Below are positions 1-64,000 of a stretch of 64,000 nucleotides of DNA, piece after piece; within the stretch, counting starts at the first letter, position 1, and the number at the start of each line of letters is the position of its first letter. Location: the NCBI GenBank assembly GCA_965208105.1, contig OZ242318.1, positions 4,256,001 to 4,320,000 of the forward strand, given 5' to 3'. Origin of the DNA: Candidatus Latescibacterota bacterium (GTDB lineage Bacteria; Latescibacterota; UBA2968; UBA8231). Below the pieces are notes generated by a model. It did no database searches. It had not been told where the DNA came from and was given only the letters and a program-made list of their open reading frames with translations. A program made the translations under genes and the position numbers.

Positions 1-961
1 TGCCGTTGATGCGGGCGCACATGGCTCTGAGCTCCTCCTCCCACTGACGGCGCAGCCCCTCGTCCTGGAGCACCTTGCAGACGATGGCGCCGCCGTGGGC
101 GGGCGGGTTGGAATAGTTGGTGCGGATGCAGATCTTGAGGTGGCTCAGCGCCTTGGCTGCCGCCGATGGGGTTGGCGCAATCAGGGTGAGGGCGCCGATG
201 CGCTCGTTGTAGAGGCCGAAGTTCTTGGAGAAGGAGCTGGCGACGAAGAGTTCGGCTCCCGTGCGGCACAACTCCTGAAGCCCGGCGGTGTCCTCCCCCA
301 ACCCCTCCCCCATTCCATGGTAGGCGAAGTCCACCAGGGGGACGATCCGACGCTCGCCAATGACGGCGGCGATGCGTTTCCACTGGTCGGGGGTCGGGTC
401 GACCCCGGTGGGGTTGTGACAGCAGCCGTGGAGAAGCGCAACGTCTCCGGGGGGAATCTCCATCAGGGCGGACAGCATCCTCTCCAGGTCGAGGCCGTGG
501 GTGGCGTCGTCGTAGTAGGGATAGGTCCTTACCTGGAGGCCCGCGGCCTCGAAGACTTTGGGATGGTTCGCCCAGGTCGGATCGCTGATCCAGAGACGCG
601 CCCGGGGGAAGAGCTTGTGAATGAAATCCGCGGCCACCCGCAGGGCGCCGGTGCCGCCGGGAGTCTGAGAGGTGACGGCGCGCTTGTCGGCGACCACTTC
701 GTGGCCGGCTCCGAAGAGGAGATGCTGTACCGCGGCGGCAAACTCGGGCGGCCCTTCGATGGGAGAATAGTCCTTGGTGGCCTCGTCCTCCAGCAGGCGC
801 TCCTGGGCTTTCCTGACTGCCGCGAAAACCGGAGTGTTGCCCTCGGCGTCTTTGTAGACCCCGACCCCGAGATTGATCTTGTTGGGACGGGGATCCTTCT
901 GGAAGGCTTCGGTGAGTCCGATTATGGGGTCCGGAGGAGCGGTCTCGATTGTTTCGAACAT
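1..961 (-). CDS. aspC: Aspartate/aromatic amino-acid aminotransferase (3' end beyond window start)
   Basis: Manual translation (absent from the ORF track): MFETIETAPPDPIIGLTEAF..KINLGVGVYKD..TPGGTGALR..HGCCHNPTG..DFAYHG..SFSKNFGLYNERIG; class I PLP motifs; ATG at 961. Confidence 0.9.
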   Translation of the reverse strand, partial: MFETIETAPPDPIIGLTEAFQKDPRPNKINLGVGVYKDAEGNTPVFAAVRKAQERLLEDEATKDYSPIEGPPEFAAAVQHLLFGAGHEVVADKRAVTSQTPGGTGALRVAADFIHKLFPRARLWISDPTWANHPKVFEAAGLQVRTYPYYDDATHGLDLERMLSALMEIPPGDVALLHGCCHNPTGVDPTPDQWKRIAAVIGERRIVPLVDFAYHGMGEGLGEDTAGLQELCRTGAELFVASSFSKNFGLYNERIGALTLIAPTPSAAAKALSHLKICIRTNYSNPPAHGGAIVCKVLQDEGLRRQWEEELRAMCARING

Positions 962-1146
962 TGATGATCCCTTGGCGGCGGTGACGAGGGTCCGGGGAGG
1001 CGGCCCCTCCCGGGACCCCCGGCGGGATTTCAGGGCCTTTCGTTCAAGCTGCCGGTCCGCTGTCATCGCCCGGGTCACTCAGGTCCCCTGCGGAATGCGC
1101 CGTGCATCCCGGCAGGAAGCCAGCGTGCACGCACAGGGGAGGGCAA

Positions 1147-1626
1147 TCAGCGCCGGCGCCTGTAGGTGAGGAAATCTAAGCCGTCCTCCGCACGCATGTC
1201 AACGATCTCCCACTCTCGCGGGTCCCAGTCGGGAAAGGTCGTATCGCCTTCCACCTCATCGGGGATTCGGGTGATGAGCATCTCGTCGGTCAGGGGCAGG
1301 GCGAGGCGGTAGACCTGGGCCCCGCCAAGGATGAACATCTTTTCGGCGCGGGCATTCTCGCAGTAATTCCTGGCCTGGCCAAGGGACCGGACCACGAGAA
1401 CCCCGGGGGGAGCCCGGTATTCAGGGTTGCGGCTGAGAACGATGTTCTTGCGCCCCGGCAGAGGACGCTGCTTGAATGACTCGAAGGTCCTGCGTCCGGC
1501 GACGACCGGATGGCCCATGGTGGTGCGGACGAAATGCCGCAGGTCGGCTGGATGGCGCCAGGGTATGGCGCCGTCTCTTCCGATGATGTTGTTCCTGCTC
1601 GTAGCGACGATGATGACCGTCTTCAC
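1147..1626 (-). CDS. folA: Dihydrofolate reductase
   Basis: IIGRDGAIPWRHPADLRHF, GRRTFES..RPLPGRKNIVLSR, ILGGAQVY, EGDTTFP motifs. Confidence 0.95.
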   Translation of the reverse strand: MKTVIIVATSRNNIIGRDGAIPWRHPADLRHFVRTTMGHPVVAGRRTFESFKQRPLPGRKNIVLSRNPEYRAPPGVLVVRSLGQARNYCENARAEKMFILGGAQVYRLALPLTDEMLITRIPDEVEGDTTFPDWDPREWEIVDMRAEDGLDFLTYRRRR

Positions 1627-2366
1627 GATGCCGCCGTTCCAGGATTGAAGAAATGCTCGACCCCTGGGATGCCCGATTGCCTGGCCGCGGCCACGGTGCC
1701 GTTGAAGATCACCTTGCCGGCTTCCAACATGACCAGGGTGCCGTCGAGGCGTTCGATGCTGAGAAGCTCGTGGGTGACGATGACCAGGGTGGTTCCAAGA
1801 CTCCGGTTGATGGTCATGAGCAGGCGGTCGATCCCGGCGGCCGTGAGCGGGTCGAGGCCTGCCCCCGGCTCGTCGCAGAAGAGAATCTCCGGATCAAGGG
1901 CCATTGCCCGGGCAAGAGCGGCGCGCTTCCGCATGCCCCCGGAGAGCTCGCTGGGGTAGAGGCCGAAGGCGTGATCCAGGCCAACCAGGTGGAGGCGGGT
2001 GCGGACGATTTCTTCGACCAGACCCCGGTCCAGGCGGGCGTGCATTTCCAGGGGCAGGGCGATGTTGTCGCCCACGGTCAGGGAGTTGAGGAGGGCGCCG
2101 TATTGAAACATTACCCCCATGCGCCGCAGCAGGGCGTCCCGCTCCGACTCGTGAAGCTCCAGGGGGTTCTGCCCCAGCAACTCGACGTGCCCGGACAGGG
2201 GCTGCACCAGCCCGATTAGAGTCTTGAGCAGAGTGCTCTTGCCGCAGCCGCTGCCGCCGAGAATGACGGCGATTTCCCCTTTCTCGACGCACATGTCGAC
2301 GCCGTCGAGGACCAGATTGCCGCCGTAGCCGACCCGAAGTCCGGCGATGTCGATTACATGGCCCAT
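1623..2366 (-). CDS. mlaF: MCE/Mla-type ABC transporter ATP-binding protein (MlaF-like)
   Basis: Walker A GGSGCGKST, LSGGMRKRAALARA, ILFCDEP..GLDP; start re-called at MGHVIDI (2366). Confidence 0.88.
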   Translation of the reverse strand: MGHVIDIAGLRVGYGGNLVLDGVDMCVEKGEIAVILGGSGCGKSTLLKTLIGLVQPLSGHVELLGQNPLELHESERDALLRRMGVMFQYGALLNSLTVGDNIALPLEMHARLDRGLVEEIVRTRLHLVGLDHAFGLYPSELSGGMRKRAALARAMALDPEILFCDEPGAGLDPLTAAGIDRLLMTINRSLGTTLVIVTHELLSIERLDGTLVMLEAGKVIFNGTVAAARQSGIPGVEHFFNPGTAAS

Positions 2367-2385
2367 AGCAGGCAGACCGATTTCC

Positions 2386-3510
2386 TCAACCCATGTAGAA
2401 AACAAGACCCCAGAAGGAGTCCAGGATGATGATGCCGAAGATGGAAGTGACCACGGAGGAAGTGGTCGCTTGGCCGACCCCGGCCGCACCCCCGCTGAAG
2501 CCGAGGCCTCGGTGGACGGCGATGAGGGTGACGATCCAGGCAAAGGACAGGCTCTTGGCCAGCCCTGTGACGATGTCCTTGATCACCAGGGCATCGAGGA
2601 CCTGGGAGACGAAGGCCACGGGGGCAACTTCGAGATAGGTGATGCCGATGAGGATGCCGCCGACTATGCCCATGAAGTCGGCCATGATCGTAAGCAGGGG
2701 CACGCACAGCATCATTGCCCACAGCTTGGGAACCGCCACGAAGCGCAGGGGATCGAGGGCCATGGTCCGCAGCGCATCCAATTCCTCCGTGAACTTCATG
2801 GTGGCCACCTCGGCGGCGATGGCCGAGCCGCTGCGGCCGGAAACCACGATGGCCGTCATCAGGGGACCCAGTTCGCGGCAGATGCCGATGGCCAGAAGGT
2901 CGGCCACGTAGATATTCGCTCCGAACTTGCGCAGTTGGGCGGCGGCCTGCAGGGCGGATACCGCCCCGATCAGAAAGAGGATCAGGGCAATGATGGGCAG
3001 CCCCTGTGAGCCGATGGCAACCGCTTGGTCGACAAAGCTGCCGCGGCGAATTCCGCCGCGGCGGAAGAGGGAGGCGCCGGCCGCCCAGGTAAGGTCGGCT
3101 GCGAGGAAGAGAAAGGCGCCCATGCGCCCGTACGTGAAGTGCATCCACGAGCCCAGCGCTTCGAGGCGGCCTCCGGTGGTGGGTTGGCGTGGCGTGTCTC
3201 GGCGTGGTGGTGCGCCGAAGAAATCGAAGAATGGGCGAAGATCTGGAGGAAGGGAGGTCAGTGACACTTCCTTGCCGAACTGCCTGCCGAGTTCGGGAAG
3301 GCGGCGCAGGAAGACCGCGCCGGCAGTATCCAGCCGCGTTACCTGGCTGAGGTCGGCCTGCAGCTCGGAACGAGGGTTGGTGATGAGCAACTCTCTGGCC
3401 TTTGCCTCGGCCGGGGCTATGGTATCGAGGGTCAGTTCGCCGCAGAAGCGCAATTCCCCGCCGCTGCTCTCCACTTGGAGGGCGGGCGGGCGGTCAGAGG
3501 AGGTAGACAA
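2386..3510 (-). CDS. mlaE: MlaE-family permease with N-terminal STAS (MlaB-like) domain
   Basis: DLSQVTRLDTAG STAS motif; RELGPLMTAIVVSGRSGSAIAAE, EELDALRTM, VGQATTSSVV. Confidence 0.92.
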   Translation of the reverse strand: MSTSSDRPPALQVESSGGELRFCGELTLDTIAPAEAKARELLITNPRSELQADLSQVTRLDTAGAVFLRRLPELGRQFGKEVSLTSLPPDLRPFFDFFGAPPRRDTPRQPTTGGRLEALGSWMHFTYGRMGAFLFLAADLTWAAGASLFRRGGIRRGSFVDQAVAIGSQGLPIIALILFLIGAVSALQAAAQLRKFGANIYVADLLAIGICRELGPLMTAIVVSGRSGSAIAAEVATMKFTEELDALRTMALDPLRFVAVPKLWAMMLCVPLLTIMADFMGIVGGILIGITYLEVAPVAFVSQVLDALVIKDIVTGLAKSLSFAWIVTLIAVHRGLGFSGGAAGVGQATTSSVVTSIFGIIILDSFWGLVFYMG

Positions 3511-5011
3511 AGCGCAAAAGCACCTGTTCTCTTGATTGAAGCCGCTTGATATCCTTGTCGCGCTTGAGATCGACGACGATGTCCATGTTGACGTAGCGCG
3601 ACAGGACGAGTCGAAAACGGTTTTCCCAGTTCAAATCCCAGGAACCGGTATTGAAGGAAGGCATGAGTATGTCGAACTCGGAGTCGAGACTGGCGAAGCG
3701 GCTGAGGCGCGCATCCATGACCAGCAGGGCCTCGAACCCGGTGCTGGAGCTGTTCTCCAGAATCCGGACACTGCTTCTGTCGGTGCTGAGAGCGAAGGTG
3801 TCCGAGACGTAGGTCTGGCGCGCGCCCAGGCCGACGCGCAGGTCCACGTTGACCGGAAAGCTGCGGATGAGCTGGGAATTGATGCCTATTCCCTGGCGCA
3901 GGTGCAGGGGGTTCAGGGACGGCGAGAGGGTGAATTCGGTGACCCCTGTCAGGATCTCGGTGGTATCGCCCTTGGCGTCTATCCTGTGAAGGGTGCGGGG
4001 ATTGTCATAGAGAACCTCCGAGGCCAGGAGTTTCGTGTTGAGCACGCCGCGCAAATAAGGACCAATTCCGACGAGGAGGCGGTAGATGTAGGTCCCGCGG
4101 ACTTCGAGCTCATCAATGGATTTGCGGAAGGCCCGGCTTTCCTCCTTGGTGAGTCCTTCTTCGAGGATGAGGCGAAGGATGAAGAGGTGGCGCTCGGAGT
4201 TGTAGCGGCTGCGCTGCAGTACCTGTCCCGAGAAGGAGATGCTTGCGCGGTCCTCGCCGGTGGTATTCTGGGAGGTGTTGAAAAGGGTCGAGCCGCTCAA
4301 TTCCCAAGAAGACTTCCAGTGAGAGCCGAGTTGGCTCGTGCGCAGCTGGGAACTCTGGGGATAAAAGCCGACGAAGTTGCCGGTCTGTGTATCCACCACC
4401 AGGTTGCGCTGGACCAGTTCGCCGGGCTCGAGCCGTACGCTGAATTTGCGCGTGGTGGAAATGTTGTCTCCGACGCGGACGACCTCGTATACTCCCGGGG
4501 GCAACAGCCAGGTGCGCACGCTCTCACCGCGCTCTTCCTCGACCCCGAAGCCGATGCCGTAGTTCTCCTGGTTGCTCAAGCCGAAGAGCTCGTATGAGTC
4601 GTTGGTCGAAGTTCTATTCTGATCGATGACGTCGATTACGAGGCCGGACCAAACCGGCTTCATCAGGGTGGTGTAGCCTTCGACGACCTCCACCTTGCGG
4701 CGCACCATCTGGTCCATGGAGCCCGAACCGATCATGACCTTGTAGATCCCGGGGGAAAGCAGGACCCCGGAGCCGGTAGTCGCTTCGGCGATTTCGCGTC
4801 CTTTCTGGAAGACCAGGAAGGTGGGCTCACTGGGCGAACTGGTCATTGTGGGAACGAACAGCATGCCCTTGCCTTTTGGGATCAGGGTGGGATCCAGCTC
4901 GAGCTGGCCGCGGGTCGGGACGGCGATCCAGGTGCTCTCGTCGGCGCTGAGAGCTGGAGCGCATATCAGCACGAGGAGGAGGTGGGACAAATAGCGCAGT
5001 TCCATGGTCAT
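3494..5011 (-). CDS. Hypothetical exported protein, probably with a C-terminal outer-membrane beta-barrel
   Basis: Signal peptide (LLLVLICAPALSA); amphipathic beta-strand pattern in the C-terminal half ending LLRFVYLL; embedded in the MCE operon. Confidence 0.7.
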   Translation of the reverse strand: MTMELRYLSHLLLVLICAPALSADESTWIAVPTRGQLELDPTLIPKGKGMLFVPTMTSSPSEPTFLVFQKGREIAEATTGSGVLLSPGIYKVMIGSGSMDQMVRRKVEVVEGYTTLMKPVWSGLVIDVIDQNRTSTNDSYELFGLSNQENYGIGFGVEEERGESVRTWLLPPGVYEVVRVGDNISTTRKFSVRLEPGELVQRNLVVDTQTGNFVGFYPQSSQLRTSQLGSHWKSSWELSGSTLFNTSQNTTGEDRASISFSGQVLQRSRYNSERHLFILRLILEEGLTKEESRAFRKSIDELEVRGTYIYRLLVGIGPYLRGVLNTKLLASEVLYDNPRTLHRIDAKGDTTEILTGVTEFTLSPSLNPLHLRQGIGINSQLIRSFPVNVDLRVGLGARQTYVSDTFALSTDRSSVRILENSSSTGFEALLVMDARLSRFASLDSEFDILMPSFNTGSWDLNWENRFRLVLSRYVNMDIVVDLKRDKDIKRLQSREQVLLRFVYLL

Positions 5012-5027
5012 CCGTGCTCCCGGGATC

Positions 5028-5816
5028 TCAGGGGGAGAGTTTGCCTGGAATCAGTTCGTAGTCGGGACTTGCCTGACGATCCGGCCCGGTGGTGTCCGCC
5101 GCGGTTTCCTGAATGGAAGTGTCCAGGAGAGTGGGAAGTTCGATGAGCGGCCGGCCTTCCTGCTGGCGCTTCAATTTGAGGAGTACCAGGTCAATTTCGT
5201 AGATGTATTTTTCCATCTGCTGGCGCAGTATTTCGCGCAGGGCCTGGATTATGTAGACCATCCCGGGATTGTAAACCTGCCTTTCCTCATCGAAGTCTCT
5301 GCGCCAGATCACGTTGGAATCCTTGGCATCCACCAGCTGCATGGACATGGACAGGCGCGCAAACCACAGGTCGCCGCTGTCGTAGCGCTCGATGGCCTTG
5401 ACCGCCCCACTCAATTTGTAGTCGGGCCGATCCTCCAGGAAGTTGCGGTCCAGCTGGGTGAAGAGGGAGGCATTGTCGAAGTACTGCTCTATGGTGTCCG
5501 TGATCATGTCGGGAGGACGCACGGCCCAGATGTGGCGCTTGTCGAAGCGGATTTCCAGCTCGCTGCGGCGAAAGACGATTTCGTTGCGGTTGTAGGCGCG
5601 CGAGACATTGAAGGGTTCCAGCTCCACCACGGCGGAATAGGGGCGCTCGGACTCCTTGAGGTAACGCCGGATGGGCTCGGCCTCGATGAGGTAGAGCCGG
5701 CTCTGGCGGATCTCCGCCTTGCCTCCCAGCATCTGGGAACAGGAGACGATGGCCGTGACCGCGGCGAGGCCGAGGCCTGTAACTCCTGCGCGCACGAGCT
5801 TCCGCCGTTCACTCAC
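5028..5816 (-). CDS. PqiC-like ABC-type transport auxiliary lipoprotein
   Basis: Lipobox-like AIVSC; YNRNEIVFR..HIWAVRPPDMI..LSGAVKAIE pattern; adjacent to MlaD. Confidence 0.8.
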   Translation of the reverse strand: MSERRKLVRAGVTGLGLAAVTAIVSCSQMLGGKAEIRQSRLYLIEAEPIRRYLKESERPYSAVVELEPFNVSRAYNRNEIVFRRSELEIRFDKRHIWAVRPPDMITDTIEQYFDNASLFTQLDRNFLEDRPDYKLSGAVKAIERYDSGDLWFARLSMSMQLVDAKDSNVIWRRDFDEERQVYNPGMVYIIQALREILRQQMEKYIYEIDLVLLKLKRQQEGRPLIELPTLLDTSIQETAADTTGPDRQASPDYELIPGKLSP

Positions 5817-6774
5817 GACTTCCTCCGCGGATGAGGACGGCGGGATTCTCGCGGATGATCTCGGTTATCTCACGCACATTCTGCAGGGTCTCCTCAAGGT
5901 CCTGCATGGCGCGGAGCACGTTGACCCTGCTCTGCACCACTGTGCGATCGATGTGGGTGAAAGTCTGGTCTATGGTGGTGAACATGGTGTCCATCCGGGC
6001 GATCAGCGCAGGAAGCGGGCTTTCCAGCTGGTGGCGCAACTGGGACGCGGCGACCTGGACGTCTTCGGCCGTGCCTTCCACCACGAGCATCTGATGCAGG
6101 GAGTCCATGGTTCCCTCGAAACTGGCGGTGGCGCCGGCGAGGGAACGCGTGGTCGATGCAAGGTTTTCGAAGGTTGCGTTCAGGGGAGCGCGGTTCTCCT
6201 TGACCAGGAGGTTGGCGTTTTCCATCAGTTCTCCCGCCTGGGTCAGGGCGCGGGTGAACTGGCGCCGGTTCTCGTCTCCGGTGAGCAGGATGACGTTGTT
6301 GAGGGTCTGCTCTATTTTCCGGGTGAGAACGTCGGCGCGCTCCTCGAGGTTGGAGAGGAAGGAGTCGCTCGCACGGATCCGCGAGCCGGGGGGGAGGATG
6401 TCCGCATCCTGGCTGCCCGCAATGAGTTCGATGTATTTCAGGCCGGTGATGCCCTGGTTGTAAATGCTTGCCTCGGTATCCGCGCGGATGGCATTGGGCA
6501 CCCTGTCCGGATCGACCGTGATTTCCACCACCACCGTGGTGACGCTGGTGGGAGAGATATATGTATTTTCGACCCGGCCGACCTTTATTCCCTGGTATTT
6601 GACCGCGGCTCCCTGGTTCAGACCACCCACCGATATGTCTTCGAATTCGACGATGTAGCCGTGGCGGTCTTCGAGCAGGTGGGAGCCGGCGACCACTATA
6701 AGGAAAACGATGAGAATGCCGGCGGAAACGATGAAGAAGAGGGCGAGGCGCCGCTTCTGAGCTGGGGTAGCCAT
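5809..6774 (-). CDS. mlaD: MlaD/MCE-family protein with helical C-terminus
   Basis: N-terminal TM; SVGGLNQGAAVKYQGIKVGRV..QGITGLKYIEL; C-terminal ENPAVLIRG. Confidence 0.9.
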   Translation of the reverse strand: MATPAQKRRLALFFIVSAGILIVFLIVVAGSHLLEDRHGYIVEFEDISVGGLNQGAAVKYQGIKVGRVENTYISPTSVTTVVVEITVDPDRVPNAIRADTEASIYNQGITGLKYIELIAGSQDADILPPGSRIRASDSFLSNLEERADVLTRKIEQTLNNVILLTGDENRRQFTRALTQAGELMENANLLVKENRAPLNATFENLASTTRSLAGATASFEGTMDSLHQMLVVEGTAEDVQVAASQLRHQLESPLPALIARMDTMFTTIDQTFTHIDRTVVQSRVNVLRAMQDLEETLQNVREITEIIRENPAVLIRGGSRE

Positions 6775-7158
6775 GCTTAAGGAGGACGTATCGGCAAAGG
6801 TGGAACCTGTTGGAGGTCAGAATATGATCAATCAGACATACTTTATCAAGGGCGCGGGAGGTGGTATGGGAGAAGCGGCCGGACGAGTCATTGGCGCAGT
6901 CTTTCGGTCGGTGGGCGGGGTTGTGCCGGGTGCTGATTGGGGGCGGGGATTTTACCCCTCCGTTGCCGGGCCACGGAGATGATCGTATTTTACCCCTCTC
7001 CAGGCAGGTCGCGGATTGACAGTGATTCGGGGAGGATGCCGACCTGGTTGGCGAGGCGCGGGTGCCCATCACCGGGACCGAACGGGAAGGAAACCGGGCA
7101 GGAGTGAGGGAGCCATGGGTGGGGAATCGCACCTGCGCCCGGCGAATCATTTGGGGAT

Positions 7159-7326
7159 CTAGTGTCCCGTCGCAGAAATATGTCGACATTATTCCGCCGA
7201 TCCATCCCAGCTCACGGCGTTGCCTTCACTCGCCGTACACCACTGGTACGGCTCGCTCAGGCGCCTTGTGCGCCGGGCGCCTCGGCGGCCCAATTTCGTC
7301 AACCTATCTCTGCGTCGGAACACCAG
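7159..7326 (+). mobile_element. 168-bp MITE-like element, copy A (right end degenerate)
   Basis: CTAGTGTCCCGTCGCAGAAATA...TATCTCTGCGTCGGAACACCAG; close match to 39046-39213 and 40437-40604. Confidence 0.85.
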
Positions 7327-7339
7327 CGCAGGGGGTGCA

Positions 7340-7564
7340 ATGTCGAAGACGAAGAAACCAGTTGAGCAGAGAGCGGGGACCCCGGCCAGCGACCAGGAGG
7401 ATCTGCGCGCTGCCCTGATCGGGCAGGTCGTCCATCCCTATATCGAGGGACAGAAATTGCAGTCGGAAAGGCCGTCGAAGCCGGGTCCGGCGCCTGACGT
7501 TGGGGCGGGGCGCGAGCGCTCTCCCCGTGCCCAGGGAAGCCCCCATCGGATTCGACATCGATAG
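7340..7564 (+). CDS. Small hypothetical protein (74 aa)
   Basis: ATG after GGGGG; MSKTKKPVEQ..; precedes the FAR operon; no family recognised. Confidence 0.35.
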   Translation: MSKTKKPVEQRAGTPASDQEDLRAALIGQVVHPYIEGQKLQSERPSKPGPAPDVGAGRERSPRAQGSPHRIRHR

Positions 7565-7642
7565 GCAGGCCGGGTGCTTCCGCCCAGGCTCGAGGTCGGT
7601 CTTCAGCCAGGGCACAGTGCTCCGGCCTGACACACTTTCTCT

Positions 7643-9304
7643 ATGGCGGATATCAGAGGATTCTACAGCGACCGAACCGTACTGCTGACGGGGGTCACCG
7701 GTTTTTTGGGCAAGGGGATCGCGTCGAAGATTCTGCGCGACCTCCCGGGGGTCCGCCGGCTCTACGTTCTGATCCGCAGCCACAGGCAGCCGGATGGCTC
7801 ATCCGTGCCGGTGGATGAGCGTCTTGAAAAGGAATTCTTCGCCACCAGCGTATTCGACCGCTTCAGGGAGTCCGAACCCGACGGCTACGCTGCAATCCGC
7901 GCCAGGACGGAGGCAGTCAGCGGCGATATCCTGGAGCCCCGCCTGGGGATTGAAGCCGCGGTCTACGCGCAGTTGAAAGCCGAGGTGGACCTGGTCATCA
8001 ACAGCGCCGCCGCGGTGGACTTCGACGCTGCTCTCGATAAATCCCTCGAGCTCAATACCCTGGGGCCGCAGCGGGTCCTGGAGTTCGTCCACGACTGCCG
8101 GCAGGGCACCGTTCTGGTCCAGGTCTCCACCGCCTACGTGAACGGCAGGCGCTCGGGCTCCATTCCCGAAGCTCCCCTTCCCGTGGACCGCACCATCGCC
8201 CAGTTGATGCGGACCGAGCCGCCGTCGCGGCCCTTCGATCCGGAGGAAGAGGTCGCCGCCTGCCGCGCTTGTTGCGATCGGATCTACGAGCAGGCCGAAG
8301 GCGAGGCCCGGCAAGTGGAGTTTCGCCGGCAGGTGCTGGACCAGAACGGCGGGCGCTCCCTTTCGGAGACGCGCATGGCCAAGCTCGTGAACGGCCGCTC
8401 CAGGCGCTGGATCGAGACCAGGCTGGTGGAGGAGGGAATGCGCCGCGCCAGCGCCTACGGCTGCAACGACATCTATACCTTTACCAAGGCACTGGGCGAG
8501 CAGATGCTTGTCAAGCACCGCGGTTCTGCGCCCCTGGTGATCGTGCGGCCAAGTATAATCGAGGGCAGTCTGGAGGACCCCGAGCCAGGATGGATCAGCG
8601 GTCTCAAGGTCGGCGACCCCCTGGTCGTCGCCTATGGCCGGGGTCTGCTGCACGACTTCCCCGCGCGGCCCGACGTGCCCATAGACATGATTCCGGTCGA
8701 TCTGGTCGTCAATGCGGTGCTGGCCTCCGCCACCCATGCAGACCGCGACGAGGTGGGCGTCTTCCACGTGGCCACCAGCGCCGAGAACCCGCTGCTCAAC
8801 GCCACCATGTTTTCCTATGTCAGAGAGTACTTTCTCAGCAACCCCTTGCGCACCAGGGATGGAGGAACTCCCGCGCTGCCGCGTTTGACCCTGCCGAGCC
8901 GGCGCAAGTTCAATACCCTTATCCGCGTAAAATACCTGATTCCCCTGGCCGCCCTGAGGTGGCTGCTGGAGCGGCTGCCCAGGCGATGGGCGCCGGCGCA
9001 AAAGAAGCGCAGATTGAACGCGCTCCGGACCCGGCTCAAGCGAGTGCTCTACTATACCGAGCTATTCAGCCCCTATACCTTTCTCGACTGCCGTTTCGAG
9101 GTCTCCCGGCTGCGCTCCCTCTTCGATTCCCTGTCCGCCGAAGAGCGGCGCATCTTCAACATGGACGTGCGCCGGATCCGATGGCCGGAGTACTACAAGG
9201 AGATCCACCTTCCCGGACTGAGAAAACACGTGCTGAAGGAAGAGAGCGAGGACGACCCGCTGTTGCAGGAGTCCTCCGCAACAGCGCTAAACTCCAGGAC
9301 CTGA
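7643..9304 (+). CDS. Fatty acyl-CoA reductase (extended SDR, NAD_binding_4 plus C-terminal sterile domain)
   Basis: LLTGVTGFLGK, VINSAAAVDF, VQVSTAYVNG, YTFTKALGE, IVRPSII..PEPGW, DMIPVDLVVN; C-terminal GLRKHVLKE. Confidence 0.9.
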   Translation: MADIRGFYSDRTVLLTGVTGFLGKGIASKILRDLPGVRRLYVLIRSHRQPDGSSVPVDERLEKEFFATSVFDRFRESEPDGYAAIRARTEAVSGDILEPRLGIEAAVYAQLKAEVDLVINSAAAVDFDAALDKSLELNTLGPQRVLEFVHDCRQGTVLVQVSTAYVNGRRSGSIPEAPLPVDRTIAQLMRTEPPSRPFDPEEEVAACRACCDRIYEQAEGEARQVEFRRQVLDQNGGRSLSETRMAKLVNGRSRRWIETRLVEEGMRRASAYGCNDIYTFTKALGEQMLVKHRGSAPLVIVRPSIIEGSLEDPEPGWISGLKVGDPLVVAYGRGLLHDFPARPDVPIDMIPVDLVVNAVLASATHADRDEVGVFHVATSAENPLLNATMFSYVREYFLSNPLRTRDGGTPALPRLTLPSRRKFNTLIRVKYLIPLAALRWLLERLPRRWAPAQKKRRLNALRTRLKRVLYYTELFSPYTFLDCRFEVSRLRSLFDSLSAEERRIFNMDVRRIRWPEYYKEIHLPGLRKHVLKEESEDDPLLQESSATALNSRT

Positions 9305-9313
9305 GCCCATCCC

Positions 9314-10075
9314 ATGTACCCTTACCTGTTCGAGATCGGTCCAGTAACCATAGCCAGCTTCGGCACCATGGTGGCCCTGGGATTTCTGGCGGCCCTCCTG
9401 GTGCTGAAAAAGGATTTGCTCCGCAAGGGAATCGACGGCGACCTGGCCGGGTCGATAATCACTGCCGGCATGCTGGGGGGACTGGCCGGCGCCAAGCTCT
9501 ATTTCATCCTCTTCGAGGCGCCCCACAACACGACCTGGAAGCAGACCTTCGGCGCGGTTTTTTCGGGGAGTGGGCTGACCTGGTACGGGGGTTTCATCGT
9601 CGCAGCCGCCGTGACCTGCTGGATCATAAGGCGCCGGGGAGCCCCCTTTCTCCAGGTGGCGGACAGCATGGGACCGGCCCTGGCCCTGGGCTATGCCATC
9701 GGGCGCATCGGGTGCCAGCTCGCCGGAGACGGAGACTATGGAATCCCCACCAGTCTGCCCTGGGGGATGGCTTATCCCGACGGCGTGGTCCCCACCTTTG
9801 AAAAGGTGCATCCCGCCCCGGTCTATGAGACCTTGACAGGACTGGGGATCTTTGCCGTTCTGTGGTCGACCCGCAGGCGTCTCGCAACCCCCGGTCTTTC
9901 CTTTTGCCTCTACCTTGTCCTCGCCGGCATCGGCCGCTTCCTGGTGGAGTTCATCCGCCTCAATCCCAAGGTGCTCTGGGGGTTGACCGACGCCCAATTG
10001 CTCAGCCTCGCCATGGCGGTCGCCGGCATGGCAGGGGGAGCAAGGCTGCTCCGAAGCCACCTGCGGGTGGGTTGA
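9314..10075 (+). CDS. lgt: Prolipoprotein diacylglyceryl transferase
   Basis: [48 protein letters not shown]. Confidence 0.93.
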
Positions 10076-10076
10076 A

Positions 10077-11552
10077 ATGGCCGGGACCTCGAGATATCCG
10101 CGCATTTCCAGTTTCAAAAAAGTGGAGGATTTCCGCCGCCACTGCGCCGCCCTCGGCCTGGACCTGCCCTGTGACGAGCAGGTCCTGGGGGCTCCGGAAT
10201 CTCCACTGGCGCAGCCCTGCCGACTGGGTCCGCGGCGCTGCGGCAATCGCTTCGCCATTCAGCCGATGGAGGGATGGGACGGCACCGAAGACGGATTGCC
10301 CACCGACAGGGTGCGCAGGCGCTGGAGGAATTTCGGTCGCAGCGGCGCCAAATTGATCTGGGGCGGCGAGGCGTTCGCGGTCTGTCCGGAGGGACGCGCC
10401 AACCCCAACCAGCTGATGGTGCGCCGGGAAAGCCGGGCAGGATTGGCCGAACTGCGCGGCCTCCTGCTCGCGGCCCACGGCGAGCACCACGGATCAGTCG
10501 ACGACCTGGTGGTGGGTCTGCAGTTGACCCATTCGGGACGCTTCTGCCGGCCCTACGCCAAGGACCGCATGGAGCCCGTCATCCTCTACCGCCATCCGAT
10601 CCTCGACCGGAAGTTCGGCCTGGCTCCGGACTATCCGGTGCTGGAGGACGGCGGTATCGAAAAGTTGATCGACCTCTACGTCGAGGCGGCCGCCATCGCC
10701 CAGGACGTGGGCTTCCATTTCGTGGACGTCAAGCACTGTCACGGCTACCTGGGGCACGAGTTCCTCAGCGCCCACACCCGTCAGGGGAAGTTCGGCGGCT
10801 CCTTCGAGAACCGCACCCGTTTCTGCCGCGAGATCGTCCGGGGAATCCGTCTCCGCTGCCCCGGCCTGATGGTCGGCGTGCGCCTGAGCGCCTTCGATTT
10901 CGTGCCCTTCCGGCCCCAGCCGGACCAGGGCCGGGGAGGGCGCCCGGGACCGGGCGTCCCGGAGCCGTACGAGGACTGCCTGCCGTACCGCTACGGGTTC
11001 GGCATGGAGCAAGGGGCGCCCCTGCGCATCGACATGGACGAGACCTTCGCCTTCATCGAGATGCTGCAGGGATTGGGGGTCGAGCTCCTCAATATTTCAT
11101 GCGGAAGCCCCTACTACAATCCCCACATTCAGCGCCCGGCCCTCTTCCCGCCCTCGGACGGCTACCAGCCCCCCGAAGATCCCCTGGTTGGAGTGGCGCG
11201 CCAGTTGGGCACCGCCGCCCGCATAAAGGAGCGCTTCGCCGAAATGCCGGTCGTGGGCACGGGCTACTCCTACCTGCAGGAGTACCTGCCCCTAGTGGCC
11301 CAGGCCGGCGTCAGGGAGGGCAAGGTGGACTTCGTCGGTCTCGGCCGGATGGTGCTGTCCTACCCGCAGCTGCCGCGCGATGTGCTGCAACTGGGCAGGA
11401 TGGAGCGCAAACCCGTATGCCGCACCTTCAGCGACTGCACCACCGCACCGCGCAACGGCATGGTATCGGGATGCTTCCCCCTGGACCCGTTCTACAAGAA
11501 TTCCCCGGAGGCGGGAATCCTGAAAAAGATAAAGGCAGGCGCGCGCCGTTGA
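10077..11552 (+). CDS. NADH:flavin oxidoreductase (old yellow enzyme family)
   Basis: [48 protein letters not shown]. Confidence 0.88.
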
Positions 11553-11580
11553 AGCTGCGCATCCCAAAGGAGAAAGGGCC

Positions 11581-11949
11581 ATGATTGACAAGATTCACAA
11601 GATCGCCGTGGTAACGGACGACGTCGAAGGAGCGGTGGAGTTCTATACCCGTTCCCTGGGGTTGAAGGAAGTGGAGCGCCTGCCCAAGGACGACGACGAG
11701 GACTTCGTCTTTCTCGACGCCGGCGGTTTTCTCCTGGAGCTGATGCCCCAGAAGACCATGCAGGCCGAGGTGGGGTTTCACCACATTTCCTTCAAGGTCG
11801 ATAGTGTATACGAAGCAGGCCGCGAGTTGCAGGACAAGGGAGTGGAGCTGGAGAAGGAGCCCTTCGATGCCGGGGTAGGGGGTATTCACCTGTCCTTTTT
11901 CAGAGGACCGAACAATGTCCTGTTGCAGTTGTTCCAGCGCAACAAGTGA
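11581..11949 (+). CDS. VOC/glyoxalase family protein
   Basis: VEFYTRSLG, LLELM, GFHHISFKVD, FFRGPNN. Confidence 0.85.
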   Translation: MIDKIHKIAVVTDDVEGAVEFYTRSLGLKEVERLPKDDDEDFVFLDAGGFLLELMPQKTMQAEVGFHHISFKVDSVYEAGRELQDKGVELEKEPFDAGVGGIHLSFFRGPNNVLLQLFQRNK

Positions 11950-11973
11950 CAATTTTCAGAGAGGAGAAGGATC

Positions 11974-12747
11974 ATGGCGCGAGTGAAGGCTACATTTATC
12001 GGACACGCATCCTTTCGATTCCAGTCCGAGAAGGGCACTGTCATATACTTCGATCCCTGGCTCGACGACAACCCCACCGCCGAGATGAAGCTGTCCAATG
12101 TGAGAAAGGCGGACATCGTCATCGGAACCCACGGGCATAGCGATCACCTCGGGGACTGTTTCGAAATCTGCCGCCGCACGGGGGCGAAATTCGTCGGCAG
12201 CTACGAACTTGGCGTCGCCGCCGAGGCCAACGGTCTAAAGATGGGCCGCCGGGCAATGTCGATGAATCCAGGGGGCACGGTGCGGATAAAGGATGTGAAC
12301 ATCACCATGACCCAGGCCCACCACTCGCTTTCCATGTCTCCCCACGTACTGGGGGAGGGGCTCCCCTCCGGCGCCATCCTGCACCCGGACGGCGCCGTGG
12401 GAGGCTTCGTGATGGCCTTCGACAACGGCATCACCATCTACGACTCCTCGGATACCTGCGTGTTCGGCGACATGCAGCTCATCGGCCAGATGTACGGTCC
12501 GCAGATCGCCATTCTGCCGGTGGGCGGCCAGTACACCATGGGAGTGCGCGAGGCGGCGAGGGCAGCCAGCTTCCTCCGCCCCGACATCGTCATCCCCTGC
12601 CACTACGGTCCGATCATGGGACAGCCGGCGGACATCGGGTCGCTGGCGCGGGAGGTCCGGTTTCTCTCTCCCAATACCAGGGTGGTGGAGCTCGACGTGG
12701 GACAGTCGCTGACCTACACCGCCAGTTCCTTCAAGGTCGGCGGCTGA
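11974..12747 (+). CDS. Metallo-beta-lactamase-fold hydrolase (UPF0173-like)
   Basis: FIGHASF, IYFDPW, THGHSDHLGD, ILPVGGQYTM, IPCHY. Confidence 0.88.
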   Translation: MARVKATFIGHASFRFQSEKGTVIYFDPWLDDNPTAEMKLSNVRKADIVIGTHGHSDHLGDCFEICRRTGAKFVGSYELGVAAEANGLKMGRRAMSMNPGGTVRIKDVNITMTQAHHSLSMSPHVLGEGLPSGAILHPDGAVGGFVMAFDNGITIYDSSDTCVFGDMQLIGQMYGPQIAILPVGGQYTMGVREAARAASFLRPDIVIPCHYGPIMGQPADIGSLAREVRFLSPNTRVVELDVGQSLTYTASSFKVGG

Positions 12748-12775
12748 TCCGGGGGCCGCAGAGGCGGGAGCAGGA

Positions 12776-13777
12776 ATGATAGAGAAGCCGGAAGTCATCA
12801 TCAGCGGTTTTGCCGACGAAGGTCCTCCCGGGAAGAAGGCGGAGGACCAGCTGGCCATGCTGGCCGCCCTGGGGATGTCCTTTTACAGTCTGCGCTTCGT
12901 GGATGTGGGGCAGGGGGTCAAAAACGTGATGCAGCTGACCCGCCGCGAGATCAGGACCCTCCGCCGCCTTCACGCCGAGTACGGAATCAGGGTCTCCTCC
13001 ATCGGCTCGCCCATCGGCAAGATCAAGCTGGCCGACGTGGAAGACGGCAGCTCCAACGCCTACGTTCCCTTCAAGACCTACCTGAAAAGGGAGGTGGCCC
13101 GCGCCATCGATCTGGCCGGGGAGTTCGACACCCGGTTGATTCGCGGCTTTTCCTTCTACCATCCGCGCGGAACCAGCCCCCGGGACTATCTCGACCAGGC
13201 GGCGGACCGCCTTGCCCAGATCGCCGACGCGTGCCGGAGCGCCGGCGTGTTTTTCGGCCTCGAGGTGGAGGCCAACCTGGTGGGACAGAACGGCCGCCTT
13301 CTGCGGTCCATCTACGGCAAGGTCCGCAATCAGCACCTCTACCTGATCTTCGACGGGGGCAACCTCGCGAGCCAGAATCTCACCAGGGAGCAGACTTTTG
13401 CCGAGTACCAGGCCATGCGCCGGGGAATCGGCTGGATGCACGTCAAGGATTATGAGATCGATCCGGCCCTGGAGTGGAAGGGGCACGTGGACGAGGAGCG
13501 GCTGAAAAATTTCGTCCCCGCAGACCGGGGAGATTCGGGCCACGAGGAGATCCTGCGCGATTTCAGGAATCGCCTTCCCGCGCTGGGGCGGCGCCTGCGG
13601 CGGCAGGGAATCCCTGGTGTGTTCCTGGAACTGGAGCCCCACCTCAGGGGGGGAGGACAGTTCGGTGGTTTCAGCGGGGTTGACGGATTCGGCGTGGCTC
13701 TGCGCGCCTTGTTGAATCTGCTGGACTACAGCGGGATAGGCTACCGCCTGGCCCAGTACGGCGATTTGCGCCAGTAG
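12776..13777 (+). CDS. Sugar-phosphate isomerase/epimerase TIM-barrel protein
   Basis: ISGFADE, SSIGSPIGK, IRGFSFY, IFDGGN, WMHVKD, LELEPHL. Confidence 0.85.
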   Translation: MIEKPEVIISGFADEGPPGKKAEDQLAMLAALGMSFYSLRFVDVGQGVKNVMQLTRREIRTLRRLHAEYGIRVSSIGSPIGKIKLADVEDGSSNAYVPFKTYLKREVARAIDLAGEFDTRLIRGFSFYHPRGTSPRDYLDQAADRLAQIADACRSAGVFFGLEVEANLVGQNGRLLRSIYGKVRNQHLYLIFDGGNLASQNLTREQTFAEYQAMRRGIGWMHVKDYEIDPALEWKGHVDEERLKNFVPADRGDSGHEEILRDFRNRLPALGRRLRRQGIPGVFLELEPHLRGGGQFGGFSGVDGFGVALRALLNLLDYSGIGYRLAQYGDLRQ

Positions 13778-13788
13778 AAGGGGGCCGC

Positions 13789-15282
13789 ATGGGCAGGGGC
13801 TACGAGGATTTCATCCGGCGGGCGCGGGAACTGCAGGATATCAGCCATGCGCAGGCCTTGCTCCACTGGGACCAGGAGACCTTCCTGCCGCCCAGGGGGA
13901 ACGCGATGCGGGCGCGGAGCAGCGGAACTCTGGCAGGGATCTACCACGAGAGGCTCATCCACCCCGACCTCGTGGACCTGGTTAAAAGACTCGGGGAGGC
14001 CGGCCTTCAGGGAGACGAGGCGGTCAACCTGCGCGAGCTGGAGCGCGAGCAGAGCCGGGCCTTGAAGTTGCCCGGGGAGCTGGTGATCGAGCTCGGCAGG
14101 ACCACCTCCCTGGCCCACGAGGCCTGGGTCGAGGCGCGCCGGAAGTCGGACTTCCGGCACTTCGAGCCCTGGCTCGAAAAGGTGGTGGGTCTCAAGCGGG
14201 AGGTAGCCCTCCGGGTGGGCTTCGAGGGGTCGATCTACAACGCTCTGCTCGACGAGTACGAGCCCGGCTGCAGGATCGAGGATATCTCCTCCCTTTTCGC
14301 GGATTTGAGGAGGCGCCTCGTTCCCCTGGTGGAGCGCATCGCCGCCGCCGAAAGGAGCCCCGCCACGGGAATCCTCGATCAGGAGTTCCCCGTGGAGGGG
14401 CAGGAGTACTTCGGGAGACAGGTCATGGCGGACATGGGCTTTGACCTGGAGGCCGGCCGCCTCGATGTCTCGGTGCATCCCTTCTGCTCCGGGATGAGCC
14501 CCGCCGATGTGCGCCTGACCACCCGCTACAGCCCGCACAGGCTGGGGGAGTCCCTGTTCGGAATCATCCACGAGAGCGGGCACGGACTCTACGAACAGGG
14601 ATTGCCCGCAGAAGCCGCGGGGACCCCGCTGTGCGCCAGCATTTCCCTCGGCATCCACGAGTCGCAGTCGCGCCTGTGGGAGAACATGGTGGGACGCAGC
14701 AAAGCCTTCTGGAAGCACTATCTGCCGCGCCTGCGCGAGGTCTTTCCGCAACAGCTGCAGGGAGTCGGCCTCGAGCCCTTCTACGCCGCGGTCAACCAGG
14801 TGGAACCTTCGTTCATCAGGGTCGAGGCCGACGAGGTGACCTACAATCTGCACATCCTGCTGCGCTTCGAGCTGGAGCGGGAGCTCCTGGAGGACAAGGT
14901 GCCGGTGGCCGGCCTGCCCGAGGCCTGGAACGAGCGCATGGATACCTATCTCGGCATCCGTCCTCCCAACGACGCCCAGGGGGTGTTGCAGGACGTGCAC
15001 TGGTCCTCCGGCCTGCTGGGCTATTTCCCCACCTACACCCTGGGCAACCTCTACGCAGCCCAGTTTTACCACCAGGCCCGCAGGGATATTCCCGATCTCC
15101 TCGACCAAGTGGAGGAGGGCCGGCTGGGAGGATTGAAGGCCTGGCTCAATGAGAAGATCCACGCGCGCGGCCGCCGGGTCGGCGCTGCCGAACTGGTTGC
15201 CGAGGTAAGCGGGAAAGCGCTCGAGGCGGACTATTTCATGGACTACCTGGAGACAAAATTCGGAGCCCTGTACCAGATATGA
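13789..15282 (+). CDS. Carboxypeptidase Taq (peptidase M32)
   Basis: LHWDQETFLP, HPF, HESGHGLYEQ, IHESQSRLWEN, IRVEADE, LQDVHW, GYFPTYTLG. Confidence 0.95.
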   Translation: MGRGYEDFIRRARELQDISHAQALLHWDQETFLPPRGNAMRARSSGTLAGIYHERLIHPDLVDLVKRLGEAGLQGDEAVNLRELEREQSRALKLPGELVIELGRTTSLAHEAWVEARRKSDFRHFEPWLEKVVGLKREVALRVGFEGSIYNALLDEYEPGCRIEDISSLFADLRRRLVPLVERIAAAERSPATGILDQEFPVEGQEYFGRQVMADMGFDLEAGRLDVSVHPFCSGMSPADVRLTTRYSPHRLGESLFGIIHESGHGLYEQGLPAEAAGTPLCASISLGIHESQSRLWENMVGRSKAFWKHYLPRLREVFPQQLQGVGLEPFYAAVNQVEPSFIRVEADEVTYNLHILLRFELERELLEDKVPVAGLPEAWNERMDTYLGIRPPNDAQGVLQDVHWSSGLLGYFPTYTLGNLYAAQFYHQARRDIPDLLDQVEEGRLGGLKAWLNEKIHARGRRVGAAELVAEVSGKALEADYFMDYLETKFGALYQI

Positions 15283-16535
15283 AGAAGGATGTGGAGGTCC
15301 TGGTCATAGGCGGCGGAGTGATCGGCATATGTTCTGCCCACTACCTGGCAGAGTCGGGCCGCCGGGTCACGGTGGTGGAGCGCGGCGAGATCGGCTCGGG
15401 ATGTTCCTACGGCAACTCCGGTCTCATCGTGCCCAGCCACAGCGTGCCGCTTTCGGCTCCCGGCACCGTGCTCAAGGGGCTCAAGTGGATGTTCGACCCG
15501 GAGAGTCCCTTCTACATCAAGCCGCGGCTGGACTGGGACCTCCTGTCCTGGCTCTGGAAGTTTCGCGGCTGTTGCAACAGGGGACATCTCGACCGGGCGG
15601 CGCCCCTTATCCGCGACCTCAGCCTGGAAAGCCTGAGGCTCTACCATGAGTTGGCCGCCCTGGGGGATCTCCAATTCGGCTTCGAGCAGCGCGGCGTGCT
15701 GGCTCTCTACAACAGCCGGGAGGGGCTCGCCGAAGGTGTGGAGGAAGCGCACTTTCTGCAGGGCATCGGCATCGAGGTCGAGGTTTTGAGCGCGGAACAG
15801 GTGCGCGCAAAGGAACCCAACGTCCACATCGCCGCCCGGGGCGGGGTCTACTATGCCCAGGACGCCCACCTCACCCCCGCCCTTTTCGTGTCCGAGCTCG
15901 CCCGCCACAGCCGCAGCCAGGGGGTGGACATCAGGACGCAGACCGAGGTCCTGGGCTTCGAGATGGCCGGGGGCAGGGTGCGCGGGGTGCGGACCACGAA
16001 GGGGGATTTCGCGCCCGCGGAGGTGGTGCTGGCCGGTGGTTCCTGGTCCGCATCGATCGTCCGTGACCTGGGGCTCAAGCTGCCCATCCAGCCCGCCAAG
16101 GGCTATCACGCCACTTTCAGGCGCCCGCAGAATTGTCCATCCATCCCCTTTCTGCTGGGGGAGGCCAGGGTGGGGGTGGGTCTCATGCTCGACGCGGTCC
16201 GCTTCGCCGGCACCCTGGAGCTTGCCGGGCTCGATCTGAGCATCGACCAGCGCCGGGTCCGGGCCATCCTCAGGGCCGTCCCCGAGTACGTTCCCGACCT
16301 CGACCCGGCGCGGCTCGAGCTGGTGGAGATCTGGCGCGGACTGCGGCCCTGCACCCCGGACGGACTTCCTCTGCTGGGGCGGACGCGGACACCTTCCAAC
16401 CTCACCGTCGCCGCCGGCCACGCCACCATCGGGGTGTCCCTGGGGCCGGTTACCGGAAAGCTGGTCTCCCAGGTGGTGAGCGAATCGGAGACCGGGTTCG
16501 ATCTGAATGCTCTCGCGGTCGAGCGCTTCGGATGA
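15279..16535 (+). CDS. D-amino acid dehydrogenase / FAD-dependent oxidoreductase (DadA-like)
   Basis: IGGGVIG, CSYGNSG, PAKGYH, WRGLRPCTPDGLP, GHATIGVSLGPVTG. Confidence 0.88.
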   Translation: MKKDVEVLVIGGGVIGICSAHYLAESGRRVTVVERGEIGSGCSYGNSGLIVPSHSVPLSAPGTVLKGLKWMFDPESPFYIKPRLDWDLLSWLWKFRGCCNRGHLDRAAPLIRDLSLESLRLYHELAALGDLQFGFEQRGVLALYNSREGLAEGVEEAHFLQGIGIEVEVLSAEQVRAKEPNVHIAARGGVYYAQDAHLTPALFVSELARHSRSQGVDIRTQTEVLGFEMAGGRVRGVRTTKGDFAPAEVVLAGGSWSASIVRDLGLKLPIQPAKGYHATFRRPQNCPSIPFLLGEARVGVGLMLDAVRFAGTLELAGLDLSIDQRRVRAILRAVPEYVPDLDPARLELVEIWRGLRPCTPDGLPLLGRTRTPSNLTVAAGHATIGVSLGPVTGKLVSQVVSESETGFDLNALAVERFG

Positions 16536-16566
16536 TCTCGAGAATTGTCAAACTACATATCAAGAC

Positions 16567-16596
16567 TTGACAAATGAGGTTGAATTTTCTTAAAAT
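16567..16596 (+). promoter_or_regulatory. Putative sigma70 promoter for the CTD-bearing protein gene
   Basis: TTGACA (16567-16572), 18-bp spacer, TAAAAT (16591-16596) in an AT-rich intergenic stretch. Confidence 0.6.
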
Positions 16597-16735
16597 TAAC
16601 GGTTTGAAAAATCACATCGCATTACACCACAACGACAAACGAGGAAAAGGAGGTGAGGAAGCGCAATCGTTTGTTCTTCGAGAATTGCCTAGTTTGCTTC
16701 AAGATCCAACCATAAAATTAAAAGGAAGGATAAAC

Positions 16736-18610
16736 ATGATTTTGCTTCGTCTGGGCCTGACGAGCCTTGCAGTGCTTGCACTGGCCGTCGGCAACATTCA
16801 AGCTGAGGAAGAGCTTCCGACTCCCTTCGCCGGATACAATGCGGTATTTCCAATGCCGGATGTATCCGGCGCTCCCACTCCTGCCTCCGTCACCACCCAG
16901 AATGTCCAATGGGATGGGAGCGGAGCGGTGACCATTCCCTTCACCACAAGCATTCGCGGCTATGCCCTCCTGGCAATATACCGCACCGACAGCAGCGAGA
17001 CCGGCCTTCGCGGACCACTCGATTCCTGGCTGCGGGTGGTGCCCCAGGACCTCTACGTGAATCACGTAGTCCAGGACGTCGAGACCGGGAACAACTCCTT
17101 CACCTGGGACGGGAATGATTTTGAAGGCAATGCAGCCGGAGCAGGCAACTACGCCTTCGACATCGTCGTCGTCGGCACCCAGGACAAGCCTGTGCTGGTG
17201 GGTCCTTCGGAGCGCGGAGGAGCGCCCTGGGGCGAGACCCGCATCGACATCAAGCAGAATCCACCCGAGGTCTGGGCCTGGGACGTTTCCCAGCCTGCCG
17301 GCAACTACATGCGCGGAACCATCGGCACCGACTATCTCGCCAATCCGACGGCGTGGGAGTCGTGGACCACCGGCGACATCCTCGCTCACGAGGGTGCCTT
17401 CAGCTTTACCGGCATGCTGCCCGACGACAAGGATCCGGATGTCTACTGGCAGAACGACTGGCGCGGTGAGATGGGCGGGACCTTCAAGCTCAAGATCAAC
17501 CGCTCGGCGCAGTCCTTCGAGCGCGACACCTCCTTCGGGGACAATGGCTTCGTTCCCCAGACCGAGGATCGCAATCCCGGCATGGACCCATGGGGAGACA
17601 AGATCTACGTCGCCCACTGGAGCGTGGCAGACAATCCCGCCACCGGCATCGAGTTCCGCGACAAGACATCCGGGGAGATCGTCCAGTTCGTCGATCTCAA
17701 CGACTTCTTCACTCAGAACGTGGTGGACGATGAGGGCAACGAGTCCATCCGCAACCTGGGTCCTGGCAAGATCGACGCCAAGGCCACCGGGATGTGGACC
17801 AGTGCCTGGCGCTGGGATTCGCCCGTAGTGCACGTCAATCACGACGGCCAGATCGTCTGGGCGAATGTTGGTCCCGGCGACGGCATCGCCGTGCATTATC
17901 AGCGCGAAGTGGCGGCCGAGCTGGGTGTCAGAGCCGAAATCGCCTCCAACATTCACGAGGAGGGAACAGCCAACGGCGAGTTCATGTTCCTCACCGAGGT
18001 CCACACGACCACAGGTGCCTACTTCTCTCTTCTCGGTCGCGACGGCACGGGCCTGCAGCAGGTCATCTGCAACCGGGACAACGTCACCCCGGCGCAGAAC
18101 GCCGAAGGACGCTATATTCCCATGTGGGAGCTCATAGTCGTTGACGAGGGCGGGGCCTACGACGGGCTCTACTACGGCACCGACCTGGGCATGGAGTCGC
18201 AGACCTACACCAACGAGGAAGATCAGGGTGGTGCGGGCATGCTCCTCTTTATGCCCTTCGACGTCGCCTCCGGCAACCTGGGCGCGGACGTCGAAAGTGT
18301 GGTGGAGGCGGTGGAGAGCGCCGGCACCCCGGACAGCTATGCCCTGGGCGCGGCCTATCCCAACCCCTTCAATCCCGAGACCACCATCGAGTTCTCGGTT
18401 CCCGGCGACGGCCATGTGAAAATCGAGGTCTTCAACGCCGCGGGCCAGCTCCTGAGCAGCCTGGTGGACGAGGAGTTGAGCGCGGGTACCTACAAGACCA
18501 TGTGGGACGCCCTCGACCACAACGGTATGCAGGTGTCGAGCGGGGTCTACTTCTATCGGATGCAGGCCGGCGAATTTGCCGCCACCCATTCGATGACCCT
18601 GCTGAAGTAG
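16736..18610 (+). CDS. Secreted protein with N-terminal FlgD-Ig-like domain and C-terminal FlgD/T9SS-type sorting domain
   Basis: Start re-called at ATG 16736 after AAGGAAGG; signal peptide; FTWDGNDFEGN..GNY; C-terminal YPNPFNPETTIEF..SSGVYFYRM..MTLLK. Confidence 0.85.
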   Translation: MILLRLGLTSLAVLALAVGNIQAEEELPTPFAGYNAVFPMPDVSGAPTPASVTTQNVQWDGSGAVTIPFTTSIRGYALLAIYRTDSSETGLRGPLDSWLRVVPQDLYVNHVVQDVETGNNSFTWDGNDFEGNAAGAGNYAFDIVVVGTQDKPVLVGPSERGGAPWGETRIDIKQNPPEVWAWDVSQPAGNYMRGTIGTDYLANPTAWESWTTGDILAHEGAFSFTGMLPDDKDPDVYWQNDWRGEMGGTFKLKINRSAQSFERDTSFGDNGFVPQTEDRNPGMDPWGDKIYVAHWSVADNPATGIEFRDKTSGEIVQFVDLNDFFTQNVVDDEGNESIRNLGPGKIDAKATGMWTSAWRWDSPVVHVNHDGQIVWANVGPGDGIAVHYQREVAAELGVRAEIASNIHEEGTANGEFMFLTEVHTTTGAYFSLLGRDGTGLQQVICNRDNVTPAQNAEGRYIPMWELIVVDEGGAYDGLYYGTDLGMESQTYTNEEDQGGAGMLLFMPFDVASGNLGADVESVVEAVESAGTPDSYALGAAYPNPFNPETTIEFSVPGDGHVKIEVFNAAGQLLSSLVDEELSAGTYKTMWDALDHNGMQVSSGVYFYRMQAGEFAATHSMTLLK

Positions 18611-18660
18611 GCTGAGCCGCCTCGGCGCCTCTGGGTGCCGCATTGGCCAGCATGTGAGAC

Positions 18661-18704
18661 AGAGCCGACTCCGGTGAGATCAACCGGGGTCGGCTCTCTT
18701 TTTC
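18661..18704 (+). terminator. Intrinsic terminator
   Basis: AGAGCCGACTCCGGT-loop-ACCGGGGTCGGCTCT followed by CTTTTT. Confidence 0.75.
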
Positions 18705-18823
18705 CAAGTGGCAGGGGAAGAATTCCGGTTTAGCCTCAGTCCCGGGGGTGGACAGAAGGTCCTGTACCACCTACTTTTAGGGCTTTGCCGAAATGTAAGA
18801 TAGAGATGCCAAGGAGAGATGGA

Positions 18824-21778
18824 ATGAATCGCCGATTGGTGCGGCGGGTAGTGCTCGCGCTCTGCGGGTTCCTGGTCAGCGGGGCGGAGAGCCGGGAGGA
18901 GCCCTCCCTGTACTCGCTGCCCCAACTGCTGCCCGCCCGGCCCTTCCTGCGCCACGACCGCCCCGCCTACCGCAACTATGCCCTGCAGATCTACACCCAC
19001 TCCCGCGGCCACAGCTTCAACACCATAAGAGGCACGGACGAAGCGGGAAGGATCGAATACTACTTCGACATACCCAAGACCTACTACGGCTCCATGGGCA
19101 ACTACCTGGTCCATGGCTACCGGTTCTACGACTGGACCGAGACGCGGCGGCCGGGGCAGGACTTCGGCAGCTCCGTCGGCAAGGACATCAACATGTTCCA
19201 GAACGTGGTGGACCACGTGATGGTGGCCCGCGACGGATACGGTGACTGGGGCTACAGCATGATCGTCGGGGATGGCCTGATTGCGCGGCTCACCCCGCTG
19301 ACCCTGTCGATGACCGATTTCAACGGGGCGCGCTTCGATTTCTCCACGCCGCGGCTGAAGTTCACCCTCATGGGCTCGCGCATCGCCAAGCCCACCGAGG
19401 CGCCCCCCGCCCGCCGCCTCGACGACACTGCCGTGATCGACGGGGCCTTCTTCACCTTTCTCGCCGATGCCAGCGTGCTGCTGCTGGGCAGCCGGCTGCA
19501 GGCCGATCTGGGCAGCCTTAGCCTGGGGTTGAACGGGGCCAACGCCCACCTCTTCCACAGCACTCGGGATGGAGGCGGCGGCCTCAAGGGGTCGGTGCAC
19601 CCCGAGCAGCCCTTTCTGGACTGGTTGGTGGTGCGCTTCAGCGACGATTCGCCTCGGGACGGCCGCGGGGGTCCCGTGGTGCAGGAGGTGAAGCTGATTC
19701 TCAACGGCGAAGAGCGCCCGGATCTGCGCCCCGGGGTGGTGCGCCACCGGAGCGCCCCCCGGTCGCAGGTGGGGTCCACCTCGGTGCGCACCGGCGAGTT
19801 CCGCGCCATCCAGTATACCGGGTTCAGGGCCGACCGCGGCGGCGGCTACGGCGCCGCCACGGCCCCCTTCTACCGCGGCCGGGTGGAGATCGCGCCCTAT
19901 GCCGACTACCTCTACCGCCTCGACCACGAGGCGGGGGAGGACGTGAGCGAGATCACCAACCTGGAAGGGCTGCTGTCCACCTTCCAGGCCGTCTCTCCAG
20001 AGCAGGTGCAGGAGGTGGCGGGGGAGGAGCAGGTGGTCTACCTGTTCGACCTTTCGCAGGAGCCCCTGGTGCGCCGGGTGGAGGTGGAGGCCCTGGTGGG
20101 CAACGACTACCACATCGAGGTGGCGACCTTGACGGAGGTGGACGACGGCCGGGCGACCAACCGCACCCGTCAGTTCACCAGCACGTTCTACCGCACGGTG
20201 CTGCGCGCCGAGGGCAACGTCCAGGACCTTTCGAATCTGCGCCGCCTGCGCTTCGGCGTCGGGGAGCAGACGGGCCTGTTCACCTACAGCGCGGATGTGC
20301 GCCTGCAGCTGGCGGGGGTGGACATCAGCGGGGAGTATGCGCGCTCGGCGCTCTACTCGCGCTATCCCGCGCGCCAGGGGGAGGAGACTCTCTACGGGTC
20401 GGCGCCGTCCTTTTCGGAGCGGGGATCGGCCTACTACGTCAACGGCACGCGCTGGCTGGGCCGGGTACGGGTCGGGGGGGAGTATTTCTCCATCAATCCG
20501 GACCATCGCACGACCCTGCGCACCTACGAGCCGATCACCTTCCTGTGCTGTTACGCCGGGCGCATGGCCGGCCTGGTCAACAGCACCATGTACTGGGACC
20601 TGGTTCAGGACAACGATGACGGCGACCGCTACCCCGACCGCAACAGCGGCGCCATCCTCGGACAGCCGTATGGGGGAGACGTGCGCGGGCGGGACCCCGA
20701 TGGAATTTCAGTGGGCCTGGACGCCGACGGGGACGGGGTGCCCGACACCAACCGCAACCGCAACGGGATACCCGACTACGAAGAGCCCTTCCTGATGTAT
20801 GACGTGGAGCCCAACGACTACACTTACGGCCTCGACCGCAACAACAACGACGAGCTCGACGCCCGCGAGGACGACGAGGACTGGGACTATCCCTACGACC
20901 ACGACCAGCGCGGCCTTCACCTGTTCGGCCAGGTGGATCTGAGCCGCCACTGGTCTTTGGGGGCGGGGCGCTACCAGGTGGGGGAGGTGGCCGGTCCGGG
21001 CCGCAACCACTCCAGCTACGCCCTGTTGACCTACCGGCGCGAGGGGGTGGACCGCCTGCGCCGCCTGTTCTTCGAGAACCACCTGCGCCGGGTGCGTGAC
21101 GACATCGCCGACGAGCACAACGCGCTGATCGAGACGGCCACCCGGTTTACCAAGGAGACCCGCGCCGACCGGCTTCTCTACCAGGACAGCTACGTCAACG
21201 AGACCTACCTGGAGGGGAGGGTCAGCCCCTGGTCGACCTTGAACCTGGGTCAGCAGCTGCGCCTGCGCGTCAACTGGCAGCAGGGGGGCGAGGTGCGCCA
21301 GGGTCTTTTTCAGCGCCAGCGGAGGCTGGACCACTGGACCTGGGTGAGCCGGGCGGACTACACTTGGCGCCGGGGCAAGCTGAGCGTGACGCCGAAGTTC
21401 AAGTTCATGCTCATGCGGCTGCGCGACGCCGACGAGGACCGGCTGCTGCGCTCGGAATATTACGCCATACCCATTCTGCAGGCGAGCTACCCGGTGATGA
21501 CGCGCAACCTGCTGCAGGCGGGCGTGCAGGGTTGGGGTCCGTGGCCCTACCGCTTCGAGAACGAGGCGCGGGGGGCGCACAGTTTCGAACGGCGCACGGC
21601 GTTCGTCAACCTGATCAACCGCTCGCGCTATTTCGGCTACGACCTGTATACCATCGTGGGCACGGAGTGGGACGAGCGCGCCTACGACGTGGAGTTCCAG
21701 GGATTCCGTAACTTCGACACCTGGCGTTTTTTCGTGCGCTCCCTGGTGGGCTTTACCGAGTTCGGCTCGCTGTTGTAA
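18824..21778 (+). CDS. Large exported orphan protein with Asp-rich Ca-binding-like repeats, probably outer-membrane; tandem copy 1
   Basis: AAGGAG-7nt-ATG; signal peptide; DNDDGDRYPD, DADGDGVPD, DRNNNDELD; Tyr/Trp/Arg-rich beta-strands at the C-terminus. Confidence 0.85.
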   Translation: MNRRLVRRVVLALCGFLVSGAESREEPSLYSLPQLLPARPFLRHDRPAYRNYALQIYTHSRGHSFNTIRGTDEAGRIEYYFDIPKTYYGSMGNYLVHGYRFYDWTETRRPGQDFGSSVGKDINMFQNVVDHVMVARDGYGDWGYSMIVGDGLIARLTPLTLSMTDFNGARFDFSTPRLKFTLMGSRIAKPTEAPPARRLDDTAVIDGAFFTFLADASVLLLGSRLQADLGSLSLGLNGANAHLFHSTRDGGGGLKGSVHPEQPFLDWLVVRFSDDSPRDGRGGPVVQEVKLILNGEERPDLRPGVVRHRSAPRSQVGSTSVRTGEFRAIQYTGFRADRGGGYGAATAPFYRGRVEIAPYADYLYRLDHEAGEDVSEITNLEGLLSTFQAVSPEQVQEVAGEEQVVYLFDLSQEPLVRRVEVEALVGNDYHIEVATLTEVDDGRATNRTRQFTSTFYRTVLRAEGNVQDLSNLRRLRFGVGEQTGLFTYSADVRLQLAGVDISGEYARSALYSRYPARQGEETLYGSAPSFSERGSAYYVNGTRWLGRVRVGGEYFSINPDHRTTLRTYEPITFLCCYAGRMAGLVNSTMYWDLVQDNDDGDRYPDRNSGAILGQPYGGDVRGRDPDGISVGLDADGDGVPDTNRNRNGIPDYEEPFLMYDVEPNDYTYGLDRNNNDELDAREDDEDWDYPYDHDQRGLHLFGQVDLSRHWSLGAGRYQVGEVAGPGRNHSSYALLTYRREGVDRLRRLFFENHLRRVRDDIADEHNALIETATRFTKETRADRLLYQDSYVNETYLEGRVSPWSTLNLGQQLRLRVNWQQGGEVRQGLFQRQRRLDHWTWVSRADYTWRRGKLSVTPKFKFMLMRLRDADEDRLLRSEYYAIPILQASYPVMTRNLLQAGVQGWGPWPYRFENEARGAHSFERRTAFVNLINRSRYFGYDLYTIVGTEWDERAYDVEFQGFRNFDTWRFFVRSLVGFTEFGSLL

Positions 21779-24700
21779 CCGGTCTTCGGGCCGGGGCGCA
21801 GCGGCCGGCATTACCCCAATTGCCCGACATGACCGTGGGCTGAGCTAATTCTTTTTTTTCTATATGGTTGTCATGTCCGCCATAAAGCAAGGCCGGATGA
21901 AATGAGATCCCGATTGGCCCGGCGGGTAGTGCTCGCGCTCTGCGGGTTCCTGGTCAGCGGGGCGGAGAGCCGGGAGGAGCCCTCCCTGCACTCGCTGCCC
22001 CAACTGCTGCCCGCCCGGCCCTTCCTGCGCCACGACCGGCCCGCCTACCGCAACTATGCCCTGCAGATCTTCACCCACTCCCGCGGCCACAGCTTCAACA
22101 CCATAAGAGGCACGGAAGCGGGAAGGGTCGAATACTACTTCGATATTCCCAAGACCTACTACGGCTCCATGGGCAACTACCTGGTCCATGGCTACCGGTT
22201 CTACGACTGGACCGAGACGCGGCGGCCGGGGCAGGACTTCGGCAGCTCCGTCGGCAAGGACATCAACATGTTCCAGAACGTGGTGGACCACGTGATGGTG
22301 GCTCGCGACGGATATGGTGACTGGGGCTACAGCATGATCGTCGGGGATGGCCTGATTGCGCGGCTCACCCCGCTGACCCTGTCGATGACCGATTTCAACG
22401 GGGCGCGCTTCGATTTCTCCACGCCGCGGCTGAAGTTCACCTTCATGGGCTCGCGCATCGCCAAGCCCACTGAGTCCCCCAGCCGCCTCGACGACACCGC
22501 CGTGATCGACGGGGCCCACTATACCTTTCTCGCCGATGCCAGCGTGCTGCTGCTGGGCAGCCGGCTGCAGGCCGATCTGGGCAGTTTGAGCCTGGGGTTG
22601 AACGGGGCCAACGCCCACCTCTTCCACAGCACGCGGGATGGAGGCGGCAGCCTCAAGGGGTCGGTGCACCCCGGGCAGCCCTTCATCGACTGGGTGGTGG
22701 TGCGCTTCAGCGACGATTCGCCTCGGGACGGCCGCGGGGGTCCCGTGGTGCAGGAAGTGAAGCTGATTCTCAACGGAGAGGAGCGCCCGGATCTGCGCCC
22801 CGGGGTGGTGCGCCACCGGAGCGGCCCCCGGTCGCAGGTGGGGTCCACCTCGGTGCGCACCGGCGAGTTCCGCGCCATCCAGTATACCGGGTTCAGGGCC
22901 GACCGCGGCGGCGGCTTTGCCGCCGCCACGGCCCCCTTCTACCGCGGCCGGGTGGAGATCGCGCCCTATGCCGACTACCTCTACCGCCTCGACCACGAGG
23001 CGGGGGAGGACGTGAGCGAGATCACCAACCTGGAGGGGCTGCTGTCCACCTTCCAGGCCGGTTCTGCGGAGCAGGTGCAGGAGGTGGCGGGGGAGGAGCA
23101 GGTGGTCTACCTGTTCGACCTGTCACAGGAGCCCCTGGTGCGCCGGGTGGAGGTGGAGGCCCTGGTGGGCAACGACTACCACATCGAGGTGGCGACCTTG
23201 ACGGAGGTGGACGACGGCCGGGCGACCAACCGCACCCGTCAGTTCACCAGCACGTTCTACCGCACGGTGCTGCGCGCCGAGGGCAACGTCCAGGACCTTT
23301 CGAATCTGCGCCGCCTGCGCTTCGGCGTCGGGGAGCAGACGGGCCTGTTCACCTACAGCGCGGATGTGCGCCTGCAGCTGGCGGGGGTGGACATCAGCGG
23401 GGAGTATGCGCGCTCGGCGCTCTACTCGCGCTATCCCGCGCGCCAGGGGGAGGAGACTCTCTACGGGTCGGCGCCGTCCTTTTCGGAGCGGGGATCGGCC
23501 TACTATATCAACGGCACGCGCTGGCTGGGCCGGGTGCGGGTCGGGGGGGAGTATTTCTCCATCAATCCGGACCATCGCACGACCCTGCGCACTTACGAGC
23601 CGATCACCTTCCTGTGCTGCTACGCCGGGCGCATGGCCGGAATGGTCAACAGCACCATGTACTGGGACCTGGTCCAGGACAACGATGACGGCGACCGCTA
23701 CCCCGACCGCAACAGCGGCGCCATCCTCGGACAGCCCTTTTCGCGTGAGGTGCGCGGGCGGGACCCCGATGGAATTTCGGTGGGCCTGGACGCCGACGGA
23801 GACGGGGTGCCCGACACCAACCGCAACCGCAACGGGATACCCGACTACGAAGAGCCCTTCCTGATGTATGACGTGGAGCCCAACGACTACACCTACGGCC
23901 TCGACCGCAACAACAACGACGAGCTCGACGCCCGCGAGGACGACGAGGACTGGGACTATCCCTACGACCACGACCAGCGCGGCCTCCACCTGTTCGGCCA
24001 GGTGGATCTGAGCCGCCACTGGTCTTTGGGGGCGGGGCGCTACCAGGTGGGGGAGGTGGCCGGTCCGGGCCGCAACCACTCCAGCTACGCCCTGTTGACC
24101 TACCGGCGCGAGGGGATGGACCGCCTGCGCCGCCTGTTCTTCGAGAACCACCTGCGCCGGGTGCGTGACGACATCGCCGACGAGCACAACGCGCTGATCG
24201 AGACGGCCACCCGGTTTACCAAGGAGACCCGCGCCGACCGGCTTCTCTACCAGGACAGCTACGTCAACGAGACCTACTTGGAGGGAAGGGTCAACCCCTG
24301 GTCGACGCTGCACCTGGGTCAGCAGTTGCGCCTGCGCGTCAACTGGCAGCAGGGGGGCGAGGTGCGCCAGGGTTTTTTTCAGCGCCAGCGGAGGCTGGAC
24401 CACTGGACCTGGGTGAGCCGGGCGGACTACACCTGGAGCCGGGGACAGTTGAGGGTTTCGCCGAAGTTCAAGTTCATGCTCATGCGGCTGCGCGACGCCG
24501 ACGAGGACCGGCTGCTGCGCTCGGAGTATTACGTGGTTCCCATTCTGCATGCGAGCTACCCGGTGATGACGCGCAACCTGCTGCAGGCGGGCGTGCAGGG
24601 TTGGGGTCCGTGGCCCTACCGCTTCGAGAACGAGGCGCGGGGGGCGCACAGTTTCGAACGGCGCACGGCGTTCGTCAACCTGGTCAACCGCTCGCGCTAT

Positions 24701-24876
24701 TTCGGCTACGACCTGTATACCATCGTGGGCACGGAGTGGGACGAGCGCGCCTACGACGTGGAGTTCCAGGGATTCCGCAACTTCGACACCTGGCGTTTTT
24801 TCGTGCGCTCCCTGGTGGGCTTTACCGAGTTCGGCTCGCTGCTGTAACCGGTCTTCGGACCGAGGCGCAGCGGCCG
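18833..24876 (+). repeat. Tandem ~3-kb duplication (approx. 18833-21808 and 21911-24876)
   Basis: Near-identical DNA including the 3' flank TAACCGGTCTTCGG..GCGCAGCGGCCG. Confidence 0.93.
21902..24847 (+). CDS. Large exported orphan protein, tandem copy 2 (~96% identical to copy 1 by manual comparison)
   Basis: About 40 residue differences over ~980 aa relative to 18824-21778. Confidence 0.88.
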   Translation: MRSRLARRVVLALCGFLVSGAESREEPSLHSLPQLLPARPFLRHDRPAYRNYALQIFTHSRGHSFNTIRGTEAGRVEYYFDIPKTYYGSMGNYLVHGYRFYDWTETRRPGQDFGSSVGKDINMFQNVVDHVMVARDGYGDWGYSMIVGDGLIARLTPLTLSMTDFNGARFDFSTPRLKFTFMGSRIAKPTESPSRLDDTAVIDGAHYTFLADASVLLLGSRLQADLGSLSLGLNGANAHLFHSTRDGGGSLKGSVHPGQPFIDWVVVRFSDDSPRDGRGGPVVQEVKLILNGEERPDLRPGVVRHRSGPRSQVGSTSVRTGEFRAIQYTGFRADRGGGFAAATAPFYRGRVEIAPYADYLYRLDHEAGEDVSEITNLEGLLSTFQAGSAEQVQEVAGEEQVVYLFDLSQEPLVRRVEVEALVGNDYHIEVATLTEVDDGRATNRTRQFTSTFYRTVLRAEGNVQDLSNLRRLRFGVGEQTGLFTYSADVRLQLAGVDISGEYARSALYSRYPARQGEETLYGSAPSFSERGSAYYINGTRWLGRVRVGGEYFSINPDHRTTLRTYEPITFLCCYAGRMAGMVNSTMYWDLVQDNDDGDRYPDRNSGAILGQPFSREVRGRDPDGISVGLDADGDGVPDTNRNRNGIPDYEEPFLMYDVEPNDYTYGLDRNNNDELDAREDDEDWDYPYDHDQRGLHLFGQVDLSRHWSLGAGRYQVGEVAGPGRNHSSYALLTYRREGMDRLRRLFFENHLRRVRDDIADEHNALIETATRFTKETRADRLLYQDSYVNETYLEGRVNPWSTLHLGQQLRLRVNWQQGGEVRQGFFQRQRRLDHWTWVSRADYTWSRGQLRVSPKFKFMLMRLRDADEDRLLRSEYYVVPILHASYPVMTRNLLQAGVQGWGPWPYRFENEARGAHSFERRTAFVNLVNRSRYFGYDLYTIVGTEWDERAYDVEFQGFRNFDTWRFFVRSLVGFTEFGSLL

Positions 24877-24961
24877 CGTCGATAGCGGGCCGCGCCAGGG
24901 CAGGGCAAGCCCTTATCTTGAGAACCCCGGCGCTGGAACGGATTTTGCCTTTCCCGGTGGC

Positions 24962-27367
24962 GTGTCCGCCACCGAGAAATCCAGGCGCAGCCGCCCGGCG
25001 CTGTGGACGGTCCTGAGTTACAGCGCGGGTCTGGTATTGGCGGATTCTGCCCGGGTGTCCGTCCCCCTCCTCTCCGGCATCGCCCTGGCCCTCTTCGCAG
25101 CCGCCCTCGTCCTGCTGATGGCAGGAGGAAGGCGGTCCGCCGGGCTTACCCTGGTCCTCCTGATTCTCGTTGCCGGTCTCGGCGCCCTGCGCTACGAGAT
25201 CAACACGGAGCTGTTACCTCCGAACCACATCTCTGCTTCGGGGCTCGACGGCCGCAAGGGGACCTTCAAAGGCCGCGTCGTCACCGAGCCCGAGCGCCGT
25301 GCCCGGCGCATCTCCTTTGTGGTGGACCTGGAGGCAGCGGAGACGGACAGCGCAATCTACCGCGTCTCGGGCCGGGTCCTGGTGAGCGCCCGCAACCTGG
25401 AGTTGGGGGCAGACTACGGCGACCGGGTAACCCTCATGGGGCGCCTGCGCCTGCCCTCCGGGGCCCGCAATCCGGGTTCCTTCGACTACCGCCGCTTCCT
25501 CTTCCTGCAGAACATTCACGCTACCCTGTCCCTGAGCCGGAGTGCCCAGATCGCCGCGGTGGATGAGGCAGGAGGGGCCTGGCTCTGGGAAGCGGTGGTG
25601 TTGCCCATCCGCCGCTCGGTGCGGCAGAGCATCCGCGGCAACCTGGACGGCGCCCCGGCCGATCTCCTTCAGGGCATGCTCCTGGGCGACAAGCACCGCA
25701 TCTCCCCGGAGGTCAGGGACAGCTTTCGGCGCACGGGACTTGCCCATGCCCTGGTGATCAGCGGTCTGCACGTGGGGCTGGTGGCGGTGTTTTTCTTCAC
25801 GGCGTTCAAGCTCTGCCGGCTTCCCGACGGCCTCACCTGCGCCGCGACGGTCCTGGTCCTTGGGCTGTACGCTCTCGTGACCGAGATGGAACCCCCCGTC
25901 GTGCGGGCGTCGATCATGGCCTCGGTGATCCTCGTGGGGCGCATGGCCGGCCGTCCGGGCGATATCTACAATTCCCTGGGATTGGCCGCGCTCGTCATCC
26001 TGGCGGCCTGGCCGACCAGCCTGTTCAGCCTGGGCTTCCAGCTCTCCTTCGGCGCTACCCTGGCCATCGTGGGACTGCACGACCCCATCGCCAAACTGTT
26101 TCCCTCGTCCTGGCGCCGGAATGAGCGGGTGAGCAGTTGGGTGATGGGTCCCCTGTGCATTTCCCTGGCGGCGCAAATCGGCACCGGCCCCCTGATCGCC
26201 TACCACTTCCAGCAGTTTGCCTTGATCTCCCTGGCGGCGAACGTGTTGGTTGCGCCTCTCCTGGGTCTTGTCGTCAGCCTCGGCCTGCTCAGCGCCCTCA
26301 GCGGGTGGTGGGCGCCCCTGGCTGCCACCGCCTTCAATGCCAGCAACTACGTGGTGTTGAAAAGCCTCATCGGGATGGTGGACGGACTATCCTCCCTTCC
26401 CTTCGCCTCCGTGACCACCGGCAGACCGGGAATCTTTTTTCTGCCGGGGGCATTCATCCTGGCCATGTTGCTGGGGCGCATGCCCGGCAGCCTCCGGGCG
26501 CGCAAATGGGGAGTTTTCGTCATCCTCGCCTGGGCCAATGCGGCGCTGTGGAGTCACCTCCTGCGCCCCGACCGCCTGGAGGTGGCATTCCTCGACGTGG
26601 GACAGGGAGACGGTGCCTTCATCCGCTTTCCCGAAGGTCGAACCATGGTTGTGGACGGCGGCAGCCGGAGCGCGCGATTCGACTACGGGGCCCAGGTGCT
26701 GTTGCCCTACCTGAACCACCGGGGGGTGGAGCGGATCGACGTGGTGGTGGCCTCTCACCCCCACAACGACCACATCGGTGGATTGGTGACATTGCTCGAG
26801 GAGGTGGAGGTGGGCCACTACCTGGACAGCGGCCAGCACTACGATTCGTGGACGGCGAGGAAATTGAGGAGCATCATCAGGGAGAAGGGGATCGGATACC
26901 ACCGGGTCGCTGCCGGAGACACCCTGGTGGGTCTGGGGGGCGTCGGCGCCCTCGTCCTCCACCCGACGGAGAGATTCGTAACCCCGGGAGGCGAATCTCC
27001 CCACGATCTGAACAACGGGTCGGTGGTTCTCGCCTTGAGCTATGGCAGGGTGGGAGTGCTGTTCACCGGCGACGTGGAAAAGGAAACGGATAGGTTTCTG
27101 CTGCCCTGGGGCGAAAGGCTGCAGGCCGCGGTCCTCAAGGTTCCCCACCACGGCTCGTCCACTTCGTCGCGCCCTCCCTTCGTCCAGGCCGTGAAGCCGG
27201 AGATTGCGGTGGTGTCGGTGGGAGCCTTCAACCGCTTCCGGCACCCGGCCCCGGAGGTCGTACGCCGGCTGGAGGCGGGAGGAGCCCGCACCTTTCGCAC
27301 CGACCAACGCGGGGCGGTGATTGTCGAGACCGACGGTGAGACCGTAAAGGTTGCGACGATGCAGTAG
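24962..27367 (+). CDS. comEC: DNA internalization competence protein ComEC/Rec2
   Basis: NPGSFDYR, TGLAHALVISGLHVG, GFQLSF, FLDVGQGD, SHPHNDHIGG, LKVPHHGS, RTDQRGAV. Confidence 0.95.
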   Translation: MSATEKSRRSRPALWTVLSYSAGLVLADSARVSVPLLSGIALALFAAALVLLMAGGRRSAGLTLVLLILVAGLGALRYEINTELLPPNHISASGLDGRKGTFKGRVVTEPERRARRISFVVDLEAAETDSAIYRVSGRVLVSARNLELGADYGDRVTLMGRLRLPSGARNPGSFDYRRFLFLQNIHATLSLSRSAQIAAVDEAGGAWLWEAVVLPIRRSVRQSIRGNLDGAPADLLQGMLLGDKHRISPEVRDSFRRTGLAHALVISGLHVGLVAVFFFTAFKLCRLPDGLTCAATVLVLGLYALVTEMEPPVVRASIMASVILVGRMAGRPGDIYNSLGLAALVILAAWPTSLFSLGFQLSFGATLAIVGLHDPIAKLFPSSWRRNERVSSWVMGPLCISLAAQIGTGPLIAYHFQQFALISLAANVLVAPLLGLVVSLGLLSALSGWWAPLAATAFNASNYVVLKSLIGMVDGLSSLPFASVTTGRPGIFFLPGAFILAMLLGRMPGSLRARKWGVFVILAWANAALWSHLLRPDRLEVAFLDVGQGDGAFIRFPEGRTMVVDGGSRSARFDYGAQVLLPYLNHRGVERIDVVVASHPHNDHIGGLVTLLEEVEVGHYLDSGQHYDSWTARKLRSIIREKGIGYHRVAAGDTLVGLGGVGALVLHPTERFVTPGGESPHDLNNGSVVLALSYGRVGVLFTGDVEKETDRFLLPWGERLQAAVLKVPHHGSSTSSRPPFVQAVKPEIAVVSVGAFNRFRHPAPEVVRRLEAGGARTFRTDQRGAVIVETDGETVKVATMQ

Positions 27368-27519
27368 GCCAGGGCGCTCCCGGAGGAGGGAAAGGCTGGA
27401 AGGCGGCCGGGGATATTCCCGCCTGACCTGCCGGCGGTTCCGGTGGACATGGAATCAGGATATCTTTATCCTAATTCCAAACGGGAACTCCATCCTGAAA
27501 TTCCAACAGAGGGACGCCC

Positions 27520-28512
27520 ATGGGCAACAGGATTTTGCTGACTCAATCCAACTTTCAGAACCCGGAATTCGATTCCCCGTTCCGCCGCGAGGGACTGGCG
27601 GAATTGGGGAAGCTGGCCGATCTCGAATATTACTCCGGTGAGCTCGGCGCAGCGGACACCGACGGAGTGGTGGGGGTTATCGCCAACTCCGTGCTCATTC
27701 ATCCAGGCTTCTACCGGGAGGGAAAGGATCTCCGCATCGTCTCCCGCTGGGGGGTGGGATACGAGAACGTCAATCTTGCGGCGGCGACCGAGAATGGGGT
27801 CATGGTCACCATCGCCCCCGAGCACATGGTGACGGTGGCCGAGTACGCCATCGCCCAGTGGATGGCCGCCCTCAAACGGGTCTACACCTTGAACCGGATG
27901 GCCCACGGCGGGGAGGTTTCCCTGATCCGCACCTACGAGGCCGATGGCTCGGTGCTCGGCCTCTATGGCATGGGCCGCATCGGACAGGCCATGGCCGAGC
28001 GCGCCCGTCCGCTGCTGGGCAAGGAGGGACGCTTGCTGGTCTACGATATCCGGCCTGACATCGGGGAGTTGGCGGCCAGGTTCGGGGCCGAGGCCGTGGA
28101 CCGCCCGGAGGTTCTCTTCAGGGAATGCGATGCCGTATCTTTGCACGTTGCCGGCGACGACACCATCGTCACCTATGACCTGCTCTGCGCAATGCAGCCG
28201 CACGCCTCCCTGATCAATCCATCGCGCGGCAACCTGGTCGACGACCAGGCGATCAACCGGGCCATACAGGAAGAAAGGCTCTTTTACTACATCGTCGACG
28301 ATCCGGTGGCCGGGCCGCGGGAGGTCCACAAGGATCATCCCCGCATTATCTGCACCAACCACAACGCCGGCATCACCACCCAATCCATGCAGCGCCTCGA
28401 CCACCGGACATTCGAACAGGTCAAGGCGGCAATCGCCGGGAAGGAGCCGCCGCACCTGCTCAACCGCGAGGTGCTGGAACATCCCAGGGTGAGGTCTGCC
28501 ATGAGCGGGTGA
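27520..28512 (+). CDS. D-isomer-specific 2-hydroxyacid dehydrogenase
   Basis: IVSRWGVGYENVNL, VAEYAI, GLYGMGRIG, LINPSRGNLVD. Confidence 0.85.
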   Translation: MGNRILLTQSNFQNPEFDSPFRREGLAELGKLADLEYYSGELGAADTDGVVGVIANSVLIHPGFYREGKDLRIVSRWGVGYENVNLAAATENGVMVTIAPEHMVTVAEYAIAQWMAALKRVYTLNRMAHGGEVSLIRTYEADGSVLGLYGMGRIGQAMAERARPLLGKEGRLLVYDIRPDIGELAARFGAEAVDRPEVLFRECDAVSLHVAGDDTIVTYDLLCAMQPHASLINPSRGNLVDDQAINRAIQEERLFYYIVDDPVAGPREVHKDHPRIICTNHNAGITTQSMQRLDHRTFEQVKAAIAGKEPPHLLNREVLEHPRVRSAMSG

Positions 28513-28581
28513 GTTTGCGGCAGGGGGGAACGGGTCGAAGGGAAGACCGCTGAAGGCCCTTCGAGAGGAGGTGGAAGGAGG

Positions 28582-29157
28582 CTAGGAAACTCCGGTTTCG
28601 AGATCGATCCAGTACCTGAGTTTTTTCACCTGGCGTTGGGGCCGCCGGCCTTCCGCCCTGAATGCCTTCGAGTCCATTTTCATCGCGCTCTCGAATCTTC
28701 CTCCGTTGCCCTCGATTATCTTCCTGGAGGCGGTGTTGTCCGAGTCACAAGTCACCATGACCTTGCCCAGATCCATTGCCCGCGATTCCGCCAGGGCCAG
28801 GTTGAGAATCTTTTTGCCGTAACCGCATCTGCGCCTGGAAGGCCGGATGCTGTAGCCGACGTGACCACCGTAGGTGATGAGGTAGTCCGTGCACAACATG
28901 GGACGGATGGAGGTCTGACCGACGTACTCCTCCCCTGCTATGAGCCAGAGCACCCTGTCTACGTACCAGCCTCTGGATCCATCACCCAGGGCGATGAGGT
29001 CGCGCACGAACCTTCCGAAGTTTCGCTTCAGGCTCCGCAGGTCGTACCCCAGGTGCGCCGCATAGGTGGAGTCGAGCCGATTCTGGGCGGCGAACTCGGC
29101 AGCGCCGAGGAGGAAACTCTTCTCGTAGCGCTCGGATGGCAAGGTGAGTGAGCACAT
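28582..29157 (-). CDS. GNAT family N-acetyltransferase
   Basis: GGHVGYSIRPSRRRCGYGK..VTCDSDNTASRKIIEGNGG; start uncertain (29157-29202). Confidence 0.85.
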   Translation of the reverse strand: MCSLTLPSERYEKSFLLGAAEFAAQNRLDSTYAAHLGYDLRSLKRNFGRFVRDLIALGDGSRGWYVDRVLWLIAGEEYVGQTSIRPMLCTDYLITYGGHVGYSIRPSRRRCGYGKKILNLALAESRAMDLGKVMVTCDSDNTASRKIIEGNGGRFESAMKMDSKAFRAEGRRPQRQVKKLRYWIDLETGVS

Positions 29158-29352
29158 GGCCTGCATCGAAAAAGGCCGCCCCGGCAAGGGGACGGCTGAC
29201 ACGGGGCGGTCAAGATACCCACGGGCGGAGTAGGTGTCAAGCGGGAGTAGAGCTGACGTTGCCGGAGTACTTGCACGGCACCTGGGGACCGGGTCCTGGA
29301 CGGCGAACCCTCCAGGGTGAACCGGCCGATCAAAGAGAGAGATGGAGACAGG

Positions 29353-30813
29353 ATGAACAAAGTAGAGATCCCGCCGGTAAGCGGAATTTTCGCCCAGCCA
29401 TGGTCATACCGCAAGTTCGTGGCCTTGTTGTCCGTCTTCGGGCCCGCCGCCATCGTGGCCTCGGTGGCCATCGGGGCGGGGGAGACCATCGTCGTGGTGC
29501 GCGCCGGGGCCTGGTCCGGCTACGGGCTGCTGTGGCTGGTGCTCCTCAGCTGCATCGTCAAGGGGATATTCGTCACCTATCTGCTGGGACGCTACACCGC
29601 CATCAGCGGCGAGTACATCGGACATCGCATCGTGCGCATGCCGGGGCCGCGGGGATGGTTGCTGATGGTGATCCTCCTCGTCGAGATGTTCGCCGCGCCC
29701 ATGGGCTGGGTAGCCATATCGAAGCCCTGCGGCGACCTGTTTCACTTCGTGCTGCGCGGCGTCCTTTCCACTTCCATCGCTGAAACGGTCTGGGAGAACG
29801 CCATCGCCTCCTGCTTCATCGGCCTGGCCCTGGGGCTGAGCCTGCGGCTTTCCTACGCCAGGTTGGAGAAGCAGCAACTGGCGATCTGCGCCATCCTGGT
29901 GGTCGGCACAACCGCTGGTACGCTGATGGTGCGCCCCGATTTCCTCCAGGCATTCGTCGGCACCTTCAGCTTCGGCAAGCTGCCCGAGTTTCCACCCTGG
30001 GCATCGGAAGACGCGATCAGGAATCCCATGCTGACCATGGCCACCGCCTTCGGCTATGTGGGCGGTTCGGTCATGAGCTATGCCGTCTACGCCCACTGGG
30101 TCGGGCTGCACCGCTGGGGACTGACGGAGCACGGCGAGATCGAGGCCATTCGCCGTCACGCCTCGGCCCGCGACCAGATCGACTACCTGCCGGACGACCC
30201 CGAACAGGTGCGGCGGCTGCGGCGCCTGTGCTTGCCCCTGCGCTGGGATGTGAGCATGGGCGCCCTGGTTCTGTTCATCGTCACCGCGGCATTCATGCTG
30301 TCGGGGGCCGCCGTCCTCTATCCCCTGCAGACGCGCTTCGAGGGCTGGAGTCTGCTGACCAACCAGGCCCATGTGTGGAGCAACATACATCCAACGCTGG
30401 TGTGGATCTACTACATCTGCGTCGTCGCGGCCCTGTGGGGCAGTCTGCAGGCGCTTCCCGAGATCTACGCCCGGGTGACCCAGGAGTTCCTGCAGGCCAT
30501 CTGGCCGGCGCGCCAGTGGAGATACGGGCTCATCAAGCGCTGCATCTGCCTCTACATCTTCACCGTGACCATGGTCCTGGTGTGGCTGGATATCCCGTTC
30601 AACATCCTCATCCAGGTTGCCGGTTTCCTTTTCGCCAACTTCGCCATCGCCCTCATCATGCTGGCGGCCCTCTACCTGAATTTCAAGCTGCCCCGGGCCT
30701 ATCGTACGCGGCTGCCCATGCTGGTCGGATCCCTCGGGTCGGCGGCGATTCTGGTCCTCTTTGCCGGGATCAGCGGCTGGGGCCTGCTCAGGAAGCTGTT
30801 CGGTCTCGGCTAG
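29353..30813 (+). CDS. Nramp/YcsG-like membrane transporter
   Basis: FGPAAIVASVAIGAGE..GAWSGYGLLW..RYTAISGE; multiple TM helices. Confidence 0.75.
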   Translation: MNKVEIPPVSGIFAQPWSYRKFVALLSVFGPAAIVASVAIGAGETIVVVRAGAWSGYGLLWLVLLSCIVKGIFVTYLLGRYTAISGEYIGHRIVRMPGPRGWLLMVILLVEMFAAPMGWVAISKPCGDLFHFVLRGVLSTSIAETVWENAIASCFIGLALGLSLRLSYARLEKQQLAICAILVVGTTAGTLMVRPDFLQAFVGTFSFGKLPEFPPWASEDAIRNPMLTMATAFGYVGGSVMSYAVYAHWVGLHRWGLTEHGEIEAIRRHASARDQIDYLPDDPEQVRRLRRLCLPLRWDVSMGALVLFIVTAAFMLSGAAVLYPLQTRFEGWSLLTNQAHVWSNIHPTLVWIYYICVVAALWGSLQALPEIYARVTQEFLQAIWPARQWRYGLIKRCICLYIFTVTMVLVWLDIPFNILIQVAGFLFANFAIALIMLAALYLNFKLPRAYRTRLPMLVGSLGSAAILVLFAGISGWGLLRKLFGLG

Positions 30814-30899
30814 TCCGCCGCAGCGCCAGGCTCACAAGGCGCCTGAGCGAGTCGTACCAGTAGTGTACGGCGAGTGGCCGAGTTCATTCCCTTTCCTAG
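30810..30899 (-). mobile_element. Internally deleted MITE copy D (inverted), CTAG at both ends
   Basis: Reverse complement of 30823-30876 matches the MITE core CACTCGCCGTACAC..GGTACGACTCGCTCAGGCGCCTTGTGAGC. Confidence 0.75.
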
Positions 30900-31972
30900 T
30901 GGAAGTACCCCTCGGCCTGCAGCAGCTCGGCGGTGAGGATGGCGCCGCCGGCGGCGCCGCGCACGGTGTTGTGGCTCAGGGCCACGAACCTGAAATCGAA
31001 GAGGTTGTCCGGGCGCAGCCGTCCCAGGGTGACGCCCATGCCGGTGCCGGCGTCGCGGTCCAATCTCGTCTGCGGCCGGTCTTCCTCCTCGAAGTAGCTC
31101 AGGAAGGGCGCCGGCGCCGAGGGAAGGTCCAGATTTTGAGGCCGGCCGGCGTAGCTCCGCCAGCGCTCGAGCACCACCTCCATCTCCGGCTTTCTCTCGA
31201 AGTTGATGGCGACCGCCGCCAGGTGACCGTCCGAAACCGGGACGCGCACGCACTGGGCCGAGATGAGCGGAGAGGAGGCCTCGACTATGCGGCCATCTTC
31301 AATGCGGCCCCAGATTTTCAGGGGCTCGCGGATGCTCTTGTCCTCTTCGCCGCCGATGAAGGGGATGATGTTGTCCTCCATCTCGGGCCAGGTGTCCAGG
31401 GTCTTGCCTGCGCCGGAGAGGGCCTGGTAGGTGCAGACCGAGACCTCACGGGGCTGGAAATCGGCAAGCGCGTGGAGGGCGGGGACATAGGGTTGGATGG
31501 AGCAGTTGGGCTTGGCGGCCACGAAGCCGCGGCGGGTGCCGAGGCGGCGGCGCTGGGCGGGGATGATTTCCAGGTGCTGGGGATTGACCTCAGGAATGAT
31601 CATGGGTACGTCGGGAGTCCAGCGGTGGGCGGAGTTGGCCGAGACCACCGGCACCTCGCGCCGCGCATAGCCGTCCTCGAGGGCGCGGATGGCGTCTTTT
31701 TCCATAGAGAGGGCGGAGAAGACGAAGTCGGACTCCTGGCTGATGCCATCCATGTCGGCGCAGTCCGCCACCGTGGTCCCGCTGATGGCAGCGGGAATCT
31801 CCCCGGCCATGACCCAGCGTCCCTCCACCGCCTCGGCATAGGTGCGTCCGGCGGAGCGCGGGCTCGCAGCCAGGGCGGCGATCTCGAACCAGGGGTGGTC
31901 GGCCAACTGTGTCACGAACCGCTGCCCCACCATGCCGGTGGCGCCGAGAATGCCAACTCGCATCCTTTCCAT
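30896..31972 (-). CDS. asd: Aspartate-semialdehyde dehydrogenase
   Basis: ILGATGMVGQRF, IPEVNP, PNCS, YQALSGAG, RVPVSDGH, HNTVRGAAGG. Confidence 0.95.
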   Translation of the reverse strand: MERMRVGILGATGMVGQRFVTQLADHPWFEIAALAASPRSAGRTYAEAVEGRWVMAGEIPAAISGTTVADCADMDGISQESDFVFSALSMEKDAIRALEDGYARREVPVVSANSAHRWTPDVPMIIPEVNPQHLEIIPAQRRRLGTRRGFVAAKPNCSIQPYVPALHALADFQPREVSVCTYQALSGAGKTLDTWPEMEDNIIPFIGGEEDKSIREPLKIWGRIEDGRIVEASSPLISAQCVRVPVSDGHLAAVAINFERKPEMEVVLERWRSYAGRPQNLDLPSAPAPFLSYFEEEDRPQTRLDRDAGTGMGVTLGRLRPDNLFDFRFVALSHNTVRGAAGGAILTAELLQAEGYFH

Positions 31973-32182
31973 CGCTGGGCTCCTTCAGAAATAGGTTGGT
32001 TTCCGGCCGATAACTTTCGCTGCGAGCCGGGCTCGACAGCTGCTTGGGTCAATCCATGAAGGGCTGCGCTGGATCAACCCCCGCTGCCGGCGGGAACCGG
32101 GCCTGTTTCAGGCGTTTTTTGAGGGGCTGCGCACTGCGGCCCCAGAAAACATTTCCACTGCTGATCCTGGTCGAGCAGGAAC

Positions 32183-32215
32183 AAAAAAAACCGCCGCGAG
32201 CGGACTCGACGGCGG
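32183..32215 (-). terminator. Intrinsic terminator in the asd leader (candidate attenuator)
   Basis: Minus strand CCGCCGTCGAG-TCCG-CTCGCGGCGG followed by T8, ~210 nt upstream of asd. Confidence 0.8.
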
Positions 32216-32241
32216 ATCGGAATGGTGCTTGCTGCTATATT

Positions 32242-32346
32242 CTACTCCTCGAGCAGCCGTCGAATCTCCCCCCGGTGCAGGGCGCACTTGTCGTTGCGTT
32301 TGACCGGGCGTTTGGTGTCGAGAGATTTTTGCGAATTAGTCGTCAT
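32242..32346 (-). CDS. Candidate asd leader peptide (34 aa, Lys/Thr/Asn/Asp-rich first half)
   Basis: MTTNSQKSLDTKRPVKRNDKCALHRGEIRRLLEE*; lies between promoter and terminator; no clear SD. Confidence 0.5.
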   Translation of the reverse strand: MTTNSQKSLDTKRPVKRNDKCALHRGEIRRLLEE

Positions 32347-32384
32347 TTTTCAGTTCGTGGGTTCAGGAGACTTTCGACTTGCCA

Positions 32385-32413
32385 AAAATAGAAACAATCC
32401 AAATTCGAGTCAA
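32385..32413 (-). promoter_or_regulatory. Putative sigma70 promoter of the asd leader
   Basis: Minus strand TTGACT-17bp-TATTTT. Confidence 0.55.
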
Positions 32414-32633
32414 GCCTGCCCGGGCAGGCTCCCGCAAGCATGGGGCGTTCCCGGGCGGGTCGCATGACCCGCATCGCCCATTCCACCGGGGGCGGCCTGA
32501 GGATTATCAGGGAGGATGGGAACCGTTCCTCGACGCAACCGTTCCTTGGGACTATTTTGATTGTTCCCAGGTGGTCGCGCCGGTTCGGGCGGCCCGGTTC
32601 GTTGCCCCTGAACCCCCTGCAAGGAGGTTGTTC

Positions 32634-33842
32634 TTGCGAGTTCTCATTTCCCTCTGCACCCTGGCCGCTGTCCTGTGCGGCTGCGGCGACAGGGACCCTC
32701 TCTCCAGCTCCGGGCCCCGCGCCGGCGAACCCTCAGCCAAGCTCACGGGCAGCGCCCTTGCGGTGGCCGGCCTGTCGGAGAACCACCCTGCCCACGTCAG
32801 GATCGGCGTAATGTTCACCGCTCCGACCCGGAGCAACACCTTGAAAGGAGCGCAGTTGGCGGAAAGGCAACTGAACCTGGCGGGCGGTGTGGGCGGCCTG
32901 CCCATCGCCATCATCCCTCGCGGGGATATAGGCGGAACCGAAGAGGCGGCGGAGGTAGCGGAGGAATTGATCACCAGGCAGGGGGTGGTGGCTATCGTCG
33001 GGCCCAACCGCTCCCTATATGCGGTGGCCGCCGGCGCGGTTGCCCAGGAACACGGCATTCCGATGGTGACCACCACCGCCACCAATCCTGGAGTTACCGC
33101 CGTAGGTGACTACGTCTTCATGGCCGCGTTCACCGACGACTTTCAAGGCAAGGTGATGGCGCGCTTCGCCGTCGGGGAGCTGGGAGCGAGGACCGCCGCG
33201 GTCCTGACCCGGCAGGAGTCCATCTATTCGGAGGGATTGTCGCGCACCTTCGTCGAGAACTTCGAGGATCTCGGCGGCGAAGTGGTCCACGCGCCCTTCT
33301 ACCAGGCGGGTGAAACCGAATTCTCGGAGCAGCTGGGTCCCATCGCCGAATCGGCGCCGGACGTCTTCTTCCTGCCCGGATTCTCAACTGAAATCCCCCT
33401 GGTGGTCCAGCAGGCGAAGGACCTCGGCATCGGGGGAATCCTCCTCGGCGGCGACAGCTGGGACAACTCCGCCCTGGTCGCCTCCCACGGCGCCATTCTG
33501 GAAGGAAGTTTTTTTTCGACCTTTTTCTCCTCCGAAGCACCGCCGGCAGCTTTGAGCGAAGAGGCCAACCGCTTCATCGCCGCTTACACCGGGATTTTCC
33601 GGGTCGTACCCGACGGCGGAGCGGCCCTGGGGTACGATGCCTTCAGGCTGGTCGCCCAGGCCCTCGGCCGGGCATCCGGCCCGGACCCGGCGGTGATTCG
33701 CGACGAGCTTGCGGCGACCAGGGACTACAGCGGGGCGACCTTCATCTCGGGTTTCGACGAGAACCGGCACACCTCGAAGAGCGCGGTCATCAACCGCATT
33801 GTCAACGGAGAGATACGTTTCCACCTGTTGATCGATCCCTGA
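32634..33842 (+). CDS. Branched-chain amino-acid-type ABC substrate-binding lipoprotein (LivJ/Peripla_BP_6)
   Basis: AAGGAGG-6nt-TTG start; lipobox LCGC; AIVGPN, PMVTTTATNPGVT..YVF..DDFQG, LGGDSWD, ALGYDA. Confidence 0.85.
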   Translation: MRVLISLCTLAAVLCGCGDRDPLSSSGPRAGEPSAKLTGSALAVAGLSENHPAHVRIGVMFTAPTRSNTLKGAQLAERQLNLAGGVGGLPIAIIPRGDIGGTEEAAEVAEELITRQGVVAIVGPNRSLYAVAAGAVAQEHGIPMVTTTATNPGVTAVGDYVFMAAFTDDFQGKVMARFAVGELGARTAAVLTRQESIYSEGLSRTFVENFEDLGGEVVHAPFYQAGETEFSEQLGPIAESAPDVFFLPGFSTEIPLVVQQAKDLGIGGILLGGDSWDNSALVASHGAILEGSFFSTFFSSEAPPAALSEEANRFIAAYTGIFRVVPDGGAALGYDAFRLVAQALGRASGPDPAVIRDELAATRDYSGATFISGFDENRHTSKSAVINRIVNGEIRFHLLIDP

Positions 33843-33987
33843 GAGGTCCGCGTCCGGGCTGCGGCGGGATTCACCCGTGGTGTATCTTCAAACCCGGTCC
33901 ATCCCCGGGACCTGGATGTCCGCGCGGGCCGGGGGGCGGTCCTGGTGACGGAATGGATGAAATGGACGGGGATGGATACAGTTGCGG

Positions 33988-36183
33988 ATGACGGTCGTTG
34001 AGGAGGAGATTCAGCTCCTGGCAAGGGGCGAGCACCCCGATCCCTTTCAGCTCCTGGGAGCGCACGAGGTCGGCGCGGACGACCGCCGCGTCGCGGTGCG
34101 CGCCTTTGTTCCATGGGCGCAATCGGTGTCGGTTCTGGGCGCCTCCGGGACAGCCCGTCCCCTGGCGCGCCTGCATCCTGACGGTTTCTTCGAGGCGATA
34201 TTGAGCCCCGCGCCGATGGTCCCCTACCAGTTGGAGATCACCCATCAAGGCGGAGCCGTCGAGAGCATCCACGACCCCTATTCCTTTCCTCCACGGTTCG
34301 GTGCCTCCGACCTGAACCTCTTCAGCGCCGGTACCCATCCGAATATCGGCGGCGAGCTCGGGGCCCATCCGCTGGTCTCCCATGGCGTCTCCGGAGTCGG
34401 GTTCGCCGTGTGGGCGCCCGCCGCCCGGCGCGTCAGCGTGGTCGGCGACTTCAATGCGTGGGACGGCAGGCGCCATCCCATGCGCCACCACGGCGGTTCC
34501 GGGGTTTGGGAGATCTTCCTCCCAGGAGTGGAACCCGGCGCTCTCTACAAATTCGAAATCAAGACGCAGGCAGGTGAAATCCTGTTGAAAAGCGATCCCT
34601 ATGGCTCCGGCATGGAACTGCGGCCGCAATCGGCGTCCATCGTGCAGGGCCGCGCCGAAGGGAGCCCGGGCGACGGCGAGTGGATGGAGGCAAGGGCGCG
34701 GACGGACCAGAGGCGGGCTCCGGTGGCCATCTACGAGGTCCACCTGGGGTCCTGGCGCCGGGGCGGGGACGACCGCCCGCTGACCTACCCGGAGCTTGCC
34801 CGCGAGCTGGTCCCATACGTGAAGGAGATGGGCTTCACCCACCTCGAGCTGCTGCCGGTGATGGAACATCCGCTGGACGAGTCCTGGGGCTATCAGGTGG
34901 TGGGCTATTTCGCCCCCACCAGCCGTCACGGCACCCCGGATGATTTCCGCTGCTTCGTCGACTGTTGCCACAGGAACGGGATCGGCGTCATCCTCGACTG
35001 GGTCCCCGCTCACTTCCCTCAAGACGGCCACGGACTCGCCCGGTTCGACGGCACCTGCCTCTACGAATACGCCGACCCGCGCCGGGGCTTCCACCCCGAC
35101 TGGGGCACGCTGATTTTCGACTACGGGCGCGCCGAAGTACGCAACTTCCTCTGTGCCAATGCACTATTCTGGCTCGAGGAATTCCGCGTGGACGGACTGC
35201 GGGTGGATGCGGTTTCCTCCATGCTCTACCTGGACTACTCCAGGGGAGAGGGAGAGTGGCTGCCCAACCGCCACGGAGGGCGCGAGAACCTGGAAGCCAT
35301 CGACTTCGTCAGGCAGCTCAACCGTGCGGTCAGCTCCCGGGTCCCCGGGGCCATGATGATCGCCGAAGAGTCGACTCCGTGGCCGGGGGTGTCGCGGCCA
35401 CCCGGCGCGGGAGGCCTGGGATTCGATTTCAAGTGGAACATGGGATGGATGAACGACACCCTTGAGTATTTCTCCAGGGAGCCCGCCGGGCGCACGGCGC
35501 ACCACGACCTGCTGACTTCCGGTCTGGGCAACGCGTTTCAGGAAAACTATGTCCTGCCCCTCTCCCATGACGAGGTGGTGCACGAGAAAGCTTCCCTGCT
35601 CGCGAAGATGCCCGGCGACAGCCGGGCGAGATTCGCCAACCTGCGCCTGCTCTACGGCTACATGTACGGCCATCCCGGCAAGAAGCATCTCTTCATGGGC
35701 GGAGAAATCGGCCAGGAGACAGAATGGGATTGCGGCCGCGGTCTCGACTGGCACCTGCTCGCCAGCGAGCCCCACGCCCGACTGCGGCGGTTCGTCGCCG
35801 ATTTGAACCGGCTCTACCGCTCCGAGCCGGCGTTCTTCGAGGGCGACTGCCACGGGGCGGGTTTCGAGTGGATAGACTTCAGCGACGCGGAGCACAGCGT
35901 TCTCGCCTTCATGCGCCACGCGCTTGGAGGGAGCCCTTCCCTCGTCTTCGTCTTCAACTTCGACCTGGCTGCCCGCCACGACTACCGGATCGGGGTGCCC
36001 GAAGCCGGCTATTACCGCGAGGTGCTCAACAGCGACGCAGAGTGCTACGGAGGAAGCGGTCTGGGCAACGGGGCCGGCCTCGCCTCGGCCCGTGTTCCCT
36101 GGCACGGGAAGCCCTGCTCGTTGCGGATGGCCCTGCCTCCGCTGGCTGTGGTGGTGCTCAAACCGGTCGAGGCCCTCCCCTGA
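33988..36183 (+). CDS. glgB: 1,4-alpha-glucan branching enzyme
   Basis: FAVWAPAA, IYEVHLGSW, SWGYQ, LDWVPAHF, LRVDAVSSM, IAEEST, LSHDEVVH. Confidence 0.96.
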   Translation: MTVVEEEIQLLARGEHPDPFQLLGAHEVGADDRRVAVRAFVPWAQSVSVLGASGTARPLARLHPDGFFEAILSPAPMVPYQLEITHQGGAVESIHDPYSFPPRFGASDLNLFSAGTHPNIGGELGAHPLVSHGVSGVGFAVWAPAARRVSVVGDFNAWDGRRHPMRHHGGSGVWEIFLPGVEPGALYKFEIKTQAGEILLKSDPYGSGMELRPQSASIVQGRAEGSPGDGEWMEARARTDQRRAPVAIYEVHLGSWRRGGDDRPLTYPELARELVPYVKEMGFTHLELLPVMEHPLDESWGYQVVGYFAPTSRHGTPDDFRCFVDCCHRNGIGVILDWVPAHFPQDGHGLARFDGTCLYEYADPRRGFHPDWGTLIFDYGRAEVRNFLCANALFWLEEFRVDGLRVDAVSSMLYLDYSRGEGEWLPNRHGGRENLEAIDFVRQLNRAVSSRVPGAMMIAEESTPWPGVSRPPGAGGLGFDFKWNMGWMNDTLEYFSREPAGRTAHHDLLTSGLGNAFQENYVLPLSHDEVVHEKASLLAKMPGDSRARFANLRLLYGYMYGHPGKKHLFMGGEIGQETEWDCGRGLDWHLLASEPHARLRRFVADLNRLYRSEPAFFEGDCHGAGFEWIDFSDAEHSVLAFMRHALGGSPSLVFVFNFDLAARHDYRIGVPEAGYYREVLNSDAECYGGSGLGNGAGLASARVPWHGKPCSLRMALPPLAVVVLKPVEALP

Positions 36184-36457
36184 ATGGCCGCGGGGCGGAA
36201 CCGCAAGGACGGCGCCCACTTGTCCGGATCCGCACCTTTGCGCGGATGCCCCGCGGACCCTGGCCGGGGAGCGCGGCATCCTGATCCCCGGGTTTTCCCG
36301 GGAGGGCTTCGGGCAGGCGGGAGGGGGAAGGATTCCCACCGGCTCCCCAAGGATGTTGCCGCTGCTCGCTCTTGCCGCACGGGCGTCCTTCCTCCATATT
36401 TGGCCTCTCAAAATTTCCTTCCTAAAGTTTGCACCGGGGCGAGGATACGAGCCTGGC

Positions 36458-38197
36458 ATGAGTTCGGTCATTCACGTAACCCACGAGGCGGTGGTCAAGG
36501 TGGGGGGAATCGGGGCGGTGCTTGAGGGATTGATCACGACCTCCTCCTACCAGGCGAACATCGGACGCACGATCCTGGTCGGACCCCTGTTCTCGCCGGA
36601 GGACGAGGACGCGCTCGCCGCGGAGGGGGAGATAGGCTACTCCTCTCCTTCGGGGAGGCGCAGCGGGGCAACGGGGGAAGGGCTGCATCTGGTTGAGCGG
36701 AAGTACCACACCCCTCTGGTCTACGGTTGGCGCAGGATGGTCGATAGTTCCGGCCATGCCAGCGCGGTGGAGGTGCTCCTGGTCGATGTGAGCCAGGTCG
36801 ACACGGAGCTTGAGAACCGGTTCAAATTCGAACTCTACCAGAGGTTCGGCCTGCAGTCCGACCGCTATGAATCCAACTGGGACTATCTCCAGTACCTGCG
36901 CCTGGCCGAGCCGGCCTACGAGGCGCTGCAGGCCATGCTGGGGGACAGTCCGGGACCCCACTTCGTGCTCTCCCACGAGTACATGGGAATGCCCCTCGCT
37001 CTCAAGTCCATCACCGCCGCCGACCCTCGCTTCCACACCATTTTTCACGCCCACGAGGTGGCCACCGTCCGCCCCATCGTGGAGAATGCGCCGGGCCGCG
37101 ACGCCATGTTCTACAACGTGATGGCGCTGGCCATGGAAGCCGGCCTCAGCATCGGGGACGTGTTCGGCGACCAGTCGGGGTTCTACCGCCACGCCCTGGT
37201 GGAGCGCTCGCACCGCTGCGACTCCGTCTTCGCCGTGGGAGATCGGATCGTCGATGAGCTGCGCTTTCTGGGTCCGGGGTTGCGGGACGCTGCCATCGAC
37301 CTGGTCTACAACGGGGTCCCGGCGGTGGAGATCAGCGCGGAGGAGAAGAAGGCCTCGGTTGACCGCATGAGAAGCTATGCCGAGGCTCTGACCGGGGTCC
37401 GGCCGCAGGTGGTCTTCACCCACGTTTCCAGGCCGGTGGCGAGCAAGGGGTTCTGGCGCGACCTGCGGATACTGGAACACCTGGACCGGGCATTCGCCGC
37501 CGATGGCCGCAGCGGAGTGCTCTACCTGCTCTCCACCGCCGCGGGCAGCCGGACTCCCGAGGATGTGCTGCGCATGGAGGCCGAGTACGGGTGGCCCCTG
37601 GACCACCGCGCCGGCTACCCCGATCTCGAGGGCCCGGAGGTGGACCTGTGGGCGGCGGCGAGCGCCTTCAACCAGAAGGCCAGGGCCATCCGCGTGGTCT
37701 TCGTCAACCAGTTCGGCTGGGACCGGGGGCTCTGCGGGCGGCGCATGCCCGCCGGGATGTCCTTCGCCGATCTGCGCCGGGGAACCCAGGTGGAGTTCGG
37801 CCTCTCCATCTACGAGCCCTTCGGAATCGCCCAGGTGGAGCCGCTGTCCTTCGGCGCCCTCTGCGTGGTCAGCGACGTGTGCGGATGCCGTGGATACGTC
37901 CGACGGGCGGCGGGAGAGCAGGACTTTGCCAACCTGATCGCGGCCGCCTACACGGACCTGGGCGGGACGCGCGGCATGGAAGACCTGATGCGAATGGAGG
38001 CCCCCGAGCTGGAGCGCATAGAAGCCGGCGCCAGCGCCGCGGCAGCCGGCGAGATCCTCGAACGCCTGCCGCGAAGCGAGGAGGAGGAGTGGAAGGCGGT
38101 GCAGCGGGGCTATGGCGTTGCCCGCAATATGAGCTGGGAACGGGTCTGCGAGGACTTCTTCCTTCCTGGACTGGGGAGGGCGGCGCGAAGGCGCTGA
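36458..38197 (+). CDS. GT3-like (eukaryote-type) glycogen synthase / glycosyltransferase
   Basis: Start re-called at ATG 36458; THEAVVKVGGIGAV, HEYM..TIFHAHE, KG..D, SIYEPFG; directly after glgB. Confidence 0.7.
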   Translation: MSSVIHVTHEAVVKVGGIGAVLEGLITTSSYQANIGRTILVGPLFSPEDEDALAAEGEIGYSSPSGRRSGATGEGLHLVERKYHTPLVYGWRRMVDSSGHASAVEVLLVDVSQVDTELENRFKFELYQRFGLQSDRYESNWDYLQYLRLAEPAYEALQAMLGDSPGPHFVLSHEYMGMPLALKSITAADPRFHTIFHAHEVATVRPIVENAPGRDAMFYNVMALAMEAGLSIGDVFGDQSGFYRHALVERSHRCDSVFAVGDRIVDELRFLGPGLRDAAIDLVYNGVPAVEISAEEKKASVDRMRSYAEALTGVRPQVVFTHVSRPVASKGFWRDLRILEHLDRAFAADGRSGVLYLLSTAAGSRTPEDVLRMEAEYGWPLDHRAGYPDLEGPEVDLWAAASAFNQKARAIRVVFVNQFGWDRGLCGRRMPAGMSFADLRRGTQVEFGLSIYEPFGIAQVEPLSFGALCVVSDVCGCRGYVRRAAGEQDFANLIAAAYTDLGGTRGMEDLMRMEAPELERIEAGASAAAAGEILERLPRSEEEEWKAVQRGYGVARNMSWERVCEDFFLPGLGRAARRR

Positions 38198-38296
38198 GGG
38201 GCATGGAACGGAGAGCCGGGGAATGAGCCCCATCGCCACCATAGACGTCACCCCGTCCCGCCGCCACAGCTGCGGGACCTGGAGGAAGGTTGATTC

Positions 38297-39049
38297 GTGG
38301 TCCGTCTGCAATCATTGAGTTTCCTTGCCTGTGTGCTGGCCGCCGCGTCCGTCCTGGCGCAGGAGAATTCGCCCGAGGGGATAATCGCAAGGGTGGACCA
38401 GCTCTATCGCAGGGATACCAGCTACAGCAAGGTCGAGATGACGATCGTCACCCCCCACTGGGAGCGCCGGCTCGAAATGGAGATGTGGACCGAGGGGATG
38501 GACAAGTCGTTCATCCACATCACCGCGCCCAGGAAGGAGGCGGGCATGTCCACCCTGCGCATCGACCGGGAGATGTGGAACTACTTTCCCAGGATCGACA
38601 AGGTGATGAAGGTGCCCCCTTCGATGATGATGAGTTCGTGGATGGGATCGGACTTCACCAACGACGACCTGGTCAAGGAATCGTCCATGCTCGAGGATTA
38701 TGTCGCCGAGTTCGCCGAACCCGAGGGGGCGGAGGCGGGATTCCACTACATCGCCCTCATCCCAAGGGAGCACACCCCGTCGGTATGGGCAAGGATCGAG
38801 GTGGTGGTGCGCAAGAAGGACCTGATTCCGCGGCGCCAGGTCTTCTTCGACGAAAAGGGCGACGAGGTGCGGGTGATGGAGTTCAGGGAGGTCACCCGCT
38901 TCGGAGAGTTGAATCTTCCCGCCGTGGTCGAGATGGCGCCTTTGCGCAAGGAGGGGCACAGGACCATATTCCGCTACGTGGAGGCGCGTTTCGACGAAGT
39001 CCTGGAGGAGGGCACCTTCACCTTGCGCAACCTGCGCAGGAAGCGATAG
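38297..39049 (+). CDS. Outer-membrane lipoprotein-sorting protein (LolA-like)
   Basis: Signal peptide; MWNYFP..KVPPSMMMSSWMGSDFTNDDLV; FTLRNLRR. Confidence 0.85.
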   Translation: MVRLQSLSFLACVLAAASVLAQENSPEGIIARVDQLYRRDTSYSKVEMTIVTPHWERRLEMEMWTEGMDKSFIHITAPRKEAGMSTLRIDREMWNYFPRIDKVMKVPPSMMMSSWMGSDFTNDDLVKESSMLEDYVAEFAEPEGAEAGFHYIALIPREHTPSVWARIEVVVRKKDLIPRRQVFFDEKGDEVRVMEFREVTRFGELNLPAVVEMAPLRKEGHRTIFRYVEARFDEVLEEGTFTLRNLRRKR

Positions 39050-39213
39050 TGTCCCGCCGCAGAAATATGCCGCCATTTTTCCGCCGATCCATCCCGGCTC
39101 ACGGCGTTGCCTTCACTTGCCGTACACCACCGGTTCGACTCGCTCAGGCGCCTTGTGAGCCGGGCGCCTCAGCGGCCCAATTTTGTCAACCTATCTCTGC
39201 GGAGGGACACTAG
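39046..39213 (+). mobile_element. 168-bp MITE copy B
   Basis: TAGTGTCCCGCCGCAGAAATA...TATCTCTGCGGAGGGACACTAG; fills the entire intergenic space. Confidence 0.88.
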
Positions 39214-40440
39214 GTGGGCGCCGCGGCCCTTGCTCGGATCGCCTTGAGGAACGTCCTCAGGCAAAAGCAGCGCTCCCTCCTTACGGCGATGATGATGGCG
39301 GGAGGGTTCGTCCTCTGTTCCATCTCCCTGGGAACCTCCTACGGCACCTACTCCCACATCATCGACACCTTCACGCGCAACTTCACCGGCCACATCCAGA
39401 TCCACGGCAGAGGCTACCTCGAAGGACCCTCTCTCTACAACACCATCAGCGACGGCGAGGCCCTGGGCGCCAGGCTCGCCGGCCTGCCCGAGGTGCAGGC
39501 ATGGACGACCCGGGTCTACTCTCCGGTGCTGGTCTTCCTGGGCCAGAAGACAGCCGCCGCCAGACTGGTGGGAGTCCATCCCCTCAGGGAAGGGAGGACA
39601 TCCCGGCTGAAGGAAAAGGTGAAGCGGGGGCGCTTCGTGGCGCAGGAGCCCACCCGGGAGGTAGTCATCGGGGAGGGCCTGGCCGCGGTCCTCCAGGCGG
39701 AGATAGGGGACGAAATCGCCCTCATCGCCCAGGGCGCGGACGGATCATTCGCCAACGATCTGTTCGAGGTGGTAGGCCTGGTGGGGGATGCGGCCGGCGC
39801 CGACGCGCGCACGGGCTGCTACGTGCACATCCGCGCCGCCCAGGACTTCCTGGCCCTGGACCGGCGCCTGCACGAGATGGCGGTGGTGCTCGAAGACCAT
39901 GCCCGGGCGGAGGAGGCAGCTCAGCGGCTGGCGGCGGTCCTGGACGACGAGACCCTTGAAGTTGCGCCCTGGCAGGTGGTGGAGAGAGGATTTCACCAGG
40001 CCATGCAGGCCGACGTCAAGGGGATGTGGGTGTCCTTCCTGATCATCATGATCATCGTGGCGGTGGGGGTGCTCAACACCGTGCTCATGGCCATCCTGGA
40101 GCGCACCAGGGAGCTCGGGGTCCTGCGCGCCCTGGGCACTAGGCCGCGGCAGATATTCCAGCTCGTGGTGCTGGAGACCGCCTTCCTGGCGGGCATGAGC
40201 ATCGCCGCGGGAGCGGTGATCAGCCTGGCCTGCAATTACCTGATCTCCATCTACGGCATTCCCATGCCCACTGCCGTAGACTACGGGGGCATGCAGTTCA
40301 GCCGCATCCGGAGCAGCATCGCCCCCGGGACTATCTGGATCCCCGCCGCCGTGACCCTGGGGACGGCGGTGGGAGTGAGCGTGTTTCCCGGCCTGCGCGC
40401 GGCGAGGATTGCCCCGGTCGAGGCGCTGCGCAGACACTAG
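39214..40440 (+). CDS. ABC transporter permease (LolC/E-FtsX/MacB family)
   Basis: IALRNVLRQKQRSLLT, NTVLMAILERTRELGVLRALG, PVEALR. Confidence 0.9.
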   Translation: MGAAALARIALRNVLRQKQRSLLTAMMMAGGFVLCSISLGTSYGTYSHIIDTFTRNFTGHIQIHGRGYLEGPSLYNTISDGEALGARLAGLPEVQAWTTRVYSPVLVFLGQKTAAARLVGVHPLREGRTSRLKEKVKRGRFVAQEPTREVVIGEGLAAVLQAEIGDEIALIAQGADGSFANDLFEVVGLVGDAAGADARTGCYVHIRAAQDFLALDRRLHEMAVVLEDHARAEEAAQRLAAVLDDETLEVAPWQVVERGFHQAMQADVKGMWVSFLIIMIIVAVGVLNTVLMAILERTRELGVLRALGTRPRQIFQLVVLETAFLAGMSIAAGAVISLACNYLISIYGIPMPTAVDYGGMQFSRIRSSIAPGTIWIPAAVTLGTAVGVSVFPGLRAARIAPVEALRRH

Positions 40441-40604
40441 GGTCCCGTCGCAGAAATATGTCGCCATTGTTCTGCCGATCCATCCCGGATCACGGCGTTG
40501 CCTTCACTCGCCGTACACCACTGGTACGACTCGCTCAGGCGCCTTGTGAGCCGGGCGCCTCGGCGGCCCAATTTCGTCAACCCATCTCTGCGACGGGACC
40601 CTAG
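40437..40604 (+). mobile_element. 168-bp MITE copy C (best-preserved terminal inverted repeats)
   Basis: CTAGGGTCCCGTCGCAGAAAT...ATCTCTGCGACGGGACCCTAG (20/21 inverted match). Confidence 0.9.
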
Positions 40605-40692
40605 GGCCTGAAATAGGTGCGGATCATGCGCAAGGAATAGTGGGACACGTTCCCGCTGCCGCGGCCCGAGGGGCATGTACCCGCGCCCGTCT

Positions 40693-41076
40693 TCAGTCCA
40701 CCACCGCCATGGCTTCGATCTCCACCAGCAGGGTGGGCAACGCAAGCTGCACTCCCACGGTGGAGCGCGCCGGCAGGCTGTCCCCGAAAAACTCGCCGTA
40801 GACCTCGTTCATGGCCTTGAAGTTGGCGAAGTCGGTAATGAAAACCGTGGTCTTGACCACGTCGTCCAGGGTCGCGCCGGCCCCCTCAAGGGCGTTCTTC
40901 ACGTTCTCGAGGGTCTGGCGGGTCTGGGCGGCGATGTCGCCTTCGCCCACCAGGTTGCCCTGGGCATCGAAGGCGATCTGCCCGGCGGTGGTGACTACGT
41001 TGCCCTTGCGGACCACGGCGTGGTAGGGAGCGCCCGGGGTCATCAGGGTATCGGGATTGATTCGTTGAATCGACAT
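40693..41076 (-). CDS. ridA: RidA/YjgF family enamine deaminase
   Basis: AGQI, QTRQTLENV..DVVKTTVF..MNEVYGEFF..PARSTVGV..LVEIEA. Confidence 0.9.
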   Translation of the reverse strand: MSIQRINPDTLMTPGAPYHAVVRKGNVVTTAGQIAFDAQGNLVGEGDIAAQTRQTLENVKNALEGAGATLDDVVKTTVFITDFANFKAMNEVYGEFFGDSLPARSTVGVQLALPTLLVEIEAMAVVD

Positions 41077-41333
41077 TGAGAGCCTCCTTTGAGGTAATGG
41101 TGAAATGTCTCGGGGGTTCCTGGTGATGATGTATTGCGCTTCGCGGGACCGGGGTCAATTGTGATTCCTGTCCAGCTCGGCAAGCAGATCCCAGCCTCTG
41201 GAGGTGAGGGGGTACTTCTGCTTGGTGCTTCGGGGCTTTTAGGGGATAGTCATCTTCGAGATGGGGCTTGTCTTGCCAATTTCATTTTTTGTCTATCTGC
41301 GGATCATCGCATGAATGATTTGGGATTGCTATA

Positions 41334-41735
41334 TCAGCGGACCCAGTTTTCCAGCATGAGTCCCGGAACTTTCTCAAACTCTTTTACATTATTGCTCACC
41401 AAAACAAGCCCGTACGCACGGGCCTGACCCGCGATCATCATATCGTAGGGGCCGATTGGAGCACCGACGCGATATAGTTCCGCACGGATTCGCCCGAAAT
41501 GACTGGCCGAAACATGGTCGAACGGCATGATCTCAAGCCTTGTGGCCAGCGATTCAATATCCGCCAGATTGCGCTCGGGCTGGGCGGAGCGTTCAACGCC
41601 ATAGATGAGTTCGCCCCAAGTTACGGAAGAAATCGCCATCTGACCTTGCGACCGATTGAATTTTTGCCGCAGCGATTGGGGGCGGTCCTTGATGGCATGA
41701 ATCACCACATTGGTATCTAGAAGATACCTGAGCAT
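41334..41735 (-). CDS. vapC: VapC PIN-domain toxin (tRNA-fMet nuclease type)
   Basis: YLLDTNVVI, ISSVTWGELIYG, PIGPYDMMIAG, VSNNVKEFEKVPGL. Confidence 0.93.
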   Translation of the reverse strand: MLRYLLDTNVVIHAIKDRPQSLRQKFNRSQGQMAISSVTWGELIYGVERSAQPERNLADIESLATRLEIMPFDHVSASHFGRIRAELYRVGAPIGPYDMMIAGQARAYGLVLVSNNVKEFEKVPGLMLENWVR

Positions 41736-41971
41736 CAAAGTTTTTCCCGCCGTGCATCGGCCGGCTGTTCCCGTACCGACATGAAATCAACTGAAACACC
41801 GGGTCCGTCGAACCACTCATCCCAACTCTCTCCGGCAGGTGTGATAACGCGCTTTGACCCTATTGCGACGATGTCGACCTCGCGCACTGATTCCGGCAGT
41901 TCAACGGCCTTGGGAAGCCGCACCGCCTGGCTCTTGTTGCTCATAAAAACTTTCGTGTGTGCAGTTGCCAT
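41735..41971 (-). CDS. vapB: VapB antitoxin (AbrB type)
   Basis: TKVFMSNKSQAVRLPK..SWDEWF..DFM; TGATG overlap with vapC. Confidence 0.92.
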   Translation of the reverse strand: MATAHTKVFMSNKSQAVRLPKAVELPESVREVDIVAIGSKRVITPAGESWDEWFDGPGVSVDFMSVREQPADARREKL

Positions 41972-42120
41972 GCTATAACCTCGATTCACTTGCTTCAATT
42001 CGATGGATATACGATAAGGATATACAAAAATGGCGAGGTCGCAAACATAATTATTCGTCTCTGTGCAGTGGGCCCTCGGTGAAAGTTGTAGTGCGCGGTG
42101 GGAGGGGTGAATTCATTTTC

Positions 42121-42510
42121 CTACTTCTCGACCTGTTGAGCTTGGTCATAGGGCCAACTCAAATTCAGGCCGCGGGCTAAGGCTTCGAGGCGCTGGTCCC
42201 GGGTCCACAATAGCGCCGGCGGAGCCAGGGCCGCGGCCGCCAGCAGATGAACATCAATATAACCGATGCCCCTTCCCATCAACTGCTTTCGTTCGAGAAA
42301 ATACAGCGCTTCGGACTCGGTCGCCGGAGAAAGAACGGGTAAATCCATCAGGCTGGAAAGGATTTCACCTCGGCCCGTGAGGTTGCCGCAGGCGATTTCG
42401 CCGATTACGAAAGGATGGGTAAGTACCTGGTTTCCATCGAGCAGCCGGGCCAGGATATCGTCCCCGCGGCGCAGATGCTCGATCCATACCGAGGTATCAA
42501 CCAGAACCAT
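42121..42510 (-). CDS. vapC: VapC PIN-domain toxin (second module)
   Basis: MVLVDTSVWIEHLR, HPFVIGEIACG, GIGYIDVHLL, LWTRDQRL; start re-called at 42510. Confidence 0.9.
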   Translation of the reverse strand: MVLVDTSVWIEHLRRGDDILARLLDGNQVLTHPFVIGEIACGNLTGRGEILSSLMDLPVLSPATESEALYFLERKQLMGRGIGYIDVHLLAAAALAPPALLWTRDQRLEALARGLNLSWPYDQAQQVEK

Positions 42511-42700
42511 CGCTGACACGACGCCGTGGAGTGGACTGCAGTTCGGGTTGGCTTCCCCCCAGTCTGGCCAGGCGCCGCGCGCTTTCCCGCTCCACAAGGG
42601 CTTTCAAGGCCTCCCGGATCAACTCCGGCTTCGAGGCGATATTTGTAATGGACTGCGCTCGGGCAAAAAGTTCGTCGTCGATATTCAAGGTCGTCCTCAT
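42497..42700 (-). CDS. vapB: VapB antitoxin (RHH type)
   Basis: MRTTLNIDDELF..LIREALKALVERESARRLARLGGS. Confidence 0.9.
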   Translation of the reverse strand: MRTTLNIDDELFARAQSITNIASKPELIREALKALVERESARRLARLGGSQPELQSTPRRRVSDGSG

Positions 42701-42898
42701 TCTCCATGCTCCCTGTTCGGTTGCCGGGTGGTAAAACGGCCTGCATCAAATTTAACATCAAAAGATGCCGAAAACAATGCTATGCGGATGGCCATTGAGG
42801 GCGGTTGAGCCAATATGCGGGCTATGGTAGCTTTGTAAGATGGTTGCCGGTCATTGCCGCGCAGGACGGGCAACCCCGGGAAAGGAGGCACCCGCCCG

Positions 42899-44155
42899 AT
42901 GGGGCTCGATAACCCGGCAGTTTCATCGATGCTCATGCTGGTCCGGCTGGCCTGGAGAAATATCTTTCGCTGCGGGCGCAGGACCCTGCTGTCCGCGCTG
43001 GCCATAGGTCTCGGGATGGCGGCGCTGATCTTTACCGATGCCTTCACCATCGGCATGGAAGAAAGCGTCATCAGGACGGCCACCGATACCTTTCTGGGTC
43101 AGGGCCAGATCCACGCCGAGGGCTTCAGAAGCACCTACGAGGTGGAGAGGACGGTGCGCAACCGCGAGACACTCCTGGCGGCATTGGGGAGGGATCCGCA
43201 GGTGGCGTCCTTTGCGCCGCGGTCCCTGACCCACGGCATGCTCACCTCGGCGGCCAACGTCAGCTCCGTCCTCCTCTGCGGCATCGATCCGGAGCGCGAA
43301 AGGGAGGTCTCCAAGATCGACGAGGCCATCGTGCGGGGTGCCTACCTGGAGGCGGGTATTGCAGGCAGGATGCTCGTGGGCGCCAAGCTGGCCGAGACCC
43401 TTGAGGTTGGGTTGGGCGACCGCCTCGTGGTCACCGTGGCCCAGGCGGAGAGCGGCGCCCTGGCGCAGGAGATGTTCCGGGTCGGGGGGATATTCCGCTT
43501 CAACGTGCGCGATATGGACGCCGGAGTGGTTTTCGTCGATCTAAGCGCGGCGCAGGAGCTTTCCGGTCTGGGTGCGGAGGTCCACGAGATCGCTCTCCAC
43601 TTCGACGATATTGCCATGGCCGGAGATCCGGAGTTGGAGCTGTGGCGGCGCTACGGGCAGGACGGCAACGAGATTCTGGGATGGAAGGAGCTCCTCCCCG
43701 CCCTGGATGCGGTCCTGGAAATGTCGAACCTCTCCATGCTCATATTGAGTATTATTCTTTTCGCCGTGGTGGCCCTCACGATTGTCAATACCCTCCTGAT
43801 GTCGCTCTACGAGAGGATGTTCGAGTTCGGCATGCTGCGCGCCATGGGGACCCGTCCCCGCAGGCTGGCCCTGCTCATCTTCCTCGAGGTGGCCTCCCTT
43901 GCCCTGGTCAGTGTCGCCGTGGGCAGCGTCCTGGGCCTGGCGGTGACCGCTATATTCGCCGAGTACGGGATCGATTACGTCGGAATCGAGATGGCGGGGG
44001 TGACCCTGCGGGAGCTGATATACCCGGTGGCCGCGGCGCGGCAGTTCGTGATTTTTCCGCTGATGGTACTGGCCTTCGCCCTGGTGGCGGGGATCTATCC
44101 GGCGGTCCTGGCGGCGAGGGTGGAGCCGGTGGAGGCCATGAGAAAAGGCTTCTGA
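42899..44155 (+). CDS. ABC transporter permease (second LolC/E-like subunit)
   Basis: LAWRNIFRCGRRTLLS, NTLLMSLYERMFEFGMLRAMG, PVEAMR; start uncertain (42899-42935). Confidence 0.88.
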   Translation: MGLDNPAVSSMLMLVRLAWRNIFRCGRRTLLSALAIGLGMAALIFTDAFTIGMEESVIRTATDTFLGQGQIHAEGFRSTYEVERTVRNRETLLAALGRDPQVASFAPRSLTHGMLTSAANVSSVLLCGIDPEREREVSKIDEAIVRGAYLEAGIAGRMLVGAKLAETLEVGLGDRLVVTVAQAESGALAQEMFRVGGIFRFNVRDMDAGVVFVDLSAAQELSGLGAEVHEIALHFDDIAMAGDPELELWRRYGQDGNEILGWKELLPALDAVLEMSNLSMLILSIILFAVVALTIVNTLLMSLYERMFEFGMLRAMGTRPRRLALLIFLEVASLALVSVAVGSVLGLAVTAIFAEYGIDYVGIEMAGVTLRELIYPVAAARQFVIFPLMVLAFALVAGIYPAVLAARVEPVEAMRKGF

Positions 44156-44221
44156 GCCGGTCCTCGGGGCGGGTGGCGGCGCAATTGCGGATGAGCAGTT
44201 CACACGACGGAGAGTGGAGTT

Positions 44222-44923
44222 ATGAGTGAAGGCGCTGAAGAGGTGATCCGGACCGAAGCCCTCTCCAAGGTCTACCGCGAGGGCGAGGTCGAGGTGCGGG
44301 CGCTGCGGGAGGTCAGTCTCGGCATCGAGAGAGGGGAGTTCACGGCCATCGCCGGGCCCTCCGGGTCGGGGAAGTCGACCTTGCTCAACCTGATGGGAGG
44401 ACTGGACCGCCCTTCCTCGGGATCGGTGGCCCTGGCCGGGCGCTCCATCGTCGCCATGAGCGGCAACGAGCTGTCCGATTTCCGCCGCGACCGGGTGGGA
44501 TTCATCTTCCAGTCCTTCAACCTGATTCCGGTTCTCACGGCGATCGAGAACGTCGAGTACGTCATGCTCCTCCAGGGGGTCGAGGCGTCCGAGCGGCGCC
44601 GGCGCGCCAACGAGATCCTGGCCGAGGTCGGGCTCGAGGGCCTGGAGGGACGGCGGCCGCCGCAACTGTCGGGGGGCCAGCAGCAGCGTGTGGCCGTTGC
44701 CCGGGCCATCGTCTCGCGGCCCGACATCATCCTGGCTGACGAGCCCACCGCCAACCTGGATTCCGCCGCGGGGTCGGCCCTGCTGGATCTGATGCGCGGG
44801 TTGAACCGCAGCCGCGGAACCACCTTCGTCTTCTCCACCCACGACCGCATGATCATGGACCGGGCCCGCAGGCTGATGGTCCTCAAGGACGGCCGCATCG
44901 ACCGGGACGAGGTGAGGGATTGA
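44222..44923 (+). CDS. ABC transporter ATP-binding protein (LolD-like)
   Basis: GPSGSGKST, GFIFQSFNL, LSGGQQQRVAVARA, ILADEPTANLD, STHD. Confidence 0.93.
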   Translation: MSEGAEEVIRTEALSKVYREGEVEVRALREVSLGIERGEFTAIAGPSGSGKSTLLNLMGGLDRPSSGSVALAGRSIVAMSGNELSDFRRDRVGFIFQSFNLIPVLTAIENVEYVMLLQGVEASERRRRANEILAEVGLEGLEGRRPPQLSGGQQQRVAVARAIVSRPDIILADEPTANLDSAAGSALLDLMRGLNRSRGTTFVFSTHDRMIMDRARRLMVLKDGRIDRDEVRD

Positions 44924-46158
44924 GGCGGGGACGGCTGCCCCTGCCGGTTGCGATGCTGCTGGCGGCGGCATCGGCGACCGGCGCCGGCGGAGAGGTGAGG
45001 ATCGGCGGCCATTTCAAGAACTTTTTCACGGCCCTGGACCCGCCGTCGCTGAGCGGGGTATCCCAGCCTCTCGAAGGGGAGGGGTACAGCCGCCTGCGGC
45101 TGGAGCTCTTCGGCCGGAGGGGCTCCTCGGTTGCCGCCGAAATAGCTTACGAGTTAGCCCCTCGCCTGCGGCAGGCAAGCCCCGCGGCCCTGGCGGTTGC
45201 AGCGTCGAGGCCGCCCCTGTCCTCCTACCGCGCCGTCGATTTTTCCGCCAGGATCTATCCAGGCGGAGGCGGGGGCAAGGGTTCCTTCGCCCTGCTGCAC
45301 AACCTCGACCGCGCCTTCGTGACCTTCTCCACCTCCTTCGCCGATTTCCACCTGGGCCGTCAGCCCGTGGCCTTCGGCTCTGCCCGGGTCGTGAATCCCA
45401 TCGACTTGCTGGAACCCTTCGCCTACGAGGCACTGGACAAGGAGGACCGGGTCGGGGTCGATGCGCTGCGCGCCCGCATTCCCGTGGGGGACCTCAGCGA
45501 GCTGGATGCGGGGCTGGTCTTCGGAGAAGATTTCGATCCCGGCGACAGCGCCGTGTTTCTTCGCGGCCACTTCTTCCTTGGCCAGGCCGACGTTGCGCCG
45601 GCGGCGGTGCTCTTCAGGGAAAACCTGCTGCTGGGGGTGGACCTGGCGCGGTCCCTCGGAGGCGCGGGATCATGGCTCGAGGCCGGATATACCCTGGCGG
45701 GGTTTCTGAGCGACGACCAGTCCGGGGAGAATTATCTGAGGCTCTCCACCGGACTGGACTACAGCTTCGGCAGCCGGCTCTACTGCTTTGTCGAGTACCA
45801 TCTCAACGGGGCCGGCAGCGCCCTGCCCGAGGCCTACCTGGAACAGGCGGGGGAGACCGCCTACCGGGAAGGTGGGGTCCATCTCTGGGGGCGCCACTAC
45901 GCCGCCCCGGGCATGACCGTTCAGGTCACTCCCCTGCTCAGCGCCGGCCTGCAAGCCCTGATCAATGTGAGAGACGGCTCGGCCCTGGTGGCGCCCAGGC
46001 TGGCCTACAGCTTCGCTGACAATGTGGCGGTGGCCGCGGGGGGATTCTTCAGCCTCGGCCGCCGGGCGAGGATCAGTCCCGGACCCGGGCTCGTGCCGCG
46101 CTCGGAGTTCGGGCTCTACCCGGGAGTCTACTTCACTTCCGTGGCCCTTTATTTCTAG
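44920..46158 (+). CDS. Hypothetical outer-membrane beta-barrel protein
   Basis: Signal peptide; LDRAFV..LGRQPVAFG..NPIDLL..GVDALR; C-terminal ALYF. Confidence 0.75.
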   Translation: MRRGRLPLPVAMLLAAASATGAGGEVRIGGHFKNFFTALDPPSLSGVSQPLEGEGYSRLRLELFGRRGSSVAAEIAYELAPRLRQASPAALAVAASRPPLSSYRAVDFSARIYPGGGGGKGSFALLHNLDRAFVTFSTSFADFHLGRQPVAFGSARVVNPIDLLEPFAYEALDKEDRVGVDALRARIPVGDLSELDAGLVFGEDFDPGDSAVFLRGHFFLGQADVAPAAVLFRENLLLGVDLARSLGGAGSWLEAGYTLAGFLSDDQSGENYLRLSTGLDYSFGSRLYCFVEYHLNGAGSALPEAYLEQAGETAYREGGVHLWGRHYAAPGMTVQVTPLLSAGLQALINVRDGSALVAPRLAYSFADNVAVAAGGFFSLGRRARISPGPGLVPRSEFGLYPGVYFTSVALYF

Positions 46159-46371
46159 GGACCGGCAGAATCCGGCGATCATTCCCAGATCCTCACCGAA
46201 CATTTGGAAACCTTCCTCCAGCAAGCCCGCAGGTCCGAGCACCGCCTGCCGCTCCACGTCGAGAAGGAGATGCGCGCCTACCTCGAATGCTGCATGCTGG
46301 CCTACGGGTTCGTTCGGGCTCGTTGTGAGGACTGCGGGACGGGTCGGGCTGTTGCCATTTCCTGCAAGTGT
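46159..46371 (+). pseudogene. IS91/ISCR transposase remnant, N-terminal zinc-binding domain
   Basis: EHLETFL..LPLHVEKEMRAYLECCMLAYGFVRARCEDCG..AISCKC matches the IS91 Zn-binding pattern; the frame then degenerates. Confidence 0.85.
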
Positions 46372-46494
46372 TACATTCATCTGCCTTTCGATGCCCTGGT
46401 CGGAGTTGTAGCAGCCGCTTCTTGAAAACTGGCTGCCGCAGCATCCCCACAGGGTTAATAATTTATGCCTCACGAATCATTGAAATGGCGGTGA

Positions 46495-47550
46495 GTGATG
46501 GAAGTGGTGGAAACCCAGGTGGTCTATAGCGACGGCCACCACAACGCCTGGACCGATCTGGCTCTTTTCCAGGGCCGCTGGTACGTCTTTTTCAAAAGCG
46601 GGTGGTGGCATGCCGGGCCCGGACACCGGCCGGTGTATGCCCGCTCTACTGATTTGACGGCCGCGAGCTGGGATAAACCCCGCGGGATTGCACCCGTTGA
46701 CAAATTGTGTTTGTTGGGTTCGGGACCGGCCAAGTTCTTCGTGTGGCAGGAGTCGCTCTGGGCTGTGGTGCACATGGCAGTTCCGACGGATTCCCATGCA
46801 GGCATTCCTCCGGGCAGGGCGGGCAGATCCCAGGCTTTTGTGACATGCTCGCCCGACGGCATGGTGTGGTCGGAGCCGCGGCCGTTGTTTGATCGAGGCC
46901 AATACCTTTGGCGCGTCCAGGAGCGCGACGGCTATCTCTACGCTGCGGTATTCGAGATCTCCTACGAACGCAACCGCGACATCTGGCTCCTGCGCAGCGA
47001 CGATGTCTTTCGCTGGTCCGAGGTGGCGCGCTGGTACGGCAGCCAGCCCGATCTGCTGTTCGACGATGATGGGGAAGCCATTTCGCTCGGGCTTTCGCCG
47101 CGCGACAGCGGTAACTTCCGCAACCTGGACACCCTGCGCCGCGCTCGACCGCCCTACACCCAGTGGGGTACGGAGGAGCTGGGTTTCACCGTGCATTCTC
47201 CGGTCCTGGCAAGGGCCGGAGGCAAGTTGCTGATGGCTGGCGTGGAGTGGCTCGCCAAACCTGGGCGCCAGATGACGCTGCGGGCCTACGAAGATGGTTC
47301 GTTTGGCGATCCCCTTGTACTGTTTCCGGACGGCGACTGTGGGTACCCCGGCATGATCTCGATTCCCGGCCGCGAGGATGAGGTCCTCGTTTCGTACTAC
47401 GGCGGCGTCGATCGGCCCGGACTCAGCTTCCGTCCGGTGACTGTGTCCCTCGAGATCGACGGCGACACCTTTTCGGGCTACACAGACGCGGCCGAGTATT
47501 ACTTCCGTCAGAAGTGCGACATCTTTGTGACTCGGGTACGAGTGAGTTAA
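46495..47550 (+). CDS. Sialidase-like/BNR beta-propeller hypothetical protein
   Basis: DGHHNAWTDLALFQGRWY, CSPDGMVWS, RSDDVFRW, GDCGYPG..VSYY. Confidence 0.7.
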   Translation: MMEVVETQVVYSDGHHNAWTDLALFQGRWYVFFKSGWWHAGPGHRPVYARSTDLTAASWDKPRGIAPVDKLCLLGSGPAKFFVWQESLWAVVHMAVPTDSHAGIPPGRAGRSQAFVTCSPDGMVWSEPRPLFDRGQYLWRVQERDGYLYAAVFEISYERNRDIWLLRSDDVFRWSEVARWYGSQPDLLFDDDGEAISLGLSPRDSGNFRNLDTLRRARPPYTQWGTEELGFTVHSPVLARAGGKLLMAGVEWLAKPGRQMTLRAYEDGSFGDPLVLFPDGDCGYPGMISIPGREDEVLVSYYGGVDRPGLSFRPVTVSLEIDGDTFSGYTDAAEYYFRQKCDIFVTRVRVS

Positions 47551-47940
47551 TCAGCCGGAGCCGCGCGGCATCGGTCGCGTCGTCCGTTCGAAGCTGCGGC
47601 TTCCCGGGATGCAAACGAATCCGCCGCTTTCCTTACCAAACCCCGACGCCTCGTCGGGGAGCGCCCAGGCCACATTCACCTTTTCTACCATCGACCGGCC
47701 CTCCAGGCGGTAGAATCCCGCGGTGTTCTGACCGTGTAGGGAGCCGCCTGTAGTTCCCTTCGGGTACTCACAGCACATCGGCTCGCCGGTTTCGCGGTGA
47801 CCGTATCCAAGCATCCAGTTCAGCTGCTGGGTGATCGCCGGATGAGCACCCATGCGGTGAAACGGCGCGCAGTGCGGCTTGGGCAGGAGATACAGGCTGC
47901 CCAATCTTGGGTGGTGGATGTCACCCCGCAACCGGATCGA
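47551..47940 (-). pseudogene. Fragment of a phytanoyl-CoA dioxygenase-family gene
   Basis: LPKPHCAPFHRMGAHPAI..LHG..VNVAWALPD..GGFVCIPGS; ends truncated. Confidence 0.55.
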
Positions 47941-48182
47941 CCTCGCCGGGTCCGCCGGAAGGCATTGCACGCGCACTGCGGAACATACCCTCGACGAGTC
48001 GGCAGGAATCTCCCTGGGTGTGGTCGCCGGAGATGGGTTCGCTGGTTGCCCAGGTCGAGGGCGTGGGGCCGGCACCGCCGACCGAGCTCGACATGCCCCA
48101 GGCGGGACCGAAGCCCTTTTCCGGGATCGACCTGGACTCGGTGATCCAGGTCATTTCCGTCCCTACTGCTCCGTCCCTACTG

Positions 48183-48292
48183 CGAGCCCTGTCAAACGAC
48201 CTGCAAACGATCCTCCGCGAGCTTGCCCCGCCCCTTGCGTGTGTTCGGCGCCTTGACAAGAGGGCCGAAAAGGCGCCTCCTTTTTCCTATAC
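48183..48292 (+). mobile_element. IS91/ISCR oriIS-like end 1
   Basis: Homologous to 63523-63630: GCAAACGATCCTCCG.GAGCT..CGCCTTGAC..GAAAAGG..TTCCTATAC. Confidence 0.75.
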
Positions 48293-48396
48293 TTTTATAC
48301 TTTTGCCGCTCCTGGTTGACCCCGTTCAGGGTGGAACAGCCTGCGTGCGTGAAGCGAACTGTGGAATCAAGTCCTCCAATGCGAAGGGAGTTTGCC

Positions 48397-49281
48397 GTGT
48401 CTGAATCAACTTACCGCAAAGCTCCGCCTGGCTTTACGAAAGAACAATGGGAGCAGTTCGATCGAGAAGGTTTACTGGTCATCGAAGACGCTCTGACGCA
48501 AGACGAGATTGATTGTTACTTGAGTGCGATTGACGAACTTATCGCCTCGGACTCGAACTACGAAGAAGGAGAATTCTATGGTCCGGACAATTTGGTGACA
48601 AAAGATCCCCTCTTCGCGGATTTAATCGATCACCCCCGCCATGTCGGTTATGGCTACGACGTCTACGGAGAATTGCTCAAGCTGCACATCTCTCAGGCCT
48701 TTGTTCGCCCACGCTGCCCTTCACCCCACGTATGGCATCCAGATGGGGCACGCGCTTTGCCTTACGGCGTGTTTTCGCCCAGACTACCGCTGCAAATCAA
48801 GGTCGGGTACTGGCTTACCGATCTGCCGCATGCAAAGATGGGGAATTTTGTATGTATGCCGGGCAGCCATCGCAGTCAGTATTTCGAAGAGTATGCAAAA
48901 CATACAAGCATGCCGGGCGAGAAGATTCTCTGCTGCCCCAAAGGAACGATGACGATCATGCACTGCGGGCTCTGGCACCGCGTTGAACCCAATGAGAGCG
49001 ATGTGGTGCGCAAGAATATCTTCATCGCTTATTGTCCGTCCTGGCTCTGCGAGGGGGACCGGCTTGAGAGCGACCCGGATTGGTTGAAAACATTGAACCG
49101 GGAGCAGCGCATTATCATGCGCAGCTACAATCACGGCTATGTTCGCTCCAAGCCGCCAAAGGAGGATTTTCCGCTGTTTTTGGATCGAAATACTGGACAG
49201 GCTTCGGATCCGGGATATTCCGACGATGTTCCGCCTAACTGGCGGAAGCGAAAAGTCGTGGTTGAACAGTGGGGATATTGA
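48397..49281 (+). CDS. Phytanoyl-CoA dioxygenase (PhyH) family Fe/2OG oxygenase
   Basis: QWEQFDREGLLVIEDAL, WHPDG, PGSH, GLWHRVEPNESDVVR; start re-called at GTG 48397. Confidence 0.88.
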   Translation: MSESTYRKAPPGFTKEQWEQFDREGLLVIEDALTQDEIDCYLSAIDELIASDSNYEEGEFYGPDNLVTKDPLFADLIDHPRHVGYGYDVYGELLKLHISQAFVRPRCPSPHVWHPDGARALPYGVFSPRLPLQIKVGYWLTDLPHAKMGNFVCMPGSHRSQYFEEYAKHTSMPGEKILCCPKGTMTIMHCGLWHRVEPNESDVVRKNIFIAYCPSWLCEGDRLESDPDWLKTLNREQRIIMRSYNHGYVRSKPPKEDFPLFLDRNTGQASDPGYSDDVPPNWRKRKVVVEQWGY

Positions 49282-49297
49282 CCCCGGCCTGAGTTTG

Positions 49298-51964
49298 ATG
49301 CTTAAACCCGTTGCCAAAAACGCGCTCGTCGCCGCTTGGGTTGCGGCTGCAGAGGTCGGCGCAGCCCCCCTGCAAGATGTCGTCCCCCGAAGCGGGCACA
49401 TCCACGCCCTGACCATCTTTGCGCACTTTGCCGATGAGCGCGGCTTGGGTCGCGAAGTTCCGTCTTTTGCCGCCGAGATCTTCGCCGAGCAGCCGGGCAG
49501 CCTGACCCACTTCTACCGCGAGATGTCGCGCGGGCAGTTTGCTCTCACCGGCGAGGTGTTGCCCCGCTGGTACGCGTCCTCCAGCAATGCCGAGGTGTAC
49601 GCAGATGCAGAAGGCGGTTATGGTCGCTTTGCCCGCGAGATCATCCAGGCCGTTGATGCCGACGTGGACTTTAGCCGCTACGACAACGATGGCCCCGATG
49701 GAGTTCCCAACTCCGGCGACGACGATGGATACGTGGATTTTATTTTTCTTATTTCGGCCTCGAGCCCAACGGGCTTTATCGTCGAAGAGGCCACAGGCGT
49801 CGCCCATCTCGGGATGGACAAAGACTTCGTAAGCCAGGACCGCGCTCTCCGCGACGGCTTCATCCGGGTCAGCTCGGACAACGGTACTGTCCAGCGCGGG
49901 CGGTCTTTTGCCGAGGCCGTAGGCAGTATGGCACACGAGTTTGGGCACTTCCTGGGCCTGCCCGACCTGTACGACCGCGACTTTGAATCCGGTCCGGACG
50001 ACGACTCGGGCGGCATCGGCTATTGGGGGTTGATGGGGCACGGCAATCGAGGCTGGGGCGAGGTAGATGGCCCCAATCCCTTTTGCGCGTGGAGCCTGGG
50101 GCAACTCGGCTGGCTGGGGGAAAACAACCAACAGCTCGAGGTGCTGAGCGAGGACCGGAATGACGTGGTTTTTACCGATGTCAGTGCCGGCGGTGCCGTG
50201 TACTTATTGCCCGCGCCTGCGCCCGCCGAGCACTTTTTTCTCGTGGAGTTCCGCAGCCGCCAACACAGCTACTACGAGCGCAATCTGCCCGACGAGGGCT
50301 TGCTGATCTGGCGCATAAATCCCACTCGCATCGGCAATAATATGGAAGCCGTCAAACAGGTGGACTTGGTGTGTGCCGATGGGCTTTTTGGGGACGCGGG
50401 TTTTCCCCTGGGCCGCAAGGCATCCCCGTTTAGCGGCCGCGACAATCTCGACTTTTGGGCGCACGACACGCGCTATCGCACGGATTTCGGCGGCAACCTC
50501 GGGGATGCCACCGATGTGTTTGACGGCGAGCAATTTACCGACTTCTGGGCTGCGTCCAACCCGGCGTCCACGACGGGGATCAGCGTGACTGGCATCCGCC
50601 GCGAGGGCGACCAGATGGTGGCCAATCTCAAGCTGCAAGACCGTCGTCGCGCCGGCCCCATCGCCGACATGGAAATCTGGAGCGACCGCATTGAGGTTGT
50701 CGGCGACGTGACCGTCCTGCCCGGAGGGCATCTCGATGTCCGCGCCGGTACGCAGGTGCAGGTGGGGTCGGACGCGCTGGCTACGGGTGCGGATACGGCG
50801 CGCGTGGAACTGATTGTGTACGGCGGTCTCTTCGTCGGCGTTTCGGGGCAGGGACAAACCGCCTTCCACTCGGCCGCAGCCGATCCGCAGCCCGGAGATT
50901 GGCATGGCATCGTGCTGCACCCAACAGCCTCGGTCTATTTGCGCAGCGTCCTCATCGACCATTCCCACTATGGCCTATGGTCCAGGGAAATCGACCACGC
51001 CATTACCTTGGAAGATGTGACAATCCGCCGCGTCAGTGCGGACGGCATTCGCCTGGAAAGGGTCGAAGAGGAGGTTCTCTTTGATCGCGTGCAGGTCGAG
51101 GAAGTGGGTGGAGTGGGCATTTGGATCGCTGGCCCGGGTTTGACGCGGATAAATCGAGCCGAACTGAGCGCCAATGGCCGCGCTGGCCTCTGGCGCGAGG
51201 GTGGGTTTTTGTCGTTGCTCGACAGCCGCTTCAACGACAACGGCTCGGCTGCGCCCGAGGAGGCCAACTTGGTCTTGGGGTGGGCGACCAGCGGCAAGAT
51301 AGCGGGCAATTCGCTTACCGGTGGGATCGGGATTTACTGCGTGGAGACGCGAGAAGCCGAGATCGAGGGAAACGAGCTGTACAATCACGAAGTTGGCCTC
51401 TGGACTAGAAGCGCGCGTCCGCGCATTGTGCGCAATCAATTCTTCCGCAATGCGTTGGCCCTGCGGATAGAGGGGAGCGAGGTGCCGGCACAGCTGGTCT
51501 TGAACGGCGTCCAAGAGGGTGAGCAACTGGTCGATAATCAAGCTAATCAACCGTTGCAGGCGATCAACAACTGGTGGGGAAACGAGAACGAAGATTGGAT
51601 CGAGTCCCGGATCAGCGGCGATGTCAACTGGCGGCCCTTCCTCAACTTCGACCCGCGCACGCCCTTGGACTTTGCCTTGGGACAGAATTATCCCAACCCG
51701 TTCAACGAGGGTACGCAGATCGACTATCAGATCGGGATCAACGACCCCATTGTCGCCGGCGAGACCAGGGTCGAGTTGGAAGTCCGCACCTTGACCGGTG
51801 GTTTGGTGCGGCACCTGGTTGAGGGGTTGGCGGCTCCGGGGTTGTACAGCGCCTCTTGGGATGGCCGCGACGAGCGGGGCGAGCGCGTGGCCAGTGGCAT
51901 GTATTGCTATGTGTTGCGCGTCGGGCCGATCGCCCACGCCAAAAAAATGGTTTTTATAAAATGA
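49298..51964 (+). CDS. Secreted M6 (immune inhibitor A-like) metalloprotease with beta-helix and FlgD/T9SS-type CTD
   Basis: DFSRYDNDG, AHEFGHFLGLPDLYD, WGLMG; parallel beta-helix repeats; NNWWG; YPNPFN..ASGMYCY. Confidence 0.85.
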   Translation: MLKPVAKNALVAAWVAAAEVGAAPLQDVVPRSGHIHALTIFAHFADERGLGREVPSFAAEIFAEQPGSLTHFYREMSRGQFALTGEVLPRWYASSSNAEVYADAEGGYGRFAREIIQAVDADVDFSRYDNDGPDGVPNSGDDDGYVDFIFLISASSPTGFIVEEATGVAHLGMDKDFVSQDRALRDGFIRVSSDNGTVQRGRSFAEAVGSMAHEFGHFLGLPDLYDRDFESGPDDDSGGIGYWGLMGHGNRGWGEVDGPNPFCAWSLGQLGWLGENNQQLEVLSEDRNDVVFTDVSAGGAVYLLPAPAPAEHFFLVEFRSRQHSYYERNLPDEGLLIWRINPTRIGNNMEAVKQVDLVCADGLFGDAGFPLGRKASPFSGRDNLDFWAHDTRYRTDFGGNLGDATDVFDGEQFTDFWAASNPASTTGISVTGIRREGDQMVANLKLQDRRRAGPIADMEIWSDRIEVVGDVTVLPGGHLDVRAGTQVQVGSDALATGADTARVELIVYGGLFVGVSGQGQTAFHSAAADPQPGDWHGIVLHPTASVYLRSVLIDHSHYGLWSREIDHAITLEDVTIRRVSADGIRLERVEEEVLFDRVQVEEVGGVGIWIAGPGLTRINRAELSANGRAGLWREGGFLSLLDSRFNDNGSAAPEEANLVLGWATSGKIAGNSLTGGIGIYCVETREAEIEGNELYNHEVGLWTRSARPRIVRNQFFRNALALRIEGSEVPAQLVLNGVQEGEQLVDNQANQPLQAINNWWGNENEDWIESRISGDVNWRPFLNFDPRTPLDFALGQNYPNPFNEGTQIDYQIGINDPIVAGETRVELEVRTLTGGLVRHLVEGLAAPGLYSASWDGRDERGERVASGMYCYVLRVGPIAHAKKMVFIK

Positions 51965-52080
51965 AAATCGAGGCGGATTATCTCGTTCTCGGCAGCGGCA
52001 TTGCCGCGGTCGTGGATGCGGCCGATTCGGTTGCGAGCCACGCGCGGGATACGCTTGCAGCCGGCTGGGAATCATCGTGA
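51961..52080 (+). pseudogene. nadB: Internally deleted 5' remnant of L-aspartate oxidase
   Basis: MKIEADYLVLGSGIA|AVVDAADSVASHARDTLAAG joins two NadB motifs (GSGxAG and GGIAAV..DS..H..DTL.AG). Confidence 0.7.
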
Positions 52081-55000
52081 AACCGAAACAGAAATTGCTG
52101 CAATCGGGTGCCAGGCCTGGTACGACGATATGGACACTGGGGGCAGCGGTGATCCTTTGCTGGTTGTCGATGTCCCATGCCGAGCCGCTGCCGCTCTTCA
52201 TCGATGCCAATCACGGCGACGGCGACGCGCGCGAGGCAAAAGCCAGACAACCGCTATGGTTCGATGCGGGGGATCCCGCGTGGCAACCGCAGATACCGCC
52301 GCGCGGGGAAGGAAGCGGCGAAACGACGGTTCGAGTGAATTTCCCGGTAGCCGGACGTCGATTGCCCGTTCGCTTCGGCATACCCCTCGGCCAGGTGCCG
52401 TCGGCGCGCAATGTCGCCCTGTTCGATGAATCTGGCCGGGAGGTTCCCGCCGACGTCTTCCCCCTGGTGAATTTCGATACCTCACCGTTGCATTGGGTGC
52501 TGATCGCTACCGTGCTCGATGCGCCCGCTGCGGGGGAGTCGACTCTCTCGATTCGCTGGGGCCCCGGTGTGGAGCGGTCCGACCCCCAACGCTCTCTCAC
52601 GACCGTCGAATCTGCTACCGAGGTGTTTTTCTCGGGAGGCAGCGTAGATTTCACTTTGTCGGCTACCGGGCTCGTATCCAACGTGCGGGTGGGAGAAGAA
52701 CTCTTCGCTCCGAGTGGGGGGAAGGTGGGATTCGACATCAAAGCAGGGCAGAGCTCGCGATCGGCAGGGCCCGGAACTTATCGCCACATGGAGGACAGTA
52801 CCGTCATCGAAAAGCTCTTTGACGGTCCGTTCTACAAGCGCTACCGCGTCTCATCCGCATTCTTTCACAGCGACGCTCTCAATCGCCCCTTCCGTCTCCA
52901 TTTCGAGGTGGAAACCTGGGCCGACAGTCCCTACCTCGTGATCCATTCGCGCTTCATCAACGAAACCTTCAAAGAGATCATGAGCGACCTGGTTCTGTTT
53001 GCTTTCGAACCGGATGGGGGCGAATACGCGGCGGTGGTGTCGGGGGTGGGCGATGCGGAATTCTCTGGTGGGGCTGAGATGTCAGCGCGCCAACGACGCA
53101 ATGAGTGGGTCGTTCGTGCAGATGACACCGACCTGGCGACCGGTTTCGAAAACGATCTCGGGGAATGGGCGCGCATTTCTCGAGGTGGAGAGGCGGTCAC
53201 TTTGGTTGTGCCCGATTTCCAGGGCTTTGGCCCGGCGGAACCGGATCTAGAATCGGTGTTGAGCGCCACCGCTGACGGCGGCCTGGAACTGCGGCACTAC
53301 CGCCCCCTCGAAGGAGCACCGACTACCGACACCGGGGGAACAATCACCTTCTGGAATTCGGCGGCGCGCACCTTCCGCATGGCATTGCACGCCGGCCCTG
53401 ATTCGCTAACCGGGGCGGTAGTGGCTGTTCCGATACGAGAACCTCCATCGATTGTGTACGATCGAGACTTTCTAACCTCGCAGGGCACCTTTGTCGAAGA
53501 CCGCGTCACTTCGATCTACGACGAGGTCAGCCTCGAGGGCACGCGTTATTTCGACCGCGCGCGGGCGGTGCGTCAGGATTACCCTCGATTGGGACGGGGA
53601 ATGCCGCCGCAGAAGGGGGAAGGTTTCGAGAAGCCATACACCAACACCGGCGGCATGTTGTTTGGCGAGGTCTGGCAATACATGGAACCGAACGGCGCCT
53701 GGAACAAGACCTGGATTCGAAAACAAAAAAGCGAAGGAAATCTACCCGGCTGGTATGAGCCGGTACACCTCGAAGGGTTCGCCACCTATCGCGTGGGGGA
53801 CCATGCCATGGCGATGGCGATCAGCTATCTGCGCCGTGGCGACCGCCAGGTCTTCGACATCTTCCGCGACCACGCCATGCTCTACGCCGACTGGGCCGTA
53901 TCGCATCCCACCGGCAGTGTTCACTATTACGCTGACTGGACGGGCAAATCGCAGGTCTACGTGCGGTTGGCGGGACCAATCATCGCCTACCTTGTAGATG
54001 GAGATCCCTGGCTGCTGGAGACCGCCGAGCAGATGGGCGCCAACCTAACGCGGCGGTGGAACGGCGACAATCCGTCGGATCGGGAATCGCGTTCCGCCTA
54101 TCCCGCTCGTGGGTTGACCTGGCTCTACGAAGTGACCGGTCATCGGGGATATTGGAACGAGGCGGTCGACCGGGTTCTGTGGTTCCTCGACGGAGCGCTC
54201 ACCCCCGGTGGCCAGGTTCGCGGGGTCATCAAAGACGATGGCCGCCTGAGCATGCTGTATGCCGGTTATTCCCTGGTCGGGTTGAGCAATGTACACGAAA
54301 GGACGGGAAACGAATCCCTGTTGGCCGCTATGAAGAAAGTGGGCGACTGGCTCATTCGCGTTCAAGGCAAGTACGACGGGTCCTTCAGCGTCAACACCGG
54401 CACCTGGGCTGCGGACGAAAAGCGGGGTTCCCGATCGATGGTAGGTCCAGGGAATGTGGGAACGACCACCTTGTGCGCCGAAGTCCAGACCTACCTGGCA
54501 CAGGTGACAGGTGAGCAGCAGTATTTCTACAGCGGGGCCGCCGCCTGGGCGAACATGGTGACCTCCAGCCGCCACAATTGGATCAAAGGGGGGCTGCCGA
54601 TGCAGACGGAGAACCGCTGGCGAACTGGCACCTGGTCGGACAAGCTGGCGCCGTATTTACACCGGATGCCGGCCCTCGCGGAGAAAAAAGGGTGGCCTTT
54701 TGTGGTGGAAGGCGTCTTCGACCCAGACGCCAAGGAAGGGAAAACGGTTGTTGTCTTCGTTGGTGCCGAGGGACATTTCGAAAACAGGGCCTTGATACAG
54801 CCGATGTTCACTGGGAACAAGGTGCCGGTACAGATTCCGTTGTGGTCGCCGAGCCAGCCGACGAGAGCGACCTACAACGAAAAGGAGATCGAGATCTCGT
54901 CGGGGATCAAAAGAGGAATCTCACTTCTCACTCTGCCCGGAAACGCTCCGCCAGGTATTTTACGGGTCGACTTCGGGCCTGCCGTCCCCACATCAGTGGA

Positions 55001-55298
55001 AGCCCCGGCGGCTCGCCCATTGCGATCGACGCTGGAGCAGAGCTACCCCAACCCATTCAACAGCGGTACGCTCATCCCGTATTCCGTTCATGAGCCCACC
55101 GAGATCGAGCTCGCCGTCTACAATCTCTCCGGTCAGAAGCTGATCGCGCTCCGACGCGGACCGTCCCAACCGGGACGGCACATCGTCCCCTGGGATGGGC
55201 GCGACGAGGCCGGAAACCAGCTGGCCAGCGGGGTCTACCTGTACCGGTTGCGAGTCGGCGATTGGGAACGCGTGCGCAAGCTTCTTCTCCTGCGCTAG
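52077..55298 (+). CDS. Secreted polysaccharide-lyase/glycoside-hydrolase-like protein (PL26/YetA-like N-terminus, alpha/alpha toroid) with FlgD/T9SS-type CTD
   Basis: VRFGIPLG..LFDESGREVP..W; LTWLYEVTG, LAQVTGEQQY helical repeats; YPNPFN..ASGVYLYRL. Confidence 0.65.
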   Translation: MKPKQKLLQSGARPGTTIWTLGAAVILCWLSMSHAEPLPLFIDANHGDGDAREAKARQPLWFDAGDPAWQPQIPPRGEGSGETTVRVNFPVAGRRLPVRFGIPLGQVPSARNVALFDESGREVPADVFPLVNFDTSPLHWVLIATVLDAPAAGESTLSIRWGPGVERSDPQRSLTTVESATEVFFSGGSVDFTLSATGLVSNVRVGEELFAPSGGKVGFDIKAGQSSRSAGPGTYRHMEDSTVIEKLFDGPFYKRYRVSSAFFHSDALNRPFRLHFEVETWADSPYLVIHSRFINETFKEIMSDLVLFAFEPDGGEYAAVVSGVGDAEFSGGAEMSARQRRNEWVVRADDTDLATGFENDLGEWARISRGGEAVTLVVPDFQGFGPAEPDLESVLSATADGGLELRHYRPLEGAPTTDTGGTITFWNSAARTFRMALHAGPDSLTGAVVAVPIREPPSIVYDRDFLTSQGTFVEDRVTSIYDEVSLEGTRYFDRARAVRQDYPRLGRGMPPQKGEGFEKPYTNTGGMLFGEVWQYMEPNGAWNKTWIRKQKSEGNLPGWYEPVHLEGFATYRVGDHAMAMAISYLRRGDRQVFDIFRDHAMLYADWAVSHPTGSVHYYADWTGKSQVYVRLAGPIIAYLVDGDPWLLETAEQMGANLTRRWNGDNPSDRESRSAYPARGLTWLYEVTGHRGYWNEAVDRVLWFLDGALTPGGQVRGVIKDDGRLSMLYAGYSLVGLSNVHERTGNESLLAAMKKVGDWLIRVQGKYDGSFSVNTGTWAADEKRGSRSMVGPGNVGTTTLCAEVQTYLAQVTGEQQYFYSGAAAWANMVTSSRHNWIKGGLPMQTENRWRTGTWSDKLAPYLHRMPALAEKKGWPFVVEGVFDPDAKEGKTVVVFVGAEGHFENRALIQPMFTGNKVPVQIPLWSPSQPTRATYNEKEIEISSGIKRGISLLTLPGNAPPGILRVDFGPAVPTSVEAPAARPLRSTLEQSYPNPFNSGTLIPYSVHEPTEIELAVYNLSGQKLIALRRGPSQPGRHIVPWDGRDEAGNQLASGVYLYRLRVGDWERVRKLLLLR

Positions 55299-55393
55299 CC
55301 ACACCAATCGCCAGGCATAGCAGAACGACCATGCTCACCGCTTGACGCCTCCAACGGACAGTCTCAGACATCTCAAGAATGGAGATCCATACA

Positions 55394-56692
55394 ATGGCGG
55401 TAAGTTCCACCGACCGGCCTAACGTCGACTATGCACAGAATCAGGCTCGACTCCTTCAGAAAGCTGTTGCGGAGGCAGATCCGAAGGCCATCGCCCGCGT
55501 CCGGGCAAACATTACTCAACGACCCAACACATCGGATGAAGACATTGCCACCTGCGATCTTACCGACTGGGAGGCCCTGCGCATCGTCGCCAGAGAGCAC
55601 GGCTTTGCCGAGTGGTTCGCCCTCGCACGTCACGTCGGAGAGGGCAAGGATCTCCCACCGGAGGGCACTCTTGCTTCACTGGTTCAGGCGGTGGAGGAGC
55701 CTGATCCCTCAACCGTCCAAGCGGTTCTTGCCGAGTATCCTCACCTGGTTCACGCCAGGCTCTATTCCGAACACGACACCGGCGACACTATCTTGCATCG
55801 GGCCGACCCGGGACTCAGGCTCCCAAAGAACGACCAAGGCTGGTCGCTCGATGATGGGACTACTGATGCTCATCTCGAGGTGGCCGGCATCCTTATCGAC
55901 TACGGGGCTGACGTTAACGCCACCGGAGGTTCCGACAACACGGCCGGCGAAACCCCAATCGGCGCTGCTGGATGGGCTGGCAACCTACGCATGTGCCAAC
56001 TACTTTTGGAACGGGGTGCGGACCCAAATCACGTAAGTGACTGGGGGTTCGACGCTCTCGGCACGATTACCGACCACAAGAATGCCGACATCTTCAAGGC
56101 AATAGTCGCCGCGGGAGCACGGTACGAGCCCCGACACTTACTTCAATGCAACATGAAGGACCAACTCGTCGAGGTCTTGGATCGCGAACCCGAGCGGGTG
56201 GAAGAACTCATCGACTTGGGCCACTTCGACGGAGAGAACGGCACTCTCATCCACGTCGCCGTTGAGGAGGGGCTGGAGGAGATGGTCGCCTTGCTTCTCG
56301 ATCGCGGCGCTGACGTGCAAGCCCTTGACAACCGCGGACGCACTCCCCTTCACCGCGCGCTGAACCCCGGCCACGCCAAACGTTCCGAAAAGGTCATCAA
56401 CATGCTCATAAGCTACGGGGCTCAGATCGACATAAGAGCGGCCATCGGGATTGGAGACGTTGCCGGAGTTTCGCAACTGCTCGACGAGGACCCGAGCATT
56501 ATCACGACACGCGGAGTGGGCGGTATGACACTGCTGCATTTTGCCGCCGAATACAACCAGCCGGAGCTGGCGAGCATGCTGCTCGAGAGAGGCGCTGTGG
56601 CGGACATCGTCTCCGACGCGGGCGACATTCCTTTCGATCTTGCCTCAAGGAGGGGCCATCATGTGGTGGCCGAAATCTTGCGGGTCGGGTAG
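55394..56692 (+). CDS. Ankyrin-repeat protein
   Basis: N-terminal IVAREHGFAEW motif; GETPI..LLERGADPN, GRTPLH, TLLHFAAEY..LLERGA. Confidence 0.9.
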   Translation: MAVSSTDRPNVDYAQNQARLLQKAVAEADPKAIARVRANITQRPNTSDEDIATCDLTDWEALRIVAREHGFAEWFALARHVGEGKDLPPEGTLASLVQAVEEPDPSTVQAVLAEYPHLVHARLYSEHDTGDTILHRADPGLRLPKNDQGWSLDDGTTDAHLEVAGILIDYGADVNATGGSDNTAGETPIGAAGWAGNLRMCQLLLERGADPNHVSDWGFDALGTITDHKNADIFKAIVAAGARYEPRHLLQCNMKDQLVEVLDREPERVEELIDLGHFDGENGTLIHVAVEEGLEEMVALLLDRGADVQALDNRGRTPLHRALNPGHAKRSEKVINMLISYGAQIDIRAAIGIGDVAGVSQLLDEDPSIITTRGVGGMTLLHFAAEYNQPELASMLLERGAVADIVSDAGDIPFDLASRRGHHVVAEILRVG

Positions 56693-56872
56693 GTTTCTCC
56701 CTTCGGGGCTAGCACGCCGGTCGAATGCGGATAGGGAAAATAAATGGCATTGTCGCTAACAGCGGCAAGGTAGGCGAGTTTGTGGGGTCGCTTGGCGGGC
56801 GTGCGGCCGGCGACTCAGGAAACGCGTCAAAGCGGCGCAGTACTTGAACCTCTGGCAAGGAGATAATAGACA

Positions 56873-57637
56873 ATGGCTAAATACCTAGAACCCCGACGGC
56901 ACTTGGAGTTGGAAGGAGCCTATAACATCCGAGATATAGGTGGTTACGCCACTTCAGATGGACGACGCACACGTTGGAAAACGTTTCTACGCGCCGACAA
57001 CCTCAACAATCTGACACCCGGCTCTCAGGCTGCTCTCATCGAATACGGGGTGCGCACGGTCATTGATCTCAGATCCACCGCGGGCATCCAGAAAGAGCCA
57101 AATGTCTTCGCAAACTCATCTGTCGTTACCTACTACAACCACAATATGAATGGAGACGAGCCGCTTCCTGACATGCCAGAGTTCCCCGAATTTACGGTAC
57201 CGCCAGATGCTTCCATGAAGTCCTACGCCAAGGTATTAAGGCACAGGCGGCCTCAACTGATTGAGACCCTGGCGACGCTGGCATCCCCTGGTGTGCTGCC
57301 TGCGTTGGTCCACTGCTGGGCGGGGATGGGGCGCACCGGTGTGATAACCGCTCTGGTACTTGGGTTGGCAGGTGTGCCAGCGGAGGTCATAGCCGAAGAT
57401 TTTGCGTTGAGTGCCTGCTTCTTCGTGAACCGCGATTCGGCAGGGCTCCCGCCTCCACCTGGCGTAACTCCTCGTGAGACCCTAGAGGAGTATCGGCAAC
57501 ACCATTGCCCTCCCGAGGGTATGTTCGAACTGCTTCAGCACTTTGAAGAACGATACGGTGGAGTAGAGGCGTACGCATTGGGTGGGGGCCTCACCCAAGA
57601 GCGAGTAGACATGCTGCGCAGTGCCTTGATTGAATAG
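56873..57637 (+). CDS. Tyrosine-protein phosphatase (IphP/Y_phosphatase3 family)
   Basis: GAYNIRDIGGY, VIDLRS, VHCWAGMGRTG (CX5R). Confidence 0.9.
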   Translation: MAKYLEPRRHLELEGAYNIRDIGGYATSDGRRTRWKTFLRADNLNNLTPGSQAALIEYGVRTVIDLRSTAGIQKEPNVFANSSVVTYYNHNMNGDEPLPDMPEFPEFTVPPDASMKSYAKVLRHRRPQLIETLATLASPGVLPALVHCWAGMGRTGVITALVLGLAGVPAEVIAEDFALSACFFVNRDSAGLPPPPGVTPRETLEEYRQHHCPPEGMFELLQHFEERYGGVEAYALGGGLTQERVDMLRSALIE

Positions 57638-57699
57638 CTCCAACCGCGCTTGCCGACCCGGCGGCGGACGGCGATACGAGCGCTCCGTCCTGCATCCAT

Positions 57700-57741
57700 C
57701 GCCTTGACCGAGAGTCCAAAAAGGACCCATTTTACCTATAC
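57700..57741 (+). mobile_element. IS91/ISCR oriIS-like end 2
   Basis: CGCCTTGACCGAGAGTCCAAAAAGGACCCATTTTACCTATAC, close match to 63588-63630. Confidence 0.75.
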
Positions 57742-57797
57742 TTGGGAGTGCGGATGAGGTTTTTTCCAAGGCAACGCGAACCTGAAAGGAAGGTGCT

Positions 57798-58982
57798 ATG
57801 AAAGAAGAAACATACCGCGTCGCCATCCTCGGGTGCCGGGGCCGGGGCGGGGCAGCCGCGCGCGCCTACTTCGCGCATCCGCGCACGGAGCTGGTCGGCC
57901 TCTGCGACCTCGTGGGGGAGCGCCGCGATCAGCTGGGAGAGGAACTGGGCATCGGGGCCCGCTACGAGGACCTCGACGCCATGATCGGGGAGACTTCTCC
58001 CGACATCGTCGCCATTCCGACGGGAACCGAGTTCCACCACGACCTCGCAATGCGGGTGCTCGACCACGGCGTCCACATCGATATCGAGAAGCCGTTGTGC
58101 GTCGACCTGGAGGAGGGGGACGAGATCGTCGCCAGGGCCGCGCAAAAGGGGGTGCGGACAGCCGTTCATCACCAGGGCCGGACCGGAGCCGTCATGCGAG
58201 CCATCGCCATCGCTCTCGCGGAAGGGCGCATCGGGGAGGTGCAGCACCTGCACGGATACGGAAAGGGGTACTACGGCGGCTACGGGTTGATGAACATCGG
58301 AACCCACATGATCAACATGATGCTGAAGGTTGCCGGGCACTGCCGGGCGGTCTCCGCGACGGCGATGACGGGCGGGGGCCCGGTCGCTCCCGGGGACGTG
58401 CTGCGCTCCCCACTAGGCATGGGGGTGATTGCCGGGGAACGGCTCAGCGCCATCCTCGAATTCGACCGCGGGGTTACGGCCACCCTGCTTCACCACCGCT
58501 ACCCGGAACGGGTAACCCCGATGATCGAAATCGCCGGGAGCGAAGGCCGCCTGATGATCGAGAGCCTGCTCTACAGAAAGGACCGCCGGAACGCCCTCTA
58601 CCTGGCGGGGCGGTACTTCACCCCGGGCCTCGATGAATGGGAAGAACTCGAACCGGTGCTTCCTCCCGGGTTCGACCCGGATGGGCCGGCGGATACCGAG
58701 GATTTCTGGTTCGTGGAGGAGTACGTTTCAGCCCTCGACGAGGGGCGTGACCACGAATGCAGCGGCGCCGAAGGGCTGCACGTACTGGAGGTCATGATGG
58801 GGCTGTTCGAGTCGGCCGCGTACGGCCGCCGGATCGGGATACCCCAGGAAGACCGGAGCCATCCCCTGCTGCGCTGGCGCCGGGAACACGGCCTCGAGGA
58901 CCCCGGCCCCATGCCGAGGGACTACGGAGAGTGGCTGGCGACCGAAGATGACCGGCTCGCCCGCAGGGACTCTGTCGCGTAA
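57798..58982 (+). CDS. Gfo/Idh/MocA oxidoreductase
   Basis: VAILGCRGRG, PDIVAIPT, IEKPL, GLMNIGTH. Confidence 0.9.
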   Translation: MKEETYRVAILGCRGRGGAAARAYFAHPRTELVGLCDLVGERRDQLGEELGIGARYEDLDAMIGETSPDIVAIPTGTEFHHDLAMRVLDHGVHIDIEKPLCVDLEEGDEIVARAAQKGVRTAVHHQGRTGAVMRAIAIALAEGRIGEVQHLHGYGKGYYGGYGLMNIGTHMINMMLKVAGHCRAVSATAMTGGGPVAPGDVLRSPLGMGVIAGERLSAILEFDRGVTATLLHHRYPERVTPMIEIAGSEGRLMIESLLYRKDRRNALYLAGRYFTPGLDEWEELEPVLPPGFDPDGPADTEDFWFVEEYVSALDEGRDHECSGAEGLHVLEVMMGLFESAAYGRRIGIPQEDRSHPLLRWRREHGLEDPGPMPRDYGEWLATEDDRLARRDSVA

Positions 58983-59233
58983 ATCGGGTGGAACGAGGCC
59001 GGGAATGCCGAGGGCAGCGGCCCCGGGGCTGAAGAACCGCGCACGCAGTCACCGACCGCAAGGATCAGGCCGCTTCGGGCAGGTTCTCCGGCATGTTTTC
59101 GAGCCTCGTCAGCCAGTAGTGGGCGTCGAAATTGATGAGTTCGAGGTGGGGAAGAGTCCGTTCTGGGTAATGGCGGCTAAATTGTAGCTACGCAACAGAC
59201 GTTAGATACTCTCTAAAAAGTCAAGGAGGTCAC

Positions 59234-60013
59234 GTGCATACACTGAGCCTTGAACAGGTCGATTCCTTCAGACTCAAAGGTTTTCTCACCGTCGATGACG
59301 TGCTCACTGACGACGAGCTCGAGATTCTGGCGAAGCGTACCGACCTGATCGCCTCAGGGAAGGCGGAGCATATCCCTGAGAGGTGCATTCAGCAGGAAGC
59401 GGTCTTTCGCCGCGGGGAACGCGAGGTTGACGACCAGGTGCTGTCCGTGCGTAAGCTGCACATGCTGGCGGCGCACGACGAGTTGATGTGGCAGCACGCC
59501 ACCAACACGAAGATCGTCGATATCATCGCTGACCTGCTGGACACCGACGACATCAAGCTCTACAGCGATCAGCTGTTCATGAAGGCGCCCGAAACCGGCT
59601 CGGCGCAGCCCTGGCACCAGGATTCAGCATCTTGGCGCGACATTTTTCCGATGGACCTGGTTTCCGCGTGGACCGCCATCGATGACGCGACGCCGGAGAA
59701 CGGTTGTTTGGAGTTTGCTGTTGGAACGCATCGTTGGGGTGTGCTCCCCCGAACGACGCGCGGACAGCTCATGGAGGAACTGGAAGACGGCAGCTGGCCA
59801 ATACAACCGGCCCCCCTCAAGCGCGGCAGCGTCAGCTTTCATCACAGCCTCACGTTTCATCGCAGTGCTGCCAACAGCTCCGCCCAGCGCCGCCGCGGGT
59901 ACGCCACCCATTACATGCGCGCTACGTCTGTCAAAGACGAAACAGTTACCGATGTGCCGAAGGTGCCGCCCTTCAAGCAGGTGCGCGGCCGCTCCTTTCC
60001 TGGACGAGTCTAG
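59234..60013 (+). CDS. Phytanoyl-CoA dioxygenase (PhyH) family protein
   Basis: DQLFMKAP, PWHQD, WTAIDDATPENGCL, FHHSLTFHRSAAN..RR. Confidence 0.92.
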   Translation: MHTLSLEQVDSFRLKGFLTVDDVLTDDELEILAKRTDLIASGKAEHIPERCIQQEAVFRRGEREVDDQVLSVRKLHMLAAHDELMWQHATNTKIVDIIADLLDTDDIKLYSDQLFMKAPETGSAQPWHQDSASWRDIFPMDLVSAWTAIDDATPENGCLEFAVGTHRWGVLPRTTRGQLMEELEDGSWPIQPAPLKRGSVSFHHSLTFHRSAANSSAQRRRGYATHYMRATSVKDETVTDVPKVPPFKQVRGRSFPGRV

Positions 60014-60084
60014 TCTCGCCAACGGCCACGAAGGTCTGATTTCCGGCTCCCTGGACTCGAGGCGCAAAGCGAGATCGGGAACTG

Positions 60085-60123
60085 CTTGCCCCACCCCTAA
60101 AAGGCCCTTAATATTTCCTAAAC
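60085..60123 (+). mobile_element. Degenerate IS91/ISCR oriIS-like end 3
   Basis: CTTGCC..TAAAAGGCCCTTAATATTTCCTAAAC resembles the other three ends. Confidence 0.5.
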
Positions 60124-60127
60124 TCCG

Positions 60128-60481
60128 GTCATTCAAGAGAAGCTCGATCGCGATCTGCCCGTCCTCCTCGAAGAAGCGCCCAACACGACGCGCTGGGCGA
60201 TTAGACTGCGGAAGGACGATGCCTTTATCGGGCTGCTGACGCTTGGCCCCCACCACGATGGAGCAGATACGGAGGTGTCTTACGAACTGCTGCCCGAGTA
60301 TTGGGGCAAGGGCTGCGCGACAGAAGCAGTCGAAGCAGCTATTGGGTATGCCTTCGTGGATCTCGGCCTAGAACGGGTTGTTGCCGAAACACAGGCCGCG
60401 AATGAACGATCGTGTCGCCTGCTTGAAAGGTTAGGTATGAAGGCTGAGAGAAAACTCGAACGGTTTGGGGCAAACAGGTGA
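60128..60481 (+). pseudogene. 5'-truncated RimJ/RimL-type GNAT acetyltransferase
   Basis: WAIRLRKDDAFIG..EVSYELLPEYWGKGCATEA..ETQAANERSCRLLERLG; lacks N-terminus. Confidence 0.75.
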
Positions 60482-60507
60482 TTTACCCGAGAAAGCTGAA
60501 AGACACT

Positions 60508-61623
60508 GTGCCAGCCAACCAGTTGAAAGCGGTCACTATCGCCGACACCCATCGCGGCGGCGCCGGCCATCGCATGCACCGGGCCTTCGAGTTAGACTCA
60601 CGCGTGACGATGGTCGCCATCTCCGATCCTGACGAAGAGGGCAGGTCCAAGCTCACCGCCGAGTGCGGAGCTACTGGGACCTACTCGGACTATCGTGAAA
60701 TGCTCGAGCGCGAGAAGCCGGACATCGCGGTAATCGCCCGGCACTGGTTCGATGACGGCCGCGTTGATGAGTTTCTTGCCGCCCTTGACGCCGGGGTGAG
60801 AGGCTTGTTCGTCGAGAAGTCCGTCGCCGCCTGGCCCGATCAGGCCCGACGCATGCAGCAGGCCGCTGCGGAACGAGACGTGCCCGTCCTGCTCGCCCAT
60901 CGCAGTCGCGAGCACCCTACAATGCAAGAGATTCGCCGGCGCGCTCGGGAGGGCGAATGGGGTCCCCTGACGCGTGTGCGCGCCATGGACAAGGGCGATC
61001 ACCGCGTCGGCGTTCACGAAGCGATGATCCACACGCCACACGTCTTCGACGCCATGCTCTACCTCGTCGACGAGGCCCCCACCTCATGCTGGGGCTCCGT
61101 CACGCTCGAGGGACGTCCGGCCACCCGTGACGACGCACGCGGCGTCGAGTACCTCGGCGCCGGCCCCATGGCGGGCGACAAGATTTCGGCGCAGTACCAG
61201 TTCCCAAGTGGCGTCGTAGGAACGTTCGAATCCATGCCCGTTGGCGACGGCAGCTACGGCAGCGATCGGCTCGGCGTCGACTTCATCTTCCAGGATGCCG
61301 TCGTGACCGCCCGCAATCAGCCCCTCGGCAAGTTTCACGTCTTTCCGCGTGGCGACGTTTTTCCGACAGATCTCGACGCAGAGTGGACGACGCTTGGCGT
61401 GGATTCATGGATTCCTGAGGGCGTCCATCCAACAGACTGGAGCAATCACGTCATCTGTGAAGATCTCGTCAGGCTCATCGACGGCGGTGAGCCGCGACCT
61501 GAGTCTCCTACCATCGATCTCGGCGTTGTCGGCGTTGAGATGCTCGTGGGCGCCTATCGATCCCACCTTGAAGGCAGGCGCATCGATCTGCCGCTCGCCG
61601 ATCCGAACAATCCCTGGCTATGA
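60508..61623 (+). CDS. Gfo/Idh/MocA oxidoreductase
   Basis: AISDPDEEGR, YSDYREMLEREKPDI, FVEKS; start 60478 or 60508. Confidence 0.85.
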   Translation: MPANQLKAVTIADTHRGGAGHRMHRAFELDSRVTMVAISDPDEEGRSKLTAECGATGTYSDYREMLEREKPDIAVIARHWFDDGRVDEFLAALDAGVRGLFVEKSVAAWPDQARRMQQAAAERDVPVLLAHRSREHPTMQEIRRRAREGEWGPLTRVRAMDKGDHRVGVHEAMIHTPHVFDAMLYLVDEAPTSCWGSVTLEGRPATRDDARGVEYLGAGPMAGDKISAQYQFPSGVVGTFESMPVGDGSYGSDRLGVDFIFQDAVVTARNQPLGKFHVFPRGDVFPTDLDAEWTTLGVDSWIPEGVHPTDWSNHVICEDLVRLIDGGEPRPESPTIDLGVVGVEMLVGAYRSHLEGRRIDLPLADPNNPWL

Positions 61624-61668
61624 CGATCACACGTGTTCTGAGGATCGAATCGTAGAAAGTGAGGAAGG

Positions 61669-62838
61669 ATGAAGACGTATCGAGTTGCCATTCTCGGCTG
61701 CCGATCACGTGGCACGGCAGCCGCCAGAGTCTACCACGCCCATCCGCGAACCGAGGTCGTCGGGCTCTGCGACCTGCTGGAGGATCGGCTGAACACGCTC
61801 AGCGACGAGCTCGGCGTCTCGGCCCGTTTCACGGATCTGGACGAGATGATCCGTCAGGTACAGCCAGACATCGTCGCCATTCCGACGGCCCCCGCCCTGC
61901 ACGCGCCGCTGGCCCTTCGGGTGCTCGAGCACGGCGTGAACATCGAAGTCGAGAAACCCATGGGCATGGACTTGCTCGAAGCCGATGCGGTCATGCAGAA
62001 GGCCGAAGAGAAGGGCGTCCAGGTCGCGATCCATCATCAGTGGCGCTTGCACAGTTGGGCACAAGCCGTCAGTCAGGCCTACGAAGCCGGAAAGATCGGC
62101 AACCTGCGCTACATCTACGCCAGCGGCAAGGGCTACTACGGGGGCTTCGGCCTGATGGAAATCGGCACACATCTCCTGAACAGCGTGATCAAGTTCGGCG
62201 GGCACTGTCAGAGTGTCTCGGCCTATGCGACCCGAAGGGGCCGTCCGATCACGCCAGAAGACGTGCTGCCGGCGCCCCGTGGGAACGGCACCATCGCTGG
62301 GGACCACGTCACCGCCACCCTACAGTTTCCCGACGGTGTCACCGGCACGCTCCTCCAGCACCACTTCAGTCAGAACGAAATCGATGCTCACGTGATCGAG
62401 CTCTATGGCAGCGAGGGGCGGCTGCTCTGGCACACGAGTGGCGCCTGGCACGTGCCAAACCCACACCCCGTGCCCAAGGACAACCAGGATAACTGGGAGC
62501 TGTTGACGCCCCTCCATCCCAACACCTTTGAAGAAGCGGCCAAGGAAATCCCCGACGGGAACATGACCGACGGCGACTACTGGTTCGTCGACGAGTACGT
62601 CAGGGCGCTGGATGAAGGACGGGAGCACGAGTGCAGCGGCTACGAAGGTCGTCACGTGGTGGAGATCATCATGGGCATCTTCGAGTCCGCCGCCTACCGG
62701 ACCCACGTCGCCCTCCCTCAGCCCGATCGCGAGCATCCGCTGCAGCGCTGGCGCAGAGAGTCAGGCCTGGAGCCGCCCGAACCCATGCCCCTCTTGGACA
62801 AAGACTGGCACGTGGAGGAGCAGAAACGACTGGGCTGA
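61669..62838 (+). CDS. Gfo/Idh/MocA oxidoreductase (paralog of 57798-58982)
   Basis: YRVAILGCRSRG, EKPM, GKGYYGGFGLMEIGTH, ALDEGREHECSG. Confidence 0.9.
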   Translation: MKTYRVAILGCRSRGTAAARVYHAHPRTEVVGLCDLLEDRLNTLSDELGVSARFTDLDEMIRQVQPDIVAIPTAPALHAPLALRVLEHGVNIEVEKPMGMDLLEADAVMQKAEEKGVQVAIHHQWRLHSWAQAVSQAYEAGKIGNLRYIYASGKGYYGGFGLMEIGTHLLNSVIKFGGHCQSVSAYATRRGRPITPEDVLPAPRGNGTIAGDHVTATLQFPDGVTGTLLQHHFSQNEIDAHVIELYGSEGRLLWHTSGAWHVPNPHPVPKDNQDNWELLTPLHPNTFEEAAKEIPDGNMTDGDYWFVDEYVRALDEGREHECSGYEGRHVVEIIMGIFESAAYRTHVALPQPDREHPLQRWRRESGLEPPEPMPLLDKDWHVEEQKRLG

Positions 62839-63241
62839 TTGCGAAGGCGCGACATCGCGACGACGAGCTAACGGTGGGCTGGTCAGAACCTGTCCCGAGC
62901 GGAGTCGAGGGAGACCGGGAACCCATCGGAGTTCGCAGTCTGTAGACTGCTCCCACCGCAATCACACGTTTAGGCACTACCCAGAGCAATCGGACCAATG
63001 CTGAGACACGCCCTCAAATTTGGACTTTGCATTCTTCCTTGCAAACGCACAAAGTAAACCGGGAAGCGAGTCCTTAACATGATCGCGAATCACCGGTGGA
63101 CGTATCACCTGCCGTGAAGACCATGAACCCTCCTTCATAGCCCCGTTCAACGGTCACTACCGCGATCGCGAAAAAACCCACCGGAAAGGCTACCACCACC
63201 GCCGCCGTCACCCACCAGGGCTGCTCCCGCAGTGAAAAGAT

Positions 63242-63415
63242 GCGCAGGTGTCTTCCTCCGACCTCAGCGCATGCGCGACCTGTGGCGGGCGCCTGAGGAT
63301 CGTCGCCGACCTGACCGATCCGGCCTCGATGCGGACCTATCTGGAGGGGGTAGGGCTGCCGGCGGTGCCTCCGCCGAGGGCCCCGACGCAGCCGCAGTTC
63401 GAGTTCGCCGCCTGA
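63242..63415 (+). pseudogene. IS91/ISCR transposase remnant, C-terminus
   Basis: Manual frame: DLSACATCGGRLRIVADLTDPASMRTYLEGVGLPAVPPPRAP..* (CxxCGG..DP..GLP motif). Confidence 0.8.
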
Positions 63416-63630
63416 CCTGCCTTCTCGACCCGGCGCCGGGCGTACGGCGAGGTGTGCCCTCAACGCTCCCTCAGGCCCCGAATTGATCCGGATCCGGGCC
63501 GACAGGCAACCAGAATGGACTCCGAGCTCGGTCGAAGGACGGGCAAACGATCCTCCGGGAGCTGCCTGACCCTGGCGGTACGCTCAGCGCCTTGACCGAG
63601 AACCCGAAAAGGTCCTCATTTTACCTATAC
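63416..63630 (+). mobile_element. IS91/ISCR right end with oriIS-like terminus (end 4)
   Basis: ~215 bp downstream of the transposase stop, ending ..AAAAGGTCCTCATTTTACCTATAC, the position expected for oriIS. Confidence 0.8.
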
Positions 63631-63632
63631 TT

Positions 63633-63896
63633 CTGAACGTGCTTCCTCAATTCCGCAGGCGAGGAATCGCCACCGCTCTTGTCGACGAAAGCGAGCGGCT
63701 GATTCGGGAGCGGTCCGCGATTGCCGGGATTGGCGTTGGCCTGCATCCTGGGTACAACGCGGCGCAGCGAATGTACGTTCTCCGTGGGTACGTTCCCGAT
63801 GCCCGGGGTGTCACCTACAAGAATCGGTACGTGGTTGAGGGCGAGACGTTGCCCTTCGACGACGACCTGGTGCTCTACCTCACAAAAGACCAGTAA
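63633..63896 (+). pseudogene. 5'-truncated GNAT acetyltransferase
   Basis: LNVLPQFRRRGIATAL..GIGVGLHPGYNAAQRMYVLRGYVPD; begins mid-domain at the oriIS-like end. Confidence 0.75.
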
Positions 63897-63908
63897 GCGC
63901 GGTGTGAA

Positions 63909-64000
63909 ATGGCGTTATCCATTGAGCGCAGGTTCGAAAGACTTCGCCCCAACGAAATCTGGCGCACCCTCAGCGAGTTCCCTTGCGTCTACGTGCCTTC
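63909..64000 (+). CDS. Probable creatininase-family protein (5' part; runs off the window)
   Basis: MALSIERRFERLRPNEI..PCVYVP resembles the creatininase N-terminus. Confidence 0.5.
   Translation, partial: MALSIERRFERLRPNEIWRTLSEFPCVYVP

What the first reader, a model, noticed from the sequence alone, without database searches (positions are those of the whole stretch)
46159..63896. Co-oriented gene island punctuated by four IS91/ISCR oriIS-like ends: candidate rolling-circle (Helitron-like) gene-capture array
Seen: an IS91 transposase N-terminal Zn-domain stub at 46159 and a C-terminal stub at 63242. Four related non-coding motifs (CTTG[A/C]C..AAAAGG..TT[A/T]CCTA[T/A]AC) end at 48292, 57741, 60123 and 63630, all on the + strand; the last sits ~215 bp behind the transposase stop. 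Between them, every intact gene (PhyH x2, Gfo x3, M6 protease, lyase-like, ankyrin, phosphatase, sialidase-like) is on +, mixed with gene stubs. Known: IS91/ISCR HUH transposases initiate at an oriIS ending in a CCTATAC-like sequence and mobilise flanking DNA by terIS read-through. Inference: successive one-ended events built a catabolic/secretome array without an integrase, outside the usual resistance-gene context.
Basis: partly seen in the sequence, partly recalled or inferred. Interest (0 to 1): 0.75.

Follow-up and report, generated by a model that had tools for sequence, protein, structure and literature searches.

The report
Gene array stitched by ISCR ends
The four repeats are tail ends of a known rolling-circle jumping gene (ISCR). 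They mark the first 18 kb of an 80-kb island of 14 same-facing ends, each joined to different foreign DNA, which suggests a gene-collecting platform that needs no integrase and is now dead in this genome.

Summary
Confirmed. The four motifs are ISCR oriIS ends (aligned with ISCR1/ISCR2). They open an ~81-kb island with 14 same-facing ends in a Ca. Latescibacterota genome; 30 of 39 candidate ends lie in three one-way arrays. This genome has no intact transposase; a congener has one (476 aa) and arrays at the same loci, while another genus lacks the island. Each unit is oriIS | new DNA (median 3.7 kb) | 5'-truncated copy of the element. Junctions are exact at ...CCTATACTT, often mid-gene, without IS91's target tetranucleotide. 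Neighbouring ends are each other's closest relatives, and in one array pair only the head units differ between species. Best reading: capture anchored at oriIS, with local duplication of the 3' end, then deletion decay. Corrections: the stubs come from different copies, and gene co-orientation holds mainly for the first gene (67 of 78; all genes 154 of 241). Smaller arrays occur in other phyla (15 of 46 loci). This scan found such arrays before on other DNA, and two-end ISCR 'sandwiches' are published. Verdict: new variant of a known kind; mechanism inferred.

The parts
44920..46158 (+). Last core gene before the island (ABC-transporter locus); left anchor
   Evidence: Syntenic in G001 at 82%. 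In G010 it is followed directly by a gene matching G000 4382884-4383963.
46185..46368 (+). N-terminal stub of the ISCR transposase (zinc-binding domain); remnant of the head element
   Evidence: PF14319 E 2e-9; 89% to positions 309-492 of the intact element; boundary from G001
46495..47550 (+). Passenger, 351 aa, BNR/sialidase-like (lead only)
   Evidence: No Pfam hit; Atlas look-alikes 0.94; 95% in the G001 array
48175..48294 (+). m1: 120-nt 3' piece with oriIS (subtype t1b), followed by a 7-nt repeat of its own terminus
48397..49281 (+). Passenger, PhyH dioxygenase
   Evidence: PF05721; 93% copy in G021 in an unrelated context
49298..51964 (+). Passenger, M6 metallopeptidase with beta-helix and FlgD-Ig domains
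   Evidence: 97.5% to another part of the G001 array
52077..55298 (+). Passenger, 1073 aa, PcRGLX/GH127-like (lead only) with FlgD-Ig tail
55379..56692 (+). Passenger, ankyrin-repeat protein
   Evidence: 97.8% in G001
56873..57637 (+). Passenger, tyrosine phosphatase family
   Evidence: PF13350; 91-94% copies in G008 and G021
57647..57743 (+). m2: 58-nt transposase fragment fused to a 47-nt oriIS end (subtype t2); possible outward promoter TTGACC-N18-CATTTT
57798..58982 (+). Passenger, Gfo/Idh/MocA oxidoreductase, 55 nt after m2
59234..60013 (+). Passenger, PhyH dioxygenase; start of a block that lies elsewhere in G001 (98-99.5%)
60081..60124 (+). m3: divergent oriIS end (subtype t4), shortened by a ~1-kb deletion at a 10-nt microhomology
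   Evidence: another strain keeps 138 extra nt here
60125..60481 (+). 5'-truncated GNAT acetyltransferase cut at the m3 junction
   Evidence: PF13302 positions 49-138 only
60478..62838 (+). Passengers, two Gfo/Idh/MocA oxidoreductases (60478-61623, 61669-62838)
63242..63632 (+). m4: transposase C-terminus (stop at 63415), 3' untranslated part and oriIS (subtype t2); its 5' junction shows 9-nt microhomology
63633..63896 (+). 5'-truncated GNAT gene joined exactly at oriIS; the G008 homologue continues upstream

Best explanation
This is the head of a fossil ISCR accretion array. SHOWN: the unit is oriIS | foreign DNA | 5'-truncated copy of the element ending in the next oriIS. All ends face one way, and the arrays sit at fixed chromosomal loci. 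INFERRED: the HUH transposase, in cis or in trans, nicks at an oriIS in the array. New DNA becomes joined exactly to that end, and a copy of the DNA upstream of the nick is left behind the new DNA. The copy runs from a few bases to the whole element plus about 400 nt of flank. Two routes give this same product and cannot be told apart here. (a) One step: rolling-circle synthesis aborts after a variable distance while the transposase-bound end is transferred to a foreign strand (about 55%). (b) Two steps, as proposed for ISCR1: a truncated copy inserts beside a gene, read-through makes a circle, and RecA puts it back at the most similar resident copy (about 45%). Repetition builds a polar array, often growing at the head. 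An outward promoter in oriIS may favour a same-facing first gene. Microhomology deletions later eroded the array and removed every intact transposase from this genome.
For: Ends align with ISCR1/ISCR2. An intact 476-aa transposase in G001 ends in the same motif. The boundary is sharp, with no downstream consensus in 112 unique junctions. Ends in 12 arrays are co-oriented 124 to 1. The nearest relative of an end lies in the same array for 0.84-0.89 of ends, against 0.27-0.38 expected. Piece plus 170-420 nt of upstream flank is copied further down the same array with a different passenger, in four cases. A 7-19-nt repeat of the terminus follows 9 of 153 ends, against a null mean of 0.8 and maximum of 4. 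The nine head passengers of G001 array a have no orthologue in G000, while 5 of 8 distal ones are shared at 96-99.5%; the two G000 head passengers tested have no match of 80% or more in G001. Full element first, then 99-100% identical stubs downstream, is seen in a gammaproteobacterial locus and others. In 46 loci around related transposases there were 17 downstream, 6 upstream and 1 opposite copies. G010 lacks the island. First gene same-facing 67 of 78, against 84% for ISCR1 (PMC6218425).
Against: No activity, circle or new junction was seen; the four runs laid were contigs only. Polarity by sequence identity is mixed: rho -0.52 and -0.69 in the two orthologous arrays, four non-significant negatives, +0.11, and +0.95 in G001d. 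Head-only turnover rests on one array pair; the window's own array is interleaved and rearranged. Six of 24 5' junctions with a known partner show 4-11 nt microhomology, m4 among them, and one full-length G001 element is a short remnant in G000, so part of the truncation is later decay. The G001g region, left out of the 124:1 count, has ends in both directions. The split-gene tests had low power: only 20 of 160 junctions cut a gene with a recognisable homologue. m1 and m4 have no canonical -10 box. G000 and G001 units are not independent.
Confidence: 0.72

Rival explanations
1. Insertion hot spot plus decay. Full-length ISCR elements inserted repeatedly into dispensable islands, oriented by replication or transcription. 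Deletions then removed their 5' parts, and the oriIS ends survived because they carry promoters. The genes were already there.
For: G000 is a deletion-reduced version of G001, with microhomology scars. A full element in G001 is a short remnant in G000. 5' breaks are spread along the whole element.
Against: No junction rejoins a split gene (0 of 123). Subtypes form blocks, and neighbours are closest relatives. Upstream flanks are copied along with the pieces. 99-100% identical short stubs follow intact heads in young loci. G000 arrays lie on both leading and lagging strands. Most 5' junctions with a known partner (18 of 24) have 0-3 nt overlap.
Confidence: 0.15
2. Each event is an IS91-type one-ended transposition that reads through terIS, picks up upstream genes and inserts at a fresh target in the island, with no step anchored at an existing oriIS.
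For: One-ended transposition is documented for IS91 and IS1294 (PMC13181058, passages). Left ends are ragged, and the head flank is duplicated with a full element.
Against: There is no target tetranucleotide. Random targets do not explain 124:1 co-orientation, subtype blocks or head-proximal turnover. The missing 5' half of the GNAT gene cut at m4 is not in the array.
Confidence: 0.09
3. The passengers are integron cassettes, and the ISCR ends target attC hairpins; the array is an integron derivative.
For: YYYAAC occurs within 16 nt of 7 of 150 junctions, against a mean of 2.2 and a maximum of 4 in windows further downstream (one of the seven is an orthologous duplicate). attC sites next to ISCR28 are reported (PMC12772301, passages).
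Against: Passengers are multi-gene, 1.5-9 kb, and often cut mid-gene. Close homologues of two window genes sit in loci without a repeated cassette-type element in G008 and G021. No tyrosine recombinase lies near this array.
Confidence: 0.04

Closest known systems
ISCR1 in complex class 1 integrons (Toleman circle-and-rescue model; seen as passages in PMC6834847 and PMC6218425)
   Same: Same oriIS motif and a similar distance behind the stop (217 nt against 232 nt). Variable DNA is joined at oriIS, mostly same-facing (67 of 78 against 84%). Transposases are 39% identical.
   Different: No integron or 3'-CS. The repeated scaffold is the element's own truncated 3' end. There are 4-36 units per chromosomal array instead of one or two, and the cargo is metabolic and secreted proteins.
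ISCR28 'sandwich' (remnant copy with a second oriIS around one gene; Yuan et al., known to me only through PMC12772301) and ISCR2-tet(X)-ISCR2 units (PMC7722449, passages)
   Same: A gene between two sequential oriIS ends, one on a partial copy.
   Different: Here the unit is iterated over 25-150 kb with unique passengers, subtype blocks and head-proximal turnover.
IS91 / IS1294 / IS801 (PMC13181058, passages)
   Same: HUH transposase with zinc-binding and Y2_Tnp domains; oriIS-initiated rolling circle; read-through.
   Different: No CTTG/GTTC target, no sharp terIS, and a score below the IS91 family cut-off.
IS91-linked sdpA/rdpA catabolic clusters of Sphingobium herbicidovorans MH (PMC5737581, passages)
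   Same: IS91-family elements beside catabolic genes, tandem duplication through a shared terminal region, and an observed circle.
   Different: A few mostly complete elements on a plasmid, not a long array of ends.
Integron cassette arrays; IS26 translocatable-unit stacks (IS26 passage in 10.1101/2025.11.28.691237; integron features recalled)
   Same: Local, repeated addition of DNA at one platform, in one array at the promoter-side head.
   Different: No integrase, no attC, no gene-sized cassettes; the scaffold copy is variably truncated, not whole.

Membership tests
ISCR elements (IS91 family) | HUH transposase with zinc-binding and Y2_Tnp domains | tested here: met
   Intact relative L034: PF14319 and PF04986; H182-x-H184 and Y315 conserved with ISCR1/ISCR2. 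The window has stubs only.
ISCR elements (IS91 family) | oriIS end about 200-260 nt behind the transposase stop, AAAAGG...CCTATAC | tested here: met
   13 invariant columns across m1-m4 and four reference ends; 217 nt for m4
ISCR elements (IS91 family) | Variable, mostly same-facing DNA joined at oriIS | tested here: met
   112 unique junctions; first gene same-facing 67 of 78
ISCR elements (IS91 family) | Outward promoter in oriIS | tested here: inconclusive
   TTGAC sits where ISCR1's PCR1-2 lies (PMC6218425). Host promoters use a 17-nt spacer and TAnnnT; m1 and m4 lack it, m2 has CATTTT at 18, m3 has TAATAT at 17. The consensus scan found none on +.
ISCR elements (IS91 family) | Defined terIS at the left end | tested here: inconclusive
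   Left ends share a core about 105 nt before the start codon but are ragged beyond it
ISCR elements (IS91 family) | Transposition activity or circles | not testable with these tools
   No intact transposase in G000; only contigs were available
ISCR clade Ia (NCBIfam NF052416) | Score above the curated cut-off of 925 bits | tested here: not met
   354 bits, E 1e-105: related, not a member
IS91 proper (IS91, IS801, IS1294) | Tetranucleotide target (CTTG/GTTC) next to oriIS | tested here: not met
   No 4-mer occurs more than 4 times in 112 junctions; donor-like homologues lack it
IS91 proper (IS91, IS801, IS1294) | NF033538 cut-off of 125 bits | tested here: not met
   103.9 bits
Integron | Tyrosine integrase at the array head | tested here: not met
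   None of 9 PF00589 matches in G000 lies within 500 kb of this array; no PF00239 match. One lies 24 kb from the head of array B, at the orthologous place in G001.
Integron | attC sites bounding gene-sized cassettes | tested here: inconclusive
   My scan found none in the arrays but also none in the genome's cassette-like region, so it had no power
Helitron | Rep-helicase fusion and 3' hairpin terminator (recalled) | tested here: not met
   The 476-aa protein has no helicase domain; the ends fold no better than shuffles

The most novel reading that the evidence does not exclude
ISCR elements are not only mobilisers of single genes. They seed an integrase-free, polar gene-capture platform. The transposase joins foreign DNA to a chromosomal oriIS in one aborted rolling-circle step, leaves a truncated copy of its own end behind each catch, and so builds 25-150-kb arrays that grow at the head and switch on the first gene of each catch. 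The platform occurs in several phyla and has been missed because short-read assemblies break at the repeated ends.
Probability: 0.4. Interest if true: 0.78.

Novelty: new variant of a known kind. Interest (0 to 1): 0.55.

Why it matters
Transposition of ISCR elements had not been shown by experiment as of PMC6218425 (2018), and how they pick up genes is still a model drawn from loci with one or two units. These arrays give about 150 natural junctions, two congeneric genomes with orthologous arrays and an intact transposase in G001, so the model becomes testable. If the oriIS-anchored reading holds, ISCR ends are a second kind of gene-accumulation platform beside integrons, and they help build the accessory metabolism of sponge-associated Latescibacterota. 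The window itself is a dead, eroded example.

Tried and rejected
(1) Simple insertion, with gene halves on both sides of a piece: 0 of 123; two self-hits were read-through ORFs. (2) Circularly permuted passengers: 1 of 124, and only a 100-nt patch with unrelated flanks. (4) A sequence motif at 5' breaks: 180 breaks are spread from position 32 to 1854 with loose clusters; judged by eye, no formal test. (5) Leading-strand rule: array A is on the lagging strand. (6) tRNA-anchored island: one tRNA in 39 loci scanned, about 19 kb outside an array. (7) attC scan: no power. (8) Hairpin at oriIS: z-scores -0.3 to +1.6 for the four ends. (9) An early note that young 5' junctions lack microhomology was withdrawn, because BLAST absorbs it; it was redone with donors. 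(10) Circles or new junctions in four runs: contigs cannot show them, and most rows were not displayed. (12) The Partridge 2018 review is not held; Toleman 2006 and Yuan et al. were not read. No structure or complex prediction was run. No supplements were read; they may hold further ISCR contexts.
Full report
Setting. The window is G000:4256001-4320000 of a closed 4.85-Mb genome. The closest transposase relatives lie in records titled Ca. Latescibacterota. The stretch 57000-64000 is held by 20 of 24 listed runs, several labelled sponge metagenome. Contigs from four separate studies cover all 30 bins of 44500-64000, and one or more contigs bridge the ABC-gene/stub border, m1, m2, m3 and m4. It is not an assembly artefact.

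The observation. The four motifs are there. A profile built from in-genome copies scores m1, m2 and m4 at 49-63 bits, against a best of 12.8 on the reversed genome. It missed m3, which is a divergent subtype; its G001 orthologue reads CCTATAC, and G000 lost about 1 kb upstream at a 10-nt microhomology. The N-terminal stub matches PF14319 and begins near 46185. The C-terminal stub is 81% identical to an intact transposase. Gene labels were confirmed by Pfam, except the sialidase-like and lyase-like ones, which rest on Atlas look-alikes. The GNAT genes right after m3 and m4 lack their 5' parts.

What the motif is. G001, same genus, carries an intact 476-aa transposase ending in the same motif. 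It has zinc-binding and Y2_Tnp domains, is 38-39% identical to ISCR1, ISCR2 and a third ISCR, and keeps HxH and the conserved tyrosine. Its best NCBIfam model is ISCR clade Ia, below the cut-off; it is also below the IS91 cut-off. The four ends align with fetched ISCR1, ISCR2 and two further ISCR ends at 13 invariant columns. Across 112 unique junctions conservation stops after CCTATACTT; position +1 leans to C/T (79 of 112) and no 4-mer occurs more than four times. IS91, IS801 and IS1294 use CTTG or GTTC (PMC13181058, passages), so this is the ISCR branch. G000 has 31 transposase fragments and none is whole.

Arrays. Of 39 candidate ends in G000, 30 lie in three one-way arrays: 4 at 1.00-1.02 Mb, 12 at 2.49-2.55 Mb and 14 at 4.30-4.38 Mb; the other nine are mostly degenerate and lie singly or in loose pairs. 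The window holds the first four of the 14. G001 has 64 matches to a 19-nt pattern, G016 15, G018 5 and G010 3, with none in the reversed control. A wider pattern rang in 26 of 168 genomes of the phylum; many of these are fragmented, so a blank is not absence. In 12 arrays whose borders I drew, 124 ends face one way and one the other. I left the G001g region out of that table; it has ends in both directions. Pieces have a median of 403 nt (48-1898, n=123) and passengers 3.7 kb (n=124).

Comparison with relatives. The ABC locus left of the window's island is syntenic in G001, where an array also starts. In G010 the same gene is followed directly by a gene that matches G000 4382884-4383963 at 69%, and synteny resumes further right, so about 81 kb are missing there; a paralogue cannot be excluded. 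Shared passengers are 91-99.5% identical between G000 and G001, while head flanks are 82-89%, and G000 is the deletion-reduced partner. The block 59134-63241 lies elsewhere in G001. The stubs and ends of the finding therefore come from three subtypes and several copies. No tyrosine recombinase match lies within 500 kb of this array and there is no resolvase match in G000.

How units are added. No split gene had its halves on both sides of a piece (0 of 123), and only 1 of 124 units looked permuted, weakly. Power was low: 20 of 160 oriIS junctions cut a gene with a homologue, 15 in sense and 5 antisense. An end's nearest relative lies in its own array for 0.89 (G000, n=26) and 0.84 (G001, n=80) of ends, against 0.38 and 0.27 expected, and subtypes form blocks. 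In four cases a piece plus 170-420 nt of its upstream flank recurs further down the same array before a different passenger; one is a full element with 418 nt of head flank. Nine of 153 ends, m1 among them, are followed by a 7-19-nt repeat of their own terminus, against a null mean of 0.8 and maximum of 4; two of the nine are degenerate ends, and the null was not matched for composition. In array pair B/a, the nine head passengers of G001 have no orthologue in G000 (two share only another repeat or the head flank), while 5 of 8 distal ones are shared at 96-99.5%. Two of the G000 head passengers were tested and had no match of 80% or more in G001. Identity to the first end falls with distance in these two arrays (rho -0.52, p 0.04; -0.69, p 0.03), but not significantly in five other blocks, and it rises in G001d (+0.95).

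Decay is real too. Of 24 5' junctions with a known partner, 6 show 4-11 nt of microhomology, m4 with 9, and 18 show 0-3. One full-length G001 element is a short remnant in G000 with the same downstream junction.

Other phyla. I examined 46 of the 78 loci (those outside G001 and its closest kin with enough downstream DNA). Fifteen carry a further co-oriented 3' copy: 17 downstream, 6 upstream and 1 opposite, over 298 and 251 kb. Three loci come from one Bdellovibrionales contig. L111 (Gammaproteobacteria) shows a GMP-synthase-like gene (label by eye), a full ISCR, a passenger, a 220-nt copy at 100%, a passenger and a 255-nt copy at 99.6%.

Orientation and promoter. The first gene after an end faces the same way in 67 of 78 cases, close to the 84% reported for ISCR1 (PMC6218425, parts 1-2 of 3 read). 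Over whole arrays the ratio is 154 to 87; for this island it is 31 to 11, near the 90th percentile of G000 windows. These counts use my own gene caller (3780 genes). The TTGAC box lies where ISCR1's PCR1-2 lies, but only m2 and m3 have a plausible -10 under the host pattern. An outward promoter is likely by analogy and untested.

Mechanism. Shown: the unit structure, exact oriIS junctions, local copying of upstream DNA, fixed loci and later deletion. Inferred: capture is anchored at an oriIS already in the array. A one-step aborted rolling circle explains the very short copies and terminal repeats. The two-step route of insertion, read-through circle and RecA rescue uses documented parts: one-ended transposition and bottom-strand circles for IS91 (PMC13181058, passages) and the ISCR1 model (PMC6834847, passages). 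Both give the same product; I put them at about 55:45, and the whole reading at 0.72.

What is known. ISCR1 variable regions, ISCR2-flanked tet(X) units (PMC7722449, passages), a two-oriIS 'sandwich' (Yuan et al., seen only in PMC12772301 passages) and IS91-linked catabolic clusters with a circle (PMC5737581, passages) are published. I also read part 1 of 5 of PMC13393415 and passages of 10.1101/2025.11.28.691237. Eight searches of the open-access library listed no paper on long arrays of ISCR ends; subscription papers and supplements were not seen. Earlier notes of this scan describe five such arrays in other genomes; they are unchecked and not counted as support.

Verdict. A real, known kind of element in an arrangement and at a scale that I could not find in print, dead in this genome. 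New variant of a known kind; interest 0.55.

Noticed in passing
window 39047-39213 and 40438-40605: Two copies of a 168-nt repeat with more than 80 dispersed copies in both orientations in G000; an earlier scan note calls such elements IS630-type MITEs.
   Followed up: no
window 63128-63250: Another dispersed repeat, with about ten matches at 72-80% elsewhere in G000, abuts the m4 piece.
   Followed up: no
window 48383-49287 and 56859-57643: The PhyH and phosphatase genes are 91-94% identical to copies in G008 and G021, a genus without these ends, in unrelated contexts; this suggests recent exchange between genera.
   Followed up: partly
G000 arrays versus G001 arrays: Array content is 91-99.5% identical between the two species while head flanks are 82-89%: whole blocks may have been swapped after the species split.
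   Followed up: partly
L047, G001:3610750-3611352: At the same left border G001 has what looks like an IS110-type transposase remnant (recalled likeness, untested) and a mini-element made of left-end flank fused to the 3' end.
   Followed up: partly
G001:3657908, 3690278, 5471789: One passenger start, with an unusual junction, follows ends of two different subtypes in three places: exchange at or near oriIS, or a deletion between ends.
   Followed up: partly
L054, G001:1234770: An oriIS is joined into another ISCR copy at about position 1360, a site where several 5' breaks also cluster and which loosely resembles the end motif.
   Followed up: partly
L034:1940-1960 (left end of the intact element): A short inverted repeat, GTGA-N-TCAC, is conserved about 100 nt before the transposase start: a possible operator or terIS hairpin.
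   Followed up: no
window 63673-63880: Two other studies show a 208-nt deletion in the GNAT stub after m4: decay continues in the population.
   Followed up: no
window 41334-41998 and 42121-42700: Two small gene pairs left of the ABC locus look by eye like VapBC-type toxin-antitoxin modules; not scanned.
   Followed up: no
L098, L099, L102 (Bdellovibrionales); L111; L106; L149; L158: Young ISCR arrays with 94-100% identical stubs in other phyla and on a plasmid: better material for mechanism than this window.
   Followed up: partly
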